Shown here: piece by piece, positions 1-64,000 of the stretch
Position numbering within the stretch: position 1 is the first letter of the stretch
How the letters are laid out: each line of letters opens with the position of its first letter
Virus record (IMG/VR): IMGVR_UViG_3300050343_000261
DNA from: a virus
Direction: 5' to 3' (one strand)
Length of the DNA stretch: 64,000 nt
Translations under genes and position numbers: made by a program
The notes under the pieces: generated by a model
The model's input: only the letters and a program-made list of their open reading frames with translations
Databases searched by the model: none
What the model was told of the DNA's origin: nothing

Positions 1-41
1 TAAGAAAACTCAGCATAGAAAGATTGTAATTACATACACAT

Positions 42-69
42 AAAAAAAGAGACCCCCGAAGGAGTCTCT
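42..69 (-). terminator. Rho-independent terminator after gp23
   Basis: Minus strand reads AGAGACTCC-TTCG-GGGGTCTCT-TTTTTT: hairpin with C(UUCG)G loop and U-tract just after the capsid gene stop. Confidence 0.9.
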
Positions 70-89
70 GTAAAGTATGTGATCCGTGA

Positions 90-1496
90 TCACATGAGGT
101 TTTGGACCTTGACGCGACGGTAGTAGCGGTTGGAACCAGCAGTGATACGTCCGAGACCCTGTGTGGTGCCTTCGGCGTAGGGGTTCGCGACCATGCCGTA
201 GCGAGTCTTGAATCCGATTTTTGGCTGGAAGGTGTCCTGACCAACGGCGCGAACCATCTGCAGGGGCACGTAAGGGCAGTAGAACAGACCGGCGTCATAA
301 GGGTTAGAACCCTTGTAGCCCATCACGTAATACTGATCAGCACTCAGGTTAGCAGCAAACGGGTCAATGTAGACGCGATAGCGACCGTTGAGCACACCAG
401 CGAAGGTGTTGCCGGTGTCATCAACATTCATGTTGGATGACAGGGCAGGGGTGTAGTCCAGTTGACCAGCGGCGGTCAGGGCAGAAGCAACATCAGCGGA
501 GCAAAGGAGGATGTTACCCTTCCCGCGACGAGTTCTTTGTGCGATGGCGTTAGCATCACGCTCCAGTTGGAAGATCATTCCTTTGAACTTCTCAACCATC
601 CAACGACCGTTGCTGTCGGTGTCAAGGTCGAACACGCCAGTTGTGGCAGTGTTTGTTTGAGCACCAGCTTCGGCGGACTTGTAGATCGTACGGATGATCT
701 CGCGGTTGATCTCAGCAAGGATTTCAGTGCTGAGGATGTTGGCGAGTTCCGCTTCGGCATCCAAACCGTGAATTGCCTTCAAGTCTTGAGCAAGCTCAAG
801 GCTGTACTCGGCCTTCAGGGCACGTGATTTGGCGGTCACCGAGACTTTCTCGATGCTGAACGCCATCTCACGGAAGTCGTTCGAGGAACCATCGCCCAGT
901 GCTTCAGAAGCTTGGGTGTTGAAACCTTGTCCAGTGCTGTAAGCGTTGTCTGCACCACCGTTGAGGATGGATGGGTTGCTACCACCTTGGGCGGTCGTAC
1001 CGAAACCAACAGCAGTGCCACCATCAGTTGCTCCGGTGTAGTCACCCTGTGCCAAGCTGGCAGCAGAGTTCTGTGCGGAGAATGCCGAATCGGGCTCGTT
1101 GAAGAATGCTTCTGTGCCAGACTGATTGTCGTAGCGTGAACGCATTGCGAAGATCAGTCCAGTAGGACCGTTCATCGGCTGAACACCAGCGAGGTCATAA
1201 GCGACCAGGTTGGGCATGGAGCGACGGATCAAGCTGATCAGCACAGGGTCGAAACCTGCGACAGGACCAGCGGCACCAGCGCCGCCACTAAAACCAGCAA
1301 CGCCTGCGCCGCCGGGATCTGTGTTGACCGTAGGGGGTGCTTCGCTCAGGAATGCACGCTCCTCACGGAGAAAACGTTCTTGGTTTTCGAGAAGTTGGGC
1401 TGTTACAGCTCTGCGGTGGTTGTCCTTGATTGAATCAAGTCCTTCGGCCTCTAGCAGAGGTGCCCACTTCTTCTGGAGGGATCCAGAATTGAACAT
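90..1496 (-). CDS. gp23: Major capsid protein
   Basis: T4 gp23 motifs LISLIRRSMPNLVAYDLAGVQPM, AKSRALKAEYSLELAQDLKAIHGLDAE, GLFYCPYVPL, FQPKIGFKTRYG. Confidence 0.99.
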   Translation of the reverse strand: MFNSGSLQKKWAPLLEAEGLDSIKDNHRRAVTAQLLENQERFLREERAFLSEAPPTVNTDPGGAGVAGFSGGAGAAGPVAGFDPVLISLIRRSMPNLVAYDLAGVQPMNGPTGLIFAMRSRYDNQSGTEAFFNEPDSAFSAQNSAASLAQGDYTGATDGGTAVGFGTTAQGGSNPSILNGGADNAYSTGQGFNTQASEALGDGSSNDFREMAFSIEKVSVTAKSRALKAEYSLELAQDLKAIHGLDAEAELANILSTEILAEINREIIRTIYKSAEAGAQTNTATTGVFDLDTDSNGRWMVEKFKGMIFQLERDANAIAQRTRRGKGNILLCSADVASALTAAGQLDYTPALSSNMNVDDTGNTFAGVLNGRYRVYIDPFAANLSADQYYVMGYKGSNPYDAGLFYCPYVPLQMVRAVGQDTFQPKIGFKTRYGMVANPYAEGTTQGLGRITAGSNRYYRRVKVQNLM

Positions 1497-1535
1497 TGGG
1501 TATACCTATTAGGGGTTGGGGGTGTTGTTCTAATA

Positions 1536-2627
1536 CTATTGGAACTTAGTTAGAGCACTGAGATATGCATTCATTGCCGGAGAATGATCTTCGACGATGC
1601 TCTCTTCGCTGCTAACTTCTTGGGACTCAACTACAGGTTTCGTAAAATACGATTCCTTCAAAGTAGCGAGCTTTTCCCGGTACTGTTCTTCACTTTCAAA
1701 CTCAACACCTTTAGAGAGTTCCGAAAGCTTGTCCTTTTGGGACAGTGCCAGACCTTCACTTACTTCATCGAGGATGTTGTCAGAAACAGACGCCGACAGT
1801 CGCTGAGTCAATGCGACGTTGCTGTCGATCTGTTCGTTGAGTTTTGTCTCCATTTCATCTAACTTAGAAGTCATCGCTTCTAAGACATCATATTTATCTT
1901 CAGGGATTTCAACATAATGTTCTTCAAAAAGGGTCTTGAGACCCGTCATAAAGGATTCCGAAAGTTCACCTCGGATTCCTGATTCGACCTGCAGCGCATT
2001 CTCGTTGATCCACTCGTTCGCAACGAACTCTAGGTATGAATCAACACGCTCGGTCATCTCAGTCTTGAAGCTAGCGACCTCTTGGTCAAATGCTTCGCTG
2101 AACTGAGCTTCCAGAGTGCTTGCCACTTGATCAATCTTGCTACGTACAGCAGCTTCAAAGATTGTAGCGGTCTTTTCTTGGAACTCGGCAGAGAGTTCTT
2201 CTCCTTCGAGCAGAGCAGCAACGTCTTCAGACACATCGATATCGATGGCTTCGACTTGCTCTTCTTCAGCAACAACAGGATCTTTGGTTTCGGGGGTTTC
2301 TGCAACCACCTCTTCCTCGGATTCGGTTTCTTCGTTGGCACCTTTTCCATAACCAGTGCTCTTCAGAGCAGCAGGTCCTGGAAGTTGAACTTTGCCAGCA
2401 GCGTTCCTAAATTGAACGTCGCCTGATTGGGCAAAGGATGCGCCAGGTGTCTTCAGCTTATTGCTGTCGTCATCTGGTCTGGAATTAGTAGGAGTTGGTC
2501 CACCGAGATCTTCGATCGCGGCGTTATCAGGCACGTAGTTGGGAGCCTTTGGCATAGGATCCGCTTTAGCTGCACCTTTAGTAACCTGGTTCTCCATTTC
2601 ATCTAGTGTTTGTTTCGCTTCAGCCAT
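1536..2627 (-). CDS. gp22: Prohead core scaffold protein
   Basis: Acidic coiled-coil protein with LSAEFQEKTATIFEAAV, VDSYLEFVANEW, LFEEHYVEIPEDKYDV; lies between gp21 and gp23. Confidence 0.95.
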   Translation of the reverse strand: MAEAKQTLDEMENQVTKGAAKADPMPKAPNYVPDNAAIEDLGGPTPTNSRPDDDSNKLKTPGASFAQSGDVQFRNAAGKVQLPGPAALKSTGYGKGANEETESEEEVVAETPETKDPVVAEEEQVEAIDIDVSEDVAALLEGEELSAEFQEKTATIFEAAVRSKIDQVASTLEAQFSEAFDQEVASFKTEMTERVDSYLEFVANEWINENALQVESGIRGELSESFMTGLKTLFEEHYVEIPEDKYDVLEAMTSKLDEMETKLNEQIDSNVALTQRLSASVSDNILDEVSEGLALSQKDKLSELSKGVEFESEEQYREKLATLKESYFTKPVVESQEVSSEESIVEDHSPAMNAYLSALTKFQ

Positions 2628-2663
2628 CGGTTAGTTTCCGTAAGTCCTAGTTATTGCTGTTAT

Positions 2664-2670
2664 TATTTAG
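2664..2670 (-). promoter_or_regulatory. T4-type late promoter (CTAAATA) for gp22
   Basis: Minus-strand CTAAATA in the gp21-gp22 gap. Confidence 0.7.
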
Positions 2671-2674
2671 AGTT

Positions 2675-3322
2675 TTATAGATCTGAAAGGAATTGTGCAA
2701 AAAGGCGCAACTTGTGTGCCTCAAGCACTCCTTCATCTACAGCGGTATTTATACTCTCTTCGATTGCCTTACAAGACTTTTCGCGAAGCATACCGCCTTC
2801 CCAGACCCATTCTTTCCCTTCCATAATTCCGTCCACAAAAGCGTCGGGAGCAGAAGGATCGGCAACAATATCAGCAGCGGTGGCGAGCATAAAATCTTCG
2901 CCAACATAACTGATACCATCACGCTGAGTAATGGATCCCATTCCCCTAGAGGAAACGCCAAGTTTTACACCCTCACTAATGAGGGACTCAGCGATCTTGC
3001 CCATGGGGGTAGACAAAATTTGTGCCTTACCTACAAAGTTATTACCTTCTTGGGTCAAAGACACAATCTTATGGGACACTCGATCCAGGTTGATCTGGGG
3101 ACCATCTGGGTGACCCAGTTCACCAAGGGCACGACCTTTATTGGTGTAAGATTCGTTGTAACGAGCAACCTCTTTGACCATAGTGCCGAGGCCATAGCAC
3201 CGCTTATTCCGGTTTACAACTTCTGCTTGAAGGAAAGGTCCTTGAATATAGAGAGTTTTCTTACCGTCTTTTTCTTCGGTAAGAATATCTACTGCTTCAA
3301 TTTCTTCTGAGATAAGTTTCAT
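2675..3322 (-). CDS. gp21: Prohead protease
   Basis: MKLISEE start (ATGA overlap with the upstream gene), ALGELGHPDGPQINLDRVSH, LGVSSRGMGS, ADIVADPSAPDAFV. Confidence 0.97.
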   Translation of the reverse strand: MKLISEEIEAVDILTEEKDGKKTLYIQGPFLQAEVVNRNKRCYGLGTMVKEVARYNESYTNKGRALGELGHPDGPQINLDRVSHKIVSLTQEGNNFVGKAQILSTPMGKIAESLISEGVKLGVSSRGMGSITQRDGISYVGEDFMLATAADIVADPSAPDAFVDGIMEGKEWVWEGGMLREKSCKAIEESINTAVDEGVLEAHKLRLFAQFLSDL

Positions 3323-3879
3323 GCTAGATTGACCTCGTGTACATGCATAGTGCAACCATCAGAAGTTTCGGGAGCAAGTCGCACAATGACGGACTTAGAA
3401 ATCTCTGCAGTTCCAGTAAAATCTCCTAATGATGCTGTGTCAGCATCGACCGTAATGGTCTTAGAGTAAGCATTATATGACTGAGGATCAGAAATCGCAG
3501 TGACTTCAACGTGTGCCAAAGTGCTGTTATATGCACCGACAGCAGCGCCGGTCATAGTTACGAAATCTCCTACCTTGATTTTTGTGTCTGGAAAATCGAT
3601 CGCCATGACCGTCGATGTACCTTTAGTGACACCAATAATCTTGGCATGTGCCGGGTGACCATAACGATAGAGGAACCCATGTCCTTTCTCGATATGAAAC
3701 GATCCGATGCCAGCTTCTGCGATAGTGTTACACACAGAGATGTGTCCACTTTTTTTCTCAGAACTACATGCCAGATATAACAGACCACTTTGAATAGTGA
3801 CGGCACTGGACGCAACCGTGGTTGCATCATTACTTGACAGTTCACCATGGTCGGCTACAAGTTTCAGTGCTTGCATCAC
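3319..3879 (-). CDS. Hypothetical protein in the prohead-core position between gp20 and gp21
   Basis: 186-aa ORF with ATGA-type overlaps to both neighbours; beta-rich; no family recognised. Confidence 0.8.
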   Translation of the reverse strand: MMQALKLVADHGELSSNDATTVASSAVTIQSGLLYLACSSEKKSGHISVCNTIAEAGIGSFHIEKGHGFLYRYGHPAHAKIIGVTKGTSTVMAIDFPDTKIKVGDFVTMTGAAVGAYNSTLAHVEVTAISDPQSYNAYSKTITVDADTASLGDFTGTAEISKSVIVRLAPETSDGCTMHVHEVNLA

Positions 3880-4100
3880 TCGGACTCCTCTTCGGTTTCA
3901 GTTTCAGTCTCAGTCTCTACTTCATTTGCTGGAGCATCTTCGCCTGAAGTATCTCCAAAAATACCTGCCGCAACAGCAGGAGTAACTTCCCCAACTTTGT
4001 CTGCTGACTTTTGAGTCAACAGAGTTTTGATGGCATCATGAATTTCACTGGGAGTGGATTCCTTAGAACCCATCATATCGAGAAGCTGATCAGTATCCAT
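3876..4100 (-). CDS. Small acidic prohead-core-like protein (position of T4 gp67/68)
   Basis: 74 aa with an ETETETETEEESE tail; directly downstream of portal and a late promoter. Confidence 0.75.
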   Translation of the reverse strand: MDTDQLLDMMGSKESTPSEIHDAIKTLLTQKSADKVGEVTPAVAAGIFGDTSGEDAPANEVETETETETEEESE

Positions 4101-4126
4101 TATGAAGTAGTAGAAACGCTAAAGGT

Positions 4127-4134
4127 TATTTATA
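4127..4134 (-). promoter_or_regulatory. Consensus late promoter TATAAATA overlapping the gp20 stop
   Basis: Exact T4 late -10 consensus on the minus strand. Confidence 0.85.
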
Positions 4135-5788
4135 TCTTGGCTTTCTTGATATCTAGAAGGGGCGCATCTCCATCCTTAGGATCGGTAGGGACTTTGCCCG
4201 ATTGACCGTTCTGATTATTGCCAATCTGACCGTTCTCAATCTGACCTTGCATGATCGCATTTTGAGTTTCTAACGGCACTCCTACTCCTGTTGCATTCTC
4301 CTCTTCCATCTCCTGTTCCATTTCAAGAATCTCTTCGTCGGTCTGACGTAAGATCTTACGCTTCACATAATCACGTGAGTAGTAGGTACCGATGTAAGGT
4401 TCAATTTGAACCATGACGTTCAACCTTTCATTCATCAACTCAGTTTCTTTGAGTTCTGCAAAGTGATTGTCATACAGATAGTCAAACTGAATATGCTCTG
4501 CCATCTTCTCCCAATCTTCGGGAGTAACAATGTTCTTGAGAATCAACTGAGTTTTCAGTAGATCAAGGAACAGTGCAGAGAAACGCTTGCGGAGACGACC
4601 CACAAACTTACTAAACATCAGTTCGTCACGAAGGATCTCACTAGAGCGACCCATGTTGAATCCACTATCACCAGCGATGCGAGACTCAGGAACGTTCAAT
4701 GAACGATATAGTTTCTTCTGGAAGTATTCAATGTCAGCAAGTTCACCTAGATTCTGACCTCCAGGAAGTGTGGTGATTTCTGTTCCACGACCACCTTCAC
4801 GGCGAGGCAACCAGAAGTCTTCCAACATGGACATGAACTTCTTGTCATCTTTGATCTCACCAGTGTTAGCGTCATACACCAACTTGTTCCGGTAACGACT
4901 CATCACGTCACGCAGATACTGTTCTGCCTTGACCTTTGGTAGGTTGCCAACGTCGATGTAGAAGATACGACGTTCAGGTGCACGCGACAAACGGTAGATA
5001 ACGAGGGAGTCCTCGATCATCCGTAGTTGGTTCAGACCCTTGATTGCCTTGTGTAGGTAAGAAAGAGTAAGTTTTTTATTGCGATCAATAAGACCAGAGG
5101 TGATATGGCAGATAGAATCCTTAGCGATTCGTACGCCCTTACCTGCAACAGAACCATACTTCTGTGCTACACCTGCAGGGTAGTAAGTATAAAATTCTTG
5201 AATCTTAGTATCTTTGGTAACACTAATTGCAGAGTTGTCAGGCATAGGCATGTCAGGAATGCCTTTACTCTTGTCTGCAGGTTTGACCCTCATCAACTTG
5301 ATTTTGAGGGCGTCGATATATCGAATCTCTTTGATACCTTCGTCAGGTTTCTGTACGTCGATTACCTTGTGGTAGTACAGTCGCCCATCCACATACCAGT
5401 TGCGGAAAATTTCGTGCGACTTTTTATCAAATTCAAGAAGATCTTTTACATTCTTGAACTCATCACGAATAACATTCTTGAGAGATTGACCGACTTGAAG
5501 GTTGTCAAGGTCAATTTCCACGGGGGAATCATTTAGGTCTGAGACAATTGCCTCATTGACTACGTGCTCTACAGCAGTGTCGCATTCTGGATGCAGGGAC
5601 ATATCCCTGTAGCGTTTGATGATATCAAACTCGGTCCTGAAGACACCTTCAATATCAACATACTGTCCATAAAAACCCGAAGAAAGGTAGTAATCAGATC
5701 CGTCTTCCTTGTTAGGAGCGACAGGGCTGATTACACCTTTCGACTTTTTTGATTCATCATCAATTGAAAAACCAAAAAGTTTGGTCAT
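4130..5788 (-). CDS. gp20: Portal vertex protein
   Basis: QLRMIEDSLVIYRLSRAPERRIFYIDVGNLPK, EDFWLPRREGGRGTEITTLPGG. Confidence 0.99.
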   Translation of the reverse strand: MTKLFGFSIDDESKKSKGVISPVAPNKEDGSDYYLSSGFYGQYVDIEGVFRTEFDIIKRYRDMSLHPECDTAVEHVVNEAIVSDLNDSPVEIDLDNLQVGQSLKNVIRDEFKNVKDLLEFDKKSHEIFRNWYVDGRLYYHKVIDVQKPDEGIKEIRYIDALKIKLMRVKPADKSKGIPDMPMPDNSAISVTKDTKIQEFYTYYPAGVAQKYGSVAGKGVRIAKDSICHITSGLIDRNKKLTLSYLHKAIKGLNQLRMIEDSLVIYRLSRAPERRIFYIDVGNLPKVKAEQYLRDVMSRYRNKLVYDANTGEIKDDKKFMSMLEDFWLPRREGGRGTEITTLPGGQNLGELADIEYFQKKLYRSLNVPESRIAGDSGFNMGRSSEILRDELMFSKFVGRLRKRFSALFLDLLKTQLILKNIVTPEDWEKMAEHIQFDYLYDNHFAELKETELMNERLNVMVQIEPYIGTYYSRDYVKRKILRQTDEEILEMEQEMEEENATGVGVPLETQNAIMQGQIENGQIGNNQNGQSGKVPTDPKDGDAPLLDIKKAKI

Positions 5789-5816
5789 AATAATAGGGTA
5801 GTTGGTCTAATCGATA

Positions 5817-5824
5817 TATTTATC
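5817..5824 (-). promoter_or_regulatory. Late promoter (GATAAATA) for gp20
   Basis: One mismatch from TATAAATA; overlaps the gp19 stop. Confidence 0.7.
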
Positions 5825-6458
5825 AGACCACAGAACCACTGTTATTGCCGTCATAAGCAGCCCACCACTGAACCTGCAGTGTAACCTGGAACTCTTCGAT
5901 GGTATCTGCAGAGTCATAAGACAACTCAACAGCACCAACAGCACTAGGCCAGCAACCCTTCATTGAGTAGCGACGCAGTACAGGAAGTTGTGCGGGGTTG
6001 TCCTTACCCTGAACATTGAGGTTAGTGCTTGCACGACCCAATTGGTTCACAGTCCAGTCAGCATAATACTCACTGGGGTTGACAGTTCCAGAACCATCAG
6101 ACACTTTGGTGATAAAGTTTGACCACCGCTCAAATGCTTCGCGAATTTTGAAGTCACCATCGTTGATTACAGTGATGGTCCAAGGATCGAAACGGCGATC
6201 CCCAGCAACTTTGAGTTGACGACCCCGGAAGGGGACGATCACTTCCTGGATGTTTGATGCAGGGAGTTGTGCTCCCTTGATCATCATCCGGTATGTGGTG
6301 TCTTCGATGTCTTCATCAAAGATGCCGACTCCCGAAGGGAAGTCCATCTCAACCTCAAAGAGATTAGCGCGAGCACCGCCGCCCGTCAGACGAGACTTGA
6401 ACGAGTCAATAGATCGTTCGTTGTTTGGTATGGAAAAAATGTTCCTATCTAAAGCCAT
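5823..6458 (-). CDS. gp19: Tail tube protein
   Basis: GGARANLFEV, VPFRGRQLKVAGDRRFDPWTITVINDGDF, IEEFQVTLQVQWW. Confidence 0.97.
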   Translation of the reverse strand: MALDRNIFSIPNNERSIDSFKSRLTGGGARANLFEVEMDFPSGVGIFDEDIEDTTYRMMIKGAQLPASNIQEVIVPFRGRQLKVAGDRRFDPWTITVINDGDFKIREAFERWSNFITKVSDGSGTVNPSEYYADWTVNQLGRASTNLNVQGKDNPAQLPVLRRYSMKGCWPSAVGAVELSYDSADTIEEFQVTLQVQWWAAYDGNNSGSVV

Positions 6459-6477
6459 TAGTTGATTCTCCTATTGA

Positions 6478-8658
6478 TCAGACGGTGCCGACGACTTCGC
6501 TAAAGCTAACGCCAGTGCGGGTAGCAACAAACGTCAGACCAATGAAGTTGATCGAGCGGGCGGGTTTGAGGTAGATGTCAGCAATAAACTCATTGCGGTC
6601 GATTGCCTCGGGGGTGTTGTTCGTCTCATCGCAGACGAGCAGGAAGTCGGTTAGACCACGCTTCGCTTGCACGTCGCGGAGGAAAGGTTCGACAATGTTG
6701 ATGAAGTTGGAACGAGTTCCAGCATCATTGAGTTCAAAGAGTTGAGACTTAGCAGCGTTCTCAATCGCTTTCTCCAGGGTGATGAAGAGGCGACGAACGT
6801 TGATGCGATCAAACGCACTCTCGAAGGAAAGACCCGTCTTGTCTCCGAACAGGATAATACCGCCACCAGGTTGAGAGATGACAGGGTTGATCCGGTTTGA
6901 ATAGAGCTGATCTCGGGAATCTTGCCCTGGGTTGAATGCCAGTTTGATGGCAAAGTTCAGACCACCACGTGCCTGACCTGCAGGAGAGAACCATGGGAAA
7001 TTATCCCGGTCAGTCCGTGCACAAAGACCAGCAATGTCAGCAGAAATCGGCATGTAGACGAACTGCTTATTGAAGCGGTCGTATACGTACTGGTAACCAG
7101 AGTCGAAGACGGCGTATGAACTGGAGGTAATAGGTGAGAAGAACTCAAGAGTGTTCTTCAGTTTGTCAGAAGACTCAGTCACATTGACTTGAGAACTCCG
7201 GCAGGGTGAAATAAACGCGATGCAATCCTTCCGCAATTCGCAGATTTGGATCATCTTGTTTGCTTTTGCCTGCTCTTCTTCTTTACTCTTGAAGGCACCA
7301 CCCTGAAGGAGGAAGCGAATGTCGCTGTCTACAGGATCGGCAAACTTGTTATAAGAAGTTAGGATGTCTCCTAGAGGTGCATCAAATACTCCGATACCGG
7401 TGTAGTCTAGACCACCCAGTAAGGTATACTTGACGTTACCTACCAGGTTGAACTTGAGGTCTTTAGATTCTTGACCCCAAGCACCAGCACCAGAAGTGAT
7501 AGGTGCAAACCCAGCACTAAATCCAGAAGCAATAGGTGACGTGTTGTTGAAGTTGTCGGTGCCGTTCACCAGCGAAACACCTGCCCAGAGGAACTCAGAG
7601 TTCTCAGCAATGTAATTCTTGTAGTAAATCTGACGACCACCAGCAACTTCAGCGTCACTGGACTTAGACAGGTTACTGAACTTCTCCAGAACGGAACCTA
7701 CATCACCAGTTACTTGACCACCAGCATCAACAACTACAATGTGAAGGGCATCATTGTTGCCATCACGGTTTGAAGTATAGTTGCTGGTCTGAGGGCGGTT
7801 CAGAACAGAACGCCAAGGCAAGGTCACCAGATCAGTACCACCGTCAGCAACGCTGGTCAGAATGTTCTGGGAGTTATACCAATCCACAGAAGACGCTGTT
7901 TGCCCCATGGCAACAGTGTTTCCGGAACTGTTTACAAAGTTCAGGGGACTACCAGTCTTGAACTCACGTTGGGAGTTTTGCTGATAATCAACAACAGTTT
8001 CAGTTCCTGCAACAACCGTGCTAACAACTCGGATGTCGATTGTTGTGGCAGTCTTGGCAGTAACGATACCTTTCAGGATGCCTGTTGCATCAGTCACCGT
8101 GCCCAATCCAACAGTTTTCCCTGTCAGATGTTGAGTAACACCCATACCAACGGTCACGTTGGATGCAATGGTACCAGTTTGAAGTGTAGGGGTAACAGTC
8201 TGGTCAGCGAAGTTATCAATAACTGCGACTTTTACTTGGTTTGACCAAGCACCAGGGTTCTTAGCAGCAAAGTACCAGTGAAGATCGTCTGCTTGATTGT
8301 TGTAATAATCGTCCTCATTTTCAACCAAAAGGTTGGTGGTATGAGCGTAACCAGCCGCTGCGTTTGCGTTTACAAGGTCTCCACCCTTGCAACGTACCAC
8401 ATCTAATTTTCCTCCATATGAGAGGAAGTGTGATGCGGAAAGAAAAACCTCATAATGATAATCTGACTTTCCAATTCCCGGTTGCCCGAAAACATCAACG
8501 AGTTCTTTCTCGTTATTGATACGAGTAATCTCGTTTACGGGTCCTTTCCGAAAGGGACCGACAAAACCTGCTACGACGTTGGTTGTAAAATCAACGCCAC
8601 CACGAGTTAGGTCAACTTCCCGTATAGAAATACCCGGAGATGCTAATCGAAGTGCCAT
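6478..8658 (-). CDS. gp18: Tail sheath protein
   Basis: LASPGISIREVDLT, FPWFSPAGQARG, AFDRINVRRLFITLEKAI, PARSINFIGLTFVATRTGVSF. Confidence 0.98.
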   Translation of the reverse strand: MALRLASPGISIREVDLTRGGVDFTTNVVAGFVGPFRKGPVNEITRINNEKELVDVFGQPGIGKSDYHYEVFLSASHFLSYGGKLDVVRCKGGDLVNANAAAGYAHTTNLLVENEDDYYNNQADDLHWYFAAKNPGAWSNQVKVAVIDNFADQTVTPTLQTGTIASNVTVGMGVTQHLTGKTVGLGTVTDATGILKGIVTAKTATTIDIRVVSTVVAGTETVVDYQQNSQREFKTGSPLNFVNSSGNTVAMGQTASSVDWYNSQNILTSVADGGTDLVTLPWRSVLNRPQTSNYTSNRDGNNDALHIVVVDAGGQVTGDVGSVLEKFSNLSKSSDAEVAGGRQIYYKNYIAENSEFLWAGVSLVNGTDNFNNTSPIASGFSAGFAPITSGAGAWGQESKDLKFNLVGNVKYTLLGGLDYTGIGVFDAPLGDILTSYNKFADPVDSDIRFLLQGGAFKSKEEEQAKANKMIQICELRKDCIAFISPCRSSQVNVTESSDKLKNTLEFFSPITSSSYAVFDSGYQYVYDRFNKQFVYMPISADIAGLCARTDRDNFPWFSPAGQARGGLNFAIKLAFNPGQDSRDQLYSNRINPVISQPGGGIILFGDKTGLSFESAFDRINVRRLFITLEKAIENAAKSQLFELNDAGTRSNFINIVEPFLRDVQAKRGLTDFLLVCDETNNTPEAIDRNEFIADIYLKPARSINFIGLTFVATRTGVSFSEVVGTV

Positions 8659-8692
8659 TCTAACTCCCTGTTGTCCCTACGATGACTAGAGA

Positions 8693-8715
8693 TATTTATG
8701 GAATTGCTTATTTAG
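8693..8715 (-). promoter_or_regulatory. Tandem late promoters for gp18
   Basis: CTAAATA (8709-8715) and CATAAATA (8693-8700) in the gp17-gp18 gap. Confidence 0.7.
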
Positions 8716-8722
8716 TGGGACT

Positions 8723-10381
8723 TTAGGAATGGTACTCCCACATGTAAGAGCGATCTCCATACTCATCAGTCTTCCAAATCGTACCATCTGACTCAACAGT
8801 CTCCCCACCCATCTCATCAAATCCGTCGCATACAAAACCGAAAGGTGCCATGTCTTGCTCAATAGCATTCTTCTGTTCTTCATATATTTTCTTACGAACA
8901 TCCTGGTCCGTCATCTCCTTGAAATAATCTTGAGCAACTAACCAGGCAAAGATAACCAGGCACATAGCAAGATCATCATTACAACCTTCCTCTGCCTCAA
9001 ACGACTGCTTTTTCTGGATAAACGTTGTCAATTCTGCAATGATGTTGTAGTCGCAGAAGATTAGTTTGTCATCCTCAACCAGAGTTTTGAGGTTAGAGCA
9101 ACCCACCTTCTTGGTGACCTGACTCATCTTTACACCCAACTGAGTCTTGACACCAGAGAACCCAGAACCAACTTGCTGACCTGCACGCCCACGCATTGCA
9201 ACCATCAACAGGTTTTCATACTCCAAGTCATAGAACAAAATAGATGCCACCTGGTCACCAATGTCATTGACCTCTGCCAGGACATGTGCGTTGTTGTATG
9301 CCCTACCCACTTCCTCAATAATTGATGGGAAGATCATGGGTTTGATTTCATTGTCCCTATAAACACCGACAATTTTATATGGATACTCTGTGATATCAAA
9401 AACACAGAACGTGCTATAGTCTTTGCCTACACCACGTGCAACGTCAACTGTAATAACGTACTCATGTTTTTCACGTGGAGTTTCATATAGAGATAACTTG
9501 CCATTCCTTTTCACTGGGTCTTCAAAGACCAGTGCTTTCAGTTTTGATGCTGCTATCAGAGTATCAACAGATCCTAGGAATTCGCACTCAAACTCAATCT
9601 TGAACTGTTGCTCTGACGTGTTAGCAATGGTTTGCTTTTTCCACTTAGCATCTCTTCCTGGCACTTCAGACCAGTGCACTTCCGTGGGAACATATTCATT
9701 CTTACCACGCTCAGCATCATGCCACATCCTGTAGAAGTGGTTCATGCCATGAGGCGTAGATACAATAATTACTTTGGAAGATTTACCAGATGAGATTGTA
9801 GGATATACCGACGCAAAGAAATCATCTGCCAAGTGGTTTGCCACAAACGCAAACTCGTCCAGGAAGATGATGTTGAAAGACATACCTCGAACAGCAGATG
9901 CTGAGGTAGATGCAGCAATGATCTTAGAACCGTTTTCCAGTTCCATAGATCCTTTGTTCCAAGCTATGATGCCTTGCTGCATCCAGCGCGGCAGGTTTTC
10001 GTACGCCAGTTGTAATCTGCCGAGGAGATCTCTAGCTGTTGCCGCTTTGTTTGCGAGGATTCCGATGTTGACGTTATCATTGAAGATCGCGTAGTGGAGA
10101 AGAAACGATACAACAGTGGTAGACTTTCCAGTCTGCCTAGGCATCTTGCATATATTGAATCTATGCTTATGAAAATTTCTGATAAGTTTCTTTTGAAACT
10201 TATACATGTTGAACGGGACAAGACCTTCGTCCACGTTGACAATTCTTATGTACTTTTCTGTAAAATAAACAGGGTCATTTTTACATCGAACAAATTCGAT
10301 GATATTTTCTTCGGTAAACTCTTGCTTAGTGTTTACCTTTTTTAGATTGGGATTACCAAGATATACGTCACTCCCAGCCAT
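8723..10381 (-). CDS. gp17: Terminase large subunit
   Basis: Walker A MPRQTGKSTT, Walker B IIFLDEFAF, STPHGMNHFY, nuclease DVARG and GCNDDLAM; no intein visible. Confidence 0.99.
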   Translation of the reverse strand: MAGSDVYLGNPNLKKVNTKQEFTEENIIEFVRCKNDPVYFTEKYIRIVNVDEGLVPFNMYKFQKKLIRNFHKHRFNICKMPRQTGKSTTVVSFLLHYAIFNDNVNIGILANKAATARDLLGRLQLAYENLPRWMQQGIIAWNKGSMELENGSKIIAASTSASAVRGMSFNIIFLDEFAFVANHLADDFFASVYPTISSGKSSKVIIVSTPHGMNHFYRMWHDAERGKNEYVPTEVHWSEVPGRDAKWKKQTIANTSEQQFKIEFECEFLGSVDTLIAASKLKALVFEDPVKRNGKLSLYETPREKHEYVITVDVARGVGKDYSTFCVFDITEYPYKIVGVYRDNEIKPMIFPSIIEEVGRAYNNAHVLAEVNDIGDQVASILFYDLEYENLLMVAMRGRAGQQVGSGFSGVKTQLGVKMSQVTKKVGCSNLKTLVEDDKLIFCDYNIIAELTTFIQKKQSFEAEEGCNDDLAMCLVIFAWLVAQDYFKEMTDQDVRKKIYEEQKNAIEQDMAPFGFVCDGFDEMGGETVESDGTIWKTDEYGDRSYMWEYHS

Positions 10382-10384
10382 AAA

Positions 10385-11152
10385 TTACCTTCCTCGACTC
10401 TCAATCATGAACTGACTGAATGTCTTTAGTTCTTTAGATTCTTTCTTCCAACTAGACTTGCCAAAAGCAGCCGCAGTGTTTCCAATTGCGTACTTACCAA
10501 CTTTTCCTGCAACAACTGCGGCCTTTCCTGCAACTTGTGCTGCAGCACCAAGTTTGCCAGCAACTCTCTTCGCCTTGACATAATTTTTCTTTGCGGTGTA
10601 ATTGGTAGGTCCGCCAGTCTTTTTCTCAGGTGCTCTCTTCGCAAGTGCACCACCTTGAGCAACTCTATCAGTACCTGCCCCAGAAGGGGGACGGTTTTGA
10701 TTCGATCCAGCACTAGAAAGTTTCTTTTGTCCTCCTGAAACGGAATCCGATGAAGAAGAAGAACCAGAAATTTTCTTTTGTCCAGGAGTTACATCACGGA
10801 CCTTCACCTTCTTCACACCCATGTCTACTGCCTTGCCCCCAGCAGCACCAACACGCTTGCTACCACTAGAGCCACCAACCTTATTAGACTGATTGCCTTG
10901 TGAATTACTTTTGACAAGACCGCCACGCTTGGCAAGGGCACTGGTTCCTACCTCCTTCTTTCCTGAAGATTTTGCTGGTGTATTGGTAGATGTGTTGTTG
11001 GATTTATTGGCACGTGCTTGTGCTTGCTTCCTTACCTGTGCCGCCTTTTGTGCAGCACCAGGATTTTTATTCTGGTAATCTTTGAACTGGTCATCACTCA
11101 TGCGAGCGAACGCATCACCAGGCGCTTCGTAGATAGGTTTCCTGAAAGACAT
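10385..11152 (-). CDS. Basic low-complexity protein, possible internal head protein
   Basis: K/G/S/A-rich 255 aa between gp16 and gp17; ends KELKTFSQFMIESRGR; late promoter upstream. Confidence 0.75.
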   Translation of the reverse strand: MSFRKPIYEAPGDAFARMSDDQFKDYQNKNPGAAQKAAQVRKQAQARANKSNNTSTNTPAKSSGKKEVGTSALAKRGGLVKSNSQGNQSNKVGGSSGSKRVGAAGGKAVDMGVKKVKVRDVTPGQKKISGSSSSSDSVSGGQKKLSSAGSNQNRPPSGAGTDRVAQGGALAKRAPEKKTGGPTNYTAKKNYVKAKRVAGKLGAAAQVAGKAAVVAGKVGKYAIGNTAAAFGKSSWKKESKELKTFSQFMIESRGR

Positions 11153-11159
11153 AGTGATA

Positions 11160-11567
11160 CTAATTGTCCGTATTATTTAGTAGTCCTTTCTTGATCATTT
11201 TTTGTAGTTCACTTGTGCTACCTACAAACAAGGCATTGTTAGTGACGTTTTTGGGACCTTCCTCTGCATTCAGATCCTTCATTTTTTTCTGCAAGTCAAC
11301 GATCTTATCAGTGACATCACCCACGTGTTTGATCAACTGACCAGCAACTTCATATGCTCTAGGATGCTGAGTATCCATACAGACATCAAGGATGCCATTT
11401 ACTGCTTCTTGCCCCTTCTCAACTAAGTTATAGAGTTGGGCACGAGAGTATTCATAATCCTTATCGCCGTCGTCAGGTCTCAGTTTCTTTGCGATTGCTT
11501 TTGTTTCTTTTACAATCTCAGATTTAGTTTCTAGTGCTTTGTCGATAGCATCAAAATTTTGACTCAT
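11160..11567 (-). CDS. gp16: Terminase small subunit
   Basis: DYEYSRAQLYNLVEKG, QHPRAYEVAGQLIK, NNALFVGSTSELQKMIK. Confidence 0.95.
   Translation of the reverse strand: MSQNFDAIDKALETKSEIVKETKAIAKKLRPDDGDKDYEYSRAQLYNLVEKGQEAVNGILDVCMDTQHPRAYEVAGQLIKHVGDVTDKIVDLQKKMKDLNAEEGPKNVTNNALFVGSTSELQKMIKKGLLNNTDN
11174..11180 (-). promoter_or_regulatory. Late promoter CTAAATA inside the gp16 3' end
   Basis: Minus-strand CTAAATA about 20 nt upstream of the 255-aa ORF start. Confidence 0.6.
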
Positions 11568-12610
11568 ACATCAGTACCAGTTTTGGGACTAAACGATTTT
11601 CCATCTGCATCAAAGAATGATCTAGATTCACTGAAACCGAATGTATCCCCAAATTCAATTAGGTCATTATCAACACTATTTACCAGATTGATTACATCGT
11701 TTTCTGCATGAGCAACAATATTTGTATTATATACACCTCTTTGAACAATCAAATTATTAGAATCAATTTCTTTGATTCGCATGACTTCATTGTTTATTTC
11801 AATGTATGCACCCACTGTGTACTGTGATCCATTTGCTACCTTGATAAGAGTTTTTATTTTATCGACGGCGGCAGTAATTTTTCCCGATTGATCGTCATTA
11901 TAATCTTTGGCTGCTTGGGGAACAACGGTGTATCTCTGTTCCCTTGGAGCACGCAGAGCGGAAGAATAATCCACTTGAACTTTTTTGATAATTCCATTTT
12001 CGTCCGTAGGCACTTCTTGATAGAAATACGTCTTCGCTACGAAATCAAGATCATATTGTATAAATCTGCGTGTTGAATAGTCTCCCTCATACTCATCAAC
12101 AAACCCAACGTTTGTTAGAGTAAAAGGAACATCACGCTTCTCACTTACTCCTTCAAGCATGTTGATAGTCACGCTGTAAGAAGGTTGGAAAAATGGTAAA
12201 ATTTGTTCAATGATTTGTAGTGCATCGTCCTGCAGTTTTGCTGCAAAGCTCAACCTAAATCCCAAGTCATATGGGACAGGCATATACATCTTCTTTACTT
12301 TAGACTTTGCTGTCGGTGACAGCATTGTAAACTTTTGAATAGGAGATGCTTTTCTACTTGCGTCGTAGACGTATGATGTCAACTGAAACGACAATCTAGG
12401 TAGACTGATAGCAATATTGTCATCAAAGTTTGGTTGCTGTTCAATCCGTGCAAGGAACCTTTGAATAGGTCCGTATGCAATGGGAACTTTGATTTGACTA
12501 ATACTTTGTCCGTCAGTGCCATATTTTTTGACGCTGATATTATTGAATAGTGTGCCGAAAGCAATTACGGTTTTCCGAATTGTTTCATTGTAAAAGTAAT
12601 TGCCAACCAT
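11564..12610 (-). CDS. gp15: Tail terminator / sheath stabiliser with a C-terminal insertion
   Basis: YFYNETIRKTVIAFGTLFNNI, KVPIAYGP, LQIIEQILPFFQP. Confidence 0.95.
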   Translation of the reverse strand: MVGNYFYNETIRKTVIAFGTLFNNISVKKYGTDGQSISQIKVPIAYGPIQRFLARIEQQPNFDDNIAISLPRLSFQLTSYVYDASRKASPIQKFTMLSPTAKSKVKKMYMPVPYDLGFRLSFAAKLQDDALQIIEQILPFFQPSYSVTINMLEGVSEKRDVPFTLTNVGFVDEYEGDYSTRRFIQYDLDFVAKTYFYQEVPTDENGIIKKVQVDYSSALRAPREQRYTVVPQAAKDYNDDQSGKITAAVDKIKTLIKVANGSQYTVGAYIEINNEVMRIKEIDSNNLIVQRGVYNTNIVAHAENDVINLVNSVDNDLIEFGDTFGFSESRSFFDADGKSFSPKTGTDV

Positions 12611-14004
12611 TACACTTCACCAAAGGGGTTTTTCTCTGTAAAATCTAAGATGCTATCTGCTTCGTTCTGAATAGTATCTCCCGAGTTATAACTAGGAGCG
12701 AAGTCGTCATCATTATAATCGATGGTATTTAGACGATACGCACTTCCTTCGTTATCCACGATGAGTTCTCCCACAAGGAAGTCGCCACTCAGATTGCGTG
12801 CTTTGAGGGTAAGATTTGGGGCATCCCAAGAAGTAACAAATGCAGTGCTGAAACTGGATTGACCCTTGATAACTTCTCCATAATTGAAAGTACCAACCCC
12901 AACTGTGCCTGCTGCCCCCACAGTAATTGTGGGTGTAGAAGTGTATCCAGAACCAGCATCAGTGATACGAATAGTATTCAAGCGACCTAATGTATCTACG
13001 ACTGCAAGTGCCTTGGCAATATGTCCCCCAGAAGGAGGTGCATTGAAAGTAATTGATGGAGGATCAGATTGAATATACTCTGATCCAACATTACCTATAG
13101 TAACTGGACCAATACCTCCAGTGGTAGAGATAGCAGCTCTTGCGACTGCACCAGATCCTCGACCATCCTCAGAGATGAATTGAATAGTGGGAGCTGCAGT
13201 GTAACCTACACCAGGATTAGTGATAAAGATGTCACTAATATAAGTTGATTTGAATTGACTATTACCTGTAGTGCTAGTGATAGCAACTGCAGTTGCAGTT
13301 GTTCCTCCTCCTACAGGGGGAGAGATTTTGATTGTAGGGGCAGCACTCCAACCGGTACCACCATTCAATAGATCAATGTAACGAATACCAGTGGCAAGTC
13401 CTACAGTTGCTGATGCAGTGGTTCCAACATCTAGTAAAACAAATGTGGCATTGTAACCAGCAGTCTTGAAGTCATCATCAATTACACCGACTCCAGTTTG
13501 GATGACTTCATCCTCATACTCGAACGGTTCAACAGTCAGAGTGTACGTATAGTTTTTACGTAGTTGATAGAAGTTACTAACATCATCAACATACTTGATC
13601 TCCATCAAGAGATCTCTATACGGAAAATATAAAAGATCACCTTCATAAGGACGTATAGGTGCATTTGTCAATCCACGAGCACCACTCATCAACGGTGTGA
13701 TATAATTTAGATAGCGAGTTTGAGAGATGACAACCTTCATCTCTGCAGTGGTACGAACTCCAAATTTTGTTAGTAAATTATATCCAGCATCAAAACCTTC
13801 GTAAGATTCAATATACCCTTCAATAGGAAACGATTTGGTAAACTTAGAAGAAGTTACCTCCCTCATAATAGTTTTAGTGTTGACAAAAATGCGAGGCAGA
13901 TAAACGAATTCTACCCCATACATTTTGATCTGTTCGTCTATCAGATCTTGTACGAGGTTTTGTTCAGCAGGTGTGCCTTGTTGAAAGAAGGGGTTTAGTG
14001 CCAT
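12610..14004 (-). CDS. gp14: Neck protein with a Gly/Thr-rich repeat insertion
   Basis: LNPFFQQGTPAEQNLVQDLIDEQIKMYG, FYQLRKNYTYTL, C-terminal DFTEKNPFGEV; three GxGY...PTI repeats. Confidence 0.95.
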   Translation of the reverse strand: MALNPFFQQGTPAEQNLVQDLIDEQIKMYGVEFVYLPRIFVNTKTIMREVTSSKFTKSFPIEGYIESYEGFDAGYNLLTKFGVRTTAEMKVVISQTRYLNYITPLMSGARGLTNAPIRPYEGDLLYFPYRDLLMEIKYVDDVSNFYQLRKNYTYTLTVEPFEYEDEVIQTGVGVIDDDFKTAGYNATFVLLDVGTTASATVGLATGIRYIDLLNGGTGWSAAPTIKISPPVGGGTTATAVAITSTTGNSQFKSTYISDIFITNPGVGYTAAPTIQFISEDGRGSGAVARAAISTTGGIGPVTIGNVGSEYIQSDPPSITFNAPPSGGHIAKALAVVDTLGRLNTIRITDAGSGYTSTPTITVGAAGTVGVGTFNYGEVIKGQSSFSTAFVTSWDAPNLTLKARNLSGDFLVGELIVDNEGSAYRLNTIDYNDDDFAPSYNSGDTIQNEADSILDFTEKNPFGEV

Positions 14005-14849
14005 TATCCAATCAGATCCAGCGGAGGAAGTTCATATTCAAGTGCCATCTTATCTTCCAATGCTTGGATTTCTCCAAGAGCATCTTCATAGATTTGTCTG
14101 CCATTCAGCTCAACACCACCTGGCAATTTCACACCTTGGAACTTGATTAGGTTTTGTCCCCACTGCTTTTTGAGAAGAGCAGTAAAGTAACGTTTCAGGA
14201 AGATATCGTTATATACTTTTGGGAAGTCGTTGGGGTTCAAAACCCTATAGCAACGGATAATGATGTAATCATTCTCCTGCATACTATTACCATCAACATC
14301 CAGATAGAGTCTGTTCTGCCGACGATTGAAACGGATTGCTTTTTCAGGATGTAAAATATGATCCAGGTCTTCCAAATATCTTTTAGTCATTGTGTATCCC
14401 ATCAGTTCCATTGAACTGAAAAAATACACGTCGTTCAGCATCAACTGATAATTGATGTTGAACATGTTCGTCGAGATTAGACGATTGTCCAGTTTGAAAA
14501 CTCTTTCGATCCCAATAACCGCGTCAGGAACCTGGATGAAATTCTGGTTCTCCTCAAAACTAAAGGTGGTAACGCCAATTCCAGTAATATTTGCTGTACC
14601 GGTACTGGTAGTGATACCAGTTGACTTATCTTCTGCCCTAGCACGAGTAGCATCGAGAAAGTCCTGCGTGATCTTATGCTTTAGGTACATCAATTCTACG
14701 CCATCCATATGGCGATTTTGATAAACCTGAATGGCATCATCCATCAGATCTTCAATTTGCTCATCAGCAACGTTGATTTCAAGGACTGGAGCACCTAGTT
14801 GACGCCTAGCGTAACCGACTAACTCCTGTCTTGTAGATGGGTTCGCCAT
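14004..14849 (-). CDS. gp13: Neck protein
   Basis: RRQLGAPVLEINVADEQ, KKQWGQNLIKFQGVKLPGGVELNG. Confidence 0.96.
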   Translation of the reverse strand: MANPSTRQELVGYARRQLGAPVLEINVADEQIEDLMDDAIQVYQNRHMDGVELMYLKHKITQDFLDATRARAEDKSTGITTSTGTANITGIGVTTFSFEENQNFIQVPDAVIGIERVFKLDNRLISTNMFNINYQLMLNDVYFFSSMELMGYTMTKRYLEDLDHILHPEKAIRFNRRQNRLYLDVDGNSMQENDYIIIRCYRVLNPNDFPKVYNDIFLKRYFTALLKKQWGQNLIKFQGVKLPGGVELNGRQIYEDALGEIQALEDKMALEYELPPLDLIG

Positions 14850-14869
14850 TTATTCCAAGACTTTTTTTC

Positions 14870-14876
14870 TATTTAG
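14870..14876 (-). promoter_or_regulatory. Late promoter CTAAATA for gp13
   Basis: Minus-strand CTAAATA at the fibre stop, about 20 nt before the gp13 start. Confidence 0.65.
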
Positions 14877-16039
14877 TTACGTCTTACAACGACATCTATC
14901 TCGTCACCTACAGTTGTGCCATTAGTAATTGATACAATAGTATCTCCAAATGACCAATCTGCTGCTCGAAGTAAAACCCCATTTAGATATACTTGAGCGT
15001 TTATGTTGGTAATATTTGAATCGCTAGGAATAAATGTTGTCTGCCCTTCAGTTGCAGTATATTGATCTTCTGAAGTGTCCCCACAGATATCAATTTGATC
15101 CCCAATCGTACAACCAGTTGCAAGAACAATAGTTGTTCCCGTGGTGAAGTCTGTAGTTTTTCGTAACTTTATACCATTCAAAAATATTTTGAAGTTTTTC
15201 TGTGCAGCAACATCACCTGAGATTGGGAATTCTGTTTGACCTTGTGTTGCAGTAAAGGATTCTTGATCGAGAGTGTGCCCGTAATGAACTTGAATTTGAA
15301 CATCATCCCCGACTGTAGCACCTTCTGTCAAGGTAACCGTACTTGTAGATGATGTACTAAAGTCAGTACCTCTACGTTGACGAATACCATTGATATATGC
15401 TTCTACAGTAAGTTGTTTATTTCCATCATTGTGAGCACCAGGTGATGTGAACGCCGTCTGACCTTGAGTGGCAGTTGTGGTTCCAGATGAAATAGATGTG
15501 GCAGAACCAACGCTGACGTTGGTAAGACCAGAACCATCACCAACAAATTCATCAGCATTGATTGTGCCTACAGTGGCAATTCCAGTGACTCGTAGTTGAG
15601 AAACTGTTGCTTCACCAGAGACCTTACCAAAACTACCAATACCAGCATAGAGTTTGCCAGTGTTGGGGTTGTAAGTAAGACCGTTGGTCTTTATCTTTTG
15701 ATATCCAGTTCTATTGTCTAAAAATCCAACGTGGTGCCATTGGTTACCACCGTCAGTTGCAGTATCTACCTTGTTTGCACCGCTGGAAATACCAACGATA
15801 GTATTACTTACACTAAAATTTGTTGCTTCAAGCGTGGTAATCGTAGCGATACCACTAAGAATGTTGCCGGTGCTTATACCAACTTCGCGTACAGTAACAC
15901 CTGCCCCAACACCAGCGGCAATAAAGACTTTGCCGTCCGCTGTGTTGATTGCAAATTCGCCAAGTTCTAGGCTTGTTGGATAGTGTGGGACCTTGCCAGC
16001 AATCGCTGAGCGTTTGACCCTAATATTCGGAGATGACAT
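14873..16039 (-). CDS. Short fibre / virion structural protein
   Basis: N-terminal IRVKRSAIAGKVP..LELGEFAINTADGK fibre-attachment-type domain; three C-terminal TATxGQTxF...[YF][IL]NG repeats. Confidence 0.8.
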   Translation of the reverse strand: MSSPNIRVKRSAIAGKVPHYPTSLELGEFAINTADGKVFIAAGVGAGVTVREVGISTGNILSGIATITTLEATNFSVSNTIVGISSGANKVDTATDGGNQWHHVGFLDNRTGYQKIKTNGLTYNPNTGKLYAGIGSFGKVSGEATVSQLRVTGIATVGTINADEFVGDGSGLTNVSVGSATSISSGTTTATQGQTAFTSPGAHNDGNKQLTVEAYINGIRQRRGTDFSTSSTSTVTLTEGATVGDDVQIQVHYGHTLDQESFTATQGQTEFPISGDVAAQKNFKIFLNGIKLRKTTDFTTGTTIVLATGCTIGDQIDICGDTSEDQYTATEGQTTFIPSDSNITNINAQVYLNGVLLRAADWSFGDTIVSITNGTTVGDEIDVVVRRN

Positions 16040-16103
16040 TCACGTAGTCGCTATGTAGCGATCATCTAGTTAGATACTGAGAGTATATACTCTCGCGTAG
16101 GAG

Positions 16104-16110
16104 TATTTAG
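16104..16110 (-). promoter_or_regulatory. Late promoter CTAAATA for the short fibre
   Basis: Motif in the 16040-16141 divergent intergenic region. Confidence 0.65.
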
Positions 16111-16111
16111 G

Positions 16112-16120
16112 TGTTATAAT
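16112..16120 (+). promoter_or_regulatory. Extended -10 sigma70-type promoter (TGtTATAAT)
   Basis: Perfect TGn-TATAAT about 20 nt upstream of the ATG at 16142; no clear -35. Confidence 0.6.
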
Positions 16121-16141
16121 TAGTAGGAAGGTTACCATAAT

Positions 16142-16822
16142 ATGAAGACACTCGTTGTACTAACTGGGCCTCAAGGATCGGGAAACCATCTATGGTCAAA
16201 AATCTTTTCATTGCACGATGATGTCTATGGGTGGAAATCTTTGCTGACCAATTATTGGGAAGCACATAGATTTGCAGAACCTTTTGCAGAATATTGGAGA
16301 GACCCCAATAAATTGCAATCTTTCGATTGGTCTCAGTCGGAATATTACTTTACCTCTATTAGCGTCCCCCTCGGCATCAAAGAAAAAGGGACCCACTGGT
16401 GTCCAAACGTATTGCAGTTTTGCAAGTCTGCCGAAAATATGGGGATCAAAACTAAAATAGTTGTAATTGGTCGTGATCAAAACATACTTCGTAATCAACA
16501 ACAGCGGTTGAGGGGTGAACTAACCACCAAGTATTTCTTGGATCAAATGCCCAAATTCCCCAACCCAACTTTTCTTAGTTACGAACTCTTATATCTTTAC
16601 AAAGAAGAGTATCTAAAACACTTAGACATTGGTATCCCAGTTGCATGGTATGACAAACGTGTAACTGAAATTTTGAAGCGAGATGCTAACGACAAGTATA
16701 TTCAATATGTTGCAGACAATCCTTTGGATGATTGCAATAAAACTGGAATTCCTTCTCCATTAGATCCTTTTGCTGAAGGATCTACAGGACCACAACCAGA
16801 AAAACCATCTAAGTGTTGTTGA
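16142..16822 (+). CDS. P-loop/sulfotransferase-fold hypothetical protein (GPQGSGNH family, copy 1)
   Basis: LVVLTGPQGSGNHLWSKIFSLH and VIGRDQN; paralogue of 21128-21763. Confidence 0.75.
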   Translation: MKTLVVLTGPQGSGNHLWSKIFSLHDDVYGWKSLLTNYWEAHRFAEPFAEYWRDPNKLQSFDWSQSEYYFTSISVPLGIKEKGTHWCPNVLQFCKSAENMGIKTKIVVIGRDQNILRNQQQRLRGELTTKYFLDQMPKFPNPTFLSYELLYLYKEEYLKHLDIGIPVAWYDKRVTEILKRDANDKYIQYVADNPLDDCNKTGIPSPLDPFAEGSTGPQPEKPSKCC

Positions 16823-17953
16823 TCACTTACTTACAACCTCAAATTTAGTAAAAAAATCATCCATTCCATCAAGCAGAAATGTATTATCGAAATCTTTCCA
16901 ATAATATTCACCATCAATTAGTTCACGATTTTCTTCAGGAACAAAATTACCTTCGTGTTCAATTCTTCCTATAGGTAAACTTTGATTTTTCTTGTAGTCT
17001 ATAGGGGTTCCCCACTGCTCAGGAAGACAACCAAATACTTTAGGCCAATAATCATATTGATACTGAAGTATTTTTTTTAGTTTATAATATAAATCATCTG
17101 GCATATCAAATGAATCAGTATTCCATTGATCAATCAAAAGAGTATATCTAATTGCTTTAGATCCTCTATCAGGAGAGTAAGCATTATCATATAAATTTAT
17201 ATCTTTACCAATAAGATTTTCTAATCGACTAAGTTGATTTTTAGTATCGTTCTCCCATATATCTTCCATAACAAAAAATTCAGTTTTACCATATTTTCTA
17301 GTGACATCTATAATATCACTGTAAGGTAAAACTTTTTTTGCATAGAATTCTAAGTAATTTTCTACGGTATGATGTAAACTTTTATCAATTCTAAGGAGAT
17401 CTGCATTGTCCCAATGCCAAACATGTTGTGAAAATAGTCGTCTAACTGGATCTCTAAAAATTCCTACTTGAGTAACATCAAAATGTTCTTGTAGTCTTTG
17501 TATAAACTCTTTGTACAAAGGCAGTCCTACTGTTTTATCGTTTATCGGAAGAATATTTGAGTTTGACCAATCTGCAAGTATCTTGCCCTCATCTGCATGT
17601 TTTTCCCAAATGGATTTATAAAAATTGATATAGTTTTCTATACAAGTATTAGGATCTTCAAGAATATCAAATGCTTTATCTGGCACAAAAATATTTTGAT
17701 CATAATTATCTTCACCATACCTGGCCTGTTTGACACGTGCTAAATGTAATTCAAAAGTTTTCTCCCATCCCCTACGGTCTTTGGCTCCTTTCCCCCAGTT
17801 TTTAGGATCTTTGTAATAATGTTTTTTCCAGATCAATTCAAAATAATGCATCTCTTTTTGAGTACCAAAAAGTAGATGTTCTTTTAGGGAATTGAATAAT
17901 GGAGTTGTTGCTGCCCATCCATAACCAACAAATAGTATAAATTTAGGTTTCAT
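16823..17953 (-). CDS. Sulfotransferase-like protein (family copy 1)
   Basis: VGYGWAATTPL, QKEMHYF, IFRDPVRRLFS, NAYSPDRG...DQW; ATG at 17953 preferred over the TTG at 17965. Confidence 0.75.
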   Translation of the reverse strand: MKPKFILFVGYGWAATTPLFNSLKEHLLFGTQKEMHYFELIWKKHYYKDPKNWGKGAKDRRGWEKTFELHLARVKQARYGEDNYDQNIFVPDKAFDILEDPNTCIENYINFYKSIWEKHADEGKILADWSNSNILPINDKTVGLPLYKEFIQRLQEHFDVTQVGIFRDPVRRLFSQHVWHWDNADLLRIDKSLHHTVENYLEFYAKKVLPYSDIIDVTRKYGKTEFFVMEDIWENDTKNQLSRLENLIGKDINLYDNAYSPDRGSKAIRYTLLIDQWNTDSFDMPDDLYYKLKKILQYQYDYWPKVFGCLPEQWGTPIDYKKNQSLPIGRIEHEGNFVPEENRELIDGEYYWKDFDNTFLLDGMDDFFTKFEVVSK

Positions 17954-17973
17954 TTTTTTATACAATCACTTTA

Positions 17974-19020
17974 CTAGTTATGACAATAATTTTGACCATC
18001 AATCTCTTCATAAAACTCTGGATAAACAAAGTTCTCTTTGTGCTGTAGTCTCCCTATCGGTAAACTTTGATTCTTCTTATAGTCTGCAGGACTGCCCCAA
18101 GTTTCAGGCAATTTGTCATACATTTTTATCCAATCTTCGTACTGAAAACTCATCATTTTTTTGAGTTTATAATATAAATCATCTGGCATATCAAATGAAT
18201 CACTAGTCCATTGGTCTACTAGGTTACTATATCTAATTGCTTTAGATCCTCTATCAGGGCAGTAGGCATTGTCATATAATTCTACTCTATCAACATCAAG
18301 AAGTTTTTGTAGTCGAGCAACTTGGTTTTCAGTATCAGATTCCCATACGTCTTCCATAACAAAAAATTCAGTCTTACCACAAGACATGGCAGTCTTGATA
18401 AGTTTGGCATAAGGAATCTGATGTTCTATGCGATGTTCAAACCAATCTTTTATACTACGTTTACCTATGGGAGCATCTACTAACTCAGCGTTGTCATAAA
18501 GCCAACACTCGTTTGAGAAAAACCTCCTAACAGGATCTCTAAAAATTGCTACTTGAGTAACATCAAAATGTTCATTCAGTTTTGATACAAATTTTTTATA
18601 CCATTCAACACCTTTCTTCCCATGTTGTAGACATTCAGAAGTGGTATTTGTAAAATCTGCCAGTGCTGTCTGGTTGCAACTCTTCTCTTCCCAAAGGCAC
18701 TTGTAAAAATCAATATATCTCTCGATAGTAGGATCATGATGCTCTATGATACTCAATGCTTTTTCTGACACATCGTGCTTCGATATAGCATGAAACTGTA
18801 TCTCACCCTCTCTAAATTTTCTTATTCTTACCTTGAGTTTATCTAAAGATTTTCTCCATAAATGATCATTTGTGAACTTGTAAAAATTCCTTTCAAACAA
18901 CATCTGGGGATAAAACCATTCCTTCTCAATGCCGTAGAGTAAATGTTCTTTGATAGATGCAAACAGTGGAGTTGTTGCTGACCACCCTACTCCAAGAAAC
19001 AAAATAAATTTAGGTTTCAT
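17974..19020 (-). CDS. Sulfotransferase-like protein (copy 2)
   Basis: LGVGWSATTPL, EKEWFY, IFRDPVRRFFS, NAYCPDRG...DQW. Confidence 0.75.
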   Translation of the reverse strand: MKPKFILFLGVGWSATTPLFASIKEHLLYGIEKEWFYPQMLFERNFYKFTNDHLWRKSLDKLKVRIRKFREGEIQFHAISKHDVSEKALSIIEHHDPTIERYIDFYKCLWEEKSCNQTALADFTNTTSECLQHGKKGVEWYKKFVSKLNEHFDVTQVAIFRDPVRRFFSNECWLYDNAELVDAPIGKRSIKDWFEHRIEHQIPYAKLIKTAMSCGKTEFFVMEDVWESDTENQVARLQKLLDVDRVELYDNAYCPDRGSKAIRYSNLVDQWTSDSFDMPDDLYYKLKKMMSFQYEDWIKMYDKLPETWGSPADYKKNQSLPIGRLQHKENFVYPEFYEEIDGQNYCHN

Positions 19021-19053
19021 CCTTTCACAAGCATCATACTAATTTAGGAACGG

Positions 19054-19081
19054 TTGCATTACAATAAATACAGTGTATAAC
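19054..19081 (+). promoter_or_regulatory. Nested sigma70-like (TTGCAT-16-TATAAC) and late-type (AATAAATA, 19063-19070) promoter motifs for the DctP-like gene
   Basis: Both motifs lie in the 77-nt divergent gap. Confidence 0.5.
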
Positions 19082-19097
19082 CATAAGTCAATAAGGC

Positions 19098-20054
19098 ATG
19101 AAAAAAGTACGTTGGGTACATGAACCTATTGAGCTTTTTCGTCGTACTGCTGAGAAGTTTGCTACTGAAATTGAGCGACTTGCCCCTGGGGAGTTTGAAG
19201 TTGAAATTCTGACCCTATCCGAGTTTGCTACACAGTACAACGAAGGCGTAGCAGTTAGCAGGAATGATTTTATTACTCTCATCCGAGAGGGTAAGTTGGA
19301 GATGTGTCAGGTATATACGTCCAAGTTGGCTGAACTCAATTCAGATTTGAGAGTTCTTGATATGCCTTATTTGTTTAGTAGTTATGTTGAGGCAGGTAAC
19401 GCCTTAGCGGGTCAAGTTGGAATTGATCTTTTGAAAGGACTATTCGACGGTGAAGATGCTGTAGTTAGGGGTCTGGGATATACTTTTGCTGGTGGATACA
19501 ATATGATTCCTGCTACTAAAGAAATCGATACAACCGATGATCTGTTAGGGGTTTCCATTCGATGCGACGACAACGAAATTGCTAAAAAAACTTTTGAAGC
19601 AATTGGTGCTACTCCTGTTGCTCTTGAAGTAGAGCAGATCAAACAAGCCGTCACAGATGGCACCGTCGCTGCTGCAGATGCTAACTACACTCAGTTCTTC
19701 GCCAATGAAGGCGATGATGTCATGAAGACTCTCAATGATACACGACATTCTATGAATGTTGCAGCTATTGTTTGTGGCAAAGCGTTTTGGAAGTCTTTGG
19801 ATAAAAGTTCTGGACTTCGTGGCAAAATTGCAGACGCAGCAATTCTTACCGCAGAGGCGGAACAAGAATGGTCTGTTGATGAAATGTTTGACCTTGAGAT
19901 CAAGTGCACGAATGAAGGAATTACCGTCAACAGAATGACTACTGATGAGCGTACTGCATTCATGCAAGCTACTGCTGGATTGTATGATACGATTTCTCTT
20001 CCTGCGGGAGTGGCTGATCGTATTCGCGCCTATGGTACCGATGCAGAAGAGTAA
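19098..20054 (+). CDS. dctP: TRAP transporter substrate-binding protein (DctP family), no signal peptide
   Basis: LIREGKLEMC, RVLDMPYLF, GLGYTFAGGY, DLLGVSIR, GATPVAL, VKYLNDT-like MKTLNDTRHS; starts MKKVRWVHEP with no hydrophobic leader. Confidence 0.8.
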   Translation: MKKVRWVHEPIELFRRTAEKFATEIERLAPGEFEVEILTLSEFATQYNEGVAVSRNDFITLIREGKLEMCQVYTSKLAELNSDLRVLDMPYLFSSYVEAGNALAGQVGIDLLKGLFDGEDAVVRGLGYTFAGGYNMIPATKEIDTTDDLLGVSIRCDDNEIAKKTFEAIGATPVALEVEQIKQAVTDGTVAAADANYTQFFANEGDDVMKTLNDTRHSMNVAAIVCGKAFWKSLDKSSGLRGKIADAAILTAEAEQEWSVDEMFDLEIKCTNEGITVNRMTTDERTAFMQATAGLYDTISLPAGVADRIRAYGTDAEE

Positions 20055-20079
20055 ACTTCTACATAAATTTTGATTTTAT

Positions 20080-20105
20080 AGGCAGGCATAACGCCTGCCT
20101 TTTTT
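20080..20105 (+). terminator. Rho-independent terminator after the DctP-like gene
   Basis: AGGCAGGC-ataac-GCCTGCCT followed by a T-run. Confidence 0.85.
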
Positions 20106-20109
20106 ATGT

Positions 20110-21129
20110 CTAATTTGAGACTCTATCCCAAAAGTAAGTATCAATATATTCAGTGCTGTATAATCCTATGTGATTAGTAAAGTCCACATATAATTTATCA
20201 TCAACTTTACGGTAAGTTCCTTTTTTGATATTTTCCTCACGTATCCCCGTTATGGGCAGTGAGCAATTCCGTTTATAATTTACTGGCACTCCCCATCCTT
20301 CAATATTCCAACCTTCGTAGTGGTGACTCATAATATTTTTATACTCATAATATTGTTCGTCAGTCATATTGAACTGATCTGATGACCATTGATCTTTTTG
20401 ATATTGATATCGGACTGCTTTGTTTCCTCTATCAGGATAATATAAGTTTGGAGCAAACTCAGTCTGTCCAAATAGATCATTCAGCAGTTGTGTTTTTCCT
20501 GCCCATACCTCCTCCATGATTAGAACATGTACAGGACATACGTTTTTTGCATTTTCAATAACTTTATGGTATGGTTGTAAGTCTGCAAATTTTATTTTTG
20601 CTGCAGAATGAATATCACTGTACTCGTTTTTTATATTACCAAGTATCTTCGAGTAATCATTCCATCCATAGTTCAACCAAGACCATGCTCTCCTTACAGG
20701 ATCTCTACATACCATAAGAGCACTGACATCAAATTCTTGACTGAGTGCTTTGAGTAAGCGTTGTGTAAAATCAGCGTCTAGTTGATAGTTACTATTAGAC
20801 CAATCAACTAATACATCTCTACCATACCCTCTATAGTCCCACAGATTTTTGTAATAATCAACATATTTCTGTATAGACCAGTTACTAAAGTCTGGAAAGG
20901 ATGTTACAATTTCCCCAGAGTCTGAACCAAGTCTATGGTACCAGTAGATTTTTTTCTTACACCTAGATAATTTTTCTTCATACTCTGCTGTTTCTATCCG
21001 TTGCGTCATATCTGCTAAGTGATGTTCTTTAGCAACTCCACTCGTGATATGATTACGAACCATCTTGTACAATGGACTAGATGCAGAAAATGCTGTCCCT
21101 AAAAAAAATATAAACTTCGGTTTATTCAT
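20110..21129 (-). CDS. Sulfotransferase-like protein (copy 3)
   Basis: LGTAFSASSPL, AKEHH, CRDPVRRAWS, NLYYPDRG...DQW; start MNKPKF chosen by paralogue alignment. Confidence 0.72.
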   Translation of the reverse strand: MNKPKFIFFLGTAFSASSPLYKMVRNHITSGVAKEHHLADMTQRIETAEYEEKLSRCKKKIYWYHRLGSDSGEIVTSFPDFSNWSIQKYVDYYKNLWDYRGYGRDVLVDWSNSNYQLDADFTQRLLKALSQEFDVSALMVCRDPVRRAWSWLNYGWNDYSKILGNIKNEYSDIHSAAKIKFADLQPYHKVIENAKNVCPVHVLIMEEVWAGKTQLLNDLFGQTEFAPNLYYPDRGNKAVRYQYQKDQWSSDQFNMTDEQYYEYKNIMSHHYEGWNIEGWGVPVNYKRNCSLPITGIREENIKKGTYRKVDDKLYVDFTNHIGLYSTEYIDTYFWDRVSN

Positions 21130-21763
21130 GAAAAGACTTCTTATCACAACTGGACCACAAGGATCAGGCAATCACCTTTTTGCAAGGATATTTAGTTTAC
21201 ACCCAGAAGTTGTAGGGTGGGATTCTCTCAAAGATAATTACTGGGTTCCTAGTGATGAAGAACCTTTTGCAAAATATTGGGTAGACCCGGACCTGCTAGA
21301 ATTTCCTGAAGGAGATTTTTTTCTAGCAAATGTAAGTGTTCCTTTCTTCTATGATGGTGTTAGACAGGTGCCTAAAATTTCGGCAGTTTGTCACCAAGCA
21401 ATGCATCTTGGTTACACACCTGTAGTTGCTATTATTACAAGAGATCAAAATATAAATGCACTTCAACAAGAAAGAGTTGGTGGAGAAGTAACCCTACCGA
21501 TTGCCAAAGGTTACTATAAATCCCTCTTAGAGGATCCATATATTGAAACACATTTCCTATCTCACGAATCTTTTTTCTTGTGGAAGGAAGACTATATCAA
21601 ATACTGTGGGGAGATTCTAAAGTTCCCTGTAACGACCAATGGCATCGACCAGTTTATAACCGGCGATGCCAACGGAAAATATGTAAGTCCCGTCAAAGAC
21701 CATTGGTTAGACGAGACTATTAGAGAAGGTCGTCAGACCTTCAAACAACGGCAAGAGGTGTAG
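21128..21763 (+). CDS. P-loop/sulfotransferase-fold hypothetical protein (GPQGSGNH family, copy 2)
   Basis: LLITTGPQGSGNHLFARIFSLHPEV, IITRDQN; start chosen by alignment with 16142. Confidence 0.75.
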   Translation: MKRLLITTGPQGSGNHLFARIFSLHPEVVGWDSLKDNYWVPSDEEPFAKYWVDPDLLEFPEGDFFLANVSVPFFYDGVRQVPKISAVCHQAMHLGYTPVVAIITRDQNINALQQERVGGEVTLPIAKGYYKSLLEDPYIETHFLSHESFFLWKEDYIKYCGEILKFPVTTNGIDQFITGDANGKYVSPVKDHWLDETIREGRQTFKQRQEV

Positions 21764-22415
21764 CCGTGTTCTGGCGGGAGATCTCCAGAAGATCGGAACG
21801 CATACGCTCAACAAGAGCAAGAACGCGATCCTGAAGTTCCACACTACCTTCAACCAGACGGCTCAGTGAGCGTCCGCCGAGGTTGCTGTGGAAACCTTCA
21901 TCCTTAGCGATGGAGGCGTAACGGGTGGAGATGAACGAATCTTCGACACACTCAGCCATTTCAGACCAGACTGCTTCTGCACGACCTTCAGCAACGAGCT
22001 GATAGGCAGCGAGGGCAGCAGGATCTTGAGCAGCTTCGTACTTCTCAAGCAGGGAAGCACCCTTTGCTTGAGGCTTACCTGCTTCAGCAGCGAAAGCAGC
22101 AGCTACGTCCAGTTCTTCGCCAGTGATATGCTCGATGACTTCCTTGACCATGCGGAAGTGCTTTGCTTCGTCCAATGCCTGCTTGCTAAGAAGCTCCAGG
22201 TCGCGAACGTCGGTGCTAGGGTCGGCAGATGCTACCTGACCAGCAATCGCATACATGTTTTGTGCTTCGTTGACCATGCGGCCACGGAAGTGCTCGACGA
22301 GGTACTCCTCGCTAGGGGCAGAAGCGAAGAAACGACGGACGTTACTACGGGAAGCCTCAAACAGCTCCCTATTACCTTCCTTGATTTTCTTTACGAAATC
22401 GGTTCCAGAAAGCAT
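21741..22415 (-). CDS. Ferritin-like di-iron carboxylate protein
   Basis: Two ExxH motifs (DEAKHF, DEGFHS) plus upstream Glu in MVNEA and VAEG; ATG at 22415 has an AAGGA RBS. Confidence 0.85.
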   Translation of the reverse strand: MLSGTDFVKKIKEGNRELFEASRSNVRRFFASAPSEEYLVEHFRGRMVNEAQNMYAIAGQVASADPSTDVRDLELLSKQALDEAKHFRMVKEVIEHITGEELDVAAAFAAEAGKPQAKGASLLEKYEAAQDPAALAAYQLVAEGRAEAVWSEMAECVEDSFISTRYASIAKDEGFHSNLGGRSLSRLVEGSVELQDRVLALVERMRSDLLEISRQNTATPLAVV

Positions 22416-22434
22416 TGTGGATTTCCTTTCAACG

Positions 22435-22962
22435 TTAGTATTTAGCATAATGAAAAAAATACCTTAGATGTCCTTGAGAAGTAGTTTCTTCTTTTAGTGA
22501 TATCAAATTGTATTGGTATTCTTCAGTAATTTTATTTATCTTTTCAATGTTCCAATCATACCATTGTATCTGATCAATATTAGTATTTGCCCAATCATGA
22601 GCAATACCTGGATTGACCCTAAAAATAATATCTTTTAGAAACAATTTATCTAACATACTAATCTGTTTATCAATATCTTCTTCAGTTCCGAAGTTGATTG
22701 ATCCTAGACAGAGAACAACATCAGCAGGTGGAAATTCATACTCATAGTATTCCTCCAGAGACATATGTAAGTGTGCCTCTTTGTTATATGGATCAATACC
22801 AACTAACCCCGGTATACGGTCCTTGAGGCGGTTGTAACCACATCCTACATCTAATACACTAGATGGGGATAACTTATTGATATAATCGACTACAGAGTCT
22901 CCTGAGTGCTTCAGTTGACCAACATAGTCATCCTTCCAAATGCCGCCAAAATATGACTCCAT
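22435..22962 (-). CDS. Class I SAM-dependent methyltransferase
   Basis: Motif I VLDVGCG, GIDP, ADVVLCLGSINF. Confidence 0.85.
   Translation of the reverse strand: MESYFGGIWKDDYVGQLKHSGDSVVDYINKLSPSSVLDVGCGYNRLKDRIPGLVGIDPYNKEAHLHMSLEEYYEYEFPPADVVLCLGSINFGTEEDIDKQISMLDKLFLKDIIFRVNPGIAHDWANTNIDQIQWYDWNIEKINKITEEYQYNLISLKEETTSQGHLRYFFHYAKY
22439..22445 (-). promoter_or_regulatory. Late promoter CTAAATA for the ferritin-like gene
   Basis: Motif about 24 nt upstream of the ATG at 22415, inside the methyltransferase 3' end. Confidence 0.65.
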
Positions 22963-23183
22963 TATTTTTTAGTTGTTTTACCAACCCCAGTTTTAGGTTC
23001 AGGGAACTGTCCTGCATCTCCAGGCGTTGGAGGACGAAGTTTATGAATTTCCTCTGCCATCAATTGCATCTGCTGACCCATCAGAGAAATACGTGCTTCA
23101 TATGCAACTGATCTAGCAGTTTCATCCGACAGTCTTTTCACATAAATTTGCAAAAGATTTTGCAGTTCTTGTTCTTTTTCCAT
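22962..23183 (-). CDS. Small hypothetical coiled-coil protein
   Basis: MEKEQELQNLL...; TAATG coupling to the methyltransferase. Confidence 0.65.
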   Translation of the reverse strand: MEKEQELQNLLQIYVKRLSDETARSVAYEARISLMGQQMQLMAEEIHKLRPPTPGDAGQFPEPKTGVGKTTKK

Positions 23184-23209
23184 AAAAAAAGGGGGAGTCA
23201 ACTCCCCCT
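23184..23209 (-). terminator. Rho-independent terminator after the long fibre
   Basis: AGGGGGAG-ttga-CTCCCCCT followed by a T-run on the minus strand. Confidence 0.85.
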
Positions 23210-23232
23210 ATATATCAGGTTTTTATTTGACC

Positions 23233-26200
23233 TTAGAACGTACCACCGTCGATGGTGATGTTCTCAAGAGAGCGAGTCGTGCCGGAGCAGGAGATCACTT
23301 GAGACTGACCAGCACAGTCATTCACGTAGAGTGAACCAACTTCCAGACCAGCGTAGGTGATGCTACCCAAGACGCCTGAACTCTCACTTGCGTCGCTCGC
23401 GAGGGCGAAACGTCCGGCAGAATCATCCCAGAAGACTGCTGCCTTCTTAGCGGATCCGCTGTAGTAGTTCATCACGATACCAACGTCTTTGTTGGTATCA
23501 GCACTCAGGTTACCACCGTCTACTTTCTGCAGTTCAAGCAGAACGTCTTCGATTGTGGTGTTGGTTGTGTTGATCTGGGTAGTAGAACCTTCAACAACCA
23601 GATCACCGGTAACGGTCATGTTGGTGCTTACGGTTACTGCACCAGTGACTGCGAGGGTAGAACCGTCGTAGGTCAGACCACCGTTGTCTTGGAGAGCACC
23701 AGATCCACCCGCGAGCACGACACGACCAGAGGTCAAGTCAGAGACTGTAGCGGAGGACATGACGGTTTCGCCGCCAGTTATGGATGCACCACCGGAACCG
23801 CTGATAGCACCACCGACTCCCAGGGTTGATCCGTCCCAGGTGAAGTTGCTGTCATCTCCCAGAGAACCATTTGAACCCGCGATCACGACACGACCGTTGG
23901 TCAGATCGGAGACTGTTGCGGAAGAAAGGACGGTCTCACCACCAGAGATGTCTGCACCGCCGTTTCCGTCGATTGCACCGCCGACTGTCAATCCAGCACC
24001 CACTTTTGCGGTTGTGGAGTCCAGGTAGGTGTTGGTGGCAATGCCCGTGACGTTGATCGCGGCAAATGTTGCACCAGATCCACCGCCGAGCACGTAGGAC
24101 TTGACGCGAGACATTGCTGTCTTTTTGTTAGTGCCGCCAGCACCGTCGTCAACAATCAGCAGGTCAGCGTCAACCAGGTCAGCACCGATATCCGAACCGC
24201 CATCAATGTCCAGAGAAGTTAGAGGAACAGTGCCTGCACCCAAACCACTACCACTGCTAACCGTACCGGTGACATCACCAGTAAGATCACCAACGAAACC
24301 GCCAGTAGCAGTTGCAACACCAGATACCGTTAGGTTACCGGCAGTCTTGAGTGATGCAATGTTTACAATGTCACCCAGTGACTTCCAGGCAACAAACTCA
24401 AGTTCGTCACCAACGGTAGCACCAGAAGCGATAGTGACGGTCTGACCATCAACGCCTTGGGTGTAGTCAGTTCCGGTGATCAGGCGAACACCGTTGTGAT
24501 AGACATCAACGAATCCTTCTTGGAAACCAGAGGCAACGGTGAAAGAAGTTTGACCTTGAGTAGCAACAATAGTGTTGCTTGAAGTGAAGGTAGTAGCAGC
24601 AACACCCGACAGGGTGACAGTTGCAGTGCCATCTTCAACCTTGTATGCTTCAACGCCAGTACCGTTGAACTTGAATCCGGTAACGATGCCGGTGTGACCA
24701 GAAGCACTGGATACACCAACCAGAGGAAGCAGACCAGCAGCAGCGTTGCGAAGGTTGGTTGCTGTAATTACACCACTGGAAACTACGTTACGTAGTGAAG
24801 CGTCGCGAGCACTCAGTTCTTGAGTAACCGTTAGGTTAGTGCTGACAGTTGCAGCACCCGTGACAGCAAAGGTTGATCCGTTGAAGGTAAGTGCACTGTT
24901 GTCTTCCAGTTCGCCATCAGTGCCAGCAAGGACAATGCGACCAGAGGTCAGGTCAGAGACCTTAGCAGAGTTGGCGACAAAATCACCAGCGACATCCATG
25001 CCGCCGTTTGCATCAACAGCACCAGAGACGGTGATGCCGCCAGTGACGCCGACAGTAGAACCATCAAAGGTCAGGTTGCCGCTGTCTTCGATCTCACCGT
25101 CAGTACCAGCAAGAACGACGCGACCAGAAGTTAGGTCAGAAACTTTAGCGGAGTTTGCAACCAAACCACTAGCGATGTTAGCACCGCCGTCTACGTCAAG
25201 AGCACCCGTGACAGTCGCACCAGCACCAACCTTCAGGGTTGTAGCATCAGCGAACGTAACGGTAGAAATACCGGAGACGTTGATTGCAGCGAAGTTTGCA
25301 CCGGCACCACCGCCGAGCATGTAATCCTTGATCTCAGTAGCAGTGATTTTGCGGTTCGTTCCGCCTGCACCGTCGTCAACCAGGAAGAGATCAGCGTCAA
25401 CCAGGTCAGCACCGATTGCAGTTGCACCATCCAAGTTGATGGAAGCAACGTCAACGCTAACGCTAGAAGCAAGTGCAGCAGCACTCAGAATCTCAGTGTT
25501 GGCGACCTTGAGGACTTTGCCAGAAGCGAGGTTCAGGTTTTCAGAAGAACCGAAGTTGTCACCCAGTGCTTCAAAGTGGAAGGTCTTGTCACCATCACCT
25601 GAATCAACCGTGAAACCACCACCGTTGGCAGCAGCATCGTTGGCAGCACCCTTAGCAACTTCGATTGCCAAGTCGGCAACAGAAACCGTGGTAGAGTCAA
25701 CTTGAGTCGTGGTGCCCTTGACTTGCAGGTCACCTAGAATGAACACCGTACCGCTGTTGTCGTTGAGAGCAGCAGGGTCAAGGGTGATCGAAGAAGGACC
25801 AGTAATCGTGTCACTGGTAACAATGATTGCAGAACCTTCAGCACCCGTTGCAAACGAGGTAGCAGAAGCAATACCAGTAGCGTTGATGCCACCAGTAACA
25901 CGGAGATCGTTGTCACCGTAGGTAAGACCAGAGTCATCACCCAGTTCACCACCAGCACCTGCCAGAACCACCCGACCATCAGTCAGGTCTTGGACAGCAG
26001 CAGAAGCAAGAGTTGCTGCGGTAGTAGCAGTGACGTTTGCAGCTTGGACAGTGCCTGAAGCGGTGACATCACCGGTCACTCCCAGATCAGAACCGTCGAA
26101 GGTCAGGTTGCCGCTGTCTTCAACTGCACCAGCAGTGCCAGCAATCAGAACCCGGTTATCGGTCAGGTCACTAATGGTGGCAGAAGCAAGAGTTGCCTCT

Positions 26201-27525
26201 CCAGAAACTCCTAGATTTGTGGATACAGTTGCAGCACCCGTTACAGCAAGAGTTGAACCGTTGAAGGTCAGGTTGCCACTGTCTTCCAGTTCTCCAGAAG
26301 TACCAGCAAGAACGACACGACCGTCAGTCAGGTCAGAAACAATTGCGGAGTTTGCAGTCAGTCCACCAGTTACGGTCAGACCAGAAGCAATGTTTGCACC
26401 ACCATCAACATCAAGAGCACCGGTAACAGTTGCACCAGCAGACACATTGATGTCAACTGTTTGTAACTGGACGGTGGTCGTAATGCCAGTTGCCTGGAGG
26501 TTTACGAAGTTAGCACCAGCACCACCACCAAGGACATAATCCTTGACGCGGGACATTGCCGTCTTACGGTTGGTGCCACCAGCACCGTCATCTACAACCA
26601 GAAGATCAGCATCAACCAGGTCAGCACCGATGTCTGTAGCACCATCAATGTCGATAGCAGAAACATCAACCTTATTGGCAGATGTGATCTGATTTAGTTT
26701 GCTATCAGCAATCGAACCTGCTAACTGAGTATTGGTGATCGTTCCAACCAAGTTGGAAGTCAGATAACCAGTTGCATCTTGTAGGTTGAAAGCAGGAGTA
26801 GCATCAGCGGCACCCAGTGCCAATGAAATGCCACCAAAAGAGATTGTGCTATTAGTGAGTTGACTGTTGTCAACCGTACCAGTCAGGTTGCTAGTAGCAA
26901 GGTCGCCGTCGAAGGAAGCAGCAGTAACGACACCAGTAAAGGTACCAGTGCTGCTCTTGACAAAGGCAATAGAACCAATGCCAGAAACATTGATGGCAGC
27001 AAACGTAGCGCCAGCACCGCCACCCAGGACGTATGACTTGACGCGAGACATTGCTGTCTTACGGTTCGTTCCCCCACCACCATCATCAACGATGAGGAGG
27101 TCGCCGTCTGCTAAGTCAGCACCAATATCGGTACCACCGTCGATGTCCAACACCGAGAGAGGGGTATCAATATCAATTTCTGTAGACCAGGACATATTGC
27201 CTGATCCGTCTACCTTCATGTAACCGCCTGCTACAGCAGCGGCAGGGAGGATATACTCTTCACTTGAAGTTAGTGCGGCAGGAGCACCTAAAGAGACGTA
27301 GTGTTGTCCGTTGTTCGTACCCTCAACCATCCGGACAGCACTACCAGATGTAGTGCCCTCACGGGTCCAGTAACGAGCAGATCCAACAACTTTATTGTTA
27401 CTTGTATTGGAGTCAATACCCACAAAAAGGTCATAACTGTCCGTCACCCAACCGGGTTCGCCAGCCTGCAGACCGGGGAGAGCGGCGAGACTACCGCGCT
27501 TGAACTGTAAAACAGGTGCAGCCAT
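23233..27525 (-). CDS. Long repeat-built tail fibre
   Basis: N-terminal LQFKRG...GEPGWVTD attachment domain; Gly/Thr/Asp-rich repeats; C-terminal IDGGTF. Confidence 0.88.
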   Translation of the reverse strand: MAAPVLQFKRGSLAALPGLQAGEPGWVTDSYDLFVGIDSNTSNNKVVGSARYWTREGTTSGSAVRMVEGTNNGQHYVSLGAPAALTSSEEYILPAAAVAGGYMKVDGSGNMSWSTEIDIDTPLSVLDIDGGTDIGADLADGDLLIVDDGGGGTNRKTAMSRVKSYVLGGGAGATFAAINVSGIGSIAFVKSSTGTFTGVVTAASFDGDLATSNLTGTVDNSQLTNSTISFGGISLALGAADATPAFNLQDATGYLTSNLVGTITNTQLAGSIADSKLNQITSANKVDVSAIDIDGATDIGADLVDADLLVVDDGAGGTNRKTAMSRVKDYVLGGGAGANFVNLQATGITTTVQLQTVDINVSAGATVTGALDVDGGANIASGLTVTGGLTANSAIVSDLTDGRVVLAGTSGELEDSGNLTFNGSTLAVTGAATVSTNLGVSGEATLASATISDLTDNRVLIAGTAGAVEDSGNLTFDGSDLGVTGDVTASGTVQAANVTATTAATLASAAVQDLTDGRVVLAGAGGELGDDSGLTYGDNDLRVTGGINATGIASATSFATGAEGSAIIVTSDTITGPSSITLDPAALNDNSGTVFILGDLQVKGTTTQVDSTTVSVADLAIEVAKGAANDAAANGGGFTVDSGDGDKTFHFEALGDNFGSSENLNLASGKVLKVANTEILSAAALASSVSVDVASINLDGATAIGADLVDADLFLVDDGAGGTNRKITATEIKDYMLGGGAGANFAAINVSGISTVTFADATTLKVGAGATVTGALDVDGGANIASGLVANSAKVSDLTSGRVVLAGTDGEIEDSGNLTFDGSTVGVTGGITVSGAVDANGGMDVAGDFVANSAKVSDLTSGRIVLAGTDGELEDNSALTFNGSTFAVTGAATVSTNLTVTQELSARDASLRNVVSSGVITATNLRNAAAGLLPLVGVSSASGHTGIVTGFKFNGTGVEAYKVEDGTATVTLSGVAATTFTSSNTIVATQGQTSFTVASGFQEGFVDVYHNGVRLITGTDYTQGVDGQTVTIASGATVGDELEFVAWKSLGDIVNIASLKTAGNLTVSGVATATGGFVGDLTGDVTGTVSSGSGLGAGTVPLTSLDIDGGSDIGADLVDADLLIVDDGAGGTNKKTAMSRVKSYVLGGGSGATFAAINVTGIATNTYLDSTTAKVGAGLTVGGAIDGNGGADISGGETVLSSATVSDLTNGRVVIAGSNGSLGDDSNFTWDGSTLGVGGAISGSGGASITGGETVMSSATVSDLTSGRVVLAGGSGALQDNGGLTYDGSTLAVTGAVTVSTNMTVTGDLVVEGSTTQINTTNTTIEDVLLELQKVDGGNLSADTNKDVGIVMNYYSGSAKKAAVFWDDSAGRFALASDASESSGVLGSITYAGLEVGSLYVNDCAGQSQVISCSGTTRSLENITIDGGTF
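23620..27150 (-). repeat. Intragenic protein repeats of the long fibre
   Basis: 4 copies of DIDGxxDIGADLxDxDLLxVDDGxGGTNRKT..SRVKxYVLGGG.GA.F and 7 copies of SDLTxGRVVLAG..G.LED.G.LTF.GS.L.VTG; synonymous sites diverged. Confidence 0.9.
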
Positions 27526-27584
27526 TTACTTTATTTGTGATTTTGAATATTCAATGGGGGCATAGCGAATGCATTCATCTTCTA

Positions 27585-27591
27585 TATTTAG
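27585..27591 (-). promoter_or_regulatory. Late promoter CTAAATA for the long fibre
   Basis: Motif in the 27526-27593 gap. Confidence 0.7.
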
Positions 27592-27593
27592 AA

Positions 27594-27974
27594 TCAGAAC
27601 GTTCCACCATCTAGATCGATCTTGTCATCAAGTGCGGTATCGAGATAATCAATCGCAGTATCGGTGAGACCTGCGGGACCAGGAGAGTCAGCAATTGCAG
27701 TGTCAATAACCTCATCTGGGTTTACAAACTTGAAAGAGTTTGATGGAGCATCATAAGTGAGAACAAACTTGTCAGTCGCTCCAGTCAAATTAGTCGTGTT
27801 GACATCACTAAGGTTGAATAACCTACTCACACTTCCTCCTCCGCTGGATGAATCTCCCAAAGACTGCAAAGCAACTGAAAAAGATCCAGCTTCTAATGCA
27901 GCAAGACCCTCGTCAGATAACGAAACGGCAAAACCACCATCGTCAGATAGTGATACGAAATACTGGTTTTCCAT
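27594..27974 (-). CDS. Small putative virion protein ending DLDGGTF
   Basis: 126 aa; RLFNLSDVN, FVLTYDAPSNSFKFVNPDEV; coupled to the upstream gene. Confidence 0.75.
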   Translation of the reverse strand: MENQYFVSLSDDGGFAVSLSDEGLAALEAGSFSVALQSLGDSSSGGGSVSRLFNLSDVNTTNLTGATDKFVLTYDAPSNSFKFVNPDEVIDTAIADSPGPAGLTDTAIDYLDTALDDKIDLDGGTF

Positions 27975-28309
27975 TAGGTAACCGTCGCATTTACTTGAGA
28001 TTGTCCACTAATTACTTTTGTGGACTTTCCGGTAATATCGTTTTTAGCCAAAACGTCATAATTATATCTACCAGAAGTGATAATACCGGTTACTGCATCT
28101 GTGAGGGATATAGTAATTTTACCTTGGTCAGGAGTAGCACCGAAAGTTACTCCAAATCCAATACCTTGAGAACCTTCATACTTACCCATCTTAGCTGAAA
28201 TGCTATGATTAGTAAGGTCTAAAGGATTCCCATCAGCTCCGGTAATATTATATGTTGCGGAAAAATGAGTCCCCTGTTCAATTTGAATATTGACGACGGG
28301 GACTGCCAT
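27974..28309 (-). CDS. Small beta-sandwich putative virion protein
   Basis: NIQIEQGTHF, PLDLTN, GRYNYDV, KVISGQ pattern typical of phage baseplate/fibre accessory domains. Confidence 0.75.
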   Translation of the reverse strand: MAVPVVNIQIEQGTHFSATYNITGADGNPLDLTNHSISAKMGKYEGSQGIGFGVTFGATPDQGKITISLTDAVTGIITSGRYNYDVLAKNDITGKSTKVISGQSQVNATVT

Positions 28310-28331
28310 TTTCCGAGTTCTTTGGTACTAT

Positions 28332-28339
28332 TATTTATA
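28332..28339 (-). promoter_or_regulatory. Consensus late promoter TATAAATA
   Basis: Exact match about 23 nt upstream of 28309. Confidence 0.85.
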
Positions 28340-28341
28340 TT

Positions 28342-28536
28342 TCACCTTTCAAGTAATATTTTTTCTAGATGTGCCAGTCGGTTTTCTAACTCTGTAATTT
28401 TATTATTTTTGCTAATTCGTTGTTCTCGGTCAGCAATATATTTCGCATATCCACTTTTGTCCGTAGATACAATAGCGTTATTCTTCGGATCCCTCACTAG
28501 ATTCGGATGATCCTTCACCTTGATCTTCTTGTTCAT
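28342..28536 (-). CDS. Small hypothetical protein
   Basis: KVKDHPNLVRDPKNNAIVSTD plus a coiled-coil tail; in operon orientation. Confidence 0.75.
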   Translation of the reverse strand: MNKKIKVKDHPNLVRDPKNNAIVSTDKSGYAKYIADREQRISKNNKITELENRLAHLEKILLER

Positions 28537-28563
28537 AGAGAAACTCCCAGAGAAAACCCCAAC

Positions 28564-28695
28564 TCATTTTTTCTTTTTGTTTATACGTTTGATCATCTTA
28601 GCATAAGAAATTTCTCCCGGAGTATAATACTCCGGGTTTTTCTTTGCAAGTTTGATGATTTTCTTAGCAACCTTACGATCGCTTTGATCTTTCAT
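28564..28695 (-). CDS. 43-aa basic protein missing from the ORF track
   Basis: Manual translation MKDQSDRKVAKKIIKLAKKNPEYYTPGEISYAKMIKRINKKKK; ATG directly follows the upstream TAA. Confidence 0.7.
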   Translation of the reverse strand: MKDQSDRKVAKKIIKLAKKNPEYYTPGEISYAKMIKRINKKKK

Positions 28696-31600
28696 TTATG
28701 CAACTGCAATGGTACGGAAATCTAGAAGTTTAGGTGCCTCTGCTGAGTTTGTACTATTGAATACAATCTTCACTTGGAATGCTGTAAAAGCAGGAACGTT
28801 GTTTGCGGTGTACTCATACTCATTGAACTGACCCTCAAGACTTGCAGAAGTCTTCTTGTCAGTCTTACCGTCATTGTTCTTCGCGTTGATGATATCACCA
28901 TCCGAATCCAGGTTGCCGAAACCAGGCATCAGTTCAAACACCTTATCAAAATCAGCAGCATCCTCACGCTTCAGGCGATACAAGACACGAATGTCACTTG
29001 CAGCAGGGCGGTTGGTAGCGAAGAGAACTTTCAGAGAAGTGGAAGGATTCTCAAGGAGAACTTCTTTTGTCTGATAGACCATATTGTGAGGATCTTCAGT
29101 TCCATTAGTGCGACGGTCAGTCTTGTAATTGTCAACGGGATTGTTGATCCTGTTAGATTCTGTAAGGATGGATGACTTGAATACGTCAATTACAGGTGAT
29201 ACATTCTCATTATCACTACTCATAGTCGCTTCAAACGTGAAGGACTTAGCACCAGGCATGGTCAACAATGTGTTCTTCTGCTGCTCATTATCGCGGGAAG
29301 CGATGATTCGAGTAGTTTTGAACTCAGTTCTGCCGAGCAGAGAGATGTCCTCAAATCCTTGATCCAAGAAGGATGACTCAGTACCGTCTACACTGGTACC
29401 AGAAGTGGTACGTATTTTACCTTTTACTTGAGTTCCGGTAGGAGTGCTGTGAGAGATGTTGGGGTTGACGGTATCGAATGCGATGTTTGCAGAACCACGT
29501 CCGCGATCACCACCACCGATCTTGTCCTTAGCAAAGAAGTTGCTGCCACCATGCTTCACATAATAGGAATCGAAACCAATCTTACCCTCAATTGAATTAG
29601 TGACATCACCGAAACTATGCTGCTTATTGATCTTGCGGAGGGAGACTCCAGCAAGTTCATACTTCTGAACAGGAGCATCAATCTCGTGGTTCATGACAAT
29701 AGAGTTGTCCACGTTACGAGCAATTGTTCCTGTCAGTTGGTTGGTACCAACAGATGTGTAACTGATGATCTCATCACCAATCACGGCAAAACCAGGATTG
29801 CTAGGAGTGACTTGAGCACCTTCAAACATGTTGAATCCCATGCTGCTTGCCACACTTACAACAGAGGTAACACTTGCGGCATAACCAACACTAAGGCGAG
29901 TAGGAACACTATCACCAGTGATACCTTCTAGGGTTACATATGATGTGCCAGAATGGTTGCCATGGTTAGGATGGTTGACCTTGAAGTGGCGACCATCATA
30001 CTGATCAGTATTGATAGTTACGGTGTCAGGAACAATTGCTCCTTGTACAGAAGCAATACCTACACCTGCACCAGCAACAGGGATGTAAGAAATTGCATCA
30101 CTCGTATTGAAATCTGATCCAGATACATTGGTCAAGACCAAACCACTAACAGCAGTGGTAACACCAACAGTTAGAAGGAAGTTGCTTCCTAGACCCTTAG
30201 TTCCAAGGTTGGCAGTCAGAGTATCACCAACTTTGTAACCTTCTCCAGTTTGGAATCCCTTGACGGTTGCTTGGGTGATAGCACCACTACTAACAGTCAC
30301 GATGCCAACTGCAGACAGACCACGACCAGTGACTGTCAGTAAAGGAACGTCGGTATAGGTACCATCTTCATAACCAGAACCCGAATTGGTGACTTTGATT
30401 GTGTTTCCGGCAACACCCAGGTGTGCCAATTTGTCAGCAACCACACCGCGAGCGGTAGTGTTATTTGCTTGAGACACAATGGTTCCCTCAACAATATGAG
30501 GGTTGTTCTCCATACCTGAGGATAGACCAACGAACACACGCTTAGCAAATGTTTCAATCGGGTTGTTCGGGAGTTTGTTCCTTGTTCCGTAGAGATTTAG
30601 TTGTGGGTTATAAAGACGAATGCTTCCGTTAGTTGCGGTAAACTTTGCTTTATATGACACATACTTCAAGTCTTCTAACTGTGAAGCAGTCCAGGTGTTG
30701 TTGCTCTGTGCTTTGAACAAGGACCCTTGAGCAGGTTGCTTAGCAACCACAACTTTTTGGAACTGGTTGATATTCAGAGTATTGATATCTGATTCACCCA
30801 CCTGAGAAATCCAGGCGTCATAATCACCAGATGCAGAACCCAGATAGAAAGCATAGTCACCTGCAGGCAGGTAGACAGGTGCAGGGAAGATGAAGCGAGT
30901 AGGAACAGAACCGTTGTTAGAAATATTGACTTGATCTGGGTTCAACTCAACTTCACTATGCTTCATCACCTTCACGGAGGGATAACCATTTTCCAAAGGA
31001 ACAATACGAACCTTGAGTGGAATGGTTTCAGATCTGCTCTGGAAGAACATATCCACAGAAGTCATGAAGATGCCAGGTTCATCAGTAACTACAAAAGACT
31101 GTGCCAGAGGATCGTCGTTGTTGTTCTGCTGAACGTTTGTTACGTTAGTAACATTCTGGATGTTACGAACGTTCCTAGTAATATTGGTGACGTTATTTGT
31201 AGTATTGTTAGTAATATTAGTAATGTTGTTGATTACTGGTACAGGCAGAGCAGGTTCTGTTCTGATCACAGTTGTCTCAGTTATTTCAAAACCTTCACTG
31301 AAGAATTCAGCACTAGTAATACTAACGTTCTTACCAGGAATCAAATTCTCAGGACGAACTTGACGCATGGATGCAGTGTGATCCCCATCCCTGAACATAT
31401 CTCCTGGAATGTAGTAACAACCTTGGACACATCCAGTTTCGTCAGTAATCAGACGAACATCTGCAACAGTTGCTTGAGCACCACTAGACTCACCCACTAA
31501 AACCATACCAGTCTGTAGAGTGCCAAAGAAATTAGCATCAGACTTCTGGTTCAGTGACTGAGTATCAACGTTCAGTACGGTAGTAGTTTCAGAGTATGCA

Positions 31601-34600
31601 GAAGACAGACCAACATTAGTGCTGTATGGGTTCTGACCGTAAATGATGGTCGGGGCATTGAATGGACCATCCTTATGATTAGGTGAAGCAAGACGGAAAC
31701 GAATGTCAAATCCTTGACTGTTTACCTGATTGCTAAAAGCATATCCACGGATTGCTTCACCGATCTGGAAAGAACCACTTCCAGGAGTAACCTCAATGAG
31801 TTTAGGAACAACATAAGAGTTGTCGTCCGTCATATCAGTGCCATTCCAATATGCAAAGTGCTGTGTATTTGGTTTCAGCACAGTGCAATCAAACTGAACG
31901 TTTTGCTCACGCAAGAAAGGAAGAGGTTCAGTTTGTGCAAAGAAATCATTAGCAAACCCTTCACCTTCAGTAATCGTGACCTGATTGCGGTCAATGAAAA
32001 CGTCAGAATCAGGAGTCAAATTCATGATACCGCCCCAATCGCGGTACATGTAAGGGTTCACACTCTCAAGGCGTGTAGCAAAATTCTGACTTTCCGAAAC
32101 AATTTCTTCATATGCCAGAGTCACCACATCGCCAGTCTTGACGACGTTAGGGGAACCTAGATCATTGGTGTAACGAGGATCTACTGTGGGGTCAGGAGCA
32201 CCATTTAGACCAACAACAGTGTTGGAACCAATCAACAGATCAATACTGTCACGGTGCTGTTTAGCGATCAGTACGCCTTTATCTAACTCATACTTGATCT
32301 CAGTCTGAGTCTTGTCTGCAACATCAAAATTATTGAATGCATCAACAACAAAACCATTTTTGAAACGATCAAGTCCAGTGTCAGGATCCGTGATCTGCAG
32401 ACTATCAGTCTTTGCTTCAAGCAAGGACAAAGAGGAGATCTCTTCAAGATCATCAATCCTATTCTCAAGTTTGCCAATATCCTTCATGGTATATCGACGG
32501 TTTGCTTTGAAAGTTACTGTGGTATCAAAGCGAGCATCGTAAACATAAGGTGCATATTCAATTTGTGCCAACTCAAATGAGTCGGTTATAGGGTCGGGAA
32601 GTACCGGACGCTCAGCAGGTGTTCCTTGTATAACTGTAAACGTATTAGTTTGGTTGATATACAGGCGATCTTTACGTCCTAGGTAATGTCTATAATCGAA
32701 TTGAATGGTTTCATCAGAGACCAAAACATTAGGAACAGACTGACCTCCGGATGCAAAACTGCGAGAATCAAATTCAAAAGGTGACCTGGTAGTTCCAGTA
32801 AAGGGTGCTACGCGAGGACGCAGATCAATAATATCAGTGTTACGGATGTTTCCAAACGCAGGCACTCGATCGTATTCGGGTTTTTCATAACTAGATGCTG
32901 TAATAATATCACCACCATCTTGAGAGTTGATAGTGTAATGATCGAAGTAAACCTTCAGTTGACCTTGGGGTTTGGTCGCATTAGGTTTACGAACAAGGCG
33001 TGCAAAGTCATAGAATTCTTCGCGTTGACCATTGTCTAGAACAAAGTTTGGACGAATATCAGAATCGCCGGGGTTTACGCTAGAGATATTTGCTTTGATA
33101 CCACTCTGAGAAAATTCAATTTCTTCAGTTACAATGAAGTTGTTAGAGTTTTTGATGCAGACTTCAACTCCACCACCACCTGAACGTGCAAGCACCATAG
33201 CTGCGGCACCAGAACTCTTACCAACACCAATCTCACCAACAATCAAATCGCTGTTGTCACCTGCACTTCCAGTGAAGGAAGAGAGTTGTAGATTAGGGAT
33301 AGTGGGTGCACCAGCACCTGTTGATTCAAACACTGCATGCACAGTGACTACATCAGGAACATCCAAGGAAACTTCATCGTCTTGGACACGCTTTCCATAA
33401 ACCAGACTTGGGGTAAGTCCATCACCAATACCAGTAGTGATACCAGAGTTGACGTTGGCAGAACCATTGATAACAAGACTTGCTTGCTTCACCAATGCTT
33501 TCACCTTAGAAGTCACAGATGATTTTTGTTGAGTGGTCTGGACAACTACATTGCTTTGAGAAGCAGTCAGTCCAGAGACGGTTCCAGACTTAGAACCATT
33601 AGTGAAAACAATCTGATCAGAGGTGAGAGGTTCAACAGAACCATCGCTATAAGAGATGGAGTAACGCTCTTCATCAAAACCAGAGTAGATGAAGTCAGTG
33701 CCCACTAGTGAGGGGAGAGTCAACTGCCCATCACCACTAGTGGTTTGACCAGTGCTTTCTTTACGGACAAAAAGAATAGAGTCAGACAGGTCAACACTTT
33801 CAATATATTTGTGGGGCATATCTGCATACAGATAACCCTGATCAGCTTCTTTGATTTTTCCAGCAATCACTTTCAAATCAGTGATTGTTATGTTGCCACT
33901 ACCATGCAGAGCATTGTGAGCAACACCACTGACAGCACCATCAGAACTGTTGATCAGAGTTGCACTTTGATTAGTTCCGGCAACAGCACTGACCTCTAGA
34001 TAAACAGGGTCTGTCTGAGCAACATTGGTGTAAGAAACAATATCACCAACACGAAGATTCTTTGCCCATCCAGTTGTAGAAGCAGTTAGAGCACCACCAT
34101 TTGTCAGTTGGAAAGTATTGGAGAATACAGACTTTTCTTCTAGAACCAGGTCAGCAGCAAATGTGCGAGAACCTCCAGTTGATCTAACAGACTTGACATC
34201 TTGCATGTCATAGTCACGAACGCTGTTGACTACACGACCCTGCTGTTCTCCATTGATGATCAAAGATTCATCTTCTTGGAAGGTACCTGCAACATCAGAC
34301 AACACCATAGAAGTGGTGCCGCTCATGGCAGTCCTAAGCATTCCCTTAGCACCAGACTGTGAACCTTGTACACGAGCAGGTGCTGCTAGAGTTAGTGCTT
34401 CATTTAGTGTGATGACAGTATCCAGTTGGATATCGAAAATCATCAACTCAAACACTGACGTATCGTTTACATACGCAGCGTTCTGGAGTTTGAAGTCATA
34501 CACACGTGCACGACCAATACTATCTCCAACAGCAGTAGATTTATTAGAAAGCAGTCTCTTGCTACGAAGATCAACAAAATCTGCTGAGTCTGCGTTCAGT

Positions 34601-35826
34601 TTGATCTGAGCATTACCATAGACATTATTGACCCGCATGCGGTTACCCGCAACGAAGGGAATACCACGATCCTTGATTAGTTTGGTAGTACGAGGTTTGG
34701 GGACATCAAGGTTTCTATAACCCTGGATGTAACTTTCAAAACCTTTCACATATGCCTTACCAGGACCTACACCAATACAGAGTAAGTCTTTAGAGGGGAT
34801 ATTACCATCTTCAGTCAAACGACTAGATAAGAATTGCCCGAAGACACTATACCTATCGTTCAGGCATTCTTTAGTTTCAATGGGGAACTTACGGACATAG
34901 TAGTCACCACTTTCGTCGTAAGTACGGCGAGCAAATTCTTTAGCAATCTCATTATAAACAGTCCGGTCAACCATCTGTTTGACCTTACCCTCATCAGTAC
35001 GATACAGTTCAATGAAACTCTCATCATTGAAATCTGTCAGGGGTTTTTTGGTCAAAGACAGACTAATTTTTAGTCGGTCTGCTCCAGGAGCAGTGAAGTT
35101 AGAGAATCCAGCAGCATTGTCAAACAGACTATTGTCATCAATAGCAGTGACAATCTCTTCAGAGACCTGGAAACCAACTCGGTAAGACGGACGGTTGGTG
35201 TACTGATCGAGAATGATGGTGTCAGTAGGAACCTCGATAAAGGCACCACGGGCAAAGAAAACACCACGAATAAGTTTGAAGGAGCAACCGGTACCAGTTG
35301 CAGAAGCAGCGATTGCCGTAGCAAAGTCAGATCCTTCAGTTACAGTGGTAACACCATAAGTAAAATCTTTTAGAGTAACAAGATTCTCTCCGTCAAGGAA
35401 AGAATCACTCTTCAGGTCGGTAGAACTTCCCTCATACTTCATGTAGAGAGTCGTGTCTCCCGTGATGGAAGTTGATCCAGATAGAACATTGACCACCTTG
35501 GCGGTCACCCCAGACACCTTACCTTTGATGCGGATACCGATCAGATTTTCGTAGTAAGACTCTACAGGAACACCAAAAAATGTAGGTTCTACTTTGACAT
35601 ACGTATAGTCAGGATCGTAGTTGAATTTACCAGGGATAACTACAGATCCCTCCTTGAACATATGCTTGCCAAACTTTTCAATCTGCCCTTGTAGGATAGA
35701 CTGAAAGGTTGTTAGTTCTCTTGCTTGAACAGGAGATCCTGGTTTGAACAGAACTTTGGTATAATTCTTTGCAGAATCAAAGTCGTCAAAGTAGGGACTA
35801 ACGTTGAGGTTGGTGTTCTGTGGCAT
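28696..35826 (-). CDS. Giant VrlC/DUF4815-type virion structural protein
   Basis: MPQNTNLNVSPYFDDFD, VLFKPGSPVQARELT, FARRTYDESGDY, DRFKNGFVVDAF. Confidence 0.9.
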   Translation of the reverse strand: MPQNTNLNVSPYFDDFDSAKNYTKVLFKPGSPVQARELTTFQSILQGQIEKFGKHMFKEGSVVIPGKFNYDPDYTYVKVEPTFFGVPVESYYENLIGIRIKGKVSGVTAKVVNVLSGSTSITGDTTLYMKYEGSSTDLKSDSFLDGENLVTLKDFTYGVTTVTEGSDFATAIAASATGTGCSFKLIRGVFFARGAFIEVPTDTIILDQYTNRPSYRVGFQVSEEIVTAIDDNSLFDNAAGFSNFTAPGADRLKISLSLTKKPLTDFNDESFIELYRTDEGKVKQMVDRTVYNEIAKEFARRTYDESGDYYVRKFPIETKECLNDRYSVFGQFLSSRLTEDGNIPSKDLLCIGVGPGKAYVKGFESYIQGYRNLDVPKPRTTKLIKDRGIPFVAGNRMRVNNVYGNAQIKLNADSADFVDLRSKRLLSNKSTAVGDSIGRARVYDFKLQNAAYVNDTSVFELMIFDIQLDTVITLNEALTLAAPARVQGSQSGAKGMLRTAMSGTTSMVLSDVAGTFQEDESLIINGEQQGRVVNSVRDYDMQDVKSVRSTGGSRTFAADLVLEEKSVFSNTFQLTNGGALTASTTGWAKNLRVGDIVSYTNVAQTDPVYLEVSAVAGTNQSATLINSSDGAVSGVAHNALHGSGNITITDLKVIAGKIKEADQGYLYADMPHKYIESVDLSDSILFVRKESTGQTTSGDGQLTLPSLVGTDFIYSGFDEERYSISYSDGSVEPLTSDQIVFTNGSKSGTVSGLTASQSNVVVQTTQQKSSVTSKVKALVKQASLVINGSANVNSGITTGIGDGLTPSLVYGKRVQDDEVSLDVPDVVTVHAVFESTGAGAPTIPNLQLSSFTGSAGDNSDLIVGEIGVGKSSGAAAMVLARSGGGGVEVCIKNSNNFIVTEEIEFSQSGIKANISSVNPGDSDIRPNFVLDNGQREEFYDFARLVRKPNATKPQGQLKVYFDHYTINSQDGGDIITASSYEKPEYDRVPAFGNIRNTDIIDLRPRVAPFTGTTRSPFEFDSRSFASGGQSVPNVLVSDETIQFDYRHYLGRKDRLYINQTNTFTVIQGTPAERPVLPDPITDSFELAQIEYAPYVYDARFDTTVTFKANRRYTMKDIGKLENRIDDLEEISSLSLLEAKTDSLQITDPDTGLDRFKNGFVVDAFNNFDVADKTQTEIKYELDKGVLIAKQHRDSIDLLIGSNTVVGLNGAPDPTVDPRYTNDLGSPNVVKTGDVVTLAYEEIVSESQNFATRLESVNPYMYRDWGGIMNLTPDSDVFIDRNQVTITEGEGFANDFFAQTEPLPFLREQNVQFDCTVLKPNTQHFAYWNGTDMTDDNSYVVPKLIEVTPGSGSFQIGEAIRGYAFSNQVNSQGFDIRFRLASPNHKDGPFNAPTIIYGQNPYSTNVGLSSAYSETTTVLNVDTQSLNQKSDANFFGTLQTGMVLVGESSGAQATVADVRLITDETGCVQGCYYIPGDMFRDGDHTASMRQVRPENLIPGKNVSITSAEFFSEGFEITETTVIRTEPALPVPVINNITNITNNTTNNVTNITRNVRNIQNVTNVTNVQQNNNDDPLAQSFVVTDEPGIFMTSVDMFFQSRSETIPLKVRIVPLENGYPSVKVMKHSEVELNPDQVNISNNGSVPTRFIFPAPVYLPAGDYAFYLGSASGDYDAWISQVGESDINTLNINQFQKVVVAKQPAQGSLFKAQSNNTWTASQLEDLKYVSYKAKFTATNGSIRLYNPQLNLYGTRNKLPNNPIETFAKRVFVGLSSGMENNPHIVEGTIVSQANNTTARGVVADKLAHLGVAGNTIKVTNSGSGYEDGTYTDVPLLTVTGRGLSAVGIVTVSSGAITQATVKGFQTGEGYKVGDTLTANLGTKGLGSNFLLTVGVTTAVSGLVLTNVSGSDFNTSDAISYIPVAGAGVGIASVQGAIVPDTVTINTDQYDGRHFKVNHPNHGNHSGTSYVTLEGITGDSVPTRLSVGYAASVTSVVSVASSMGFNMFEGAQVTPSNPGFAVIGDEIISYTSVGTNQLTGTIARNVDNSIVMNHEIDAPVQKYELAGVSLRKINKQHSFGDVTNSIEGKIGFDSYYVKHGGSNFFAKDKIGGGDRGRGSANIAFDTVNPNISHSTPTGTQVKGKIRTTSGTSVDGTESSFLDQGFEDISLLGRTEFKTTRIIASRDNEQQKNTLLTMPGAKSFTFEATMSSDNENVSPVIDVFKSSILTESNRINNPVDNYKTDRRTNGTEDPHNMVYQTKEVLLENPSTSLKVLFATNRPAASDIRVLYRLKREDAADFDKVFELMPGFGNLDSDGDIINAKNNDGKTDKKTSASLEGQFNEYEYTANNVPAFTAFQVKIVFNSTNSAEAPKLLDFRTIAVA

Positions 35827-35830
35827 CGTA

Positions 35831-37360
35831 TCAGAATTCTAAGATGATCTTGATATCCTCTCGCTGGTTAGATGCTCTAGTTACTTCAGGACGATTATCT
35901 ACGTAGATAATATCGCCAGAATACTTCTTGATCTCTGGGGAGGCAATACCAGAATTGTAAGTTTGACCCAAATAATAAGTGCGATTATTGATGGTCGTAG
36001 AGACTCCAGTAAACGCGGTATCGACGGTAAGAGTTTCTTCTCCGCCAATTGTCTTGACAACAATGTTCAAAGATCCACCCGTACCAGGGGTTTTCGTAAA
36101 TCTATTTAGAGAGTATTGGTGAAGGGCACCGGCAGATCCATCTGCCATAGAGCGATCTTGCCAATAATTCAGAACCTTTGTGGTGTTGTCATATGAAATA
36201 ATTTTACCAATAGCAGTGGATCCCACACCAACTGTTTGCTTCACAATTCCATCATTGTCAACCACCATGGTCGTAGATGCTGCGCCTGCCAGTCGCACGC
36301 CATACATCGCTGACACCGTGGGGTCGGTGAGAAGATTGGAACTACCCTGCATTTCAGGGTTTTTGATAATACCAAGACGAGCGAATTGATTCCCAGTTGG
36401 GAGATCAGGGTTCGTCACATCACTATTCTCAAAACGGGAGTAAATGAGAACTTTATTAGAACCAAGTTCACGGTAGATATCAGCACCATGCCCTCCTGGA
36501 GGAGGAATGATGACAGTAAAGGATGCACCAGAACCAGTGACAACAGAGTCAAGGTCTAAAGTTGCAAAACTGTATCCCGTGCCACCATTAGTGACCTGGA
36601 CAGCGGTAGGTTTACCGTTCACAAACGTGACTGATGCCATACCACCGGCACCATCACCCCTAATGGGGACATTGTTTTTAGTTCCAGTGAATTGATAAGA
36701 CGCATTAGTCACGTCTTCAATCACAATCACCTCTACACGACCTTCAACAGCAGTATTTCGTACGTCTGCTGTATCAGTGCTAATTGACCAATTAGAAGGG
36801 AGAGGAATGAACTCAGCACTATCAAACTTGACAATATTGCTAGGTTTGATTGTGTAAAGATACTTCCAAATATATCCATCACTCTCTGTGCGAGGTTGCA
36901 AGTCAGTGTGAACCGGTTCTTGCAATGAAATCACACCCTTGCCACCATTGGCAGGATCAGCACCATTGTAAAGGCATTCATAAACTCTGTAGTCAGAGTT
37001 CATCACATAATAGTTTGCCTTATACAGTCCAGTTGCACTGGTGTTAGGAGTAAGGCGGTTTACGCTATAATCATGGCGATACATTTCATAGGTTGTACCA
37101 CTCAACCAAGATACCTTTCTAACTACCCGTAAGATATCACTACTAGTAATTTTCTTGGCACTAATTAGCGTGTCATAGATATCATCATGTTCGTCGAAGT
37201 TGTCAATTGGAGACGGCGTATCCGTATTCCAATCCGATGCAACATCGGTAGCATTAGGCAAGCCCATGAAAACATAATAACTATTATCAGTGGTAGTAAT
37301 TCCACTGACAAAGTTAGAAGCATTCAATACCCTAATTTGATCAGTGATAATGGCTGGCAT
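35831..37360 (-). CDS. gp8: Baseplate wedge subunit
   Basis: WLSGTTYEMYRHDY, YVMNSDYRVYECLYN, DGYIWKYLYTI, SGDIIYVDNR...QREDIKIILEF. Confidence 0.93.
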   Translation of the reverse strand: MPAIITDQIRVLNASNFVSGITTTDNSYYVFMGLPNATDVASDWNTDTPSPIDNFDEHDDIYDTLISAKKITSSDILRVVRKVSWLSGTTYEMYRHDYSVNRLTPNTSATGLYKANYYVMNSDYRVYECLYNGADPANGGKGVISLQEPVHTDLQPRTESDGYIWKYLYTIKPSNIVKFDSAEFIPLPSNWSISTDTADVRNTAVEGRVEVIVIEDVTNASYQFTGTKNNVPIRGDGAGGMASVTFVNGKPTAVQVTNGGTGYSFATLDLDSVVTGSGASFTVIIPPPGGHGADIYRELGSNKVLIYSRFENSDVTNPDLPTGNQFARLGIIKNPEMQGSSNLLTDPTVSAMYGVRLAGAASTTMVVDNDGIVKQTVGVGSTAIGKIISYDNTTKVLNYWQDRSMADGSAGALHQYSLNRFTKTPGTGGSLNIVVKTIGGEETLTVDTAFTGVSTTINNRTYYLGQTYNSGIASPEIKKYSGDIIYVDNRPEVTRASNQREDIKIILEF

Positions 37361-37387
37361 TATGCTAAATGACTTCTCGATTCAACT

Positions 37388-37395
37388 TATTTATG
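37388..37395 (-). promoter_or_regulatory. Late promoter CATAAATA for gp8
   Basis: Overlaps the stop of the 955-aa gene. Confidence 0.6.
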
Positions 37396-40258
37396 GATAA
37401 TCCACGAGGAGTTTTTGCTCGCGGATCAAAGTAGGCGCAGTTGTTATGCCAGTAAGACCAGTTGTATTGATTGTAAAGGTGGTTCCAATAGATGAATTTG
37501 CAGTTACCTTTGCCCAACTAAACTCTGCATAGTGGGTGCCAACATCGCTGTGTAGACCAGTAAAGTCAAGTCCATGACCACTAACAATATTGACGTGAAC
37601 CTTGACTACATCAGATGCAAGATCTTCAATATGAGAGCACTCGTAAATACCGTCAATACATGTGACAGCAGTACCGACAGTTGCAGTTCTATCTTTAGAT
37701 AGAGAAGTCAAACCACTTCCAACGTTTGATTTAGAAATTATAAAGTAATCTCCTGTACCGATACCAGTTTTGAGTTTACCGCCATATTGGTTTTGGCGTT
37801 GAGCATCATTCAATGAGATATGGAAGTGCATTTGCATGCCTTGGTCCGTTGAACCAACACCACACACATATCCACTATCCCCTACAATGTTGGCTACATT
37901 TTTCTCGACTCTCTCAACTTTGAAACCTGTTGTTCCATATCCTACAGGATTTACTTCATTATCTACCAGAAGCATTGGCCAATCTTCTTGTGGATTATAA
38001 GTATTCCCTTCAGTTAGACTAAAGATCAGAGAACCACTGTTCAAATATACTTCAGTGTCAAGGGCAGCAACATTACGAATAACTCGTGCTGCTGGGAAAA
38101 TTCTTGCTCCCAGGGAAGGACGAGACTTAGGAACCTTGACGCCTTCAACAAACTTATCTTCAGTCTGCTTACACAGATCAATAACCCGCGTAGGAATAGC
38201 AGCATCAGTAATATAAGGACCTTTGTAATTCGTGGTCAGTACAGTATCTCTACTGAATACATCACGCATAACACGACTGTCCTGCTTACCTAAAGTCAGG
38301 TTGTCGCCTTTCTTCACGTCAGGGAAATCTTCTGCCGTGGTGATGTCAGCATCAGTTCCTCGATAGAATAAAAACTGGAGACTTGAACCTGTTCTAGGTG
38401 GTTCAGTAAATCGAATTCTGGTTCCACCCTCAAAAACATATGCCTTGCCAGGTTTCTGAAGAACATCGTTGATAAAGATCAACAGGACTTGATCTAACTC
38501 AACTACAGATCCATCACGTTTCTCAATGCTCATTGGAACATTGTTTTTAGTTATCTGGAATACACTGCGTCTTCCATCAAACTGATCAGAAAAATTATCA
38601 AGAATTTCTAATTTACCAAATACCCATCCAGCAAACTCATCATCAAAGGTGTCTAGGACCGTCGCTGTTGCAGGAGTAAAATCAAGTCCATAGGTAGAGA
38701 TAGTCGGAATACCAACAACCTGGAGAAGTTCACCAACAGTATATCCATAACCAGGATTTACAATATCAATTTGACCGACACTTTTACCAGTACCAACAGT
38801 GACTCTTACACTCACACCAATCCCAGTATTGCTACTGACTAGTGCAATATCATCATATGCACCCGGAACATAACCAATACCTTGAGTATTGCCAAAAGAA
38901 ACAACAATACCCTTCCTAGGTAAACGGTTAGCGTTTACATCATTGGGGTTAGTGTTAGCGATAAATCCTGGTTGATCATTACCTTTGAACGCTACTGAAG
39001 TGATACCAGGGTTGGGTGAACTAATAAACTCATAATCAACATCAGGTTTCTGGAAAATATTATTGATTAGAATTGCACCAAAGTCAGTTGTAATACCACT
39101 AACATTAGTATTATCTTTTTTTAGTGTAAATGTTTTACCAATACCAGTAAACTGATCAGCAAGATCATCAAAGATCACGTTGCCATCGTAATCGCTACGT
39201 TGGAACACACGTCCTTGGAAACTACTACCGACCTGAATATCAGCATTGACGAGACTGTGGGTGCCAATACCAGCACTGATTAGCAATAATTTATTACCAA
39301 CTAAAGCGGCATCTTTTGTCTCTGCAAATGAAAAATTATTTGCCGCATTTTTGATGATATAATAATCTCTATTTGATTCTAAAGGTTCTGGTGGGTTGAG
39401 AGATCTCAACTTGACTTGTGTGCCAGTATCCAGATCGTCAGTTAGACTAGTGAAATAATTTGAACTGATACTGATATCATTTGACGATATACCAACTGTC
39501 CTTCTGTTACCGCCAAACGGAACATCTACAAATGTAATTTCATTATCAATAATATTATAATCACCTAACATAAACTGAACAGTATCGCCACTAGAATGGG
39601 TCTGTTTTTTCGTTCCCATCCAAGCACGATCTATTATAAATTTATTGGGATTACCATCTACGTTAGTCAAGCGAATTCTCATCACCTCATCGTTGATTTT
39701 GAATAAATCAAATCTTTCAAAGATAGATCCATCTGTCAAGACAACATTTTTGTTAGAGATAGAATCTACCGTAGTAGTTGCACCATGTTTTTGATACATG
39801 GGTGACTGTATGATATTATCTACAGAAATAATACATTTAGTATTTTGCTTTATTGCTTGGAACGTATGTGTTGAACCAATACCTACAGTAGAGATTCCAA
39901 TAGAATCTGCTGTGAGGGCAAGTGCTTTTGTTGCTGCTACTTTGAAAGTATTTTCGTTTACTTTGATTGCAAAAACCTCGGATGGTAAGGTGGTAGCAGC
40001 ACCCACACCATTCACACCATGATCAATACCGATAGGTTCGTTACCTGCCTCTGCAGTGTACTGTAACTTTTCCCCAGTAACAAAAAAATGATTATTGATA
40101 ACGATACTATCACTACCTGCAATGACCGCACTTGTGCTGCCACCATCAAATTCTTTCCTGAAAATAGGATCAAGTCTGTGACGCAGTTTGAACGTGCGTT
40201 TGAAACTTTCCGTTTCGGAGTTGAATTGTTTGTTGACAGAACCGAGTTTGAATGTCAT
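37391..40258 (-). CDS. Baseplate/virion structural protein (gp7-associated, distal part)
   Basis: 955 aa; TAATG-coupled to gp7; LILDNFSDQF-like FDGRRSVF, IFINDVLQKPG domains. Confidence 0.8.
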   Translation of the reverse strand: MTFKLGSVNKQFNSETESFKRTFKLRHRLDPIFRKEFDGGSTSAVIAGSDSIVINNHFFVTGEKLQYTAEAGNEPIGIDHGVNGVGAATTLPSEVFAIKVNENTFKVAATKALALTADSIGISTVGIGSTHTFQAIKQNTKCIISVDNIIQSPMYQKHGATTTVDSISNKNVVLTDGSIFERFDLFKINDEVMRIRLTNVDGNPNKFIIDRAWMGTKKQTHSSGDTVQFMLGDYNIIDNEITFVDVPFGGNRRTVGISSNDISISSNYFTSLTDDLDTGTQVKLRSLNPPEPLESNRDYYIIKNAANNFSFAETKDAALVGNKLLLISAGIGTHSLVNADIQVGSSFQGRVFQRSDYDGNVIFDDLADQFTGIGKTFTLKKDNTNVSGITTDFGAILINNIFQKPDVDYEFISSPNPGITSVAFKGNDQPGFIANTNPNDVNANRLPRKGIVVSFGNTQGIGYVPGAYDDIALVSSNTGIGVSVRVTVGTGKSVGQIDIVNPGYGYTVGELLQVVGIPTISTYGLDFTPATATVLDTFDDEFAGWVFGKLEILDNFSDQFDGRRSVFQITKNNVPMSIEKRDGSVVELDQVLLIFINDVLQKPGKAYVFEGGTRIRFTEPPRTGSSLQFLFYRGTDADITTAEDFPDVKKGDNLTLGKQDSRVMRDVFSRDTVLTTNYKGPYITDAAIPTRVIDLCKQTEDKFVEGVKVPKSRPSLGARIFPAARVIRNVAALDTEVYLNSGSLIFSLTEGNTYNPQEDWPMLLVDNEVNPVGYGTTGFKVERVEKNVANIVGDSGYVCGVGSTDQGMQMHFHISLNDAQRQNQYGGKLKTGIGTGDYFIISKSNVGSGLTSLSKDRTATVGTAVTCIDGIYECSHIEDLASDVVKVHVNIVSGHGLDFTGLHSDVGTHYAEFSWAKVTANSSIGTTFTINTTGLTGITTAPTLIREQKLLVDYP

Positions 40259-43200
40259 TAGAGGTTTATTGTCGTATCTTGGGCGATACTATCGGGTCGA
40301 TCAAGTCGAATCTCGTAAGTGCGGCAAACATATTCTTTGTTTGCTAGAGGCATAAACATTAGACGCATGTTTGAACCATCAAGGTCCATCTCTACATTAC
40401 GAATGTCACGCTTTTGATTAGAAGCGTTGGACAAGTTGTTGTAGACGTTATAGTTGAGATTACCGTTTGTAGAATTACCAGCAACAGTAAACGCAGAGTA
40501 TTCATCATCCGTAGTATTATGTATTTGCACAAAATACTTGACCGATGTGAAAGATCCAGTAGACTTGATTGATATGGGAGTATTGGCAGGACTTCCGGCG
40601 GCACCAATCGTTATATAAGCACCTGTTAGTTTACTATCTCCCACTGATAGGGTACTGATGCCAGAAACGTTGGATTGTGCTGTTTGAGCAACACCAACTT
40701 GAGTCACCATCATGTGAACGTCAACCGCTTGGTTGGCAGCAGGAGTGTATGTCAAACTAAGAACATTGCTAGCATTATCCATATCAAAATCACCTAGAGT
40801 GAAACTGGTGTCCATGTTTCCATAGTCACTGTAGATAACATTATTTGCTCCATCCATAAGGAAGTTGTACTCTTCCATTTCAGTCTCTGTAGCACTCTCA
40901 TGTGCTACCACAATAAGACCTGACCGGAACTTAGTTCCATCAATATCATACAGTGATACCGTAGTAGGAGATCCACTTGCAGCGAACGCAGAACTAAGAC
41001 CAATTTTCTCTACATGACTAAACGAAGTGCTGCCAATACCAGCAGTCACAGTACGAGGTAGTTCTTCTTTATAGAATGTAACGTCGTAAGTAAATGTAAA
41101 GTTGAAAGGTTGGAACTTTACGATAACATCATTACCAGACATTTCTGCAATAAACTCTCCCAAATCAAACGAATCCGACAAATCCGAATATTGGTTGATG
41201 AAACTACTAGTACCATCAGAGAAGACAATAAATTCGCAGAACTGAGTTGTATTGAAAGTCAGACCCAGGGATTCATCTAGAACCACTTGTGCATGGTATT
41301 TGACGCCGGATACAGGATCAACACCACTAGCAGTACCAGGGAAAATATCAATAATTACAGCACGATTTACATCTGGATCGTTATAGAACTGAGGACTGAT
41401 ATCATCAATTTCTAAAACTCGATTGGTGTTACTAATAATTGTGGAACCAAATCTGGTAGATGTGAAGACAACTTTGTCACTAGCAGTGTTAGTAGAATCT
41501 GGTTGCTCAAAACCAGTGTCAAATGCCTTGAAGCAAGAGAGTTTATCCTCACTTTCAATCAATACAACTGCTTGTGCAGCACCACCATCACCAGCGATTG
41601 TGATTTGAGATGTAGTTCCCAAACCAACAACTGAGGAGTTGATAAGCATGTCAGCATGTTTTTTGAATCCAGCAATATGTGCTAGTGAATCAACTGGTTC
41701 ACTCCAAGAAGAAATACCAATCTTAGACTTCAGAGAATAAGAGAATTGTTGGTAGTAGTCACTATCTTGAATACGCTGAGTGATATCAGACAGTTTGCCC
41801 GTATCAGTTTCCCATCCAAAACGTCCCTTATGAATAATGCCAGTCTCAAAATGACCCTTTGCTTTATCAATCTGTTCGATTGTGCCGCCAGAGTTTGACA
41901 GTTCAGCAGTAATCTTGTCACCAACTTCAAAACCTTCAACGGTATCTACACGCAGTACATTGCGGCGTTTGCCTGCACCAAAGACGACCTTGGCAGAAAA
42001 ATCACTTTGATTGTGAATAGTTTCTCCACTGTCAAATTCACTTTCTACCAGAGTCGCCTCAAACTGAGCAACATCAACAGCATTTACTACAGAACCAAAC
42101 TGACTGTTGTCGTAGGCACCAGGATTTTGTGTTGTCTTATACTTGATGGTAGCACCGTTGAACACGTTGAGGTTTGCATTGACTTCTGTCAACTCAAACG
42201 ACTGATAACCAAAGTCTGCGGAGTTATATCCATTACCAGTGGTAACACCAACGTTTTCAACAAACACCTTGTCTCCCACAACAAAAGGAAGGGGAACGGA
42301 GTTGGTAAATCCGGATTGAGGTGTTTTGAGAGTCAGGGTAACATTTGGGAATGCATAACTGGCACTAACAATTCCAACTCCATTGGTATTATTGATTGCA
42401 ACAATTTTGTTGTCACCACTACGTAAATTGCCACCACCACTAATAACTTTGACTGCACTAACACCAGATCCCTGTAGATCTACCCGGAATTTAGTGGTAT
42501 CACTAATTTGATCGGTCTTGGAGTTGTAGATAACCAGGTCAGGAGGTGTCAGATATTTCTTACCAGCAGAAGTAATACCAACATCAGTGATTGTAAAGTT
42601 GTCCTTTAGGTAGATAACCTGAGGAACAGATGCTTCTGGACGAAGTGTTTTATCAGAAGGATAATCACATCCATATCCAGAGATATTGACTTCTCTGATT
42701 TTTCCGATCATAGAACCAGAAGGACGAACTAATGCAGATGTCCCTGAGGTAGAAGCAATGCTGACTTGAGGAATATCGCGATAGTTTAGACCACCTGAGG
42801 TGATTTCAATTTCTCCAATCGGACCAGCATCATTATTAGTATTTGTAAGATAAGAAATGTTGGCGGTTTGGGTTGTATAACCAACACGCTCAGGTTCTCT
42901 AAAAATGTTGTACGTAAACTGGTCACTACCAACAGTGCTGATAGTTCCAGATGCGGTGAAGACACTAGTGTTTACGACAATCTTATTATGATCATCAATA
43001 TCAATATTTTCGTCAATGTTTTTGATGCTACTGAAAGAGTTGACCCTGTAGAAGAGAATCTCAGGAGCATCACTATTCATTGATACACTTGCCTTAGCAT
43101 TTGCATTTCCAGCAATGCCACTGTAAGTTACTTGTGGTGTAGTGGTACCAGAACCAACAAATTGTTTTTTATATTTGGGGTCAAGGTAGAATTCAATCTT

Positions 43201-46200
43201 AGTGTCCAGCATGCTGGAATGAGAGATATCAAACTCAAGCGTATCCCCACGGGTAACATCAATACGTGGGTTAGCAGAGTTGCCGATGCTAACAAAACGA
43301 TCGCCAGAATTGTAAACTAGTGCCACGGAGGACGTTGCCGCCGATACCACAGTCATTTCAATCATGTCTAGAGGACGCAGACTATGTGCCTCTTTTGTGG
43401 TTGCTAAAACATTAGTTGTACTAACCTTACCAGTAACAGCAGTTCTATCAGTTTTGAAGAAGTGAGTATTACCAATGCCAGTTTGATCTGGGTAGTACAT
43501 TACTCGTGCATCAGCAGAACCAATACCAGCAAACGTAGTAACGATGCCGATAGTGTTCTGACTCAAAACCTGAATAAACAAGTTAGTTTCAGGGAGGGGT
43601 GAAGTCCAACCACTTGATGTTCCACCAGCACCTGTGGTGGGTTGATAATTCAGTCGAGTGCCATTCTCTGAGTTGTATTTGATTTTGTCGCCAGTTTGGA
43701 AATTGTGGCGAGGAATGAATAACGACCTGGTAGGAATCGTCTGTTGTCCAAAGTCAACAGTGTCAATTGTGTGGTTGTTTACTGCACCATAAGAAAGACC
43801 CAACCCAACTTGATTCCCAGCATCAAAGTAAACCGTATAGTTGGCAGGAGTAGCAGGAACGAAAGGTATTTTGTAAGTAAATTTTGTCGGCAGAAGTGTG
43901 ATCGCAGCACCAAATGTGTGTCCTGCAGATACAGTCCCGTTGACTGCACGAATCAAATCAATTTGATTTTGAAGTGTGTCAATTCCAAACACCTTCATCT
44001 GCTCACTATCTACTTGAAGAATGTCATCTACTTCAAAGATATTGACGTTATCAGATAAACGGATACTAGTTGTTATACCAGCAGTAGCACCAACATCAGA
44101 TAAGTGAGTAGCGATACCAGAAGTTACCCTGCTCACCACAACCTGATGGATACCTTGCATCTGAGTATGGTCAGTTGAACTGATGTCAGATACCTGAATA
44201 AAGGTGTTATTGCCTAAGGTATGCGGAACAGTAGTAATTCCTGTTACTTGTCCATCTGCAAAAATAAACTCTACACTGTCAAGTTCAAGAAGACTGGATT
44301 CAATTTCAGTTACCTTTGGTCCAACAATTTTACTAACTTTGGCAATAGCGCCAAATCCATTAGTATCAGCGTTGTTGAAAGACAAAGGGTCTCCAACATA
44401 GTATCCTTCGCCATTTTCAATAATTTTTATATTTTCAATTGAACCTTGTTCAGTTGAAAGAATTCTTGATTGAACATCTATACCACGATTTGAGTTTGAG
44501 ATGAACTCATATTCATTGATATTGAATGACTTGGTATTCTTGACTACCCCATATCGAGTGGGATCTTGACGTTGGTCAAAATCATATTCAAAGTTTTTAG
44601 ATTCAATTTTAGATCTATAAGTATCTCCTACAACGTAGGGGAAGACTGGAGATCTTGCATTGTGGAAAGGATCTCCAGAGTTTGAAACCAGATTAGTAGA
44701 TACTGTTGTGTAATAAGCGTAGATGCCATTAGGATACTCCGGAGTAACTGCAAATCGTCCATTATGCTCATCTAGATCACCTGATCCAGGAACATATTTG
44801 TAATCTTCAACAAAGAACCCCGCAGGGAAATCAAGTAATTGAGGTCCATCAAAACGCTGACCAGTTACCTTGACATAACTGGATTGCATGTACTTGAGAG
44901 TACCTCCATTTGTTCCACTGAAAGCATATGGTCCATAAATTGGGTTACCGTCATAAGCGTATCCCAAAATAGGAGAGTGCTCAACACCATCATCTCCCAG
45001 ATAACTACGGAGTTGTCTTGGAACGTAGTAGTTTATGTAAGGTAAACCAAACTTAGATTCCCGAGGTGAACCGTAGAATCCATCATCAGTCTGAACGTCA
45101 CCTAATTTTGCAAAACGATCAACATTATTGATTGTCCAGGTTTTGATATTGGCAGAAAATATCGCCCCAGTTCCAGGTGTGACTGCTTTTGCAGTAGTCA
45201 TTACTTGGGTGTAGTTTGCACCCTTCTGAATCATCACAATATCGACAACCTCTCCATTGGAGACCACTGCTTTCGCCTTGGCACCAATACCATCACCAGA
45301 GATGACAATATCTGGGATGTTGAAGAAGTCTTGACCGCCTGCCTTGATAATGATCGATTCAATACGACCATTTACAATGAAGGGTTGTAAGTAAGCATTC
45401 TTACCTCCAATTACAGTGACTTCTGGACGATGGTTATCATTTATAACAGTAGAACCAAACCTAGTTCCATCTTCAATAACCTCAGCACCAACAATTTCCC
45501 CTCGTAAAATGGGAGTTGCTGTTGCATTTGCCGTAGATATTCCTTGACGACCAACAATGTTGACAATGATTGGGGGATCCGACAGCAGATGACTACTGCC
45601 ATTACCAGGATCAAGAAGTTTGACAAAGGAATCACCATCTTCAACTGTTGCTAGACGAAAATTGTCCTCGTCAAGTTTTCGGCAATAGTAATCTAATCCT
45701 TTAGTCAGACCACCAATAGCAATAGAATTTGGTGCCTCATATCTAATTTGATCACCATTGACAAATCCGTGATTTGGATAATAGAAAGCATCAATAAACG
45801 TGTTTATTCCAACAGTACCTGATGTAAACCTAAGAGTTCTATTGTAGAAAGTTCCTGGTTGATCAACATAGATTTTATCTAGTTTATTTCTACGCTCAAT
45901 AGTCGATAATTTATGAACACCAGCACCATTGCTATCAATGGGGATAGTGCCAATACCTGCCAGTGCCTTTTCAGGTGACTCTGACAACATGATCTCAAAC
46001 TGATCCTTGACGACCACATAGTATGGGTTACCGTCAATCAAGTTGCCAGGTGTAGTACCAATACCAATTTCAGTTGTTCCACCGCTGGTGTAGATAACTG
46101 CCTCACCATGCTTGAACCCATGAGGTACCTTGAACTGGAATCTATCTTCCTCAGTATTGACAACACCACCAGCAGAGGTTGCATCAAACTCTGCCTCTTG

Positions 46201-48504
46201 AGGAACAATCTTCAACTGGGGAACAATGATTGCAGATCCTTTATGATTACCACCACTAATTGATACCAGAGGCATCTCTTGGTAATCTACGCCCTCAGTG
46301 TCAATCAGGATCTCCTTCAAGGTGCCTTTGACTTGAGCAACGCAAGATGCACCTATTCCAGTGTGACTGCTCTGTGAGACGGACAGGCGAGGGGGATTTA
46401 CAATATCGTAATCTGAACCAGAGTTCAAAATATCGATAGTATTCAGAGCGCCATAAAATACTTTTTCAGTTGACTTGTAAGAATGAATTTCAACTCCGTT
46501 TGCAAATAGTCCAACCGCACCAGGTGCTGAAGTTGGAGGAGTTTCGTCAAAAGTCGCTACTGGAAACTTACGAAGCAAATTCTGTGGGGAGTTTTCCTTA
46601 CCCGCAAATTGAATAGGTGTAAAACTATGCTCAGTTTGTGTATTAGAATCTGAGGTTGTGATACCAACAATATAGTTTCCGTTACGAACATTCTCTGCAG
46701 TAAGAGCAAGAGAAAACTTGTTGCCATTTACACGTTTTACATAATAGGAATCACCCTCAACAAGGTTGTCTAACTTTGAACCTTGGACAGAGTTATATGT
46801 GACAATATCGCCATTAGCAAAGTGGTGGTCAATAACCTCAAATTCAGTGCCAAACTGTTGCAGATATGGATAATATGTTCGAGTACGTTTAGAAGCATTG
46901 ATTGTCCAATGAGGCAGACTGTTTGATGCTACAAACACTGCGTCATTAGGATCTCTATAAGTTGCTTGAACGTCAGCGGTATACTCATTCTGAAGTTTGA
47001 GATTCCTACGAATGAAGTAAACAATATTAGGATTTAGAGCAGCAGTAGTAACAATAATACTAGTGCTATCAAAAATACTGATAACTGTTCCTGGATTGAT
47101 ATTATTATCGGGATCTACAACATCAAATTTATCATCTATTGAGAAATCATGAGGTCTGCTCAGATCTAATTGATATTTTCCAGGACTAATAATTTTCCAC
47201 CCAACAAGAGTATGTTTTGGTGTGGAGTTTTGAATCCAAGTGGTAAATCGATTATCAGTTTCAATATTACCAAGTTGCTTGACATTGATAATACTTTCTC
47301 TTTGTTGGTTTACAGAATTTCCAACAAATTTAGAAAGAATACCTACGACTTCAACCGTTACTGGTTTAGTGAGATCTCCATCCTCATAAGAGATGGCGTC
47401 CACGCCAAATGTTATGGTAGATCCAATTGAAGTAACTGCTGCGGTAGATGTTACTCCAATAAATTGAGTATAGTTCTTATCTGTATACTGATAGGTTTTC
47501 CCACCCATCCCCAAATAACCAGTGGTCCCAAATCCAACTGTTGAGTCAACGTCGAGAATCGTTGCGCCGGAAGGGATCTCACGGGTTACAAAAGTCTTAT
47601 TAGTCTGTTGGAATGTGCCGAAGGTTGTATCTTGAGACAACCTAATCTTGTAAAAAGTGTGAATGCCTACGATTGTAGACTCAACAGAATATACACTTGC
47701 ACTAATACCATCACCCTGACTGATGGTTTGCCCATCAATATTCAGAGCATTCCCCTGCTTTGCCTTCGCTAGGAGAACATCATTGGTCAGGTAGTCCGCA
47801 GAAGACGGACGAATCATGTAGCGAGCGGGTTGAAGCATCTCAACCTCTTCACCATAAAGCGCACCAAAGAGAATTTTGAAAGATTCTTCTGTACCTTTTG
47901 TACTAAAGAAGTCTTTTGCTTGGCGAATGAAGTTGCTCTGATTGACTTTCTCGTTTAGAGGGCGCTCAGAGAATCCAGGTAAAACTTGTTTTTTTAGTTT
48001 CTTGAGAAAAGTCTGAAGAAAAACGTTACTCAGGTTAGTAACTTTCGCTCCAGTACCATGAGTTCCTAAACCACTATTGGTGAAAGTAAGGAACTCTGGA
48101 GAATTGGTCTTTTGATTATTTTCAATACCACTAAAGGCACGCTGACATCCAGTGAAGGAAGTGGTGCCTATACCCGTATATGTAATAATTTCATCATTGA
48201 TCTTTAGCAGACCCCAGGATGAAGGCCATCCTTTAGTAGAATCCACATAGATGGTATCATCTCTACCACCAACATACTGACTAACTGAGGTAAAACTAAT
48301 CAGGTTAGTATTGTTTAGTACATCAAGACCTTTATACTCAACTAAGTTCTCAGCAATATCAATCGTTCCCCCTTGATACTCTTGGGAGAGATAATACTGC
48401 TTCATGAACTCCCCAAAAAGCGGACTCTCTGAATCAATAGATCCTGGAATCTGACTTTGGACTACTTCATGAATTTTGACTCGTGTAAGAGAGGTCTCGA
48501 TCAC
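40258..48504 (-). CDS. gp7: Baseplate wedge initiator-like giant protein
   Basis: RVKIHEVVQSQIP, FIRQAKDFFSTKGTEESFKILFGALY, HSPILGYAYDGNPIYGPY, RIQDSDYYQQFSYSLKS; GTG start; follows gp6. Confidence 0.85.
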   Translation of the reverse strand: MIETSLTRVKIHEVVQSQIPGSIDSESPLFGEFMKQYYLSQEYQGGTIDIAENLVEYKGLDVLNNTNLISFTSVSQYVGGRDDTIYVDSTKGWPSSWGLLKINDEIITYTGIGTTSFTGCQRAFSGIENNQKTNSPEFLTFTNSGLGTHGTGAKVTNLSNVFLQTFLKKLKKQVLPGFSERPLNEKVNQSNFIRQAKDFFSTKGTEESFKILFGALYGEEVEMLQPARYMIRPSSADYLTNDVLLAKAKQGNALNIDGQTISQGDGISASVYSVESTIVGIHTFYKIRLSQDTTFGTFQQTNKTFVTREIPSGATILDVDSTVGFGTTGYLGMGGKTYQYTDKNYTQFIGVTSTAAVTSIGSTITFGVDAISYEDGDLTKPVTVEVVGILSKFVGNSVNQQRESIINVKQLGNIETDNRFTTWIQNSTPKHTLVGWKIISPGKYQLDLSRPHDFSIDDKFDVVDPDNNINPGTVISIFDSTSIIVTTAALNPNIVYFIRRNLKLQNEYTADVQATYRDPNDAVFVASNSLPHWTINASKRTRTYYPYLQQFGTEFEVIDHHFANGDIVTYNSVQGSKLDNLVEGDSYYVKRVNGNKFSLALTAENVRNGNYIVGITTSDSNTQTEHSFTPIQFAGKENSPQNLLRKFPVATFDETPPTSAPGAVGLFANGVEIHSYKSTEKVFYGALNTIDILNSGSDYDIVNPPRLSVSQSSHTGIGASCVAQVKGTLKEILIDTEGVDYQEMPLVSISGGNHKGSAIIVPQLKIVPQEAEFDATSAGGVVNTEEDRFQFKVPHGFKHGEAVIYTSGGTTEIGIGTTPGNLIDGNPYYVVVKDQFEIMLSESPEKALAGIGTIPIDSNGAGVHKLSTIERRNKLDKIYVDQPGTFYNRTLRFTSGTVGINTFIDAFYYPNHGFVNGDQIRYEAPNSIAIGGLTKGLDYYCRKLDEDNFRLATVEDGDSFVKLLDPGNGSSHLLSDPPIIVNIVGRQGISTANATATPILRGEIVGAEVIEDGTRFGSTVINDNHRPEVTVIGGKNAYLQPFIVNGRIESIIIKAGGQDFFNIPDIVISGDGIGAKAKAVVSNGEVVDIVMIQKGANYTQVMTTAKAVTPGTGAIFSANIKTWTINNVDRFAKLGDVQTDDGFYGSPRESKFGLPYINYYVPRQLRSYLGDDGVEHSPILGYAYDGNPIYGPYAFSGTNGGTLKYMQSSYVKVTGQRFDGPQLLDFPAGFFVEDYKYVPGSGDLDEHNGRFAVTPEYPNGIYAYYTTVSTNLVSNSGDPFHNARSPVFPYVVGDTYRSKIESKNFEYDFDQRQDPTRYGVVKNTKSFNINEYEFISNSNRGIDVQSRILSTEQGSIENIKIIENGEGYYVGDPLSFNNADTNGFGAIAKVSKIVGPKVTEIESSLLELDSVEFIFADGQVTGITTVPHTLGNNTFIQVSDISSTDHTQMQGIHQVVVSRVTSGIATHLSDVGATAGITTSIRLSDNVNIFEVDDILQVDSEQMKVFGIDTLQNQIDLIRAVNGTVSAGHTFGAAITLLPTKFTYKIPFVPATPANYTVYFDAGNQVGLGLSYGAVNNHTIDTVDFGQQTIPTRSLFIPRHNFQTGDKIKYNSENGTRLNYQPTTGAGGTSSGWTSPLPETNLFIQVLSQNTIGIVTTFAGIGSADARVMYYPDQTGIGNTHFFKTDRTAVTGKVSTTNVLATTKEAHSLRPLDMIEMTVVSAATSSVALVYNSGDRFVSIGNSANPRIDVTRGDTLEFDISHSSMLDTKIEFYLDPKYKKQFVGSGTTTPQVTYSGIAGNANAKASVSMNSDAPEILFYRVNSFSSIKNIDENIDIDDHNKIVVNTSVFTASGTISTVGSDQFTYNIFREPERVGYTTQTANISYLTNTNNDAGPIGEIEITSGGLNYRDIPQVSIASTSGTSALVRPSGSMIGKIREVNISGYGCDYPSDKTLRPEASVPQVIYLKDNFTITDVGITSAGKKYLTPPDLVIYNSKTDQISDTTKFRVDLQGSGVSAVKVISGGGNLRSGDNKIVAINNTNGVGIVSASYAFPNVTLTLKTPQSGFTNSVPLPFVVGDKVFVENVGVTTGNGYNSADFGYQSFELTEVNANLNVFNGATIKYKTTQNPGAYDNSQFGSVVNAVDVAQFEATLVESEFDSGETIHNQSDFSAKVVFGAGKRRNVLRVDTVEGFEVGDKITAELSNSGGTIEQIDKAKGHFETGIIHKGRFGWETDTGKLSDITQRIQDSDYYQQFSYSLKSKIGISSWSEPVDSLAHIAGFKKHADMLINSSVVGLGTTSQITIAGDGGAAQAVVLIESEDKLSCFKAFDTGFEQPDSTNTASDKVVFTSTRFGSTIISNTNRVLEIDDISPQFYNDPDVNRAVIIDIFPGTASGVDPVSGVKYHAQVVLDESLGLTFNTTQFCEFIVFSDGTSSFINQYSDLSDSFDLGEFIAEMSGNDVIVKFQPFNFTFTYDVTFYKEELPRTVTAGIGSTSFSHVEKIGLSSAFAASGSPTTVSLYDIDGTKFRSGLIVVAHESATETEMEEYNFLMDGANNVIYSDYGNMDTSFTLGDFDMDNASNVLSLTYTPAANQAVDVHMMVTQVGVAQTAQSNVSGISTLSVGDSKLTGAYITIGAAGSPANTPISIKSTGSFTSVKYFVQIHNTTDDEYSAFTVAGNSTNGNLNYNVYNNLSNASNQKRDIRNVEMDLDGSNMRLMFMPLANKEYVCRTYEIRLDRPDSIAQDTTINL

Positions 48505-48509
48505 GTTTA

Positions 48510-50606
48510 TTAGTATCCGCTAGATGTTGGTGACGAAGATGAAGAGGAAGAAGTCCCACTAACAAGAGTAGTAGTGACTATTGGTGAAGAAGTAATCAAC
48601 CTACTTCCAGGCACATGTGAAGAACCAGTCATCTTGGTTCCGTCAGGCATGATGTGATAATCGCCATAATATTTTTCGCCGTTTACATAACCGATTAGAG
48701 TAGAACCGGCAGTAGTAGTTATAATGGTTCCACGAACCTTCTTATCTGTAGAGTAACTAGACTGAGCAAGGAACCTTGAACCAGAACTATTGTTACCAGT
48801 TGCAACACTATCTACACGCATGTAGACGTTGCTTTTTGCAACATCAAACGATAGGTACATCTCATTTCTGGCAAGAACATCATTAGATAAAGGAACTGCC
48901 TCAATCTCAATGATATTGTTTTCTGCCAGAGTTGATGTAATGTTTACTGTCTCAAGAATAATCTCACCTTTCTCATAATCAATTCGTCCAAACTTGGAGT
49001 TGACAACCTGAACCCGATCATCTTCTAAGATTTGGAAGAGGAACAGATCGCCAGTCTTATCGTTGAGTTTATTGTCTGAGAAGTAGCAAGTTCCCACTAC
49101 ACCTGATACATTGAACCCAGTGGAGTGAATATTGTAAGAACTACCAGAACAATAGAAAGGATTTAGGAAACAGATTTCATACTGTGCAAACTGGTCGATT
49201 TTGGCAACCAGGTCACGACGCATTCTCACCAACGTGATGTTAGAGGTGATGGAATTATCCACACCATCAATAGTTGCTTGAATACCGCTATATTTGAATC
49301 GACCACCAAATTGATTGATTTCACGACCCCCACCATAAAGTGTGAGAGAATTCAATACATTGGTTTTGAGATTGTCAACGTCACCAATAAAATTGGTGTT
49401 GTAGTACACATAGGTATCTACCTCAACATACAAGAAACTCAGGTCTACAAAAGATGGTAGGATACCTGCAATCGTATAATTACGAAGAGATGTGAGAAGT
49501 TGCTTCTTAGTCAGATCTGACAAGAAGAAACCATTTTTAGGTTTGGCAGCAATGAATACCCGACCATACTGTGGAGGAGTAAGTTCTTCGCCACCATAGG
49601 CACTCACAGACTCGATGTTGGGGTAAAGAGAAGGTAAGATTGCCTCGTAGTCATTTGCCGTCACAGCACGGTTCTGAGCGGCATATAGACGGGGTGCATA
49701 ATACTTGACACTCTCTAAAGACTCAATAGAATCTCCATTTTCAGAAGGAGTGCTTGTAAACAGGTTTGCGGCGAATCCACTTTCAGTGGCACCGTCCTGA
49801 TCTTTCAATGTTCCAACAAAGTTGAAGAAACGTACACCGTTTCCTGCCTTACCATTGGTCTTGATATAACCAATAGTAATTACGTTGCCAGACTCTAGTT
49901 TCTTACCAAAGACTCCATCACCGAAAAGAACTTCGTACTTCTCGTCGGTCGTTTCTTGAATAAGGTAAATGTTAGATGCTGAAGTAACACCAACAATAGA
50001 ATTTGCTAACTTATACTCAGTAACAGTGTTATCAGAAGCACTGTTCTTTACTTTTACTGTAAGAGTTGATGTATCCACTCCATTGTTAGGAATGATATAT
50101 CTTTGGTTAGGAAGAGAATTATTGACAGTAAAAGTGTTCTCTAGATATTGTCCTTGATAGATTTCAATAGAAGCACCTGCTGCAGTATCTTTCGCAGGGA
50201 AAGTAATCTTCTCAGAAATAGAAAAAATATAATTTACATCAGATATGCTACCGTTAGCAATGACACCAGGTTGAATTGATACAGTCTCTGTGGTGGTTGG
50301 GAGGGAAGTGATATCAATATCTACTACTGCTCGTGAGGCACGGACAGAACGAGGTACGTAACCAATATTACGTGCTAGAGATACAACGTTCTCTCTGAGA
50401 GTTGCTGAGTCGATAAACGTCTCATTCACCGCCATGTTGGTGTTGTAGGCGGTGCTATACGAATTATATGCAAGAATATTGATAAGCATTGAGAGGTTAG
50501 ACCCCTCAAAGTCCATATCTGTGAAGTTACTGTTCTCTCTCAGATATCCTTTGATTGAGGTCTTTATGTCCTCAAAATTCAGATTTGTAAATTGTGTTAG
50601 TGCCAT
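48510..50606 (-). CDS. gp6: Baseplate wedge subunit
   Basis: FTNLNFEDIKTSIK, LDSATLRENVV-type IDSATLRENVVSLARNIGY, QNRAVTANDYE, FGGRFKYS. Confidence 0.96.
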   Translation of the reverse strand: MALTQFTNLNFEDIKTSIKGYLRENSNFTDMDFEGSNLSMLINILAYNSYSTAYNTNMAVNETFIDSATLRENVVSLARNIGYVPRSVRASRAVVDIDITSLPTTTETVSIQPGVIANGSISDVNYIFSISEKITFPAKDTAAGASIEIYQGQYLENTFTVNNSLPNQRYIIPNNGVDTSTLTVKVKNSASDNTVTEYKLANSIVGVTSASNIYLIQETTDEKYEVLFGDGVFGKKLESGNVITIGYIKTNGKAGNGVRFFNFVGTLKDQDGATESGFAANLFTSTPSENGDSIESLESVKYYAPRLYAAQNRAVTANDYEAILPSLYPNIESVSAYGGEELTPPQYGRVFIAAKPKNGFFLSDLTKKQLLTSLRNYTIAGILPSFVDLSFLYVEVDTYVYYNTNFIGDVDNLKTNVLNSLTLYGGGREINQFGGRFKYSGIQATIDGVDNSITSNITLVRMRRDLVAKIDQFAQYEICFLNPFYCSGSSYNIHSTGFNVSGVVGTCYFSDNKLNDKTGDLFLFQILEDDRVQVVNSKFGRIDYEKGEIILETVNITSTLAENNIIEIEAVPLSNDVLARNEMYLSFDVAKSNVYMRVDSVATGNNSSGSRFLAQSSYSTDKKVRGTIITTTAGSTLIGYVNGEKYYGDYHIMPDGTKMTGSSHVPGSRLITSSPIVTTTLVSGTSSSSSSSPTSSGY

Positions 50607-51010
50607 TATAGCCTAGTAGGTTCAAGAACGAATTGTACCCTTTGTGATGGACTATTCTGTCCAACAATGTCGTAGTAGATTGCTATATCAAGGCAATTTC
50701 TATCTGGGTAACTTTCTACCCTTACGTCAGTAAGTCGGACTCTAGGTTCAAAATTAGTGATAGTAGTTTCAATCTCATTCTTGATGGGATCGACATACTC
50801 CCCATTAGCAAGTTCAAATAAAGCACCAGTAATCCTAGTTCCCAATAGGTTATTGAAGAATACTTCGCCTAATTGAATACGTACTAGGTTTTGAACAGCT
50901 CGCTTGATAGCGTCCTCATTTTTTAGAGGAATAATATCATTAGTGACCGGATGCCTTTTGAAAGACAATGAGATGTCTTTGAAAGGTAGCGATGTTCTCT
51001 GAAGAGGCAC
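50606..51010 (-). CDS. gp25: Baseplate wedge subunit / sheath initiator
   Basis: FKDISLSFKRHPVTND, NEDAIKRAVQNLV, FEPRVRL. Confidence 0.95.
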   Translation of the reverse strand: MPLQRTSLPFKDISLSFKRHPVTNDIIPLKNEDAIKRAVQNLVRIQLGEVFFNNLLGTRITGALFELANGEYVDPIKNEIETTITNFEPRVRLTDVRVESYPDRNCLDIAIYYDIVGQNSPSQRVQFVLEPTRL

Positions 51011-51034
51011 TGCGCGACCTAGTATTTGTCATTG

Positions 51035-51045
51035 TATTTATTTAG
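51035..51045 (-). promoter_or_regulatory. Overlapping late promoters CTAAATAAATA for the baseplate operon
   Basis: Lies between a terminator and the gp25 start. Confidence 0.75.
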
Positions 51046-51050
51046 AGTAC

Positions 51051-51077
51051 AAAAAAAAGGGGTCGTGAGACCCCTTT
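51051..51077 (-). terminator. Rho-independent terminator
   Basis: GGGGTC-tcac-GACCCC followed by T8 on the minus strand. Confidence 0.88.
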
Positions 51078-51086
51078 AGTATATTC

Positions 51087-51245
51087 TTAGTCTGTACCGA
51101 TGTATATCACGTCTACAGAGTCTGGATGAGGAGTACCAGTTCGATAAAACTCATCAGCGAGATCTTGCGTATATTCTTCCATTTCTTCTTCGTTTATAGC
51201 GTCGTGGATCTTAGTTCCTTCGACGAAAATATCGTATCGGTCCAT
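51087..51245 (-). CDS. 52-aa acidic protein missing from the ORF track
   Basis: Manual translation MDRYDIFVEGTKIHDAINEEEMEEYTQDLADEFYRTGTPHPDSVDVIYIGTD. Confidence 0.7.
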   Translation of the reverse strand: MDRYDIFVEGTKIHDAINEEEMEEYTQDLADEFYRTGTPHPDSVDVIYIGTD

Positions 51246-51278
51246 CTAATATTGAAATCACTTGATATATCTATAAAA

Positions 51279-52043
51279 TCAAATAATTCTAGTTTTCTCA
51301 TGACCAACACGACACTTAGGATCACACCAAATTTCAAACCCTGCTTTCTTAGCATCGAGGCAGAAAGATACGTCTTCACCACACATGTCTTGGACTTCTC
51401 CAGATTCAAAAACTTGCATCTGAGGAGCAAACCAAGGGTATGTCATCATCTTGTGTTCAAACACACCCTTCTTGATTAGCAACCAACCGAAACCGGTGTA
51501 GTCAACAGTAAAAGGTTTGCGACGCTTCTGAATGCCGTCAAGCATCTCGTGGTTCATTACACCACCGTTATTCTTGAAGTCATCCTCTTCCAACCAGTGT
51601 GCAACAGAAGTGGTGTTACCATCTTCAGTCACATACCAACCAGCAGCAAGGTCTTTGTCCATCCAAAGGATGCGATAAAATTGTTCAAGACCAAAAACGA
51701 TGTCACTATCGATCCACAGTTGATAATCATACTGGAGTTTGCCATCCCAAGGTTCTTGATCAGGACCACGGAGGACATTTGCTCCTAGACACTTACAACG
51801 GGCAAAGTTGACCATTGAAGAGTAGTCTTGGGAGATTTGAATAGCACCCCCCTGCTGTACAATCTCAAAACAGAGTTGTACAAAGTTTTTCAGGAAAATA
51901 TATGATACGCCGCGACCAGGGAGACAGAAGACAAAGGTTTTACCCTTTACCATCTCTCTTGCGGCTTCAACACTGAACTCGTCCGACTTTGTAGTTTGTT
52001 CGCCTTCTGGCGGAGTCGTTACCACCTTGAAACCTTTAGCCAT
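51279..52043 (-). CDS. GT-A (GT2-like) glycosyltransferase-like protein
   Basis: VFCLPG, VNFARC, YDYQLWIDSD (DxD), GFGWLLIKKGVFE, GEDVSFC. Confidence 0.75.
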   Translation of the reverse strand: MAKGFKVVTTPPEGEQTTKSDEFSVEAAREMVKGKTFVFCLPGRGVSYIFLKNFVQLCFEIVQQGGAIQISQDYSSMVNFARCKCLGANVLRGPDQEPWDGKLQYDYQLWIDSDIVFGLEQFYRILWMDKDLAAGWYVTEDGNTTSVAHWLEEDDFKNNGGVMNHEMLDGIQKRRKPFTVDYTGFGWLLIKKGVFEHKMMTYPWFAPQMQVFESGEVQDMCGEDVSFCLDAKKAGFEIWCDPKCRVGHEKTRII

Positions 52044-52096
52044 ACATGTAGGTCAATTTTTGATAAGGCATCACGCCTAAGTGCATGATACCATAT

Positions 52097-52103
52097 TATT
52101 TAG
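52097..52103 (-). promoter_or_regulatory. Late promoter CTAAATA for the glycosyltransferase-like gene
   Basis: Overlaps the radical SAM stop. Confidence 0.65.
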
Positions 52104-53353
52104 TACCCCGCAAGTTCGGGAAAAGTCAGTCTCCAATTGGTTCCTCGGGTCTTATCAAGATCATCAAAATACTCTTTTGCAATCTCCCAAGACCCAGGTT
52201 CGCATGGTCTCATCATATCTAAAGCAACTGACTCACTAACACCTTTTACCTCATCTAATATCTGCTCCTTGAGTGGTTCTGGCAGATTATTGACTCTTAG
52301 AAAACGTGGGTTCTCTAATCGGTTATAGATTTCAAATGGACGCTTTTTTAGTTCGTGCTCTTCAAAAAACTCAAATACTTCTTTGATTTTGTACACACTT
52401 AGAAGAGAAGGTGTATATGTTGTCGTCAAAGAACCTTTTCCTGATTCTTTGCAATATTTTCGCAGTGCTTGAACATTTGCCCATGTTTTATCCCAATCTG
52501 TTGGATATCTCAAATAATGGTTTCTTTCGCGCAATCCATCACAACTCCATTGAACATGGATGTATCTAAACTCTTTCAGGTATTTTTCCATTACTTTCAT
52601 GTCCCACATAGTCATATTTGAGACATAGTTCAATTTCATGTGTGATGCTTTTCCTGCAAGAATCAAAGCATCTAGAACTTGAAAATGTGCCTTCATCGCC
52701 ATTGGTTCTCCACCACAGAATCCCATGGCACCAATGCGGTCAGCATTATCAATAATGTCTTCTACAAGTTTACGAAATTGATCTGGGTCAACTTTTCTGA
52801 GATCTGTAGGTAACCAGTAGGCATCATCAACATTTTTGGCAAACCAGTCGTCTCTTCCCTCAGAAACTCGTAGGTCTGAGATTTTTTCTAATCTAGCAGT
52901 TCTAGTTGTTGAATCTGCAGGATGACACCCATAACATTCCAGATTACAATAACTACCATAAAAATTCAGTTCTAGATTTAGAAATTCACGAATATCTGGA
53001 TCGTGATCATGATTATACGTTCCATCATCATTATAAAGAGCAAGAATCTCTTCATCAATTTTCGCCATCAAACGAGCAGACGTACCACTCGTTTTTTCTC
53101 GCTCATGACACAAATGACAAATTCCTTTACACTGATTGGTTATTTCGCCATTCAACATTCCACGGCGTAACTCAACTGCCTCTGGACCATCAAAATATTC
53201 AAAAACAGTTTCAGTAGCAGGACCAACTAGTTGTTGGCGGTGTGCCCAGCAACATGGAGCATATCCATGTGATTGTCCATTTCTAACAGAGATAAATGGA
53301 TATGCACAAAGACCATTGTTTTTTTGATTAGCAATTAGCTCTGTTCTATTCAT
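52100..53353 (-). CDS. Radical SAM protein with an N-terminal SPASM/twitch-like Cys cluster
   Basis: CNLECYGC (CxxxCxxC), FCGGEP, YVSNMT, WSCDG; N-terminal CAYPF..APCC..CHLC. Confidence 0.92.
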   Translation of the reverse strand: MNRTELIANQKNNGLCAYPFISVRNGQSHGYAPCCWAHRQQLVGPATETVFEYFDGPEAVELRRGMLNGEITNQCKGICHLCHEREKTSGTSARLMAKIDEEILALYNDDGTYNHDHDPDIREFLNLELNFYGSYCNLECYGCHPADSTTRTARLEKISDLRVSEGRDDWFAKNVDDAYWLPTDLRKVDPDQFRKLVEDIIDNADRIGAMGFCGGEPMAMKAHFQVLDALILAGKASHMKLNYVSNMTMWDMKVMEKYLKEFRYIHVQWSCDGLRERNHYLRYPTDWDKTWANVQALRKYCKESGKGSLTTTYTPSLLSVYKIKEVFEFFEEHELKKRPFEIYNRLENPRFLRVNNLPEPLKEQILDEVKGVSESVALDMMRPCEPGSWEIAKEYFDDLDKTRGTNWRLTFPELAGY

Positions 53354-54192
53354 ATACCAGGAAACAGATGATGGAGTTTTTCATTATCAGTCATTTCCTG
53401 GATAATCCACTTTGCAATCGCAATATGCCCGTTTTTACCCGGATGCCATCCACCCAACCAGCGGTGAGTGTCTTCCTCATTACCAGCGGCAAATTCTGTC
53501 TTTTCATCTCTCTGATCAAGAGTTCTATACTCCCTCATCAGTTCTTCATCATTCATCCACCATGTAGGACAAATAGCATCTGTTTCTCCGACAAAATACT
53601 CTCTATTGCAAAATTCTTCTTGTGATGGTGTCACACCCTTGACACGCTTGGTGTCTACCAACTCTTTCCACTTAGTATCGCAACTTTCAAGTTCTTTCTT
53701 AGTCCATTCCTCTAATTGAAGAAAAACATAAGGAATACGTTTTGCTTTGAAGTATTGTTCAAGTAAAAATACGTTTTTGTAAAAATTGTCAATATATTGG
53801 GTTCTAGACTTGACATTAGCGTCCCACCACTCACAAATCTCAATTACTTTGTGTTCTGGGTGGCAACCATAAAAATGTTCATACTGATCCATGCTGAACC
53901 AGCGTTCATTTACTTCGCTGTAGTATGCCCACCTCTGAGGGTGCGAAAACTGAACTACAGCAACATCTATTTCGTTGTTCTCACAATACTCAACTGTATC
54001 CCGAGTAATCTCATCATTGGAGTAACCAGAATACCCAATATTGTCAAATGTTACTGAAATGCCAAAAAGTTCATCCAAATATTCCTTTACGACATTTGAA
54101 TATCTTAGTTTGTCCCTTTGTTCCATACTATGTTCCAGACCATCCAATTCAGTCCCTTCACAAAAGGAATCGCCAGAAAATAGTATTTTCAT
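53350..54192 (-). CDS. SGNH-hydrolase-like protein (copy 1)
   Basis: FSGDSFCEG, GYSNDEI, GWHPGKNGH. Confidence 0.75.
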   Translation of the reverse strand: MKILFSGDSFCEGTELDGLEHSMEQRDKLRYSNVVKEYLDELFGISVTFDNIGYSGYSNDEITRDTVEYCENNEIDVAVVQFSHPQRWAYYSEVNERWFSMDQYEHFYGCHPEHKVIEICEWWDANVKSRTQYIDNFYKNVFLLEQYFKAKRIPYVFLQLEEWTKKELESCDTKWKELVDTKRVKGVTPSQEEFCNREYFVGETDAICPTWWMNDEELMREYRTLDQRDEKTEFAAGNEEDTHRWLGGWHPGKNGHIAIAKWIIQEMTDNEKLHHLFPGI

Positions 54193-55568
54193 AATACAGT
54201 AACGTTGTACTTGTTTGAGAAATCAATTGCATCAGACCATTCGTTGACCATTGGCATGCCACGAATGTTCAATGATGTATTTAGAAGTACAGGGCAACCT
54301 GTACGCTCATACCATGCCTCTAGAATCGCCCTGAAGACGCTTGAACTGGTCTCGGGCACCGTTTGTACTCTTGCACTGTTATCGACGTGCACGCAGGCAG
54401 GAATCTCGTCTGGACGCTTACATTGATAGACATAAGACATGTATCGAGAGTGCTCTGGCATATCAAAGTAATCTTGACAATGCTCCTCCAGAATTGCGGG
54501 TGCAAATGGTCTAAACTTCTGTCTTTTCTTGATTTCGTTGACTCGATCCTTATTTGCAAATGATCGGGGGTCCGCAATCAAAGAACGGTTACCTAAAGCA
54601 CGAGGACCGTACTCTGCCTTACCATTTGCTATACCACAGATGCCATCCTTCAAAAGAACATCCACAACTGCTTCAGGATCAACTTTACGGTCGATCTTAT
54701 ACCCAGTGTAAGGAGTGAACTCAACTTTCTTACCTGATGCCAATAGAGCAGCACCAAGTGCCCCACCAGCGTCTCCTGGGTTGGGCATGATCCACAAGTT
54801 GCATTTTTTGCGGAGTTTGGTGTTAGCAACACAGTTCAAGGCAACACCACCACCATAGCAAACGTTATCGCTGTATCGGAGTGCAATATCAAAGATCTTA
54901 TTCAACTCTTCTTCTAGAACGACCTGTGCACTAGCAGCAACGTCCTCTTTGTTCTCAATATCCAGACGACAACCTCGATGGTTGTTTTGAGACAAAAGTT
55001 TCCTTACCTCATCTACATGTTTGGGTTCACCAAACGCTGCCATACCCATAAAGATATATTCCTCGTCTAAAGGACGAAGACCTGCCCATCCAGTCAAAGC
55101 AGAGTACCAAAGACCTATAGATTTTGGATATCTACGAGACCAACGTTTTTTATAGACAGCACTACCACCAACCATCTCTGCAGTCCATACAGAACTACAA
55201 TCCCACTCACCAATACTATCTACAACAACACATGCTGCTTCATCAAAGCATGAAGTTTGAAATGCCGCTGCAGCATGCGACATATGATGGGGGAAACCGA
55301 TATTTGGTCGTAACGCTAGATGTCTCCGTTTACGCCAATGGTTTTGTCCAGCAAAAAATTGCCTGACACGTTTTGGGATCTGCTGCTCATAAAAAGAAAC
55401 TACGTCATCACTTGTGTTGAGTGATTCGCCATAAAAAGCAAGTTCCTCACATAATTTTTTATCGTGTTTTTTCTTAGAGTATCTTTCGCTGTGTGCAGCA
55501 AAGATAATCTTGTTATTACGCACAACCGCCAGTCCGGCGTCGTGAAACCCCTCAGAGAATCCAATCAT
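54189..55568 (-). CDS. NodU/CmcH-family carbamoyltransferase
   Basis: GFHDAG, HHMSHAAAAF, DSIGE, GGGVALNC, EYGPRALGNRSL, FRPFAP, LLNTSLN. Confidence 0.93.
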   Translation of the reverse strand: MIGFSEGFHDAGLAVVRNNKIIFAAHSERYSKKKHDKKLCEELAFYGESLNTSDDVVSFYEQQIPKRVRQFFAGQNHWRKRRHLALRPNIGFPHHMSHAAAAFQTSCFDEAACVVVDSIGEWDCSSVWTAEMVGGSAVYKKRWSRRYPKSIGLWYSALTGWAGLRPLDEEYIFMGMAAFGEPKHVDEVRKLLSQNNHRGCRLDIENKEDVAASAQVVLEEELNKIFDIALRYSDNVCYGGGVALNCVANTKLRKKCNLWIMPNPGDAGGALGAALLASGKKVEFTPYTGYKIDRKVDPEAVVDVLLKDGICGIANGKAEYGPRALGNRSLIADPRSFANKDRVNEIKKRQKFRPFAPAILEEHCQDYFDMPEHSRYMSYVYQCKRPDEIPACVHVDNSARVQTVPETSSSVFRAILEAWYERTGCPVLLNTSLNIRGMPMVNEWSDAIDFSNKYNVTVL

Positions 55569-55702
55569 CCTTCATCGTCCCCCTCATCAGCAAAAGGATC
55601 ATCCATCTCATCCATCTGATCTGCTTCATAAATGAACGGATCCATTTTACGGATTTTCCGAAGATTCCATTCACCTACAATCCAATACCAGAGTCGGCGC
55701 AT
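55565..55702 (-). CDS. 45-aa protein missing from the ORF track
   Basis: Manual translation MRRLWYWIVGEWNLRKIRKMDPFIYEADQMDEMDDPFADEGDDEG; GAGG RBS; ATGA overlap with the carbamoyltransferase. Confidence 0.7.
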   Translation of the reverse strand: MRRLWYWIVGEWNLRKIRKMDPFIYEADQMDEMDDPFADEGDDEG

Positions 55703-55732
55703 AATTACCTCAAATGCTTCCTATCTATAATA

Positions 55733-56623
55733 TCACTTTCCCCAAGATTCGGGCAATTTGCCAAAATACTTCTTCCAATTAGAGTAGCAAGGTTCCATCA
55801 TAATCTTTGCTTTATCTTTGACATGATCTGGCATATGCATTACGTCAGATTCCCACTGATCGTTCAAATATTGGATATGTGGAGCACAGGGACCGAGATC
55901 TGGGACATATGCATTGACATGAGTTTCCTTGATATCCATACCAATAAAACCTGACAGTAGAGAAGTCTCTCCTGCCCAAAAATCTTCCATAATCGTTATA
56001 TGGGTGTTATCATTGCCAAATGCATCTGCCCATTTGTTGTAAAAGTCGATATAGTCAAAATCCATACCAGACTTTAGAAAATGCTCGACAGGTTTGTCTC
56101 TTTTCTGAGCTTGACGACAAGACCACAATCTCCGAATGGGATCTCGGAAAATCATGTGAATTTTTACATCAAAATAACTCTGTAAATGATATGCAAGATA
56201 TTTTATGTACTCTGCATCACAATATCCATTAGGGTTGCTAAAATCAGCAACTGCTTTATAATCATCTTTGATATTATCCCAATGTTTCAAGTAATATTGA
56301 ACATACTTCGCCAAATCAAATGGAGGACCCCAAAAATACTCAATTTCTTCCTCAGTCCATTTTCCAGCAACGTACTTAGATTCATGAGTGAAGATTTTGG
56401 GTTTCCGAGTCGTAGTTGACTGCCTGGATGGTCCAAAAAACTTTTTGTAAAACTTTATTCTCTCAAACGTGTTATTATCTCTCTGTAATTGGAGCAACCA
56501 CAGATATCCTTTCTCTTTACGGTGTCCAGCATGACAATAGTTGTTATACCAACCCAAAGTGTAGTATAATGGAGTGGTCCCTGACCATCCAGTTCCTACA
56601 TTCAAAAATAATGTAGGTTTCAT
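55733..56623 (-). CDS. Sulfotransferase-like protein (copy 4)
   Basis: VGTGWSGTTPL, RKEKGYL, IFRDPIRRLWS, NAYVPDLG...DQW. Confidence 0.75.
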   Translation of the reverse strand: MKPTLFLNVGTGWSGTTPLYYTLGWYNNYCHAGHRKEKGYLWLLQLQRDNNTFERIKFYKKFFGPSRQSTTTRKPKIFTHESKYVAGKWTEEEIEYFWGPPFDLAKYVQYYLKHWDNIKDDYKAVADFSNPNGYCDAEYIKYLAYHLQSYFDVKIHMIFRDPIRRLWSCRQAQKRDKPVEHFLKSGMDFDYIDFYNKWADAFGNDNTHITIMEDFWAGETSLLSGFIGMDIKETHVNAYVPDLGPCAPHIQYLNDQWESDVMHMPDHVKDKAKIMMEPCYSNWKKYFGKLPESWGK

Positions 56624-56778
56624 CCTCTACAAGGTTCAATTCGGATATCTTCAGGTTTATAAGTAGTGTTGATTCCTGCCATAATCATATTTTGCATGGT
56701 AGTGCGAATCTCTTCTGCTTTTTCTTTTGATAGAGATTCAAAGATGATTTTCTTGTCTAGATAGACATCATACGGCAT
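56620..56778 (-). CDS. 52-aa protein missing from the ORF track
   Basis: Manual translation MPYDVYLDKKIIFESLSKEKAEEIRTTMQNMIMAGINTTYKPEDIRIEPCRG; AGGAGG RBS; ATGA overlap downstream. Confidence 0.75.
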   Translation of the reverse strand: MPYDVYLDKKIIFESLSKEKAEEIRTTMQNMIMAGINTTYKPEDIRIEPCRG

Positions 56779-56810
56779 ACGACCCACCTCCTGAATTTAT
56801 ATAGTTTACC

Positions 56811-57782
56811 ATGAAACCAACACTTCTTCTAAATCCCGGCGTTGGTTGGGCAGCAACCAGTCCGATGCACTACACAGTGACGATGGACAACCAATATGTT
56901 CACATGGGGCATAAGAAAGAGAATTGGTACCTCAAAGCACTTTGTATGCAGGATGAGGAGCATGAACGTGCTTTTGATCTAATGTGGAACGGTGCTAGTT
57001 ATCAAAAAAGACCAAACGATCATCCGTATGGCGAATATTTGTCGAAAAGTAACCGATTTATCAAAAATACATCTTTAGATGGGCTTATGGTGAACCCAAA
57101 GTCACTCGATGCGTACATTGAATACTTTTTAGGGCATTGGGAAAACATCAAAGACGAATATCAGGGAGTTTGCGACTTCTCCAACGCAAATTTTAGTCTT
57201 CCTAGAGAATTTTTGTTTGAAATTGCTCCAAAATTGCAGGAACACTTCAAAGTCAAGATCTTGATGGAGTTTCGTGACCCTGTTAGGCGCTATTTTTCGG
57301 AAGTTGGTAGTTTATTGACCCGAAAAGTCGATGTTGTAGATTCTTGGTGCGGAGATTTTACCGCAGCAGCCTTTGCAAAGAGACAAAATCACCGAAAATT
57401 GTTTTTTCACAACCTAAAACAGAATAGAGTGCCAGATCATTGCGATTATATCGCTGGTTACCTAAAATATTGCGATGCTTTTGGTAAAGATAACGTTTAT
57501 CCAGTGGTGATGGAGGATTTTTGGGATCCTGAACAAGAAAGAGAGCAACTTGGCGCTATTTCTGAGTTTTTTGAGTACCCAATTACAGAACTTCATCAAA
57601 ATGTTTATGTCCCAGACATGGGAAGTAAGGCACCACACCACGATTACCTAAAAGATCAGTGGATAAGCGACGTTGAAGACCTTACTGAAGAAGATATCCG
57701 AGTGGCAGGCATGTATATGGGTAAGTTTTATAAAGATTGGAAGCACGTTTTCAAAACTCTACCTAAAGCATGGGGAAAATAG
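56811..57782 (+). CDS. Sulfotransferase-like protein (copy 5)
   Basis: PGVGWAATSPM, KKENWYL, EFRDPVRRYFS, NVYVPDMG...DQW. Confidence 0.75.
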   Translation: MKPTLLLNPGVGWAATSPMHYTVTMDNQYVHMGHKKENWYLKALCMQDEEHERAFDLMWNGASYQKRPNDHPYGEYLSKSNRFIKNTSLDGLMVNPKSLDAYIEYFLGHWENIKDEYQGVCDFSNANFSLPREFLFEIAPKLQEHFKVKILMEFRDPVRRYFSEVGSLLTRKVDVVDSWCGDFTAAAFAKRQNHRKLFFHNLKQNRVPDHCDYIAGYLKYCDAFGKDNVYPVVMEDFWDPEQEREQLGAISEFFEYPITELHQNVYVPDMGSKAPHHDYLKDQWISDVEDLTEEDIRVAGMYMGKFYKDWKHVFKTLPKAWGK

Positions 57783-57835
57783 AGTGCTATCAAGTCACCA
57801 TCATGACTTTGAGTATGATGGCCAAACTATGTTAC

Positions 57836-57843
57836 GATAAATA
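57836..57843 (+). promoter_or_regulatory. Late promoter GATAAATA for the SGNH gene run
   Basis: One mismatch from consensus, about 40 nt upstream of 57886. Confidence 0.6.
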
Positions 57844-57885
57844 CGGCAGAATCCCCGCATTACTGCCTAGGAAATTTGATCTATT

Positions 57886-58671
57886 ATGAATCTTGTTACT
57901 TTTGGATGCTCTTGGATGTTCGGAGTGGGCACTAACTACACTCCAGGGATGAGTAAGATTGAATATAAACAAGGTAAAGACAATCATGACGCAAAGTTCG
58001 GAGACAAATATGCCTTTCGTAAGCATCTAGCAGATAAGTGGGAGTGCACGAACGAAAATTTCGCTCAAATGGGGTCTTCCAATGAGCGTCAGTTTCGGTT
58101 TGCTGAGAGATACTTTGGTAAATTAGATCCAAGTGAGTACAAAAACACAGTTGTCCTCTGGGCATTGACTGTTACAACCCGCACTGAGGTGTTTTCTAAG
58201 GAAAAGGGGAAGTATATCAACGTTCTTTTTGGTAATGGATGGGGTGCTGACACCCAAATGGAGCGTGCTAAGTTTGATAGCAAGGCACATTTAGCACATC
58301 ACTATGATCACAAGGAGAAAGTAGAACTACTTGGACACAAATGCCGCTTCTGGAACCGCTTTTTTGAAGCAGCAGGTATTGAAAATTATTGGTTTGATAC
58401 TTTCAATCATCATGAATACCCCAAACCAATCGATAGGATGCTCTTTGACGATCAACCTAGGCGGGATCTGATGTCTTTGAAGTGTGCAGACTTACAATTC
58501 TCCCCAAAAGCAGATGGATATCACGTCTCGCAGTTCTCTTCTTCAGATTCTACTCGCATTCAATATCTAGAAGAACAGAAACAAGTCAATCCTTTCTCTC
58601 AACATCCCACTAGAGAGTATCATGAGTGGATAGCAGATAAGATTGATGCTGAGGTTGCTCGATTTAGATGA
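57886..58671 (+). CDS. SGNH-hydrolase-like protein (copy 2)
   Basis: VTFGCSWMFG, GSSNERQFR, SQHPTREYH. Confidence 0.75.
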   Translation: MNLVTFGCSWMFGVGTNYTPGMSKIEYKQGKDNHDAKFGDKYAFRKHLADKWECTNENFAQMGSSNERQFRFAERYFGKLDPSEYKNTVVLWALTVTTRTEVFSKEKGKYINVLFGNGWGADTQMERAKFDSKAHLAHHYDHKEKVELLGHKCRFWNRFFEAAGIENYWFDTFNHHEYPKPIDRMLFDDQPRRDLMSLKCADLQFSPKADGYHVSQFSSSDSTRIQYLEEQKQVNPFSQHPTREYHEWIADKIDAEVARFR

Positions 58672-59507
58672 CTCGGTTACTGACTTTAGGATGTAGTTGG
58701 ATCGCTGGTATTGGTTCTAAGTATGATGCTGATAAACCTTGGGATAAAGAAACATATAAAAGCAACTCTCATAGCGATGACAACTATAAAAATGCATTTA
58801 GAACTATTCTATCATCCAAATATGGATTAGAAAACGTCAATATTTCTTCTGGCGGGGCATCTAATAGTAGTCAGTTCCGCAAACTTAGAAAATATTTACA
58901 TCTGAATGATCTAAATGATACCATTGTTCTATGGGGAGTAACTTCTATCTACAGGATGGAAGTATTTTTCAATCATGGAAAGTCATTTTCATGCTTTCAA
59001 CCCGGTCAAGAGAAACGTAAACATATTCATGGACCTGATTGGTGTGGACCAAAGGAGTATTTCCGCCAACACTTCAATAAACGTCTCGCCGGTCGGACGT
59101 TAGCAGACGAAGTCCATTTTTGGCAGAAGTATTTTGAGTTACTCAACGTTCCTCAAATATGGTTTGACACACTGAATGTCAATGATTATGAAGGTGGTGT
59201 ATATAAACCATTTGATGAATTGCCATATGACTGCAATCAGGACTTACTAAGTCAGTTGGCATACAAGAATGGATGGGATCCAATGGATGATAAGTACCAC
59301 TTGTCTGATTGGAAAGCAGATTGTGATCGTGTTGACTTCTTGAAGAAAAAAGGAGTTCTCAATCCATATTCATTTCACCCAACTATACAAGGACATCAAC
59401 AAATTGCAGAGATCCTTGACCCTATACTAACCAAGTGCTATACTTCATATAAGGAATCTAATAAAGATCCCAAACCTTACAAAACTTTTTGGCGTGACGT
59501 TCATTAG
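58668..59507 (+). CDS. SGNH-hydrolase-like protein (copy 3)
   Basis: LTLGCSWIAG, GASNSSQFR, SFHPTIQGH. Confidence 0.75.
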   Translation: MTRLLTLGCSWIAGIGSKYDADKPWDKETYKSNSHSDDNYKNAFRTILSSKYGLENVNISSGGASNSSQFRKLRKYLHLNDLNDTIVLWGVTSIYRMEVFFNHGKSFSCFQPGQEKRKHIHGPDWCGPKEYFRQHFNKRLAGRTLADEVHFWQKYFELLNVPQIWFDTLNVNDYEGGVYKPFDELPYDCNQDLLSQLAYKNGWDPMDDKYHLSDWKADCDRVDFLKKKGVLNPYSFHPTIQGHQQIAEILDPILTKCYTSYKESNKDPKPYKTFWRDVH

Positions 59508-59511
59508 TTCT

Positions 59512-59859
59512 ATGGCAGACGACACTATTACCTTTACTGGTACTGACTCACTAGATATTCAAATCCCTGAAGATGCTGTACAAGCAGCTCAACAAGTGCC
59601 TTTCACATTCGGAGGCATTGGGGGACCGGGACAGGATTGCATTTCGTTTTCTATCTCTAACGATGATGGTCATCCCGGTTATTACAATACTGGAAAAATT
59701 GAAGTCTGGGATTTCATTGCAGATCAAGAACTCGACTTCTTTGCTGGTAATGTTGTAAAATACGTTAGTCGTGCAGGTAGGAAATCTGGCAACTCCCGTC
59801 AAGATGACCTACAAAAAGCAAAGACCTACATACAGAAAATGATTGATCTTTCGGCATGA
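59512..59859 (+). CDS. DUF3310 / T7 gp1.7-like domain protein
   Basis: HPGYYNTGKIEVWDFI, FFAGNVVKYVSRAGRK, DDLQKAKTYI. Confidence 0.85.
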   Translation: MADDTITFTGTDSLDIQIPEDAVQAAQQVPFTFGGIGGPGQDCISFSISNDDGHPGYYNTGKIEVWDFIADQELDFFAGNVVKYVSRAGRKSGNSRQDDLQKAKTYIQKMIDLSA

Positions 59860-60485
59860 TCTTTGCGGGTTGTTCGTATACATGGGGTGATGAACTAGAC
59901 AACCGTCTAACAGAACGGTTCATTCATCATGTCCAGAAACACTACCAGTGTGAAGTTACAGATCTGTCCCAATGTGGGGGATCTAATGACTACATCGTAA
60001 ATAGGGCACTGCATGAAATCAAGACCAATGGGGTTCAACCTACGGTCTTACAACTTACAGTGCCTACCCGTATTGAGTTCTACGCAGAAGATGGTGCTCA
60101 CCTCTTCTGCCCTTTTAGGTGGAGGCAAGATAATTCTAATTTCAACTTCCGGTCAGGTAATAAGAAGAAAGTACCACATGCTCTAGCAATGTCTTCCTAC
60201 TACCGTTGGGTATGGAATAAGACACATGGGGCAGAAAATTTATACAAAAACTTGCTTCTTTTTGAACAATTTGCTAAAGTACATGAAGTTCCCTACATTG
60301 TACTATTCAATGATTGTGATCCTTTAGAAGATATGGGGTATTGGCGAAACCTAATGGATGACCCGAAAATGCACCATATTTACGAGGATATTCTGAAGAT
60401 GATCCAGACCCCTGGTCAAGGTCACCCAAATGCAGATCAACACAAAGTCATTGCTGACTACATTATAGAACATACTAACTTCTAA
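59856..60485 (+). CDS. SGNH-hydrolase-like protein (copy 4)
   Basis: FAGCSYTWG, GGSNDYI, GHPNADQH. Confidence 0.75.
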   Translation: MIFAGCSYTWGDELDNRLTERFIHHVQKHYQCEVTDLSQCGGSNDYIVNRALHEIKTNGVQPTVLQLTVPTRIEFYAEDGAHLFCPFRWRQDNSNFNFRSGNKKKVPHALAMSSYYRWVWNKTHGAENLYKNLLLFEQFAKVHEVPYIVLFNDCDPLEDMGYWRNLMDDPKMHHIYEDILKMIQTPGQGHPNADQHKVIADYIIEHTNF

Positions 60486-60488
60486 ATA
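60482..60488 (+). promoter_or_regulatory. Late promoter CTAAATA
   Basis: Overlaps the upstream stop, about 25 nt before 60514. Confidence 0.6.
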
Positions 60489-60513
60489 TTTTTTATAATC
60501 CACAGAGGTTTCC

Positions 60514-60783
60514 ATGAAAAAATGTGAAAAGTGTGGTGCTACCTGGATGGAGGGTGTCCTCTATTGGCAAGGTACCGGCAAACCTGGTAAAGATATTGAC
60601 CTTGCTGGTTTAGTATGCAATAACCTTAGAGAAGATGATCCTGATGCTGTAAAGTGCATCAATACCTCTAAAGGAAAACCCGGTGGTGATACCTGGGAAT
60701 ATCGTCGTGGTTTTATTGATGGTGCTTTCACATCCCTCAAGAACCAACGTGAAGAAATGAGGGATAACTTTGGAGACCTTTGA
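60514..60783 (+). CDS. Small Cys-containing hypothetical protein
   Basis: CEKC...LAGLVCN...CIN, a possible metal-binding motif; GAGG RBS. Confidence 0.75.
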   Translation: MKKCEKCGATWMEGVLYWQGTGKPGKDIDLAGLVCNNLREDDPDAVKCINTSKGKPGGDTWEYRRGFIDGAFTSLKNQREEMRDNFGDL

Positions 60784-61615
60784 TGGGGGTGCTGACGTAA
60801 CAGATCTTCGCCCAGTCCTAATCGTCCTTGGTGGTGCATGGACTCTTGCAGAAGATGACCCTAAAACATCATGGGCACAGATCTTAGCAGACAAATATAA
60901 TTGGCGATTGAAAAATATATCTTTCAAACGGGTATCTAACGATACTCTCCAATACCACTTGAATAAAGTAATTATTCGTAAGTTACCTGAGTATAAAAAA
61001 AGAGGCATCAAAGTCGCTGGTATTATCTTTGAAATTCAGCATATTTCAAATAAAGATGATTTTGAAGCTGCCTCAAGGGTTTTATTCCTTGGTATGACGG
61101 ATGAACAAAAGTTCAACCAACAATATTGGCACAAAATTGATGTTGATGATTACTATAAAAACCATCATAACTTCTGGGTATGTTATGACCGATTCAAATA
61201 TCAAATCGCAGTCTTTGATAAACTTCTAAAACTTGAAGGTATTCCTAACTATTGGTGGGATGGTATCGATAATCATATCCACCCTGGTGGTCGCCTCCTA
61301 CTCAATTCCATGCTAACTGAACTAACATGGAATGAATGTCACTCACCTGACTCTAATCTAGAAACTGAAGGATATGGTCTCCGTTGGATGAATGAAGAAA
61401 CCTCAGAACGTGTCAAATTTTGTGTAAAAACTAATCTACTTCATACCTTCAAAAATCAACTTCACCCTACTCCTAAAGCACATAAACGTATCGCTATGGT
61501 AATGGAATACTCAATGCATGATATCTTCAAGTCTCCATACTATTATCTCACAAAAAATAATATGAGACAGTCCATCTACGATGATGAACATCGTAAAGAA
61601 ACAGATGACAAATAA
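60770..61615 (+). CDS. Degenerate SGNH-like protein (copy 5)
   Basis: LGGAWT replaces GCSW (nucleophile Ser lost); VSNDTL and LHPTPKAH retained. Confidence 0.6.
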   Translation: METFDGGADVTDLRPVLIVLGGAWTLAEDDPKTSWAQILADKYNWRLKNISFKRVSNDTLQYHLNKVIIRKLPEYKKRGIKVAGIIFEIQHISNKDDFEAASRVLFLGMTDEQKFNQQYWHKIDVDDYYKNHHNFWVCYDRFKYQIAVFDKLLKLEGIPNYWWDGIDNHIHPGGRLLLNSMLTELTWNECHSPDSNLETEGYGLRWMNEETSERVKFCVKTNLLHTFKNQLHPTPKAHKRIAMVMEYSMHDIFKSPYYYLTKNNMRQSIYDDEHRKETDDK

Positions 61616-62591
61616 ATTTCCTTTGTTATTTGGTGTCGGCACTCCACATTCTGCCACCACACCTTTATTATACACACTATCTCATGATAACCATTATTGC
61701 CACTCTTGGAGGGCACAACAGCATGGTTACCTTACTTTCATGCAAGGTCGTAATAATCAAGAATCTGCACTAAAACGTTATCATCATAACTTAGATAATC
61801 CATCTAATGCTAAACTACCTACACTCGTTTCTAATAACCCCCTCCTAGGTACAGTTGATATTCAATCCGAAAAGGACTTTATGTCCCCACCATTTACTAT
61901 AGAAAAATACATATCCTATCATCAAAAACAATACAACAATATAAAACCACATTATCATTCTGTAGTAGATTTCAATAACTCTAACGCATCCCTTCAATTA
62001 CCTTTCTTACAACATATCAAACCATCCTTAGATCATTACTTTGATATCAAAGTCATCATGATCTTCAGAGACCCTATCAAACGCCTTTGGTCTCATATCA
62101 ATTACCTGATCAATGATCTGCAAGCATTTGAACTTTCATCTCAAAGAGAGGGTTTCAACCGTCGCGGTGCTTGGATGTCTGATCTCGACAGAACACCTAA
62201 GAAATACTTCAAAGATACTACTGATGCCCTACTAACAAAAGGCATTGATGAACATACAGCATACGCTAAACTATTCAAAACTTGGTCCACCGCTTTCCCA
62301 GAGAGGGTTCACGCTATTATCATGGAAGACCTCTGGAATCCCTCAACATCATCCTTACAAGATCTCTCAGACTTCTTAGAGTTTCCCCTACATACCCTCC
62401 ACCAAAACGCTTACTACCCTGACAAAGGTATCAATGCTCCCAAATACCCTTACCTCCAGGATCAATGGTCCTCCGATACCGATCCACTAACCTTAGATAT
62501 TATCAACAAAGCAAAGCATATCCTTGCACCTGTCTACCAAGACTGGAAAGAAACATTCGGTGACCTCCCCACATCATGGATTCATCCTTAG
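61605..62591 (+). CDS. Sulfotransferase-like protein (copy 6)
   Basis: VGTPHSATTPL, IFRDPIKRLWS, NAYYPDKG...DQW. Confidence 0.72.
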   Translation: MTNKFPLLFGVGTPHSATTPLLYTLSHDNHYCHSWRAQQHGYLTFMQGRNNQESALKRYHHNLDNPSNAKLPTLVSNNPLLGTVDIQSEKDFMSPPFTIEKYISYHQKQYNNIKPHYHSVVDFNNSNASLQLPFLQHIKPSLDHYFDIKVIMIFRDPIKRLWSHINYLINDLQAFELSSQREGFNRRGAWMSDLDRTPKKYFKDTTDALLTKGIDEHTAYAKLFKTWSTAFPERVHAIIMEDLWNPSTSSLQDLSDFLEFPLHTLHQNAYYPDKGINAPKYPYLQDQWSSDTDPLTLDIINKAKHILAPVYQDWKETFGDLPTSWIHP

Positions 62592-63346
62592 TTACCTTCG
62601 GTTGCTCCTGGATGTGGGGTCACGGTCTCTGCTACACCCCAGGACAACCTAGAGAACAATTCAACGCCCAAAGACACTCTGATGACTTCACAAAATACTC
62701 ATACCGTCACCTACTCTCAGAGAAACTCAATAAAACTAACATAAATTTCTCAATCAATGGTTCAAGTAACCAAAAGCAATTCCGCTTGGCCACTGAGTTC
62801 TTCAACACTTCTCCCCCCTCGAAAGACTCCATTGTTCTCTGGGGTATAACTTCAACCGCTCGTGATGAAATATGGTATAATAACCGTAATACCTACGTAA
62901 GTAGAGTATGGGGTCACGGTTATTCCGCAGATAACCAACTACGTAAAAATAACTTTGACTCCAAAACTCACCTCCGCTTACATTACAATCACTCCGTAGT
63001 CCTCAAAGAACTTTCCAATCAAATGCTTCATTGGAATACTTACTTTGATGCACTCGGTATTCGTAACTATTGGGTAGATCTCTTCAACCATCACATATAC
63101 CCCACTCATATCCCCCGTCTCCTATTCTCTGATCGCCCTCACAGGGACCTCTGTTCCATTCTATCTACCTATTACGGTTACACTCCTACTAACGATACTT
63201 ACCACGTCTCTCAATACCAAAAGACAGACTCACGCCGTATACGGTTCTTAGAACAACATAAACACATAAATCCCCATTCCTTCCATCCCACTCGGAAGTC
63301 TCATTCCTTCTTCGCTGATCTCCTCTACAATGAAATTCATCATTGA
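62576..63346 (+). CDS. SGNH-hydrolase-like protein (copy 6)
   Basis: VTFGCSWMWG, GSSNQKQFR, SFHPTRKSH; close paralogue of 57886. Confidence 0.75.
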   Translation: MDSSLVTFGCSWMWGHGLCYTPGQPREQFNAQRHSDDFTKYSYRHLLSEKLNKTNINFSINGSSNQKQFRLATEFFNTSPPSKDSIVLWGITSTARDEIWYNNRNTYVSRVWGHGYSADNQLRKNNFDSKTHLRLHYNHSVVLKELSNQMLHWNTYFDALGIRNYWVDLFNHHIYPTHIPRLLFSDRPHRDLCSILSTYYGYTPTNDTYHVSQYQKTDSRRIRFLEQHKHINPHSFHPTRKSHSFFADLLYNEIHH

Positions 63347-63500
63347 ATACCAGGACCAATTCTTCAAGTGGCATCGCTACGGTGAACAACATAACTTGAC
63401 ATCTGCTTGCCGTACCGCAAAGGGGCGTTCAATCCAATCTGGTAAAAAATATCGCGTCCTCTCCTCTAATGGCGTCCTACAAGAAATCTTTTACCCTTGA
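63330..63500 (+). CDS. 56-aa protein missing from the ORF track
   Basis: Manual translation MKFIIEYQDQFFKWHRYGEQHNLTSACRTAKGRSIQSGKKYRVLSSNGVLQEIFYP. Confidence 0.65.
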   Translation: MKFIIEYQDQFFKWHRYGEQHNLTSACRTAKGRSIQSGKKYRVLSSNGVLQEIFYP

Positions 63501-63704
63501 TATAACTGGATAGTTGAACACTTTGCCCCCCTCGAAACCTACAGAGGATTTTTTTTACCTCGGAATTTTTTCTATACGGCGTTCTGGGTATCTCAAAAAA
63601 TAAATGAAATCAACATCTATCGAGCGTCTGGAAACGTTTATAGCTTAGAAAGAAGGTACTTTTTTAGCAACGCCCCCCCTCGGTAACATCGAAGGACCAC
63701 AAAT

Positions 63705-63890
63705 AACTGTCCCTAAGTGTCACTAACTGTGTGCCCACTATGTGTCACTGAGACCCTCAAAGTGTGCCCACTAAGTGTTGCTAACTGTTTCGGATGCTGG
63801 TGAACTTTCCTCGGTGCAATCGTGCCCCTTATGTGTCACTTAGCGATCTTCTGCAACTGTTAGATAGGCATTCCTTATGTGTTACTTAGT
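63705..63890. repeat. Cluster of short direct repeats in a non-coding region
   Basis: GTGTGCCCACTA at 63729 and 63762; CCTTATGTGT(C/T)ACTTAG at 63827 and 63873; CTAAGTGT(CA/TG)CTAACTGT at 63713 and 63771. Confidence 0.85.
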
Positions 63891-63949
63891 GGGGTGCTAA
63901 ATGTTAGATAGTGACTGTGATTGTACTGTTACAAAGTGTCTCCGAGGGG

Positions 63950-63979
63950 TTGCAATTTGGGGGCGATCTGTGATAAACT
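63950..63979 (+). promoter_or_regulatory. Probable sigma70-type early promoter
   Basis: TTGCAA-18 nt-TAAACT with TG in the extended -10 position; target gene lies outside the window. Confidence 0.5.
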
Positions 63980-64000
63980 GTGTGATCATGTTGTGCTCGC

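What the first reader, a model, noticed from the sequence alone, without database searches (positions are those of the whole stretch)
16142..23183. Candidate novel system 1: enzyme cassette wedged between two tail-fibre genes
Nine genes in alternating orientation break an otherwise all-minus late region: two GPQGSGNH P-loop proteins, three atypical sulfotransferase-like proteins, a signal-less DctP ligand-binding protein, a ferritin-like di-iron protein, a SAM methyltransferase and a small protein. The DctP and ferritin-like genes have late-promoter motifs, and terminators insulate the unit. A ligand binder, an oxidase, a methyltransferase and group transferases together look like a small-molecule or glycan tailoring pathway acting late, possibly on fibres or the host surface. 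The function is inference.
Basis: partly seen in the sequence, partly recalled or inferred. Interest (0 to 1): 0.8.

Follow-up and report, generated by a model that had tools for sequence, protein, structure and literature searches.

The report
Cyanophage enzyme cassette between fibre genes
An uncultured marine cyanobacterial virus carries, among its tail genes, a widely conserved set of four or five enzyme-like genes of unknown product. In this virus, extra sulfotransferase-like genes and an orphan binding-protein gene have been inserted into that set.

Summary
The nine genes are real and lie as described. They are not one nine-gene system.

**Conserved core.** It has five genes:
- g1 and g6, two compact proteins with the GPQGSGNH loop. 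The g6 model has a sulfotransferase fold, not a kinase fold; g1 is its 37%-identical paralogue.
- g7, a ferritin-like di-iron oxygenase.
- g8, a small methyltransferase-like protein.
- g9, a 73-residue helical protein.

The core keeps this order between neck gene gp13 and a large fibre-like gene in about 70 marine viral contigs. The g6+g7 pair recurs in other phage lineages and on one archaeal-binned contig. There the gene order differs and a cupin and a class-I amidotransferase accompany the pair. This supports a functional link.

**Variable insert.** In 52 of 72 loci g1 and g6 are adjacent. This phage has the largest insert, 4.3 kb. It holds three sulfotransferase-family paralogues, whose loop lysine is replaced by an aromatic residue, and a leaderless DctP. 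DctP is a widespread phage gene, but only 3 of 77 DctP loci hold the cassette.

**Other points.**
- g6 and g7 have no match in 50,697 deposited phage genomes.
- The substrate and product are unknown. My best guess is a late oxidation, methylation and group-transfer pathway on a small anionic metabolite or glycan.
- The scan has found this cassette before on other DNA.

The parts
14873..16039 (-). Left flank: 388-aa fibre-like structural gene
   Evidence: Its N-terminal motif resembles that of the 1430-aa gene, and it shares internal repeats with that gene. Weak PHROG hit to a virion structural protein, E 1.6e-4. CTAAATA lies upstream.
16142..16822 (+). g1: compact sulfotransferase-fold protein A (GPQGSGNH loop); core gene
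   Evidence: 37% identical to g6. In 72 loci it lies upstream of g6 on the same strand. It is a member of alignment A4, which gave the sulfotransferase-fold model.
16823..17953 (-). g2: long sulfotransferase-family paralogue; variable insert
   Evidence: 50% identical to g3. RDPVRRxxS motif present. Family profile A8 matches solved sulfotransferases at E 6e-4 to 2e-3.
17974..19020 (-). g3: long sulfotransferase-family paralogue; variable insert
   Evidence: Atlas feature score 0.96 to viral Sulfotransfer_1 clusters.
19098..20054 (+). g4: leaderless DctP-family solute-binding protein; variable insert
   Evidence: Pfam DctP E 9e-32. NCBIfam TRAP_S1 scores 99 bits against a cut-off of 50. All phage homologues start MKKVRWV... 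with no signal peptide. R155 aligns with the family's ligand-binding Arg. No DctM in the complete twin genome.
20080..20100 (+). Terminator-like hairpin between the convergent genes DctP and g5
   Evidence: Stem of 8 pairs, 6 of them G-C, followed by a T-run.
20110..21129 (-). g5: long sulfotransferase-family paralogue; variable insert
   Evidence: About 30% identical to g2 and g3. Its start codon overlaps that of g6 in the sequence CATG at 21127-21130. CTAAATA at 21189-21195.
21128..21763 (+). g6: compact sulfotransferase-fold protein B (GPQGSGNH loop); core gene
   Evidence: Model pLDDT 89. 49 of the 50 Foldseek hits listed are PAPS sulfotransferases or close kin; the exception is RapZ. VIA-align Z 11.3 to TPST2, with kinases at 9.1 or lower. 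984 homologues in metagenomes. No match in deposited phages.
21741..22415 (-). g7: ferritin-like di-iron oxygenase; core gene
   Evidence: Invariant residues E61, E94, H97, E154, E184, H187. Model pLDDT 88. Z 16-17 to CADD, HrmI, UndA and ADO-like proteins. Wide profile matches aldehyde decarbonylase at 4e-7, R2lox and PaaA. GC 0.535 against 0.31-0.43 for the other eight genes. CTAAATA at 22439-22445.
22435..22962 (-). g8: small class-I SAM-methyltransferase-like protein; core gene
   Evidence: LDVGCG and GIDP motifs are conserved. Profile hits to solved methyltransferases are weak, E 0.05-0.3. A distant homologue hits Methyltransf_25 at E 1e-3.
22962..23183 (-). g9: 73-aa helical protein with a Pro/Gly/Lys-rich tail; usually present with the core
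   Evidence: Conserved N-terminal helix. It abuts the g8 start. Found in many loci.
23190..23209 (-). Terminator-like hairpin after the 1430-aa gene
   Evidence: Stem of 8 pairs, 6 of them G-C, followed by a T-run.
23233..27525 (-). Right flank: 1430-aa fibre-like protein
   Evidence: Weak Mtd_N hit at the N-terminus, E 8e-4. Keeps this position in related contigs.

Best explanation
The region is a composite accessory locus of an uncultured T4-like cyanophage.

**Core.** g1, g6, g7, g8 and g9 most likely act as one late-expressed pathway.
- The di-iron protein g7 uses O2 to oxidise, probably hydroxylate, an acceptor.
- g8 methylates it.
- g1 and g6 bind an adenosine-3'-phosphate-type nucleotide such as PAPS and transfer a group to it, or present it.
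- The acceptor is unknown. I think a small anionic metabolite or a glycan is more likely than a protein.

**Insert.** The slot between g1 and g6 is a hot spot for insertions. In this phage it holds three extra sulfotransferase-family genes and an orphan cytoplasmic DctP binder. These genes are not fixed members of the pathway.

**Shown:** gene content, the predicted folds of g6 and g7, the family matches, the motifs and the co-conservation.
**Inferred:** all chemistry, the timing of expression and the target.
For: **Fixed synteny of the core**
- About 70 IMG/VR loci share the order gp13, fibre-like gene, g1, g6, g7, g8, g9, fibre.
- g7 is adjacent to g6 in 46 of 51 loci and g8 is present in 49 of 51.
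- g1 and g6 are 400 bp or less apart in 52 of 72 loci. Only 6 loci have an insert over 1 kb.

**The pair recurs in other orders and contexts**
- L083 and L086: g7, GATase (Peptidase C26), cupin, g6, with a methyltransferase nearby, beside PhoH or ThyX.
- L088: cupin, g6, g7, GATase.

**Constraint and expression**
- g7 is the most constrained gene: median 87% identity, against 76% for gp13.
- g7 has GC3 0.51, against 0.19-0.35 for the other eight genes.
- g7 has a CTAAATA box 24 nt upstream.

**Families**
- g6 fold.
- g7.
- Long paralogues.
- DctP.

**Host.** A 97%-identical complete genome carries psbA and psbD, so the host is a cyanobacterium.
Against: - No enzyme activity, ligand or product is known for any member.
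- Both sulfotransferase-like families lack the catalytic Lys/Arg of the 5'-phosphosulfate loop. g1/g6 have Gly there and the long paralogues have Trp, Phe or Tyr. Canonical PAPS sulfotransfer is therefore doubtful.
- g1/g6 have no sequence-level match to any sulfotransferase family. The assignment rests on a predicted fold and on language-model features.
- No PAPS-supply gene is in the complete twin genome.
- The methyltransferase call rests on motifs and weak hits.
- Late timing rests on a 7-base motif.
- Fixed synteny within one clade can reflect common descent rather than function.
Confidence: 0.55

Rival explanations
1. The enzymes modify the phage's own fibre proteins, or a glycan on them, after translation. 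A residue is hydroxylated, then methylated or sulfated. This changes how the virion adsorbs or what hosts it reaches.
For: - In about 70 loci the core lies between two fibre-like genes and downstream of the large one.
- g9 and g8 follow the fibre gene directly.
- The best structural matches of g6 are tyrosylprotein sulfotransferases, Z 11.3 and 11.2.
- Iyer et al. 2010 (PMC2938197) predicted bacterial operons that combine hydroxylases, methyltransferases and sulfotransferases with tail-collar or collagen-like substrates.
- Three more paralogues of the long family lie elsewhere in the window. An unchecked first-reader note places them in a glycan-tailoring-like cluster.
Against: - In L083, L086 and L088 the same g6+g7 pair lies with PhoH or ThyX, or at the end of a contig that otherwise holds archaeal housekeeping genes. 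In all three it is joined by a cupin and an amidotransferase, which are typical small-molecule enzymes.
- The margin of tyrosylprotein sulfotransferases over carbohydrate sulfotransferases is about 1.5 Z units, which is small.
- There are no virion data.
Confidence: 0.2
2. There is no shared pathway. The locus is a hypervariable slot in which unrelated accessory genes accumulate, and the conserved order reflects only common descent.
For: - The slot is variable, with inserts from 0 to 4.4 kb.
- DctP and the long paralogues do move independently.
- GC content is heterogeneous, 0.31 to 0.535.
- The cultured relative S-T4 has only three small genes at this position.
Against: - g6 and g7 stay together across at least three different gene orders and genome contexts.
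- g7 is under stronger constraint than a neck protein.
Confidence: 0.15
3. g7 is not a pathway enzyme. It is an abundant late iron-binding or oxidative-stress protein, like rubrerythrin or Dps. The lysine-less sulfotransferase-fold proteins are non-catalytic binders.
For: - g7 has the highest GC and GC3 of the genes compared, slightly above the 726-aa gene upstream of TerL, which I take to be the tail sheath (0.535/0.51 against 0.48/0.47), and its own promoter-like box.
- This suggests stoichiometric rather than catalytic amounts.
- The catalytic Lys/Arg is missing in both sulfotransferase-like families.
- Dps and bacterioferritin appear among the structural matches at Z 12-13.
Against: - The best sequence and structure matches are oxygenases: ADO-like proteins, PaaA, R2lox, sMMO, HrmI and UndA.
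- g7 is paired with cupin, amidotransferase and methyltransferase genes elsewhere.
Confidence: 0.07
4. The core modifies tRNA or DNA.
For: - Two distant members of the g7 family hit MiaE_2 at E 4e-4.
- g8 has faint CmoB hits at E 0.01.
- g6 also resembles Kti12 and PSTK at Z about 9.
Against: All of these hits are weak and below family cut-offs. The locus is not near replication or nucleotide genes in this clade. Sulfotransferases rank above the tRNA-related kinases.
Confidence: 0.03

Closest known systems
PAPS-dependent sulfotransferases (Sulfotransfer_3 family, heparan-sulfate 3-O-sulfotransferases, tyrosylprotein sulfotransferases, the sulfotransferase domain of Synechococcus olefin synthase)
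   Same: The long paralogues keep the strand followed by RDPVRRxxS, which is the 3'-phosphate-binding motif, and an N-terminal Ser/Thr-rich loop. They match solved sulfotransferases by profile, and one paralogue matches Pfam Sulfotransfer_3. The g6 model has the fold, with an invariant Arg at the end of the equivalent strand; g1 is its paralogue.
   Different: Both families lack the catalytic Lys/Arg of the 5'-phosphosulfate loop. g1 and g6 are shorter, about 210 aa, replace the motif Ser with Gln, and have no sequence-level match. The donor and acceptor are unknown.
Ferritin-like di-iron oxygenases (cyanobacterial aldehyde-deformylating oxygenase relatives, PaaA, R2-like ligand-binding oxidase, DUF455) and heme-oxygenase-like di-iron enzymes (CADD, HrmI, UndA, BesC)
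   Same: Two E...ExxH ligand sets, a seven-helix bundle and profile matches down to E 4e-7.
   Different: g7 reaches no Pfam family's cut-off: its only hit is a weak, sub-threshold one to PaaA_PaaC. The family is small, 98 clusters among 1.84 billion representatives. It is almost confined to marine viral contigs. No reductase or partner subunit was identified.
Predicted bacterial operons of hydroxylase, methyltransferase and sulfotransferase with tail-collar or collagen-like substrates (Iyer, Abhiman, de Souza, Aravind 2010, PMC2938197)
   Same: An oxidising enzyme, a methyltransferase and sulfotransferases encoded next to phage-fibre-like proteins.
   Different: Those operons use 2-oxoglutarate/Fe dioxygenases, canonical sulfotransferases and often PAPS synthetase. 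This locus uses a di-iron enzyme and lysine-less sulfotransferase folds, and has no PAPS supply gene.
TRAP-transporter solute-binding proteins (DctP, SiaP, isethionate-binding IseP)
   Same: Full-length DctP domain with the ligand-binding Arg.
   Different: It has no signal peptide and no DctQ/DctM partner (for DctM). It belongs to a phage-borne leaderless subfamily with at least 146 viral copies.

Membership tests
Sulfotransferase superfamily (long paralogues g2, g3, g5) | Sequence or profile similarity to known sulfotransferases | tested here: met
   Profile A8 against solved structures: 3rnl at E 6e-4 and 3-OST-3 and 3-OST-5 at about 2e-3. The top six hits are all sulfotransferases. The window paralogue at 61581-62591 hits Sulfotransfer_3 at E 1.1e-5 with 26.3 bits, just under the cut-off of 27.
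Sulfotransferase superfamily (long paralogues g2, g3, g5) | 3'-phosphate-binding motif: Arg at the strand end and Ser eight residues later | tested here: met
   R161 and S169 are invariant in 19-20 sequences. They align to RDPVTRAIS of 3-OST-3.
Sulfotransferase superfamily (long paralogues g2, g3, g5) | Catalytic Lys/Arg in the 5'-phosphosulfate-binding loop | tested here: not met
   The position holds Trp, Phe or Tyr in all members (GxGWSATT). It aligns to the Lys of GAAKCGTS in 3rnl.
Sulfotransferase superfamily (compact proteins g1, g6) | Sulfotransferase fold | tested here: met
   The model has pLDDT 89. 49 of the 50 Foldseek hits listed are PAPS sulfotransferases or close kin, the best at E 2.4e-4; the exception is RapZ. 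VIA-align gives Z 11.3, rmsd 3.5 over 165 aligned residues, to TPST2. P-loop kinases score Z 9.1 or lower. This is a predicted structure only.
Sulfotransferase superfamily (compact proteins g1, g6) | Sequence-level match to a sulfotransferase family | tested here: not met
   None of the 30 members has a Pfam sulfotransferase hit at E 1 or lower. The profile has no hit among solved structures. Comparison with the long family by hhalign gives probability 1%.
Sulfotransferase superfamily (compact proteins g1, g6) | Catalytic Lys/Arg in the nucleotide loop, and the Arg...Ser 3'-phosphate motif | tested here: not met
   The loop is G-P-Q-G-S-G-N-H with Gly at the Lys/Arg position. It is invariant. 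R105 at the strand end is invariant, but the Ser position holds Q113.
Ferritin-like di-iron carboxylate oxygenases (g7) | Two E...ExxH ligand sets | tested here: met
   E61, E94, H97, E154, E184 and H187 are invariant in A3. The equivalent residues are 90-100% conserved in the wide alignment A6.
Ferritin-like di-iron carboxylate oxygenases (g7) | Helical-bundle fold and profile similarity | tested here: met
   pLDDT 88. Z 17.4 to CADD and TenA, 16.0 to an ADO-like protein and 14.5 to PaaAC. A6 matches 5uwz at E 4.4e-7, R2lox at 8.7e-6 and PaaA at 1.8e-5. DUF455 is hit by 10 of 22 distant members.
Cyanobacterial aldehyde-deformylating oxygenase proper (g7) | Match to the family model above its threshold | tested here: not met
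   Pfam lists only a weak PaaA_PaaC hit for g7, E 0.005 and below the cut-off. No ADO family is hit. The similarity is at superfamily level only.
Di-iron enzyme (g7) | Binds two iron ions and activates O2 | not testable with these tools
   This needs metal analysis and spectroscopy.
TRAP solute-binding protein, DctP family (g4) | DctP domain above the curated cut-off | tested here: met
   Pfam gives 110.9 bits against a cut-off of 23.4. NF037995 gives 99 bits against 50.
TRAP solute-binding protein, DctP family (g4) | Export signal and DctQ/DctM membrane partners | tested here: not met
   All phage homologues have a leaderless N-terminus. DctM was not found in the complete 192-kb twin genome. 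DctQ was not searched.
Class-I SAM methyltransferase (g8) | Motif I (xDxGxGxG) and an acidic residue at the end of strand 2 | tested here: met
   LDVGCG is invariant, and the D in GIDP is nearly invariant (90% or more of sequences).
Class-I SAM methyltransferase (g8) | Significant profile match to known methyltransferases | tested here: inconclusive
   The best real hits have E 0.05-0.3: PEAMT, TehB, an rRNA methylase and CFA synthase. There is no Pfam hit for g8. The distant homologue in L083 hits Methyltransf_25 at E 1e-3, below the cut-off.

The most novel reading that the evidence does not exclude
The g6+g7 pair, a lysine-less sulfotransferase-fold protein and a di-iron oxygenase, is the nucleus of an undescribed pathway. 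It is shared by abundant ocean cyanophages, other marine T4-like phages and possibly an archaeon. The pathway makes or alters a metabolite during late infection. The sulfotransferase fold would do something other than canonical sulfation, for example binding a CoA- or PAP-linked substrate for the oxygenase.
Probability: 0.25. Interest if true: 0.8.

Novelty: new variant of a known kind. Interest (0 to 1): 0.6.

Why it matters
- T4-like cyanophages are among the most abundant viruses in the sea, and their auxiliary genes reshape host metabolism.
- This module is common in metagenomes: 564 viral stretches and 984 protein clusters for g6.
- It is absent from all 50,697 deposited phage genomes, has no family names, and includes what looks like a highly expressed, strongly constrained oxygenase.
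- Finding its substrate would add a new auxiliary pathway to marine phage biology, or a new kind of virion modification.
- It would also give a function to sulfotransferase folds that lack the usual catalytic lysine.
- The leaderless DctP subfamily is a separate, widespread orphan binding protein that is worth its own study.

Tried and rejected
- **Megablast of the region** against deposited phages found no match.
I obtained the contexts of metagenomic homologues through the search for related loci instead.
- **hhalign of the compact family against the long family** aligned only the strand-RD stretch, at probability 1%. I do not claim that the two families are related by sequence.
- **First g7 profile against solved structures.** The top hits were phycocyanin beta chains at E 0.02. 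I rejected them as Ala-rich helix noise, because the wider profile gave di-iron enzymes.
- **APS-kinase lead.**
  - The gene after g6 in L083 hits APS_kinase at E 7.6e-5.
  - Its C-terminal half matches NMN adenylyltransferase-type HxGH nucleotidyltransferases, so it may be a NadR-like NAD salvage enzyme.
  - The complete twin genome has no APS kinase.
  - I do not use this as support for PAPS.
- **Exact T4 late box TATAAATA** does not occur in the region.
- **Sigma-70-like sites** are fewer than chance: 20 against 29 expected.
- **GMC_oxred_N hits of g1/g6 members**, E 0.011 or higher, I take as noise from the glycine-rich loop.
- **Archaeal occurrence.**
  - Only 1 of 201 Nitrosopumilaceae genomes searched has g7.
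  - On that contig the module lies at the contig end, with GC 0.40 against 0.26-0.34 for the rest.
  - It may be an island or an assembly chimera. I use it only as a third gene order.
- **Complex prediction of g7 with g6** gave no answer, score 0.00. This is not evidence either way.

Full report
**Setting.**
- The window is part of a T4-like myovirus.
  - The large terminase (8723-10381, minus strand) is 75-79% identical to those of Synechococcus phages such as S-T4.
  - gp15, gp14 and gp13 homologues precede the region.
- A complete 192-kb IMG/VR genome whose cassette and flanking proteins are mostly 88-99% identical to the window's (g5 only 59%) carries psbA and psbD. The phage is therefore a cyanophage.
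- No deposited phage genome matches the region at the DNA level.
- tblastn of g6 and of g7 finds nothing in 50,697 phage records.
- The cultured relative S-T4 has only three small genes between gp13 and its giant fibre-like gene.

**Observation.** Nine ORFs in the order + - - + - + - - - fill 16142-23201, between a 388-aa and a 1430-aa fibre-like gene.
- Homologue alignments refine several starts: g5 at 21129, g6 at 21128, g7 at 22415 and g9 at 23183.
- The g5 and g6 start codons overlap back to back in the sequence CATG.
- g6 and g7 converge with a 23-nt overlap.
- CTAAATA occurs 14 times against 8.6 expected, and 13 of the 14 are on the strand of the late genes. Copies lie 24 nt before g7 and 60 nt before g5, and before gp13 and both fibre-like genes.
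- ATAAATA lies 28 nt before DctP.
- Two good terminator-like hairpins exist. One follows the 1430-aa gene and one lies between DctP and g5. The second is inside the unit, not at its edge.

**Compact proteins g1 and g6.**
- Neither has a family hit by sequence.
- An AlphaFold model of g6 built on 30 sequences has pLDDT 89.
- 49 of its 50 listed Foldseek matches are PAPS sulfotransferases or close kin; the exception is RapZ.
- An independent aligner puts tyrosylprotein sulfotransferases first at Z 11.3. The olefin-synthase sulfotransferase domain follows at 10.8 and NDST at 9.8. P-loop kinases score 9.1 or lower.
- Language-model features agree weakly.
- The loop G-P-Q-G-S-G-N-H is invariant and has Gly where sulfotransferases have the catalytic Lys/Arg.
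- An invariant Arg (R105) sits at the end of the strand where the 3'-phosphate Arg is expected. Gln replaces the partner Ser.

**Long paralogues g2, g3 and g5.**
- They belong to a family with six copies in this window.
- An enlarged profile matches solved sulfotransferases at E 6e-4 to 2e-3.
- One window copy hits Pfam Sulfotransfer_3 at E 1.1e-5.
- RDPVRRxxS is invariant. The loop Lys is replaced by Trp, Phe or Tyr.

**Di-iron protein g7.**
- The model has pLDDT 88.
- It matches heme-oxygenase-like and ferritin-like di-iron enzymes at Z 14-17.
- A profile that includes distant relatives matches an aldehyde-decarbonylase relative at E 4e-7, R2lox and PaaA.
- Ten of 22 distant members hit DUF455.
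- The six ligands are invariant.
- The family is small: 98 clusters among 1.84 billion representatives.

**Methyltransferase-like g8 and DctP.**
- g8 has methyltransferase motifs but only weak hits.
- DctP is a secure family call.
- It has no leader in any phage copy.
- DctM is absent from the complete twin genome.

**Co-conservation.**
- Scanning IMG/VR with the GPQGSGNH family gave 564 stretches, of which 80 loci were kept.
- About 70 loci share the order gp13, fibre-like gene, g1, g6, g7, g8, usually g9, then the large fibre-like gene.
- Of 51 loci with room downstream of g6, 46 have g7 within 300 bp and 49 have g8.
- In 72 loci g1 precedes g6. The gap is 400 bp or less in 52 loci, 400-1000 bp in 14, and over 1 kb in 6. 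The window type has the largest gap, 4.4 kb.
- The nine genes are therefore a conserved core plus a lineage-specific insert.
- g7 is the most conserved gene: median 87% identity, against 76% for gp13, 67-69% for g1 and g6, and 52% for g8.
- g7 also has the highest GC3, 0.51 against 0.19-0.35 for the other eight genes of the cassette. This agrees with earlier notes that it looks highly expressed.

**Beyond the clade.**
- Three contigs of other T4-like phages carry the order g7, class-I amidotransferase (Peptidase C26), cupin, g6.
  - A methyltransferase lies nearby.
  - The neighbours are PhoH or ThyX rather than fibre genes.
- A contig binned to Nitrosopumilaceae carries cupin, g6, g7 and amidotransferase next to archaeal housekeeping genes.
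  - That stretch is compositionally foreign and lies at the contig end.
  - Only 1 of 201 genomes of the family has it.
  - I count it only as a third gene order.
- The persistence of the g6+g7 pair through rearrangement is the best evidence here for a functional link.
- Its company of cupin and amidotransferase points to small-molecule chemistry.

**DctP fails the co-conservation test.**
- The leaderless subfamily has at least 146 viral copies.
- Only 3 of 77 loci with 7-kb flanks, all of the window type, hold any cassette gene.
- Elsewhere DctP lies near a gp41-type helicase, MazG, a nuclease or the neck genes.
- One distant contig, L085, does put a DctP next to g6, together with a signal-bearing TctC binding protein. 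The association may therefore recur, but it is not the rule.

**Mechanism.** All chemistry here is inferred.
- I think the core is most likely a late pathway.
- g7 would oxidise an acceptor and g8 would methylate it.
- g1 and g6 would use an adenosine-3'-phosphate nucleotide to transfer a group or to hold a nucleotide-linked substrate.
- The missing catalytic Lys/Arg makes canonical sulfation uncertain.
- The rivals are fibre modification, no shared function, an abundant iron or stress protein, and nucleic-acid modification.

**Novelty.**
- I found no paper describing this cassette.
- The nearest precedent is the predicted hydroxylase, methyltransferase and sulfotransferase operons with tail-collar substrates of Iyer et al. 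2010.
- The scan has noted the same cassette on other genomes, and follow-up agents reached similar conclusions.
  - the split into a core and an insert;
  - the failure of DctP to co-occur with the cassette;
  - the g6+g7 pair with cupin and amidotransferase in other contexts;
  - significant family placement of g7 and of the long paralogues.

Noticed in passing
window 55733-56623 (-), 56811-57782 (+), 61581-62591 (+): Three more paralogues of the long sulfotransferase-like family, 25-30% identical to g2, g3 and g5. This gives six copies in 64 kb. The last one hits Pfam Sulfotransfer_3 at E 1.1e-5. A first-reader note places them in a second tailoring-like cluster.
   Followed up: partly
L094-L169 (IMG/VR contigs): A leaderless DctP subfamily, with N-terminus MK[KH][VI][RK]WV..HEPI, is widespread in marine T4-like viral contigs: at least 146 stretches. 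Some contigs carry two tandem copies. It usually lies near a gp41-type helicase, MazG, a staphylococcal-type nuclease or the neck genes, with no TRAP membrane genes seen.
   Followed up: partly
L085 3663-4643 (+): A phage contig encodes a TctC-family (tripartite tricarboxylate) binding protein with a clear signal peptide. It lies a few genes from a g6 homologue and a leaderless DctP.
   Followed up: no
L083 10655-11509 (+): A 284-aa fusion of a P-loop kinase (APS_kinase hit, E 7.6e-5) with an HxGH nucleotidyltransferase half (NMN adenylyltransferase-like, E 1e-3), directly after the g6 homologue. It could be a small PAPS-synthase-like or a NadR-like enzyme.
   Followed up: partly
L088 1-2732: A four-gene block of cupin, g6-like, g7-like and amidotransferase, with GC 0.40. 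It lies at the end of a Nitrosopumilaceae-binned contig whose other genes (CCA-adding enzyme, RIO kinase, GINS, glutamine synthetase, thermosome) have GC 0.26-0.34. It is either a transferred island or an assembly chimera.
   Followed up: partly
window 21127-21130 and 21741-21763: The divergent genes g5 and g6 share overlapping start codons (CATG), so each gene's promoter must lie inside the other gene. The convergent genes g6 and g7 overlap by 23 nt at their 3' ends, and related contigs keep this arrangement.
   Followed up: partly
window 16142-16822: g1 ends in a Pro-rich tail that closes with Lys-Cys-Cys. g6 lacks this tail.
   Followed up: no

What the first reader, a model, noticed from the sequence alone, without database searches (positions are those of the whole stretch)
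16823..62591. Six-member sulfotransferase-fold family that has lost the PAPS-loop lysine
All six copies share G-x-[GAP]-[WFH]-[AS]-[AG]-[TS]-[TS]-P, a KE..[YF]-like motif (degenerate in copy 6), RDP[VI][RK]R..S, and a family-specific N.Y.PD.G...DQW.[ST]D tail. Canonical sulfotransferases have G-x-x-K/R-x-G-T-[TS], where the basic residue contacts the phosphosulfate; here it is W, F or H. The two GPQGSGNH proteins also look sulfotransferase-like without the basic residue. A different donor or activity, or a non-catalytic binding role, is possible. Eight such genes in 64 kb is a striking expansion.
Basis: partly seen in the sequence, partly recalled or inferred. Interest (0 to 1): 0.7.

Follow-up and report, generated by a model that had tools for sequence, protein, structure and literature searches.

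The report
Cyanophage sulfotransferase-like family without loop lysine
An uncultured marine cyanophage carries six old copies of a virus-only branch of sulfotransferase-type enzymes in which the normally essential cofactor-loop lysine is replaced by tryptophan, phenylalanine or histidine, so their chemistry may differ from textbook sulfotransferases.

Summary
The window is the structural region of a T4-like cyanomyovirus.

An AlphaFold model of copy 5 matches solved sulfotransferases across its whole length (Z 17.5 to 3rnl, 16-17 to NDST1 and 3-OST). Profile searches align the loop W, F or H with the PAPS-loop lysine.

The loss is a trait of the whole clade:
- About 100 clusters at 50% identity belong to it.
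- Of 173 distinct copies in 75 marine viral contigs, none has K or R in the loop.
- There are up to nine copies per locus.
- No relative was found in prokaryote genomes.

The clade sits as one well-supported branch next to lysine-bearing bacterial sulfotransferases.

The 3'-phosphate motif (RDPxxRxxS), the loop threonines and a Lys-Glu pair at the catalytic-base position are kept. The helix residue at +4, Glu or Asp in the bacterial relatives, is a near-fixed Arg here.

My best reading, at about even odds, is active PAPS enzymes whose positive charge has moved. They probably decorate a glycoconjugate together with the neighbouring carbamoyltransferase and SGNH-like genes. A changed donor or a non-catalytic role is not excluded.

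The two GPQGSGNH proteins resemble sulfotransferases only weakly, at fold level.

The parts
16823..17965 (-). Copy 1 (c1), 380 aa as listed. Loop GYGWAATTP. Has a C-terminal extension shared with c2 and c3.
   Evidence: Groups with c2 and c3 in a 23-row subclade. 99% DNA identity to the G001 orthologue, with 10 non-synonymous and 0 synonymous differences.
17974..19020 (-). Copy 2 (c2), 348 aa. Loop GVGWSATTP.
   Evidence: 50% identical to c1. dN/dS 0.48 against G001, from an alignment with gaps.
20110..21171 (-). Copy 3 (c3), 353 aa as listed; likely start at MNKPKF near 21129. Loop GTAFSASSP, with Phe at the lysine position.
   Evidence: dN/dS 0.17 against a divergent G001 counterpart.
55733..56623 (-). 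Copy 4 (c4), 296 aa. Loop GTGWSGTTP. Lies head-to-head with c5 next to the carbamoyltransferase; this divergent pair is the most widely conserved arrangement.
   Evidence: dN/dS 0.068.
56811..57782 (+). Copy 5 (c5), 323 aa. Loop GVGWAATSP. This is the copy that was modelled.
   Evidence: AlphaFold2 model, pLDDT 80.6, pTM 0.83. Sulfotransferase fold, Z 17.5. dN/dS 0.16.
61581..62591 (+). Copy 6 (c6), 336 aa. Loop GTPHSATTP (His); KE replaced by QQ, followed by H. Present or absent depending on the strain.
   Evidence: The only copy near the Pfam Sulfotransfer_3 threshold (26.3 bits against a cut-off of 27). Missing from the 93%-identical genome G001. A contig in run X17 joins 61579 to 62594 without it.
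16142..16822 (+). GPQGSGNH protein 1, 226 aa. A separate family with a P-loop-kinase or sulfotransferase-like fold.
   Evidence: Model pLDDT 84.4. Best fold matches are sulfotransferases at Z 10.0-7.5, then kinases at about 7. No profile similarity to sulfotransferases.
21128..21763 (+). GPQGSGNH protein 2, about 211 aa from the MKRL start.
   Evidence: dN/dS 0.04 against G001.

Best explanation
The six genes belong to a virus-restricted, anciently diversified clade of sulfotransferase-fold enzymes. The clade descends from lysine-bearing bacterial Sulfotransfer_3/Sulfotransfer_1-type sulfotransferases, whose closest solved structures are heparan-sulfate 3-OST and NDST and 3rnl.

On the branch leading to this clade several changes occurred:
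- The PAPS-loop lysine was replaced by an aromatic residue: mostly W, less often F, H or Y.
- The residue four places after the 3'-phosphate Arg on the binding helix became a near-fixed Arg. It is Glu or Asp in the bacterial relatives.
- A roughly 25-residue insert, N.Y.PD.G..AP....L.DQW.SD, is fixed in the clade and absent from most lysine-bearing relatives.

Everything else needed to hold 3'-phosphoadenosine 5'-phosphosulfate and to deprotonate an acceptor is kept. That includes the loop Thr-Thr, RDPxxRxxS and the Lys-Glu pair at the catalytic-base position.

I infer that most copies still bind PAPS supplied by the host and still transfer sulfate. In this reading the positive charge comes from the relocated Arg, possibly stacked on the aromatic ring, and from the Lys beside the catalytic Glu.

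The many deep paralogues probably differ in acceptor position. They have no export signal, so they would act in the infected cell. They sit beside baseplate and tail-fibre genes, together with a carbamoyltransferase, SGNH-like proteins and a radical SAM protein. The likely job is decorating a glycan or glycoconjugate, on the host surface precursor or on the virion.

Shown: fold, homology, loss of lysine, clade-wide conservation, copy expansion and gene neighbourhood. Inferred: PAPS use, the role of the Arg, and the acceptor.
For: - **Fold and homology.**: Z 17.5 to 16.0 for fifteen sulfotransferase entries over residues 1-323; family profile hits 3rnl at E 2e-8 and 3-OST-5 at 2e-4; aromatic-loop profile against the lysine-type profile gives probability 100%, E 4e-53, with W aligned to K.
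- **The relatives are true sulfotransferases.** 10 of 12 lysine-type members hit Pfam Sulfotransfer_3 (best 5e-15). Further relatives are annotated sulfotransferases of marine bacteria with PF13469/PF00685.
- **Clade-wide trait.** Among 119 near-full-length members the loop residue is W 71, F 17, K 12, H 7, Y 6, R 1, S 1. In 173 distinct viral copies it is W 110, F 27, H 9, Y 7, none K or R, and 20 truncated.
- **Single origin.** The tree shows one aromatic clade (98 SH-like support) with the lysine types outside it and one reversal to R.
- **Retained residues in the viral copies.** R 169/172, P 171/172, S 167/172, loop T 134/153, K 134/153 and E 137/153 of the KE pair, E 171/171 of MExxW.
- **Relocated charge.** The +4 position is R in 153/172 viral copies. 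It is E in 104 and D in 5 of 111 bacterial lysine-type relatives and variable in viral lysine-type intermediates.
- **Purifying selection.** dN/dS is 0.07-0.17 for c3-c5, similar to gp6 at 0.07.
- **No catalytic partner.** The complete related genome has no lysine-type sulfotransferase, so the aromatic copies are not accessory subunits of one.
- **Neighbourhood.** Carbamoyltransferase occurs in 57 of 75 loci, gp6 in 50, the 254-aa protein in 56, and an SGNH-like gene in 35.
- **RNA libraries.** Contigs from RNA libraries cover c4-c6. This is weak evidence because DNA carry-over is possible.
Against: - The loop lysine or arginine is treated as a defining catalytic residue of PAPS sulfotransferases (review PMC11625862). 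From memory, its mutation in studied enzymes nearly abolishes activity.
- I could not read model coordinates, so nothing shows that Arg159 or Lys36 reaches the phosphosulfate.
- The K-to-aromatic and E-to-R changes map to essentially one branch, so their co-occurrence is not independent evidence of contact.
- Five of 84 clade members also lack a basic residue at +4.
- c6 lacks the KE pair.
- The related complete phage genome has no APS kinase, and the host's supply of PAPS was not tested.
- None of the six copies reaches a Pfam sulfotransferase threshold.
- c1 and c2 look less constrained: 10 non-synonymous against 0 synonymous changes, and dN/dS 0.48.
Confidence: 0.5

Rival explanations
1. 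The same fold is kept but the donor or the chemistry has changed. The aromatic residue and the new DQW-containing insert reshape the donor pocket. The proteins would then use another 3'-phosphorylated adenine nucleotide or another leaving group. Alternatively they would use PAPS for a reaction other than simple sulfate transfer, as retinol dehydratase and the CurM/OLS sulfotransferase domains do.
For: - A strictly conserved aromatic residue, rather than a random replacement, sits at the lysine position.
- It was gained together with a family-specific insert rich in Asp, Gln and Trp, and with the N125/N127 changes near the acceptor site.
- The phage has no PAPS-making gene.
- The fold is known to support other net reactions; retinol dehydratase and the CurM and OLS domains appear among the structural matches.
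Against: - Retention of both 3'-phosphate ligands, the loop threonines and the Glu at the base position fits PAPS best.
- The known fold members with unusual net reactions still use PAPS and, from memory, keep the lysine.
- No alternative donor is suggested by any neighbouring gene.
Confidence: 0.2
2. The proteins are non-catalytic pseudoenzymes. They keep nucleotide or glycan binding but do not transfer anything, acting for example as binders, chaperones or virion-associated lectin-like parts.
For: - A residue regarded as essential is lost.
- The genes lie among structural genes.
- Copy number varies between strains.
- c1 and c2 look less constrained.
Against: - Pseudoenzymes usually decay at several catalytic positions. 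Here only one changed, and the putative base Glu, the neighbouring Lys and the whole 3'-phosphate motif stay near-invariant across about 170 divergent copies.
- Many deep paralogues per genome under purifying selection fit a set of enzymes with different specificities better than a set of binders.
Confidence: 0.2
3. The resemblance to sulfotransferases is a chance match of short motifs, and the proteins have an unrelated fold.
For: Pfam, NCBIfam and PHROGs give no significant family for five of the six copies.
Against: - Full-length structural matches at Z 16-17.5, exclusively to sulfotransferases.
- Profile-profile E 4e-53 to relatives that themselves hit Pfam sulfotransferase models.
Confidence: 0.01

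Closest known systems
Bacterial Sulfotransfer_3/Sulfotransfer_1 sulfotransferases (PF13469, PF00685), e.g. uncharacterised enzymes of marine Gammaproteobacteria, and PDB 3rnl from Alicyclobacillus
   Same: - Homologous over the full length.
- Shared motifs: N-terminal strand-loop-helix G-x-x-X-x-G/A-T-T, KE..[YF] at the base position, DF[ST] strand, VK..hhRDPxxRxxS, Y, and E in the last core strand.
   Different: - The loop K is replaced by W, F, H or Y.
- Position +4 of the 3'-phosphate helix is R instead of E or D.
- TTP instead of TT followed by a variable residue, and DFSNxN instead of DF[ST]xxY.
- An extra C-terminal insert carries the PD.G and DQW.SD motifs.
- Found only in viral contigs so far.
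Heparan-sulfate 3-O-sulfotransferases and the NDST1 sulfotransferase domain (PDB 1vkj, 3uan, 1t8t, 1nst, 8chs)
   Same: - Best structural matches after 3rnl: Z 16-16.7, rmsd 3.2-3.6 over about 233 residues.
- The RDPxxRxxS spacing is identical.
- These enzymes use a Glu as catalytic base (review PMC11625862).
   Different: Animal Golgi enzymes with the canonical loop lysine. Sequence identity is only 10-16%. Their acceptor-binding clefts are not conserved here.
NodH and other glycolipid or oligosaccharide sulfotransferases that work alongside carbamoyl- and acetyl-transferases
   Same: Tailoring-type sulfotransferases of the Sulfotransfer_3 kind. The window likewise places a carbamoyltransferase and SGNH-like genes beside the sulfotransferase-like copies.
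   Different: NodH keeps a basic loop residue, an RxG motif according to PMC11625862. No chitin-oligosaccharide synthase context was shown here. The comparison rests on gene content only.
Fold members with atypical roles: retinol dehydratase (1x8j), the CurM/OLS sulfotransferase domains (4gbm, 4gox) and SULT4A1 (1zd1)
   Same: They show that this fold can be used for reactions other than plain sulfation, or can have no known activity. All appear among the structural matches.
   Different: They match less well (Z 12-13 or lower). They are not reported to carry an aromatic residue in place of the loop lysine; that point is from memory and was not tested.

Membership tests
PAPS-dependent sulfotransferase superfamily (PF13469/PF00685 type) | Alpha/beta fold with a central parallel sheet carrying a strand-loop-helix (PSB) and a strand-turn-helix (3'-PB) | tested here: met
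   - c5 model: strand 4-9, loop 10-15, helix 16-26; strand 147-154, helix 157-170.
- Z 17.5 to 3rnl, 16.7 to NDST1, 16.6 to 3-OST.
PAPS-dependent sulfotransferase superfamily (PF13469/PF00685 type) | Conserved Lys (or Arg) in the PAPS-binding loop that stabilises the phosphosulfate | tested here: not met
   - The residue is W (c1, c2, c4, c5), F (c3) or H (c6).
- It aligns with K of 3rnl and of lysine-type relatives.
- None of 153 viral copies with the loop present has K or R.
PAPS-dependent sulfotransferase superfamily (PF13469/PF00685 type) | 3'-phosphate-binding Arg and helix Ser (RxxxxxxxS) | tested here: met
   RDP[VI][RK]R..S is present in all six copies. Across the viral copies R is 169/172 and S is 167/172.
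PAPS-dependent sulfotransferase superfamily (PF13469/PF00685 type) | Catalytic base (Glu or His) on the loop after helix 1 | tested here: inconclusive
   - The KE motif is present in c1-c5 and aligns with KE of the lysine-type relatives. E is 137/153 in the viral copies.
- c6 has QQ followed by H.
- Equivalence to the base of 3-OST or NDST rests on sequence position only. No coordinates could be inspected.
PAPS-dependent sulfotransferase superfamily (PF13469/PF00685 type) | Score above the Pfam gathering threshold | tested here: not met
   - Only c6 matches, at 26.3 bits against a cut-off of 27.
- 15 of 84 clade members match Sulfotransfer_3 weakly, best 6e-6.
PAPS-dependent sulfotransferase superfamily (PF13469/PF00685 type) | Binds PAPS and transfers sulfate | not testable with these tools
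   This needs binding and 35S-PAPS assays, or a co-fold with the cofactor. The tools offer no PAPS ligand and no access to model coordinates.
Sulfotransferase-like fold, for the two GPQGSGNH proteins | Structural and sequence relation to sulfotransferases | tested here: inconclusive
   - The top 11 structural matches are sulfotransferases (Z 10.0 to 7.5), but P-loop kinases follow at Z about 7.
- Foldseek gives no match at E <= 0.001.
- hhalign against the lysine-type sulfotransferase profile gives probability 1.2%.
- The Ser of the 3'-phosphate motif is an invariant Gln.

The most novel reading that the evidence does not exclude
The aromatic-loop clade is a new functional class on the sulfotransferase scaffold. 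In this reading it is a set of phage enzymes that no longer perform lysine-assisted sulfate transfer. Instead they use a different donor or carry out a different group transfer or elimination. Up to nine specialised copies per genome would build a heavily decorated glycoconjugate or modified tail-fibre surface in infected marine cyanobacteria.
Probability: 0.2. Interest if true: 0.8.

Novelty: new variant of a known kind. Interest (0 to 1): 0.6.

Why it matters
Sulfotransferases are recognised, and largely defined, by a basic residue in the cofactor loop. This report describes a large, well-conserved natural clade without that residue.

- If the proteins are active, they show a second way to build the active site, with an Arg on the 3'-phosphate helix and an aromatic residue in the loop. 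Profile-based annotation would then be missing a whole branch of sulfation enzymes.
- If they are not sulfotransferases, they are a new activity on an old fold.

The biology also matters. The family occurs in widespread uncultured cyanophages: the sequence was found in marine and viral metagenome runs from at least eight studies. It is multiplied up to nine-fold next to baseplate and tail-fibre genes and is linked to carbamoyl- and SGNH-type tailoring genes. This points to an unstudied surface-glycan or virion modification system in ocean phage-host interactions.

Tried and rejected
**Searches that found nothing or little**
- NCBIfam and PHROGs gave no useful family for any of the eight proteins.
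- Megablast of the region 16000-23000 against cultured phages found nothing.
- tblastn of c2 and c5 found only the uncultured 'Marine virus AG-345-D19'. The GPQGSGNH protein found nothing there.
- Two pattern scans of 185,579 prokaryote species genomes found no relative. The patterns are narrow, so this is weak evidence that the family is virus-only.
- APS kinase was not found in the related complete genome G001.
- No lysine-type sulfotransferase was found in G001 with PF13469 or with the A6 profile.
- Literature searches for cyanophage sulfotransferases and for sulfotransferase pseudoenzymes found nothing specific. A search on Prochlorococcus cysC and PAPS did not settle host PAPS supply.

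**Checks that were uninformative**
- A look for T4-type late-promoter motifs upstream of each copy was not informative.
- RNA-library contigs cover c4-c6, but such libraries can contain DNA. I do not count this as proof of transcription.

- Model coordinates are not exposed, so the positions of Trp13, Arg159 and Lys36 relative to the cofactor site could not be measured.
- Complex prediction was not used. It offers no PAPS ligand and scores only protein partners.

Full report
**What the window is**

ORFs on the minus strand from 90 to 16039 encode the T4-type major capsid protein gp23, scaffold, prohead protease, portal gp20, tail tube and sheath, large terminase, gp15 and neck proteins. Further along lie gp8-like and gp6 baseplate proteins and very large fibre-like ORFs of 1430, 2376, 955 and 2748 aa.

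The capsid protein is 87% identical to 'Marine virus AG-345-D19' and about 76% identical to cultured Synechococcus and Prochlorococcus myoviruses. A 192-kb IMG/VR genome, here called G001, is rated complete. It is 92-96% identical to the window over the aligned stretches and carries psbA and psbD. The window therefore comes from an uncultured T4-like cyanomyovirus.

The six copies sit at 16823-17965(-), 17974-19020(-), 20110-21171(-), 55733-56623(-), 56811-57782(+) and 61581-62591(+). All carry G-x-[GAP]-[WFH]-[AS]-[AG]-[TS]-[TS]-P, RDP[VI][RK]R..S and the DQW tail. KE..Y is present in c1-c5 and reads QQHGY in c6. They are 24-50% identical to c1, with 30 invariant columns. The two GPQGSGNH genes are also present and are 38% identical.

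**They are sulfotransferase-fold proteins**

Sequence libraries almost miss them. Only c6 touches Pfam Sulfotransfer_3, at 26.3 bits against a cut-off of 27, and NCBIfam and PHROGs give nothing.

Structure and profile methods are clear:
- An AlphaFold2 model of c5 built on 16 sequences has pLDDT 80.6 and pTM 0.83.
- Foldseek returns only sulfotransferases at the top.
- VIA-align gives Z 17.5 to 3rnl (rmsd 3.5, 229 residues), 16.7 to NDST1 and 16.6 to 3-OST-1 and 3-OST-3. All 50 listed entries are sulfotransferases.
- A profile of 84 family members hits 3rnl at E 2e-8 and 3-OST-5 at 2e-4 through the RDPxxRxxS region. In the weak N-terminal alignment GvgWsaTT pairs with GAAKCGTS.

**The missing lysine is a trait of the whole clade**

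An exhaustive profile search found 101 clusters at 50% identity with E below 1e-30, and 1324 with E below 1e-3. Among 119 near-full-length hits the loop residue is W 71, F 17, K 12, H 7, Y 6, R 1 and S 1.

The twelve lysine-bearing hits score lowest, and 10 of 12 of them hit Pfam Sulfotransfer_3, best 5e-15. Their own relatives are annotated sulfotransferases of marine bacteria. The two groups align end to end at probability 100% and E 4e-53, with W opposite K.

A FastTree phylogeny rooted on the most canonical lysine types puts all 84 aromatic-loop proteins in one clade with 98 SH-like support. It shows one reversal to Arg and repeated switching among W, F, H and Y inside the clade. This is a quick tree and some long branches meet, so details inside the clade are unsure.

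The window's copies fall in three deep subclades: c1-c3 together, c4 with c6, and c5 alone. Apart from c1 and c2, the paralogues are old.

**Distribution**

A scan of IMG/VR returned 75 loci. These hold 206 family ORFs, 173 of them distinct, with 1 to 9 copies per locus of at most 21 kb. None of the 153 copies with an intact loop has K or R.

- Cultured phage records lack the family, apart from AG-345-D19.
- Two pattern scans of prokaryote species genomes found no relative. This is weak negative evidence.
- The ESM Atlas places c5 nearest to viral hypothetical clusters and then to bacterial sulfotransferase clusters.
- The DNA is present in marine and viral metagenome runs from at least eight studies.

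**What is kept and what changed**

Kept across the viral copies:

| Position | Count |
|---|---|
| Loop Gly | 152/153 |
| Loop Thr | 134/153 |
| Lys of KE | 134/153 |
| Glu of KE | 137/153 |
| 3'-phosphate Arg | 169/172 |
| Pro of RDP | 171/172 |
| Second Arg (+5) | 169/172 |
| Helix Ser | 167/172 |
| Glu of MExxW | 171/171 |

Changed relative to the lysine types:
- the loop residue itself;
- Pro after Thr-Thr;
- Thr22;
- Asn125 and Asn127, giving DFSNxN;
- Met234 and Trp238;
- the residue at +4 after the 3'-phosphate Arg, which becomes Arg (153/172);
- a C-terminal insert with N.Y.PD.G..AP....L.DQW.SD.

In 111 bacterial lysine-type relatives the +4 residue is Glu in 104 and Asp in 5. In the viral lysine-type intermediates it varies (A, K, R, E, T). 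The textbook pair is thus loop Lys with helix Glu or Asp, and the pair in this clade is loop aromatic with helix Arg.

Residues at +4 and +8 lie on the same face of a helix, and +8 is the Ser that touches the cofactor. An Arg at +4 is therefore a plausible carrier of the missing charge, and an Arg stacked on an aromatic ring is a common arrangement. This is inference only. The change maps to one branch of the tree, and I could not inspect coordinates. From memory, cytosolic sulfotransferases also use a second Lys two residues before the catalytic His. The conserved Lys next to Glu37 could play that part.

**Are the genes functional?**

Against G001, dN/dS is 0.068 for c4, 0.16 for c5 and 0.17 for c3. 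For comparison it is 0.07 for gp6 and 0.11 for the carbamoyltransferase.

c1 differs from its G001 orthologue by 10 non-synonymous and 0 synonymous changes. c2 gives 0.48, from an alignment with gaps. The first cluster therefore looks less constrained, or is diversifying.

c6 is absent from G001 at the matching site. One RNA-library contig joins 61579 to 62594 without it, so copy number varies in nature. G001 has a further copy outside the window with Tyr in the loop and a decayed tail.

Contigs from RNA libraries cover c4, c5 and c6. This is only a hint of transcription.

**Context**

- In the 75 loci the family most often lies with the carbamoyltransferase (57), the 254-aa protein at 51279-52043 (56), gp6 (50), SGNH-like genes (about 30-35) and the giant baseplate or fibre ORF (34).
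- Carbamoyltransferase is a known sporadic cyanophage gene (PMC3037559).
- Iyer and colleagues predicted that bacterial sulfotransferases linked to dioxygenases modify tail-collar or collagen-like proteins (PMC2938197). A protein acceptor on the fibres is therefore an alternative to a glycan.
- None of the copies has an N-terminal hydrophobic leader; each starts directly with the first strand. They would act in the cytoplasm.
- G001 has no APS kinase and no lysine-type sulfotransferase. Any PAPS must come from the host, and the aromatic copies are not helpers of a canonical phage enzyme.

**The GPQGSGNH pair**

This is a separate and very abundant family, with 3718 hits. Its model has pLDDT 84.4. 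The best structural matches are sulfotransferases (Z 10.0 for 4gox, about 9 for TPSTs), but P-loop kinases follow closely at Z about 7. Foldseek finds nothing at E <= 0.001, and profile comparison with sulfotransferases gives probability 1.2%.

The motif fits a Walker-A pattern with Asn in place of Lys. The Ser of the RD..-type motif is an invariant Gln. I treat the pair as kinase- or sulfotransferase-like proteins of unknown role, not as members of the six-copy family.

**Verdict**

Whether it means new chemistry is open.

| Reading | Odds |
|---|---|
| Still sulfotransferases, with relocated charge | about 0.5 |
| Altered donor or reaction | about 0.2 |
| Non-catalytic | about 0.2 |

The remainder covers readings not listed here, including a chance resemblance (0.01). 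Notes from the earlier scan on the same genome supplied the leads on the SGNH-like paralogues and the tailoring-toolkit idea. I checked them only in part.

Noticed in passing
window 61579-62594: c6 is a clean presence/absence polymorphism of about 1 kb. The 93%-identical genome G001 lacks it at exactly this site, and a contig in run X17 joins 61579 to 62594.
   Followed up: partly
window 53350-54192, 57886-59507, 59856-60485, 60770-61615, 62576-63346: A second multi-copy family is interleaved with c4-c6. It has a GCSW / G.SN / HPT..H pattern like SGNH hydrolases but barely registers in Pfam (Lipase_GDSL E 0.15 for one copy). Members occur in about 30-35 of the 75 related loci.
   Followed up: partly
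window 51279-52043 (-): A 254-aa protein with no Pfam match lies next to gp6 and is conserved in 56 of 75 related loci. By eye, its WIDSDIVF and GEDVSFC stretches resemble GT-A glycosyltransferase motifs. This was not tested.
   Followed up: no
window 16823-17965 vs L001: c1 differs from its G001 orthologue by 10 non-synonymous and no synonymous changes (99.1% DNA identity). The neighbouring c3 region is only about 71% identical. This suggests local diversification or recombination in this cassette.
   Followed up: partly
L076 472-1410 (G001 74271-75209): This is a further family member outside the window. It has Tyr at the lysine position (GAAYSGTKP), keeps RDPVRRSYS and has lost the DQW motif.
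   Followed up: partly
window 16142-16822 and 21128-21763: The GPQGSGNH family is very abundant in metagenomes (3718 hits at E <= 1e-3). tblastn nevertheless finds no match in 50,697 deposited phage records.
   Followed up: partly
window 19098-20054 (+): A DctP-type TRAP solute-binding protein (Pfam E 9e-32) sits between c2 and c3. No DctQ or DctM was seen in the window. dN/dS against G001 is 0.34.
   Followed up: no
window 52100-53353 (-) and 54189-55568 (-): A radical SAM protein and a NodU/TobZ-type carbamoyltransferase lie directly beside c4. The carbamoyltransferase accompanies the family in 57 of 75 loci, the radical SAM protein in only 11.
   Followed up: partly

Follow-up and report, generated by a model that had tools for sequence, protein, structure and literature searches.

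The window, a 64,000-nt stretch from a marine T4-like cyanophage, carries beside its baseplate genes a block of tailoring-type enzyme genes that is conserved yet fast-changing, and whose products are predicted to handle carbamoyl, sulfate-like and acyl groups. We put at about even chances the reading that this block is a clade-specific, hypervariable cytoplasmic tailoring island of marine T4-like cyanophages, with a sugar or glycoconjugate as its most likely acceptor.

Gene content and organization of the island

The island encodes one carbamoyltransferase of the NodU/TobZ family, one N-twitch radical SAM (rSAM) enzyme, three sulfotransferase-like (ST) proteins, six SGNH-fold proteins and one GT-A-like protein. 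The first-pass annotation had named all of these classes, each of which we found where it had placed them, and the overall picture, in which enzymes of the group-transfer and esterase types lie coherently grouped beside a glycosyltransferase (GT)-like gene and the baseplate operon, is upheld; it had overlooked a "DPFIY" micro-ORF, a DUF3310 gene and an 89-aa CxxC ORF. The features are as follows.

51039-51045 (-): late-type motif CTAAATA of gp25
51056-51077 (no strand): bidirectional terminator-like hairpin, separating the island from the gp25 baseplate operon
51279-52043 (-): GT-A-like protein, phrog_1574 = T4-GC 102, 254 aa; DSD and GEDV motifs invariant
52097-52103 (-): late-type motif CTAAATA, 54 nt upstream of the GT start
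52100-53353 (-): rSAM enzyme, NF033640 N_Twi_rSAM, 417 aa; CxxxCxxC at C136/C140/C143
53350-54192 (-): SGNH-fold C1, DUF6071-like, 280 aa; motifs GDS, GxSND, HPxxxGH
54189-55568 (-): O-carbamoyltransferase, NodU/CmcH/TobZ family, 459 aa; Kae1-like N domain with HHxxH, YrdC-like C domain
55565-55702 (-): 45-aa micro-ORF; amphipathic N-terminus, invariant D-P-(F/Y)-I-Y-E, acidic tail
55733-56623 (-): ST1, 296 aa; loop GTGWSGTT (W replaces the PSB lysine), RDPxxRxxS kept
56623-56787 (-): 54-aa ORF heading the minus-strand gene run, with 23 nt between its start and that of the divergent ST2
56811-57782 (+): ST2, 323 aa, divergent from ST1
57836-57843 (+): GATAAATA, T4 late consensus variant lying 43 nt before SGNH B1
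57886-58671 (+): SGNH-fold B1, 261 aa; motifs GCSW, GSSN, HPTxxxH; AF2 model pLDDT 90.8
58668-59507 (+): SGNH-fold B2, 279 aa, family B
59494-59859 (+): DUF3310 protein, 121 aa; the PHROG families it matches are labelled "nucleotide kinase"
59856-60485 (+): SGNH-fold C2, 209 aa; motifs GCS, GGSND, HPxxxxH
60482-60488 (+): late-type motif CTAAATA, 26 nt upstream of the 89-aa ORF
60514-60783 (+): 89-aa protein, N-terminal CxxC, no family match
60770-61615 (+): SGNH-fold B3, 281 aa, TTG start; block I GGAW, Asn and His kept, dN/dS 0.44
61581-62591 (+): ST3; likely true start Met at ~61605; loop GTPHSATT
62576-63346 (+): SGNH-fold B4, 256 aa, the island's final gene

The island sits between the baseplate operon (gp25/gp6 with the near-core GT-A-like neighbour) and an adjoining early-type region; in S-SSM7, the nearest cultured phage by GT gene, small early-type ORFs occupy this place. 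Neither signal peptides nor membrane segments were predicted in any island product, and all of the proteins are, as judged from sequence, soluble and cytoplasmic. Every island gene is under purifying selection (dN/dS 0.02-0.55 against a relative of 94% identity and 0.04-0.26 against one of 77%). Genes for NDP-sugar synthesis, a flippase or a polymerase are absent from the island.

The late-type promoter motifs had been taken to indicate expression late in infection. The strings at 52097, 57836 and 60482 do exist, but only 3 of about 17 island ORFs have such a motif in front of them, and the motifs are weakly kept across relatives: of 111 distinct regions upstream of the GT gene in relatives, 26 contain CTAAATA. 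There are 14 copies of CTAAATA where 8.6 would be expected, a count attained by 4 of 100 shuffles, and 10 of the copies lie 18-65 nt ahead of the start of an ORF on their own strand. Motifs this scarce and badly conserved do not establish late expression.

Enzyme families of the island

The carbamoyltransferase is firmly placed by Pfam (Carbam_trans_C 1.6e-52, Carbam_trans_N 1.1e-36) and by PDB matches to NovN, GdmN and TobZ (1e-36 to 3e-47). Its earlier label of "NodU-type" is correct at the level of the family and not at that of the equivalog, whose model, with its cut-off at 1000 bits, gives 146. As a counterpoint to a glycan acceptor, the substrates of all solved relatives are small natural products rather than polymers. 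The stop of the micro-ORF overlaps the carbamoyltransferase ATG (ATGA), and SGNH C1 shares 4 nt with the end of the carbamoyltransferase gene and 4 nt with the beginning of the rSAM gene, so that overlapping stops and starts couple all four genes. Pfam returned no match for the micro-ORF, which 39 of 54 distinct relatives keep ahead of their carbamoyltransferase gene.

The rSAM enzyme scores 1.4e-9 in Pfam and 239 bits with NCBIfam NF033640 (cut-off 170). Its CxxxCxxC motif and the five cysteines of an N-terminal auxiliary cluster (C16, C34, C35, C79, C82) are invariant. One remote bacterial relative, at 24% identity, is located in a Wzt/GT2/PglD-like, O-antigen-type polysaccharide cluster.

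ST1-ST3 are mutual paralogues (1e-47 to 1e-58), and three further paralogues lie at 16.8-21.2 kb. The Sulfotransfer_3 match is marginal (1.1e-5; 26.3 bits, cut-off 27), while the family profile matches PDB 3rnl (3e-4) and, weakly, heparan-sulfate 3-O-sulfotransferases. The 3'-phosphate motif RDPxxRxxS is present in at least 176 of 182 sequences of the family; the PSB-loop lysine position is instead W in 126, F in 34, H in 12, Y in 7 and K in 1. The three sulfotransferase-like genes of the first-pass annotation are therefore present, whereas sulfation as their activity is unproven because the PAPS-loop lysine is missing family-wide. An APS kinase was not found in the genome of a close relative.

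The six SGNH-like genes form two families, B with four genes and C with two. None of their products reaches the threshold of a Pfam model, though DUF6071 (PF19547) is matched by 24 of 54 family C relatives. Two AF2 models (pLDDT 90.8 and 86.2) match SGNH esterases with Z 12-15 over 158-180 residues, sharing their fold with DUF6071, CE2 (2waa) and TesA (1ivn/4jgg), and carbohydrate esterases CE2/CE3 are among the best matches; on these two confident models we assign the SGNH fold to the paralogues. From DUF6071 and the SGNH esterases the island proteins retain Ser in block I, Asn in block III and His-Pro in block V, and viral homologues keep the catalytic Ser (55/57 and 95/96), Asn (66/66 and 96/98) and His-Pro motif. 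Unlike known esterases, the island families lack the Asp of DxxH and have a second conserved His (HPxxxGH or HPTxxxH); the Asp of GDS is often replaced by Cys, and in one paralogue, B3, the nucleophile Ser is absent, since block I reads GGAW.

Assignment of the 51279-52043 gene to GT-A is made with moderate confidence from sequence matches to phrog_1574 (3e-112) and a "glycosyltransferase" family, phrog_34859 (1.4e-6), and from DSD and GEDV motifs that align weakly (E 0.088) with the viral GT-A protein A197. It is the island's most constrained gene (dN/dS 0.02-0.04). It is also near-core in cyanomyoviruses, and because more than 100 cultured cyanophages carry it without the island, its linkage to the island may be positional only. 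The GT-like gene is indeed adjacent to the tailoring genes, as had been noted, but the case for a pathway partnership is weakened, and we treat the gene as the island's anchor point.

Variation among relatives and the baseplate connection

We retrieved 74 viral loci by similarity to the sulfotransferase-like family. The order gp6-gp25-GT-[rSAM]-[SGNH]-carbamoyltransferase-sulfotransferase recurs in 58 of the 74, and at 56 gp25/gp6 serve as the island's anchor, counts that are not frequencies because the sample is similarity-retrieved and redundant. Copies per locus range from 0 to 8 for ST, 0 to 10 for SGNH (SGNH-B 0-4, SGNH-C 0-6) and 0 to 2 for rSAM, a strong variation in paralogue number that supports the first-pass reading. 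SGNH-B is present only at loci with three or fewer ST copies, and the 89-aa CxxC protein is 78-92% conserved in relatives with the B-type arm. In the 94%-identical complete genome, 61626-62593 (ST3) is missing as a clean one-gene indel.

Alternatively, baseplate or tail-fibre proteins might be the target, acted on by the enzymes ahead of assembly either directly at Ser/Thr/Tyr or on GT-attached sugars, a special case of the tailoring island with its target named; if so, adsorption would be tuned or the particle masked. We regard this as rather unlikely. Both paralogue islands of the window fall within the tail/baseplate gene region, the tie to gp25/gp6 is frequent among the sampled loci, and among solved proteins the GT is closest in sequence, though weakly, to STIV A197, which presumably glycosylates a virion protein. 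The motif G-[IV]-[GST]-[ST] is over-represented 7-13x in two large baseplate proteins (37391-48504), but this enrichment may stem from repeated structural domains; in most phages the GT travels without the island, and we know of no precedent for phage virion proteins bearing carbamoyl or sulfate groups. For sulfotransferases whose genes accompany those of tail-collar or collagen-like proteins, modification of these proteins has been proposed (PMC2938197).

Variable, non-syntenic hyperplastic regions, "LPS gene" clusters and host recognition clusters lie in or beside the tail-baseplate module of cyanomyoviruses and pelagimyophages (PMC3037559; PMC7029224). Like the island they are variable and tail/baseplate-located, and they carry glycosyltransferases and sugar-related genes; a carbamoyltransferase is listed among sporadic cyanophage genes, but these papers mention neither ST-like nor SGNH/DUF6071 genes, nor the micro-ORF, nor the fixed gp25-GT-carbamoyltransferase-sulfotransferase order seen here (PMC3037559; PMC7029224). 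The published reading of glycosyltransferase/"LPS" clusters in large cyanomyoviruses and pelagimyophages (PMC3037559; PMC7029224) would have the island alter cytoplasmic LPS or exopolysaccharide precursors, changing the infected-cell surface and leading to superinfection exclusion, and the O-antigen-type cluster of the remote rSAM relative agrees with it. We consider it improbable: a flippase, a transporter and a membrane acyltransferase partner are all absent, only lipid-linked or nucleotide-sugar intermediates would be reachable, and the short latent period of a lytic phage would leave little to gain.

Known systems and the proposed acceptor

Rhizobial Nod-factor tailoring, to which the island had been likened, combines NodU, NodH, NodS and NodL with NodC. 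The analogy stands for the types of reaction, in that carbamoyl-, sulfo- and acyl-handling enzymes lie beside a GT-A-type enzyme, and for little else: the carbamoyltransferase shares Pfam families with NodU but is no orthologue, NodA/B/C homologues are absent from the island, its acyl enzymes are SGNH-fold rather than NodL hexapeptide or NodB CE4 proteins, and its ST-like proteins are without the PAPS-loop lysine. AlgX and PatB, also offered as models, are exported SGNH O-acetyltransferases supplied by a membrane MBOAT partner. The island proteins share their fold, but have neither signal peptide nor membrane segment, and the 94%-identical complete genome contains no MBOAT or AT3 gene; the comparison does not hold.

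Another parallel is the saxitoxin cluster, in which sxtI-sxtJ-sxtK-sxtL-sxtN (with sxtO) bring together a carbamoyltransferase, adjacent small proteins, a GDSL/SGNH hydrolase and a sulfotransferase, with proposed roles in carbamoylation (with SxtJ/K), decarbamoylation (the GDSL enzyme) and sulfation (SxtN) (PMC2679770). It supplies a chemical logic in which a single carbamate or hydroxyl is the site that all three enzymes work on or near. The island might likewise modify a soluble metabolite (an amino-sugar, guanidino or polyamine-like compound), akin to the tailoring end of a natural-product cluster. The order micro-ORF, carbamoyltransferase, SGNH with an adjoining ST-like gene parallels the sxt arrangement (PMC2679770), the solved carbamoyltransferase relatives are natural-product enzymes, and the island is without membrane or export parts. 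We nevertheless think this unlikely. Scaffold-forming enzymes and, in the close relative, an APS kinase are lacking, the micro-ORF likened to SxtJ/K has no Pfam match, the phage genes, unlike those of sxt, are multi-copy and virus-specific, and up to eight ST-like paralogues are hard to square with one small molecule.

DNA had also been suggested as a target. Here a 5-hydroxymethyl-pyrimidine in phage DNA or nucleotides would be carbamoylated, with the DUF3310 kinase-like protein and the rSAM enzyme assisting; we hold this to be very improbable, and know of no precedent in DNA modification for expansions of ST-like and SGNH genes. The single known precedent is a phage enzyme of the same NodU/TobZ family that uses carbamoyl phosphate and ATP to make 5-carbamoyloxymethylcytosine (PMC8670742). 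The DUF3310 "nucleotide kinase" domain within the island, and, beside thyX in the close relative, another cluster that combines a carbamoyltransferase with rSAM genes, are compatible with such chemistry. The published enzyme, however, is linked to a ThyA-type dCMP hydroxymethylase, a dCMP deaminase and a MazG-like gene (PMC8670742), whereas the island has different neighbours, and the defining and required one, the ThyA-type hydroxymethylase, is absent from the 94%-identical complete genome. In contigs without DNA modification, the neighbours of such carbamoyltransferases were unrelated genes, GTs for example (PMC8670742).

Our preferred reading is a tailoring island that probably acts on a sugar or glycoconjugate. 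A glycan is our best single guess at the substrate class because of the GT-A-like neighbour, the CE2/CE3 matches, the weak heparan-sulfate 3-O-sulfotransferase match and the polysaccharide cluster of the rSAM relative; that one acceptor is common to all of the enzymes, that it is a glycan, and each individual reaction, we infer. The enzymes, soluble as judged from sequence, would act in the cytoplasm on hydroxyl (or amino) groups of a sugar or glycoconjugate produced inside the infected cell. The carbamoyltransferase, co-translated with the 45-aa DPFIY micro-protein, would convert carbamoyl phosphate and ATP to carbamoyl-AMP and pass the carbamoyl group to the acceptor; the atypical sulfotransferase-fold paralogues would add sulfate or use another 3'-phospho-nucleotide donor; the DUF6071-type SGNH-fold paralogues (Ser-His, no Asp) would remove or transfer acyl or carbamoyl esters; and the N-twitch rSAM enzyme may edit the carbon skeleton. 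Gain, loss and duplication of ST-like and SGNH genes would then alter the pattern of decoration between closely related phages.

Gene layout and neighbourhood of the island

The DNA analyzed here is a portion of a marine T4-like cyanomyovirus genome, in which the baseplate wedge proteins gp6 and gp25 are encoded at 48510-51010, and the conserved genes of the neighbouring island have their top matches in Synechococcus and Prochlorococcus myoviruses. Compared by megablast with 50,697 phage records, the island gave no match, and no cultured phage is close at the DNA level. As a stand-in for whole-genome questions we used a complete 192-kb IMG/VR record (CheckV 100%), hereafter the close relative, which is collinear with the island at 94-96% identity.

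Fourteen ORFs of at least 89 aa fill the island (51279-63346). They form two divergent runs, listed here in order of transcription, that part at a 23-nt gap (56788-56810).

Minus run, first gene: 54-aa ORF
55733-56623, minus: sulfotransferase-like ST1
55565-55702, minus: 45-aa micro-ORF
54189-55568, minus: carbamoyltransferase
53350-54192, minus: SGNH family C, C1
52100-53353, minus: radical SAM enzyme
56-nt gap with CTAAATA
51279-52043, minus: GT-like gene
51056-51077: bidirectional hairpin ending the minus run, before the gp25 operon
56811-57782, plus: sulfotransferase-like ST2
57886-58671, plus: SGNH family B, B1
58668-59507, plus: SGNH family B, B2
59494-59859, plus: DUF3310 protein
59856-60485, plus: SGNH family C, C2
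Plus strand, between C2 and B3: 89-aa CxxC protein
60770-61615, plus: SGNH family B, B3
61581-62591, plus: sulfotransferase-like ST3
62576-63346, plus: SGNH family B, B4

Because the divergent starts lie only 23 nt apart (56787-56811), either the promoters are inside opposing coding sequences or transcription arrives from further away. Paralogue families were set by all-against-all BLAST, which tied the three ST genes to three further ones at 16.8-21.2 kb. The first-pass annotation had listed a glycosyltransferase-like gene, a radical SAM enzyme, a carbamoyltransferase, three sulfotransferase-like genes and six SGNH-like genes; this gene content was confirmed and extended. An Rfam scan of 50.5-64 kb found no RNA family, and PADLOC called no defence family, its sole match being a sub-threshold, viperin-like radical SAM. 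Past the island, the non-coding stretch 63500-64000 carries a 17-nt unit (core TGTGTCACT) at least four times in direct orientation and also in inverted orientation; the array resembles iterons or operator arrays, and aligns with the close relative at 83%.

Enzyme families of the island

None of the SGNH proteins in the window matched the Pfam GDSL or DUF6071 models or NCBIfam at threshold (best E about 0.1), and neither the family B nor the family C profile found a match among PDB sequences. The SGNH-like proteins, and most of the ST proteins, lacked a significant Pfam or NCBIfam match, and the SGNH folds had to be predicted. The family B model (pLDDT 90.8, built with 40 homologues) matches SGNH enzymes only: Foldseek returned TesA at 6e-4, and in VIA-align 167 chains reached a Z of at least 8, with 13.9 for the CE2 enzyme 2waa and 12-13 for TesA in alignments of 158-182 residues at about 3 Å. 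For family C (model pLDDT 86.2), TesA and related esterases are matched with Z up to 15.3 (4jgg, 9otv), and SGNH domains from tail proteins of Shigella phages appear lower in the ranking. An exhaustive profile search collected 989 relatives of family C; DUF6071 is matched by 24 of 54 aligned relatives, at up to 2.8e-15, and a few match GDSL models. The family C profile also detects the family B genes at 1e-18, so that all six SGNH genes belong to one superfamily, for which the models predict the three-layer alpha/beta/alpha SGNH fold.

Across 66 and 98 distinct viral homologues of the two families, the block I Ser, the block III Asn and the block V His-Pro are conserved, and a second His follows the first block V His by five or six residues. 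The Asp of the DxxH triad is absent: the position three before the His is Y, H or F in family B and variable in family C. B3, the fastest-evolving paralogue, has GGAW in place of GCSW and thereby lacks the block I Ser; it may be non-catalytic.

For the sulfotransferase-like family, one paralogue scored 26.3 bits against Sulfotransfer_3 (gathering score 27), a six-member profile found the bacterial sulfotransferase 3rnl at 3e-4 and, weakly, heparan-sulfate 3-O-sulfotransferases, and the language-model (Atlas) neighbours are sulfotransferase clusters (0.96). The 3'-phosphate motif RDPxxRxxS is nearly invariant, with R, P, R and S kept in 179, 180, 179 and 176 of 182 distinct viral members. PAPS-dependent sulfotransferases have a PKxGTT-type loop with Lys or Arg, whereas this family keeps its 5'-phosphosulfate loop as G..xS[AG]T[TS], with W, F, H or Y at the catalytic Lys position in 179 of the 182 members and K in one. 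The pattern indicates that loss of the Lys is a selected, family-wide change rather than decay. No APS kinase gene is present in the complete 192-kb genome of the close relative. ST3 is exactly missing (window 61626-62593) from that 94-96%-identical genome, where both junctions are clean and the reading frames re-joined.

The carbamoyltransferase has scores of 127 and 178 bits to PF02543 and PF16861 (cut-offs 24 and 27; a Kae1-like N-terminal and a YrdC-like C-terminal domain), PDB matches to NovN, GdmN and TobZ at 1e-36 to 3e-47, and an HHxxH metal motif in the Kae1-like domain (H94, H95, H98) that is invariant in 10 homologues. It had been described as NodU-type. This holds in the sense of membership in the NodU/CmcH/TobZ family, to which both Pfam domains and the HHxxH motif assign it; it is not a NodU orthologue, because it scores 145.9 bits against the NodU equivalog NF041651 (NCBIfam), far under the cut-off of 1000. 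Directly upstream, the stop codon of the 45-aa micro-ORF overlaps the carbamoyltransferase start as ATGA. The micro-protein has no match in Pfam, and its core, W..L..DP(F/Y)IYE, is kept in 39 of 54 distinct regions upstream of the carbamoyltransferase. A predicted complex of the two proteins scored 0.02, which is uninformative either way.

The radical SAM enzyme clearly belongs to N_Twi_rSAM (NF033640; 239 bits, cut-off 170), and its CxxxCxxC motif (C136, C140, C143) and five N-terminal Cys in an auxiliary region are all invariant. Scanning genome contigs with its alignment returned only three loci, one of them probably viral, so that the bacterial context given here is that of two remote relatives. 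The one in Bacteroidota (24% identity) lies in a polysaccharide cluster, among a Wzt ABC transporter ATPase, three GT2 genes, a PglD-like acetyltransferase and a B12-radical SAM gene; the other is in a multi-radical-SAM cluster of a Bdellovibrionia MAG. This chromosomal cluster (L093, 2075-12463) comprises a QueC-like gene and five radical SAM genes, some of whose products have SPASM or twitch domains at the N-terminus. The complete relative has a second carbamoyltransferase locus at 138-146 kb, where an ORF of 200 aa encodes the C domain only and where thyX and three further radical SAM genes are the neighbours; the pairing of carbamoyltransferase with radical SAM genes thus occurs twice in this phage type. 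Separately, an uncultured-phage protein of 602 aa named as radical SAM domain-containing (BFVD A0A6J5LTW5) matches the SGNH-B model at E 1e-3, and may be a natural fusion that links both enzyme types functionally.

The GT-like protein matches phrog_1574 and, weakly (1.4e-6), phrog_34859, which is annotated as glycosyltransferase. Its DSD (D112-S113-D114, a DxD after a hydrophobic strand) is invariant in 10 homologues down to 28% identity, as is a GEDV motif. Searches against Pfam, phmmer against PDB and hhalign against three bacterial GT2 proteins gave nothing; PDB offers a single lead, A197, which is a GT-A protein of a virus (2c0n, E 0.088), with both DSD and GEDV aligned. A large homologue search returned close relatives only, more than 2500 of them, and 104 records of cultured cyanophages contain the gene, in most cases as a hypothetical protein.

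Conservation and variation of the island

Through the ST family we found 74 viral loci, with the carbamoyltransferase in 58 and both the GT-like gene and gp25 in 56, in the order seen in the window. Where the island side extends for at least 9 kb, as it does in 35 loci, copy numbers run from 0-8 for ST, 0-4 for SGNH-B, 0-6 for SGNH-C and 0-2 for the radical SAM gene; because the sample is similarity-selected and redundant, these counts are ranges and not frequencies. Two island types were apparent, one rich in B genes with DUF3310 and the 89-aa gene, to which the window belongs, and one rich in ST without B genes. The DUF3310 protein (PHROG label "nucleotide kinase"), which sits in the middle of the SGNH array, accompanies the B-type arm in 14 of the 74 loci.

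Every island gene is under purifying selection, as measured by dN/dS against relatives at two distances. We considered whether the island might be stuffer DNA or decaying genes, and rejected this on the dN/dS values and the conserved catalytic residues. The GT-like gene is the most constrained (dN/dS 0.02-0.04). Among 80 viral loci retrieved through it, island genes occur only where it is at least 80% identical to the copy in the window, and in S-SSM7 it lies beside gp25 but has small early-type ORFs upstream and no island. We treat it as a near-core gene on whose upstream side the island was inserted; a functional link between it and the island is possible.

Location, timing and candidate acceptors

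No signal peptide or hydrophobic segment was detected in any island product (19-residue hydropathy maximum at most 1.16), the N-termini open directly with strand 1, and the 94%-identical complete relative has no MBOAT or AT3 genes. Since export signals, hydrophobic segments and MBOAT/AT3 partners are all lacking, the enzymes are predicted to work in the cytoplasm. O-acetyltransferases of the AlgX/PatB type have an export signal and a membrane MBOAT/AT3 partner, whereas the island has neither, and the AlgX/PatB mode proposed previously is excluded.

The island contains no exact copy of the T4 late consensus, TATAAATA. CTAAATA, which has been described as the core of late promoters in Aeh1, a T4-like phage of Aeromonas (PMC1524935), shows mild enrichment in the window, and 10 of its 14 copies lie 18-65 nt upstream of ORF starts, including gp25, the GT-like gene and the 89-aa ORF. 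The copy upstream of the GT-like gene is kept in 26 of 111 distinct relatives, and the motif is rare ahead of ST and SGNH genes; parts of the island could possibly be expressed late.

The proposal of a Nod-factor-like glycan toolkit is partly supported. The best-supported mechanism is that the island tailors hydroxyl groups in the cytoplasm, probably on an acceptor that bears sugar. Proteins of the virion, precursors of the host envelope and a small metabolite are the candidate acceptors, with DNA the least likely. The one published DNA role of this carbamoyltransferase family, on 5hmC, requires a hydroxymethylase (PMC8670742). That system has a linked ThyA-type dCMP hydroxymethylase, whereas the complete 192-kb relative has no match to ThyA (PF00303) and encodes ThyX only.

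The large baseplate proteins at 37391-40258 and 40258-48504 contain the word G-[IV]-[GST]-[ST] 9 and 14 times, where shuffles expect 0.7 and 1.9, and the word is at background level in the enzymes. The enrichment may reflect a signature of repeated domains or a site of modification.

A lead towards a small-molecule acceptor comes from the published sxt cluster, in which a carbamoyltransferase and two small ORFs lie together with a sulfotransferase and a GDSL hydrolase whose proposed role is decarbamoylation (PMC2679770). The sxtI/J/K/L/N set and the island are alike in carbamoyltransferase, small ORF, SGNH and sulfotransferase-like genes. The micro-ORF has no Pfam match, and the close relative has no APS kinase. 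We take this likeness as a lead, by analogy of function and not membership, to small-molecule or carbamate-centred chemistry.

A more elaborate joint reading, which we consider rather improbable, is that the GT-A-like enzyme attaches glycans to baseplate and tail-fibre proteins and that these glycans would bear a variable code of O-carbamoyl, N-/O-sulfo and acyl groups. As ST and SGNH paralogues are gained and lost, the range of hosts, or the escape from defences at the host surface, would be re-tuned among otherwise near-identical cyanophages, and the aromatic-for-lysine ST-fold family would use an undescribed donor or mechanism.

Variable regions and "LPS genes" have been described in these phages (PMC3037559, PMC7029224), and the enzyme set of the island is not described in the published literature searched, these two reports included.

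The island supplies two large, virus-dominated families without a characterized member, the DUF6071-type SGNH proteins and an ST-fold family whose catalytic loop carries an aromatic residue; it also has a carbamoyltransferase to which a conserved micro-protein is coupled. Among marine viruses, T4-like cyanophages rank with the most abundant, and what their variable regions do has long been a gap in knowledge. Gene order is conserved and selection is purifying, yet gene number differs among near-identical phages, as expected of genes for host-phage conflict or host-range tuning. Because the island enzymes are soluble and small, the acceptor question is directly testable at the bench, and the identity of the acceptor would tell whether marine phages decorate their particles, host surfaces or a metabolite.
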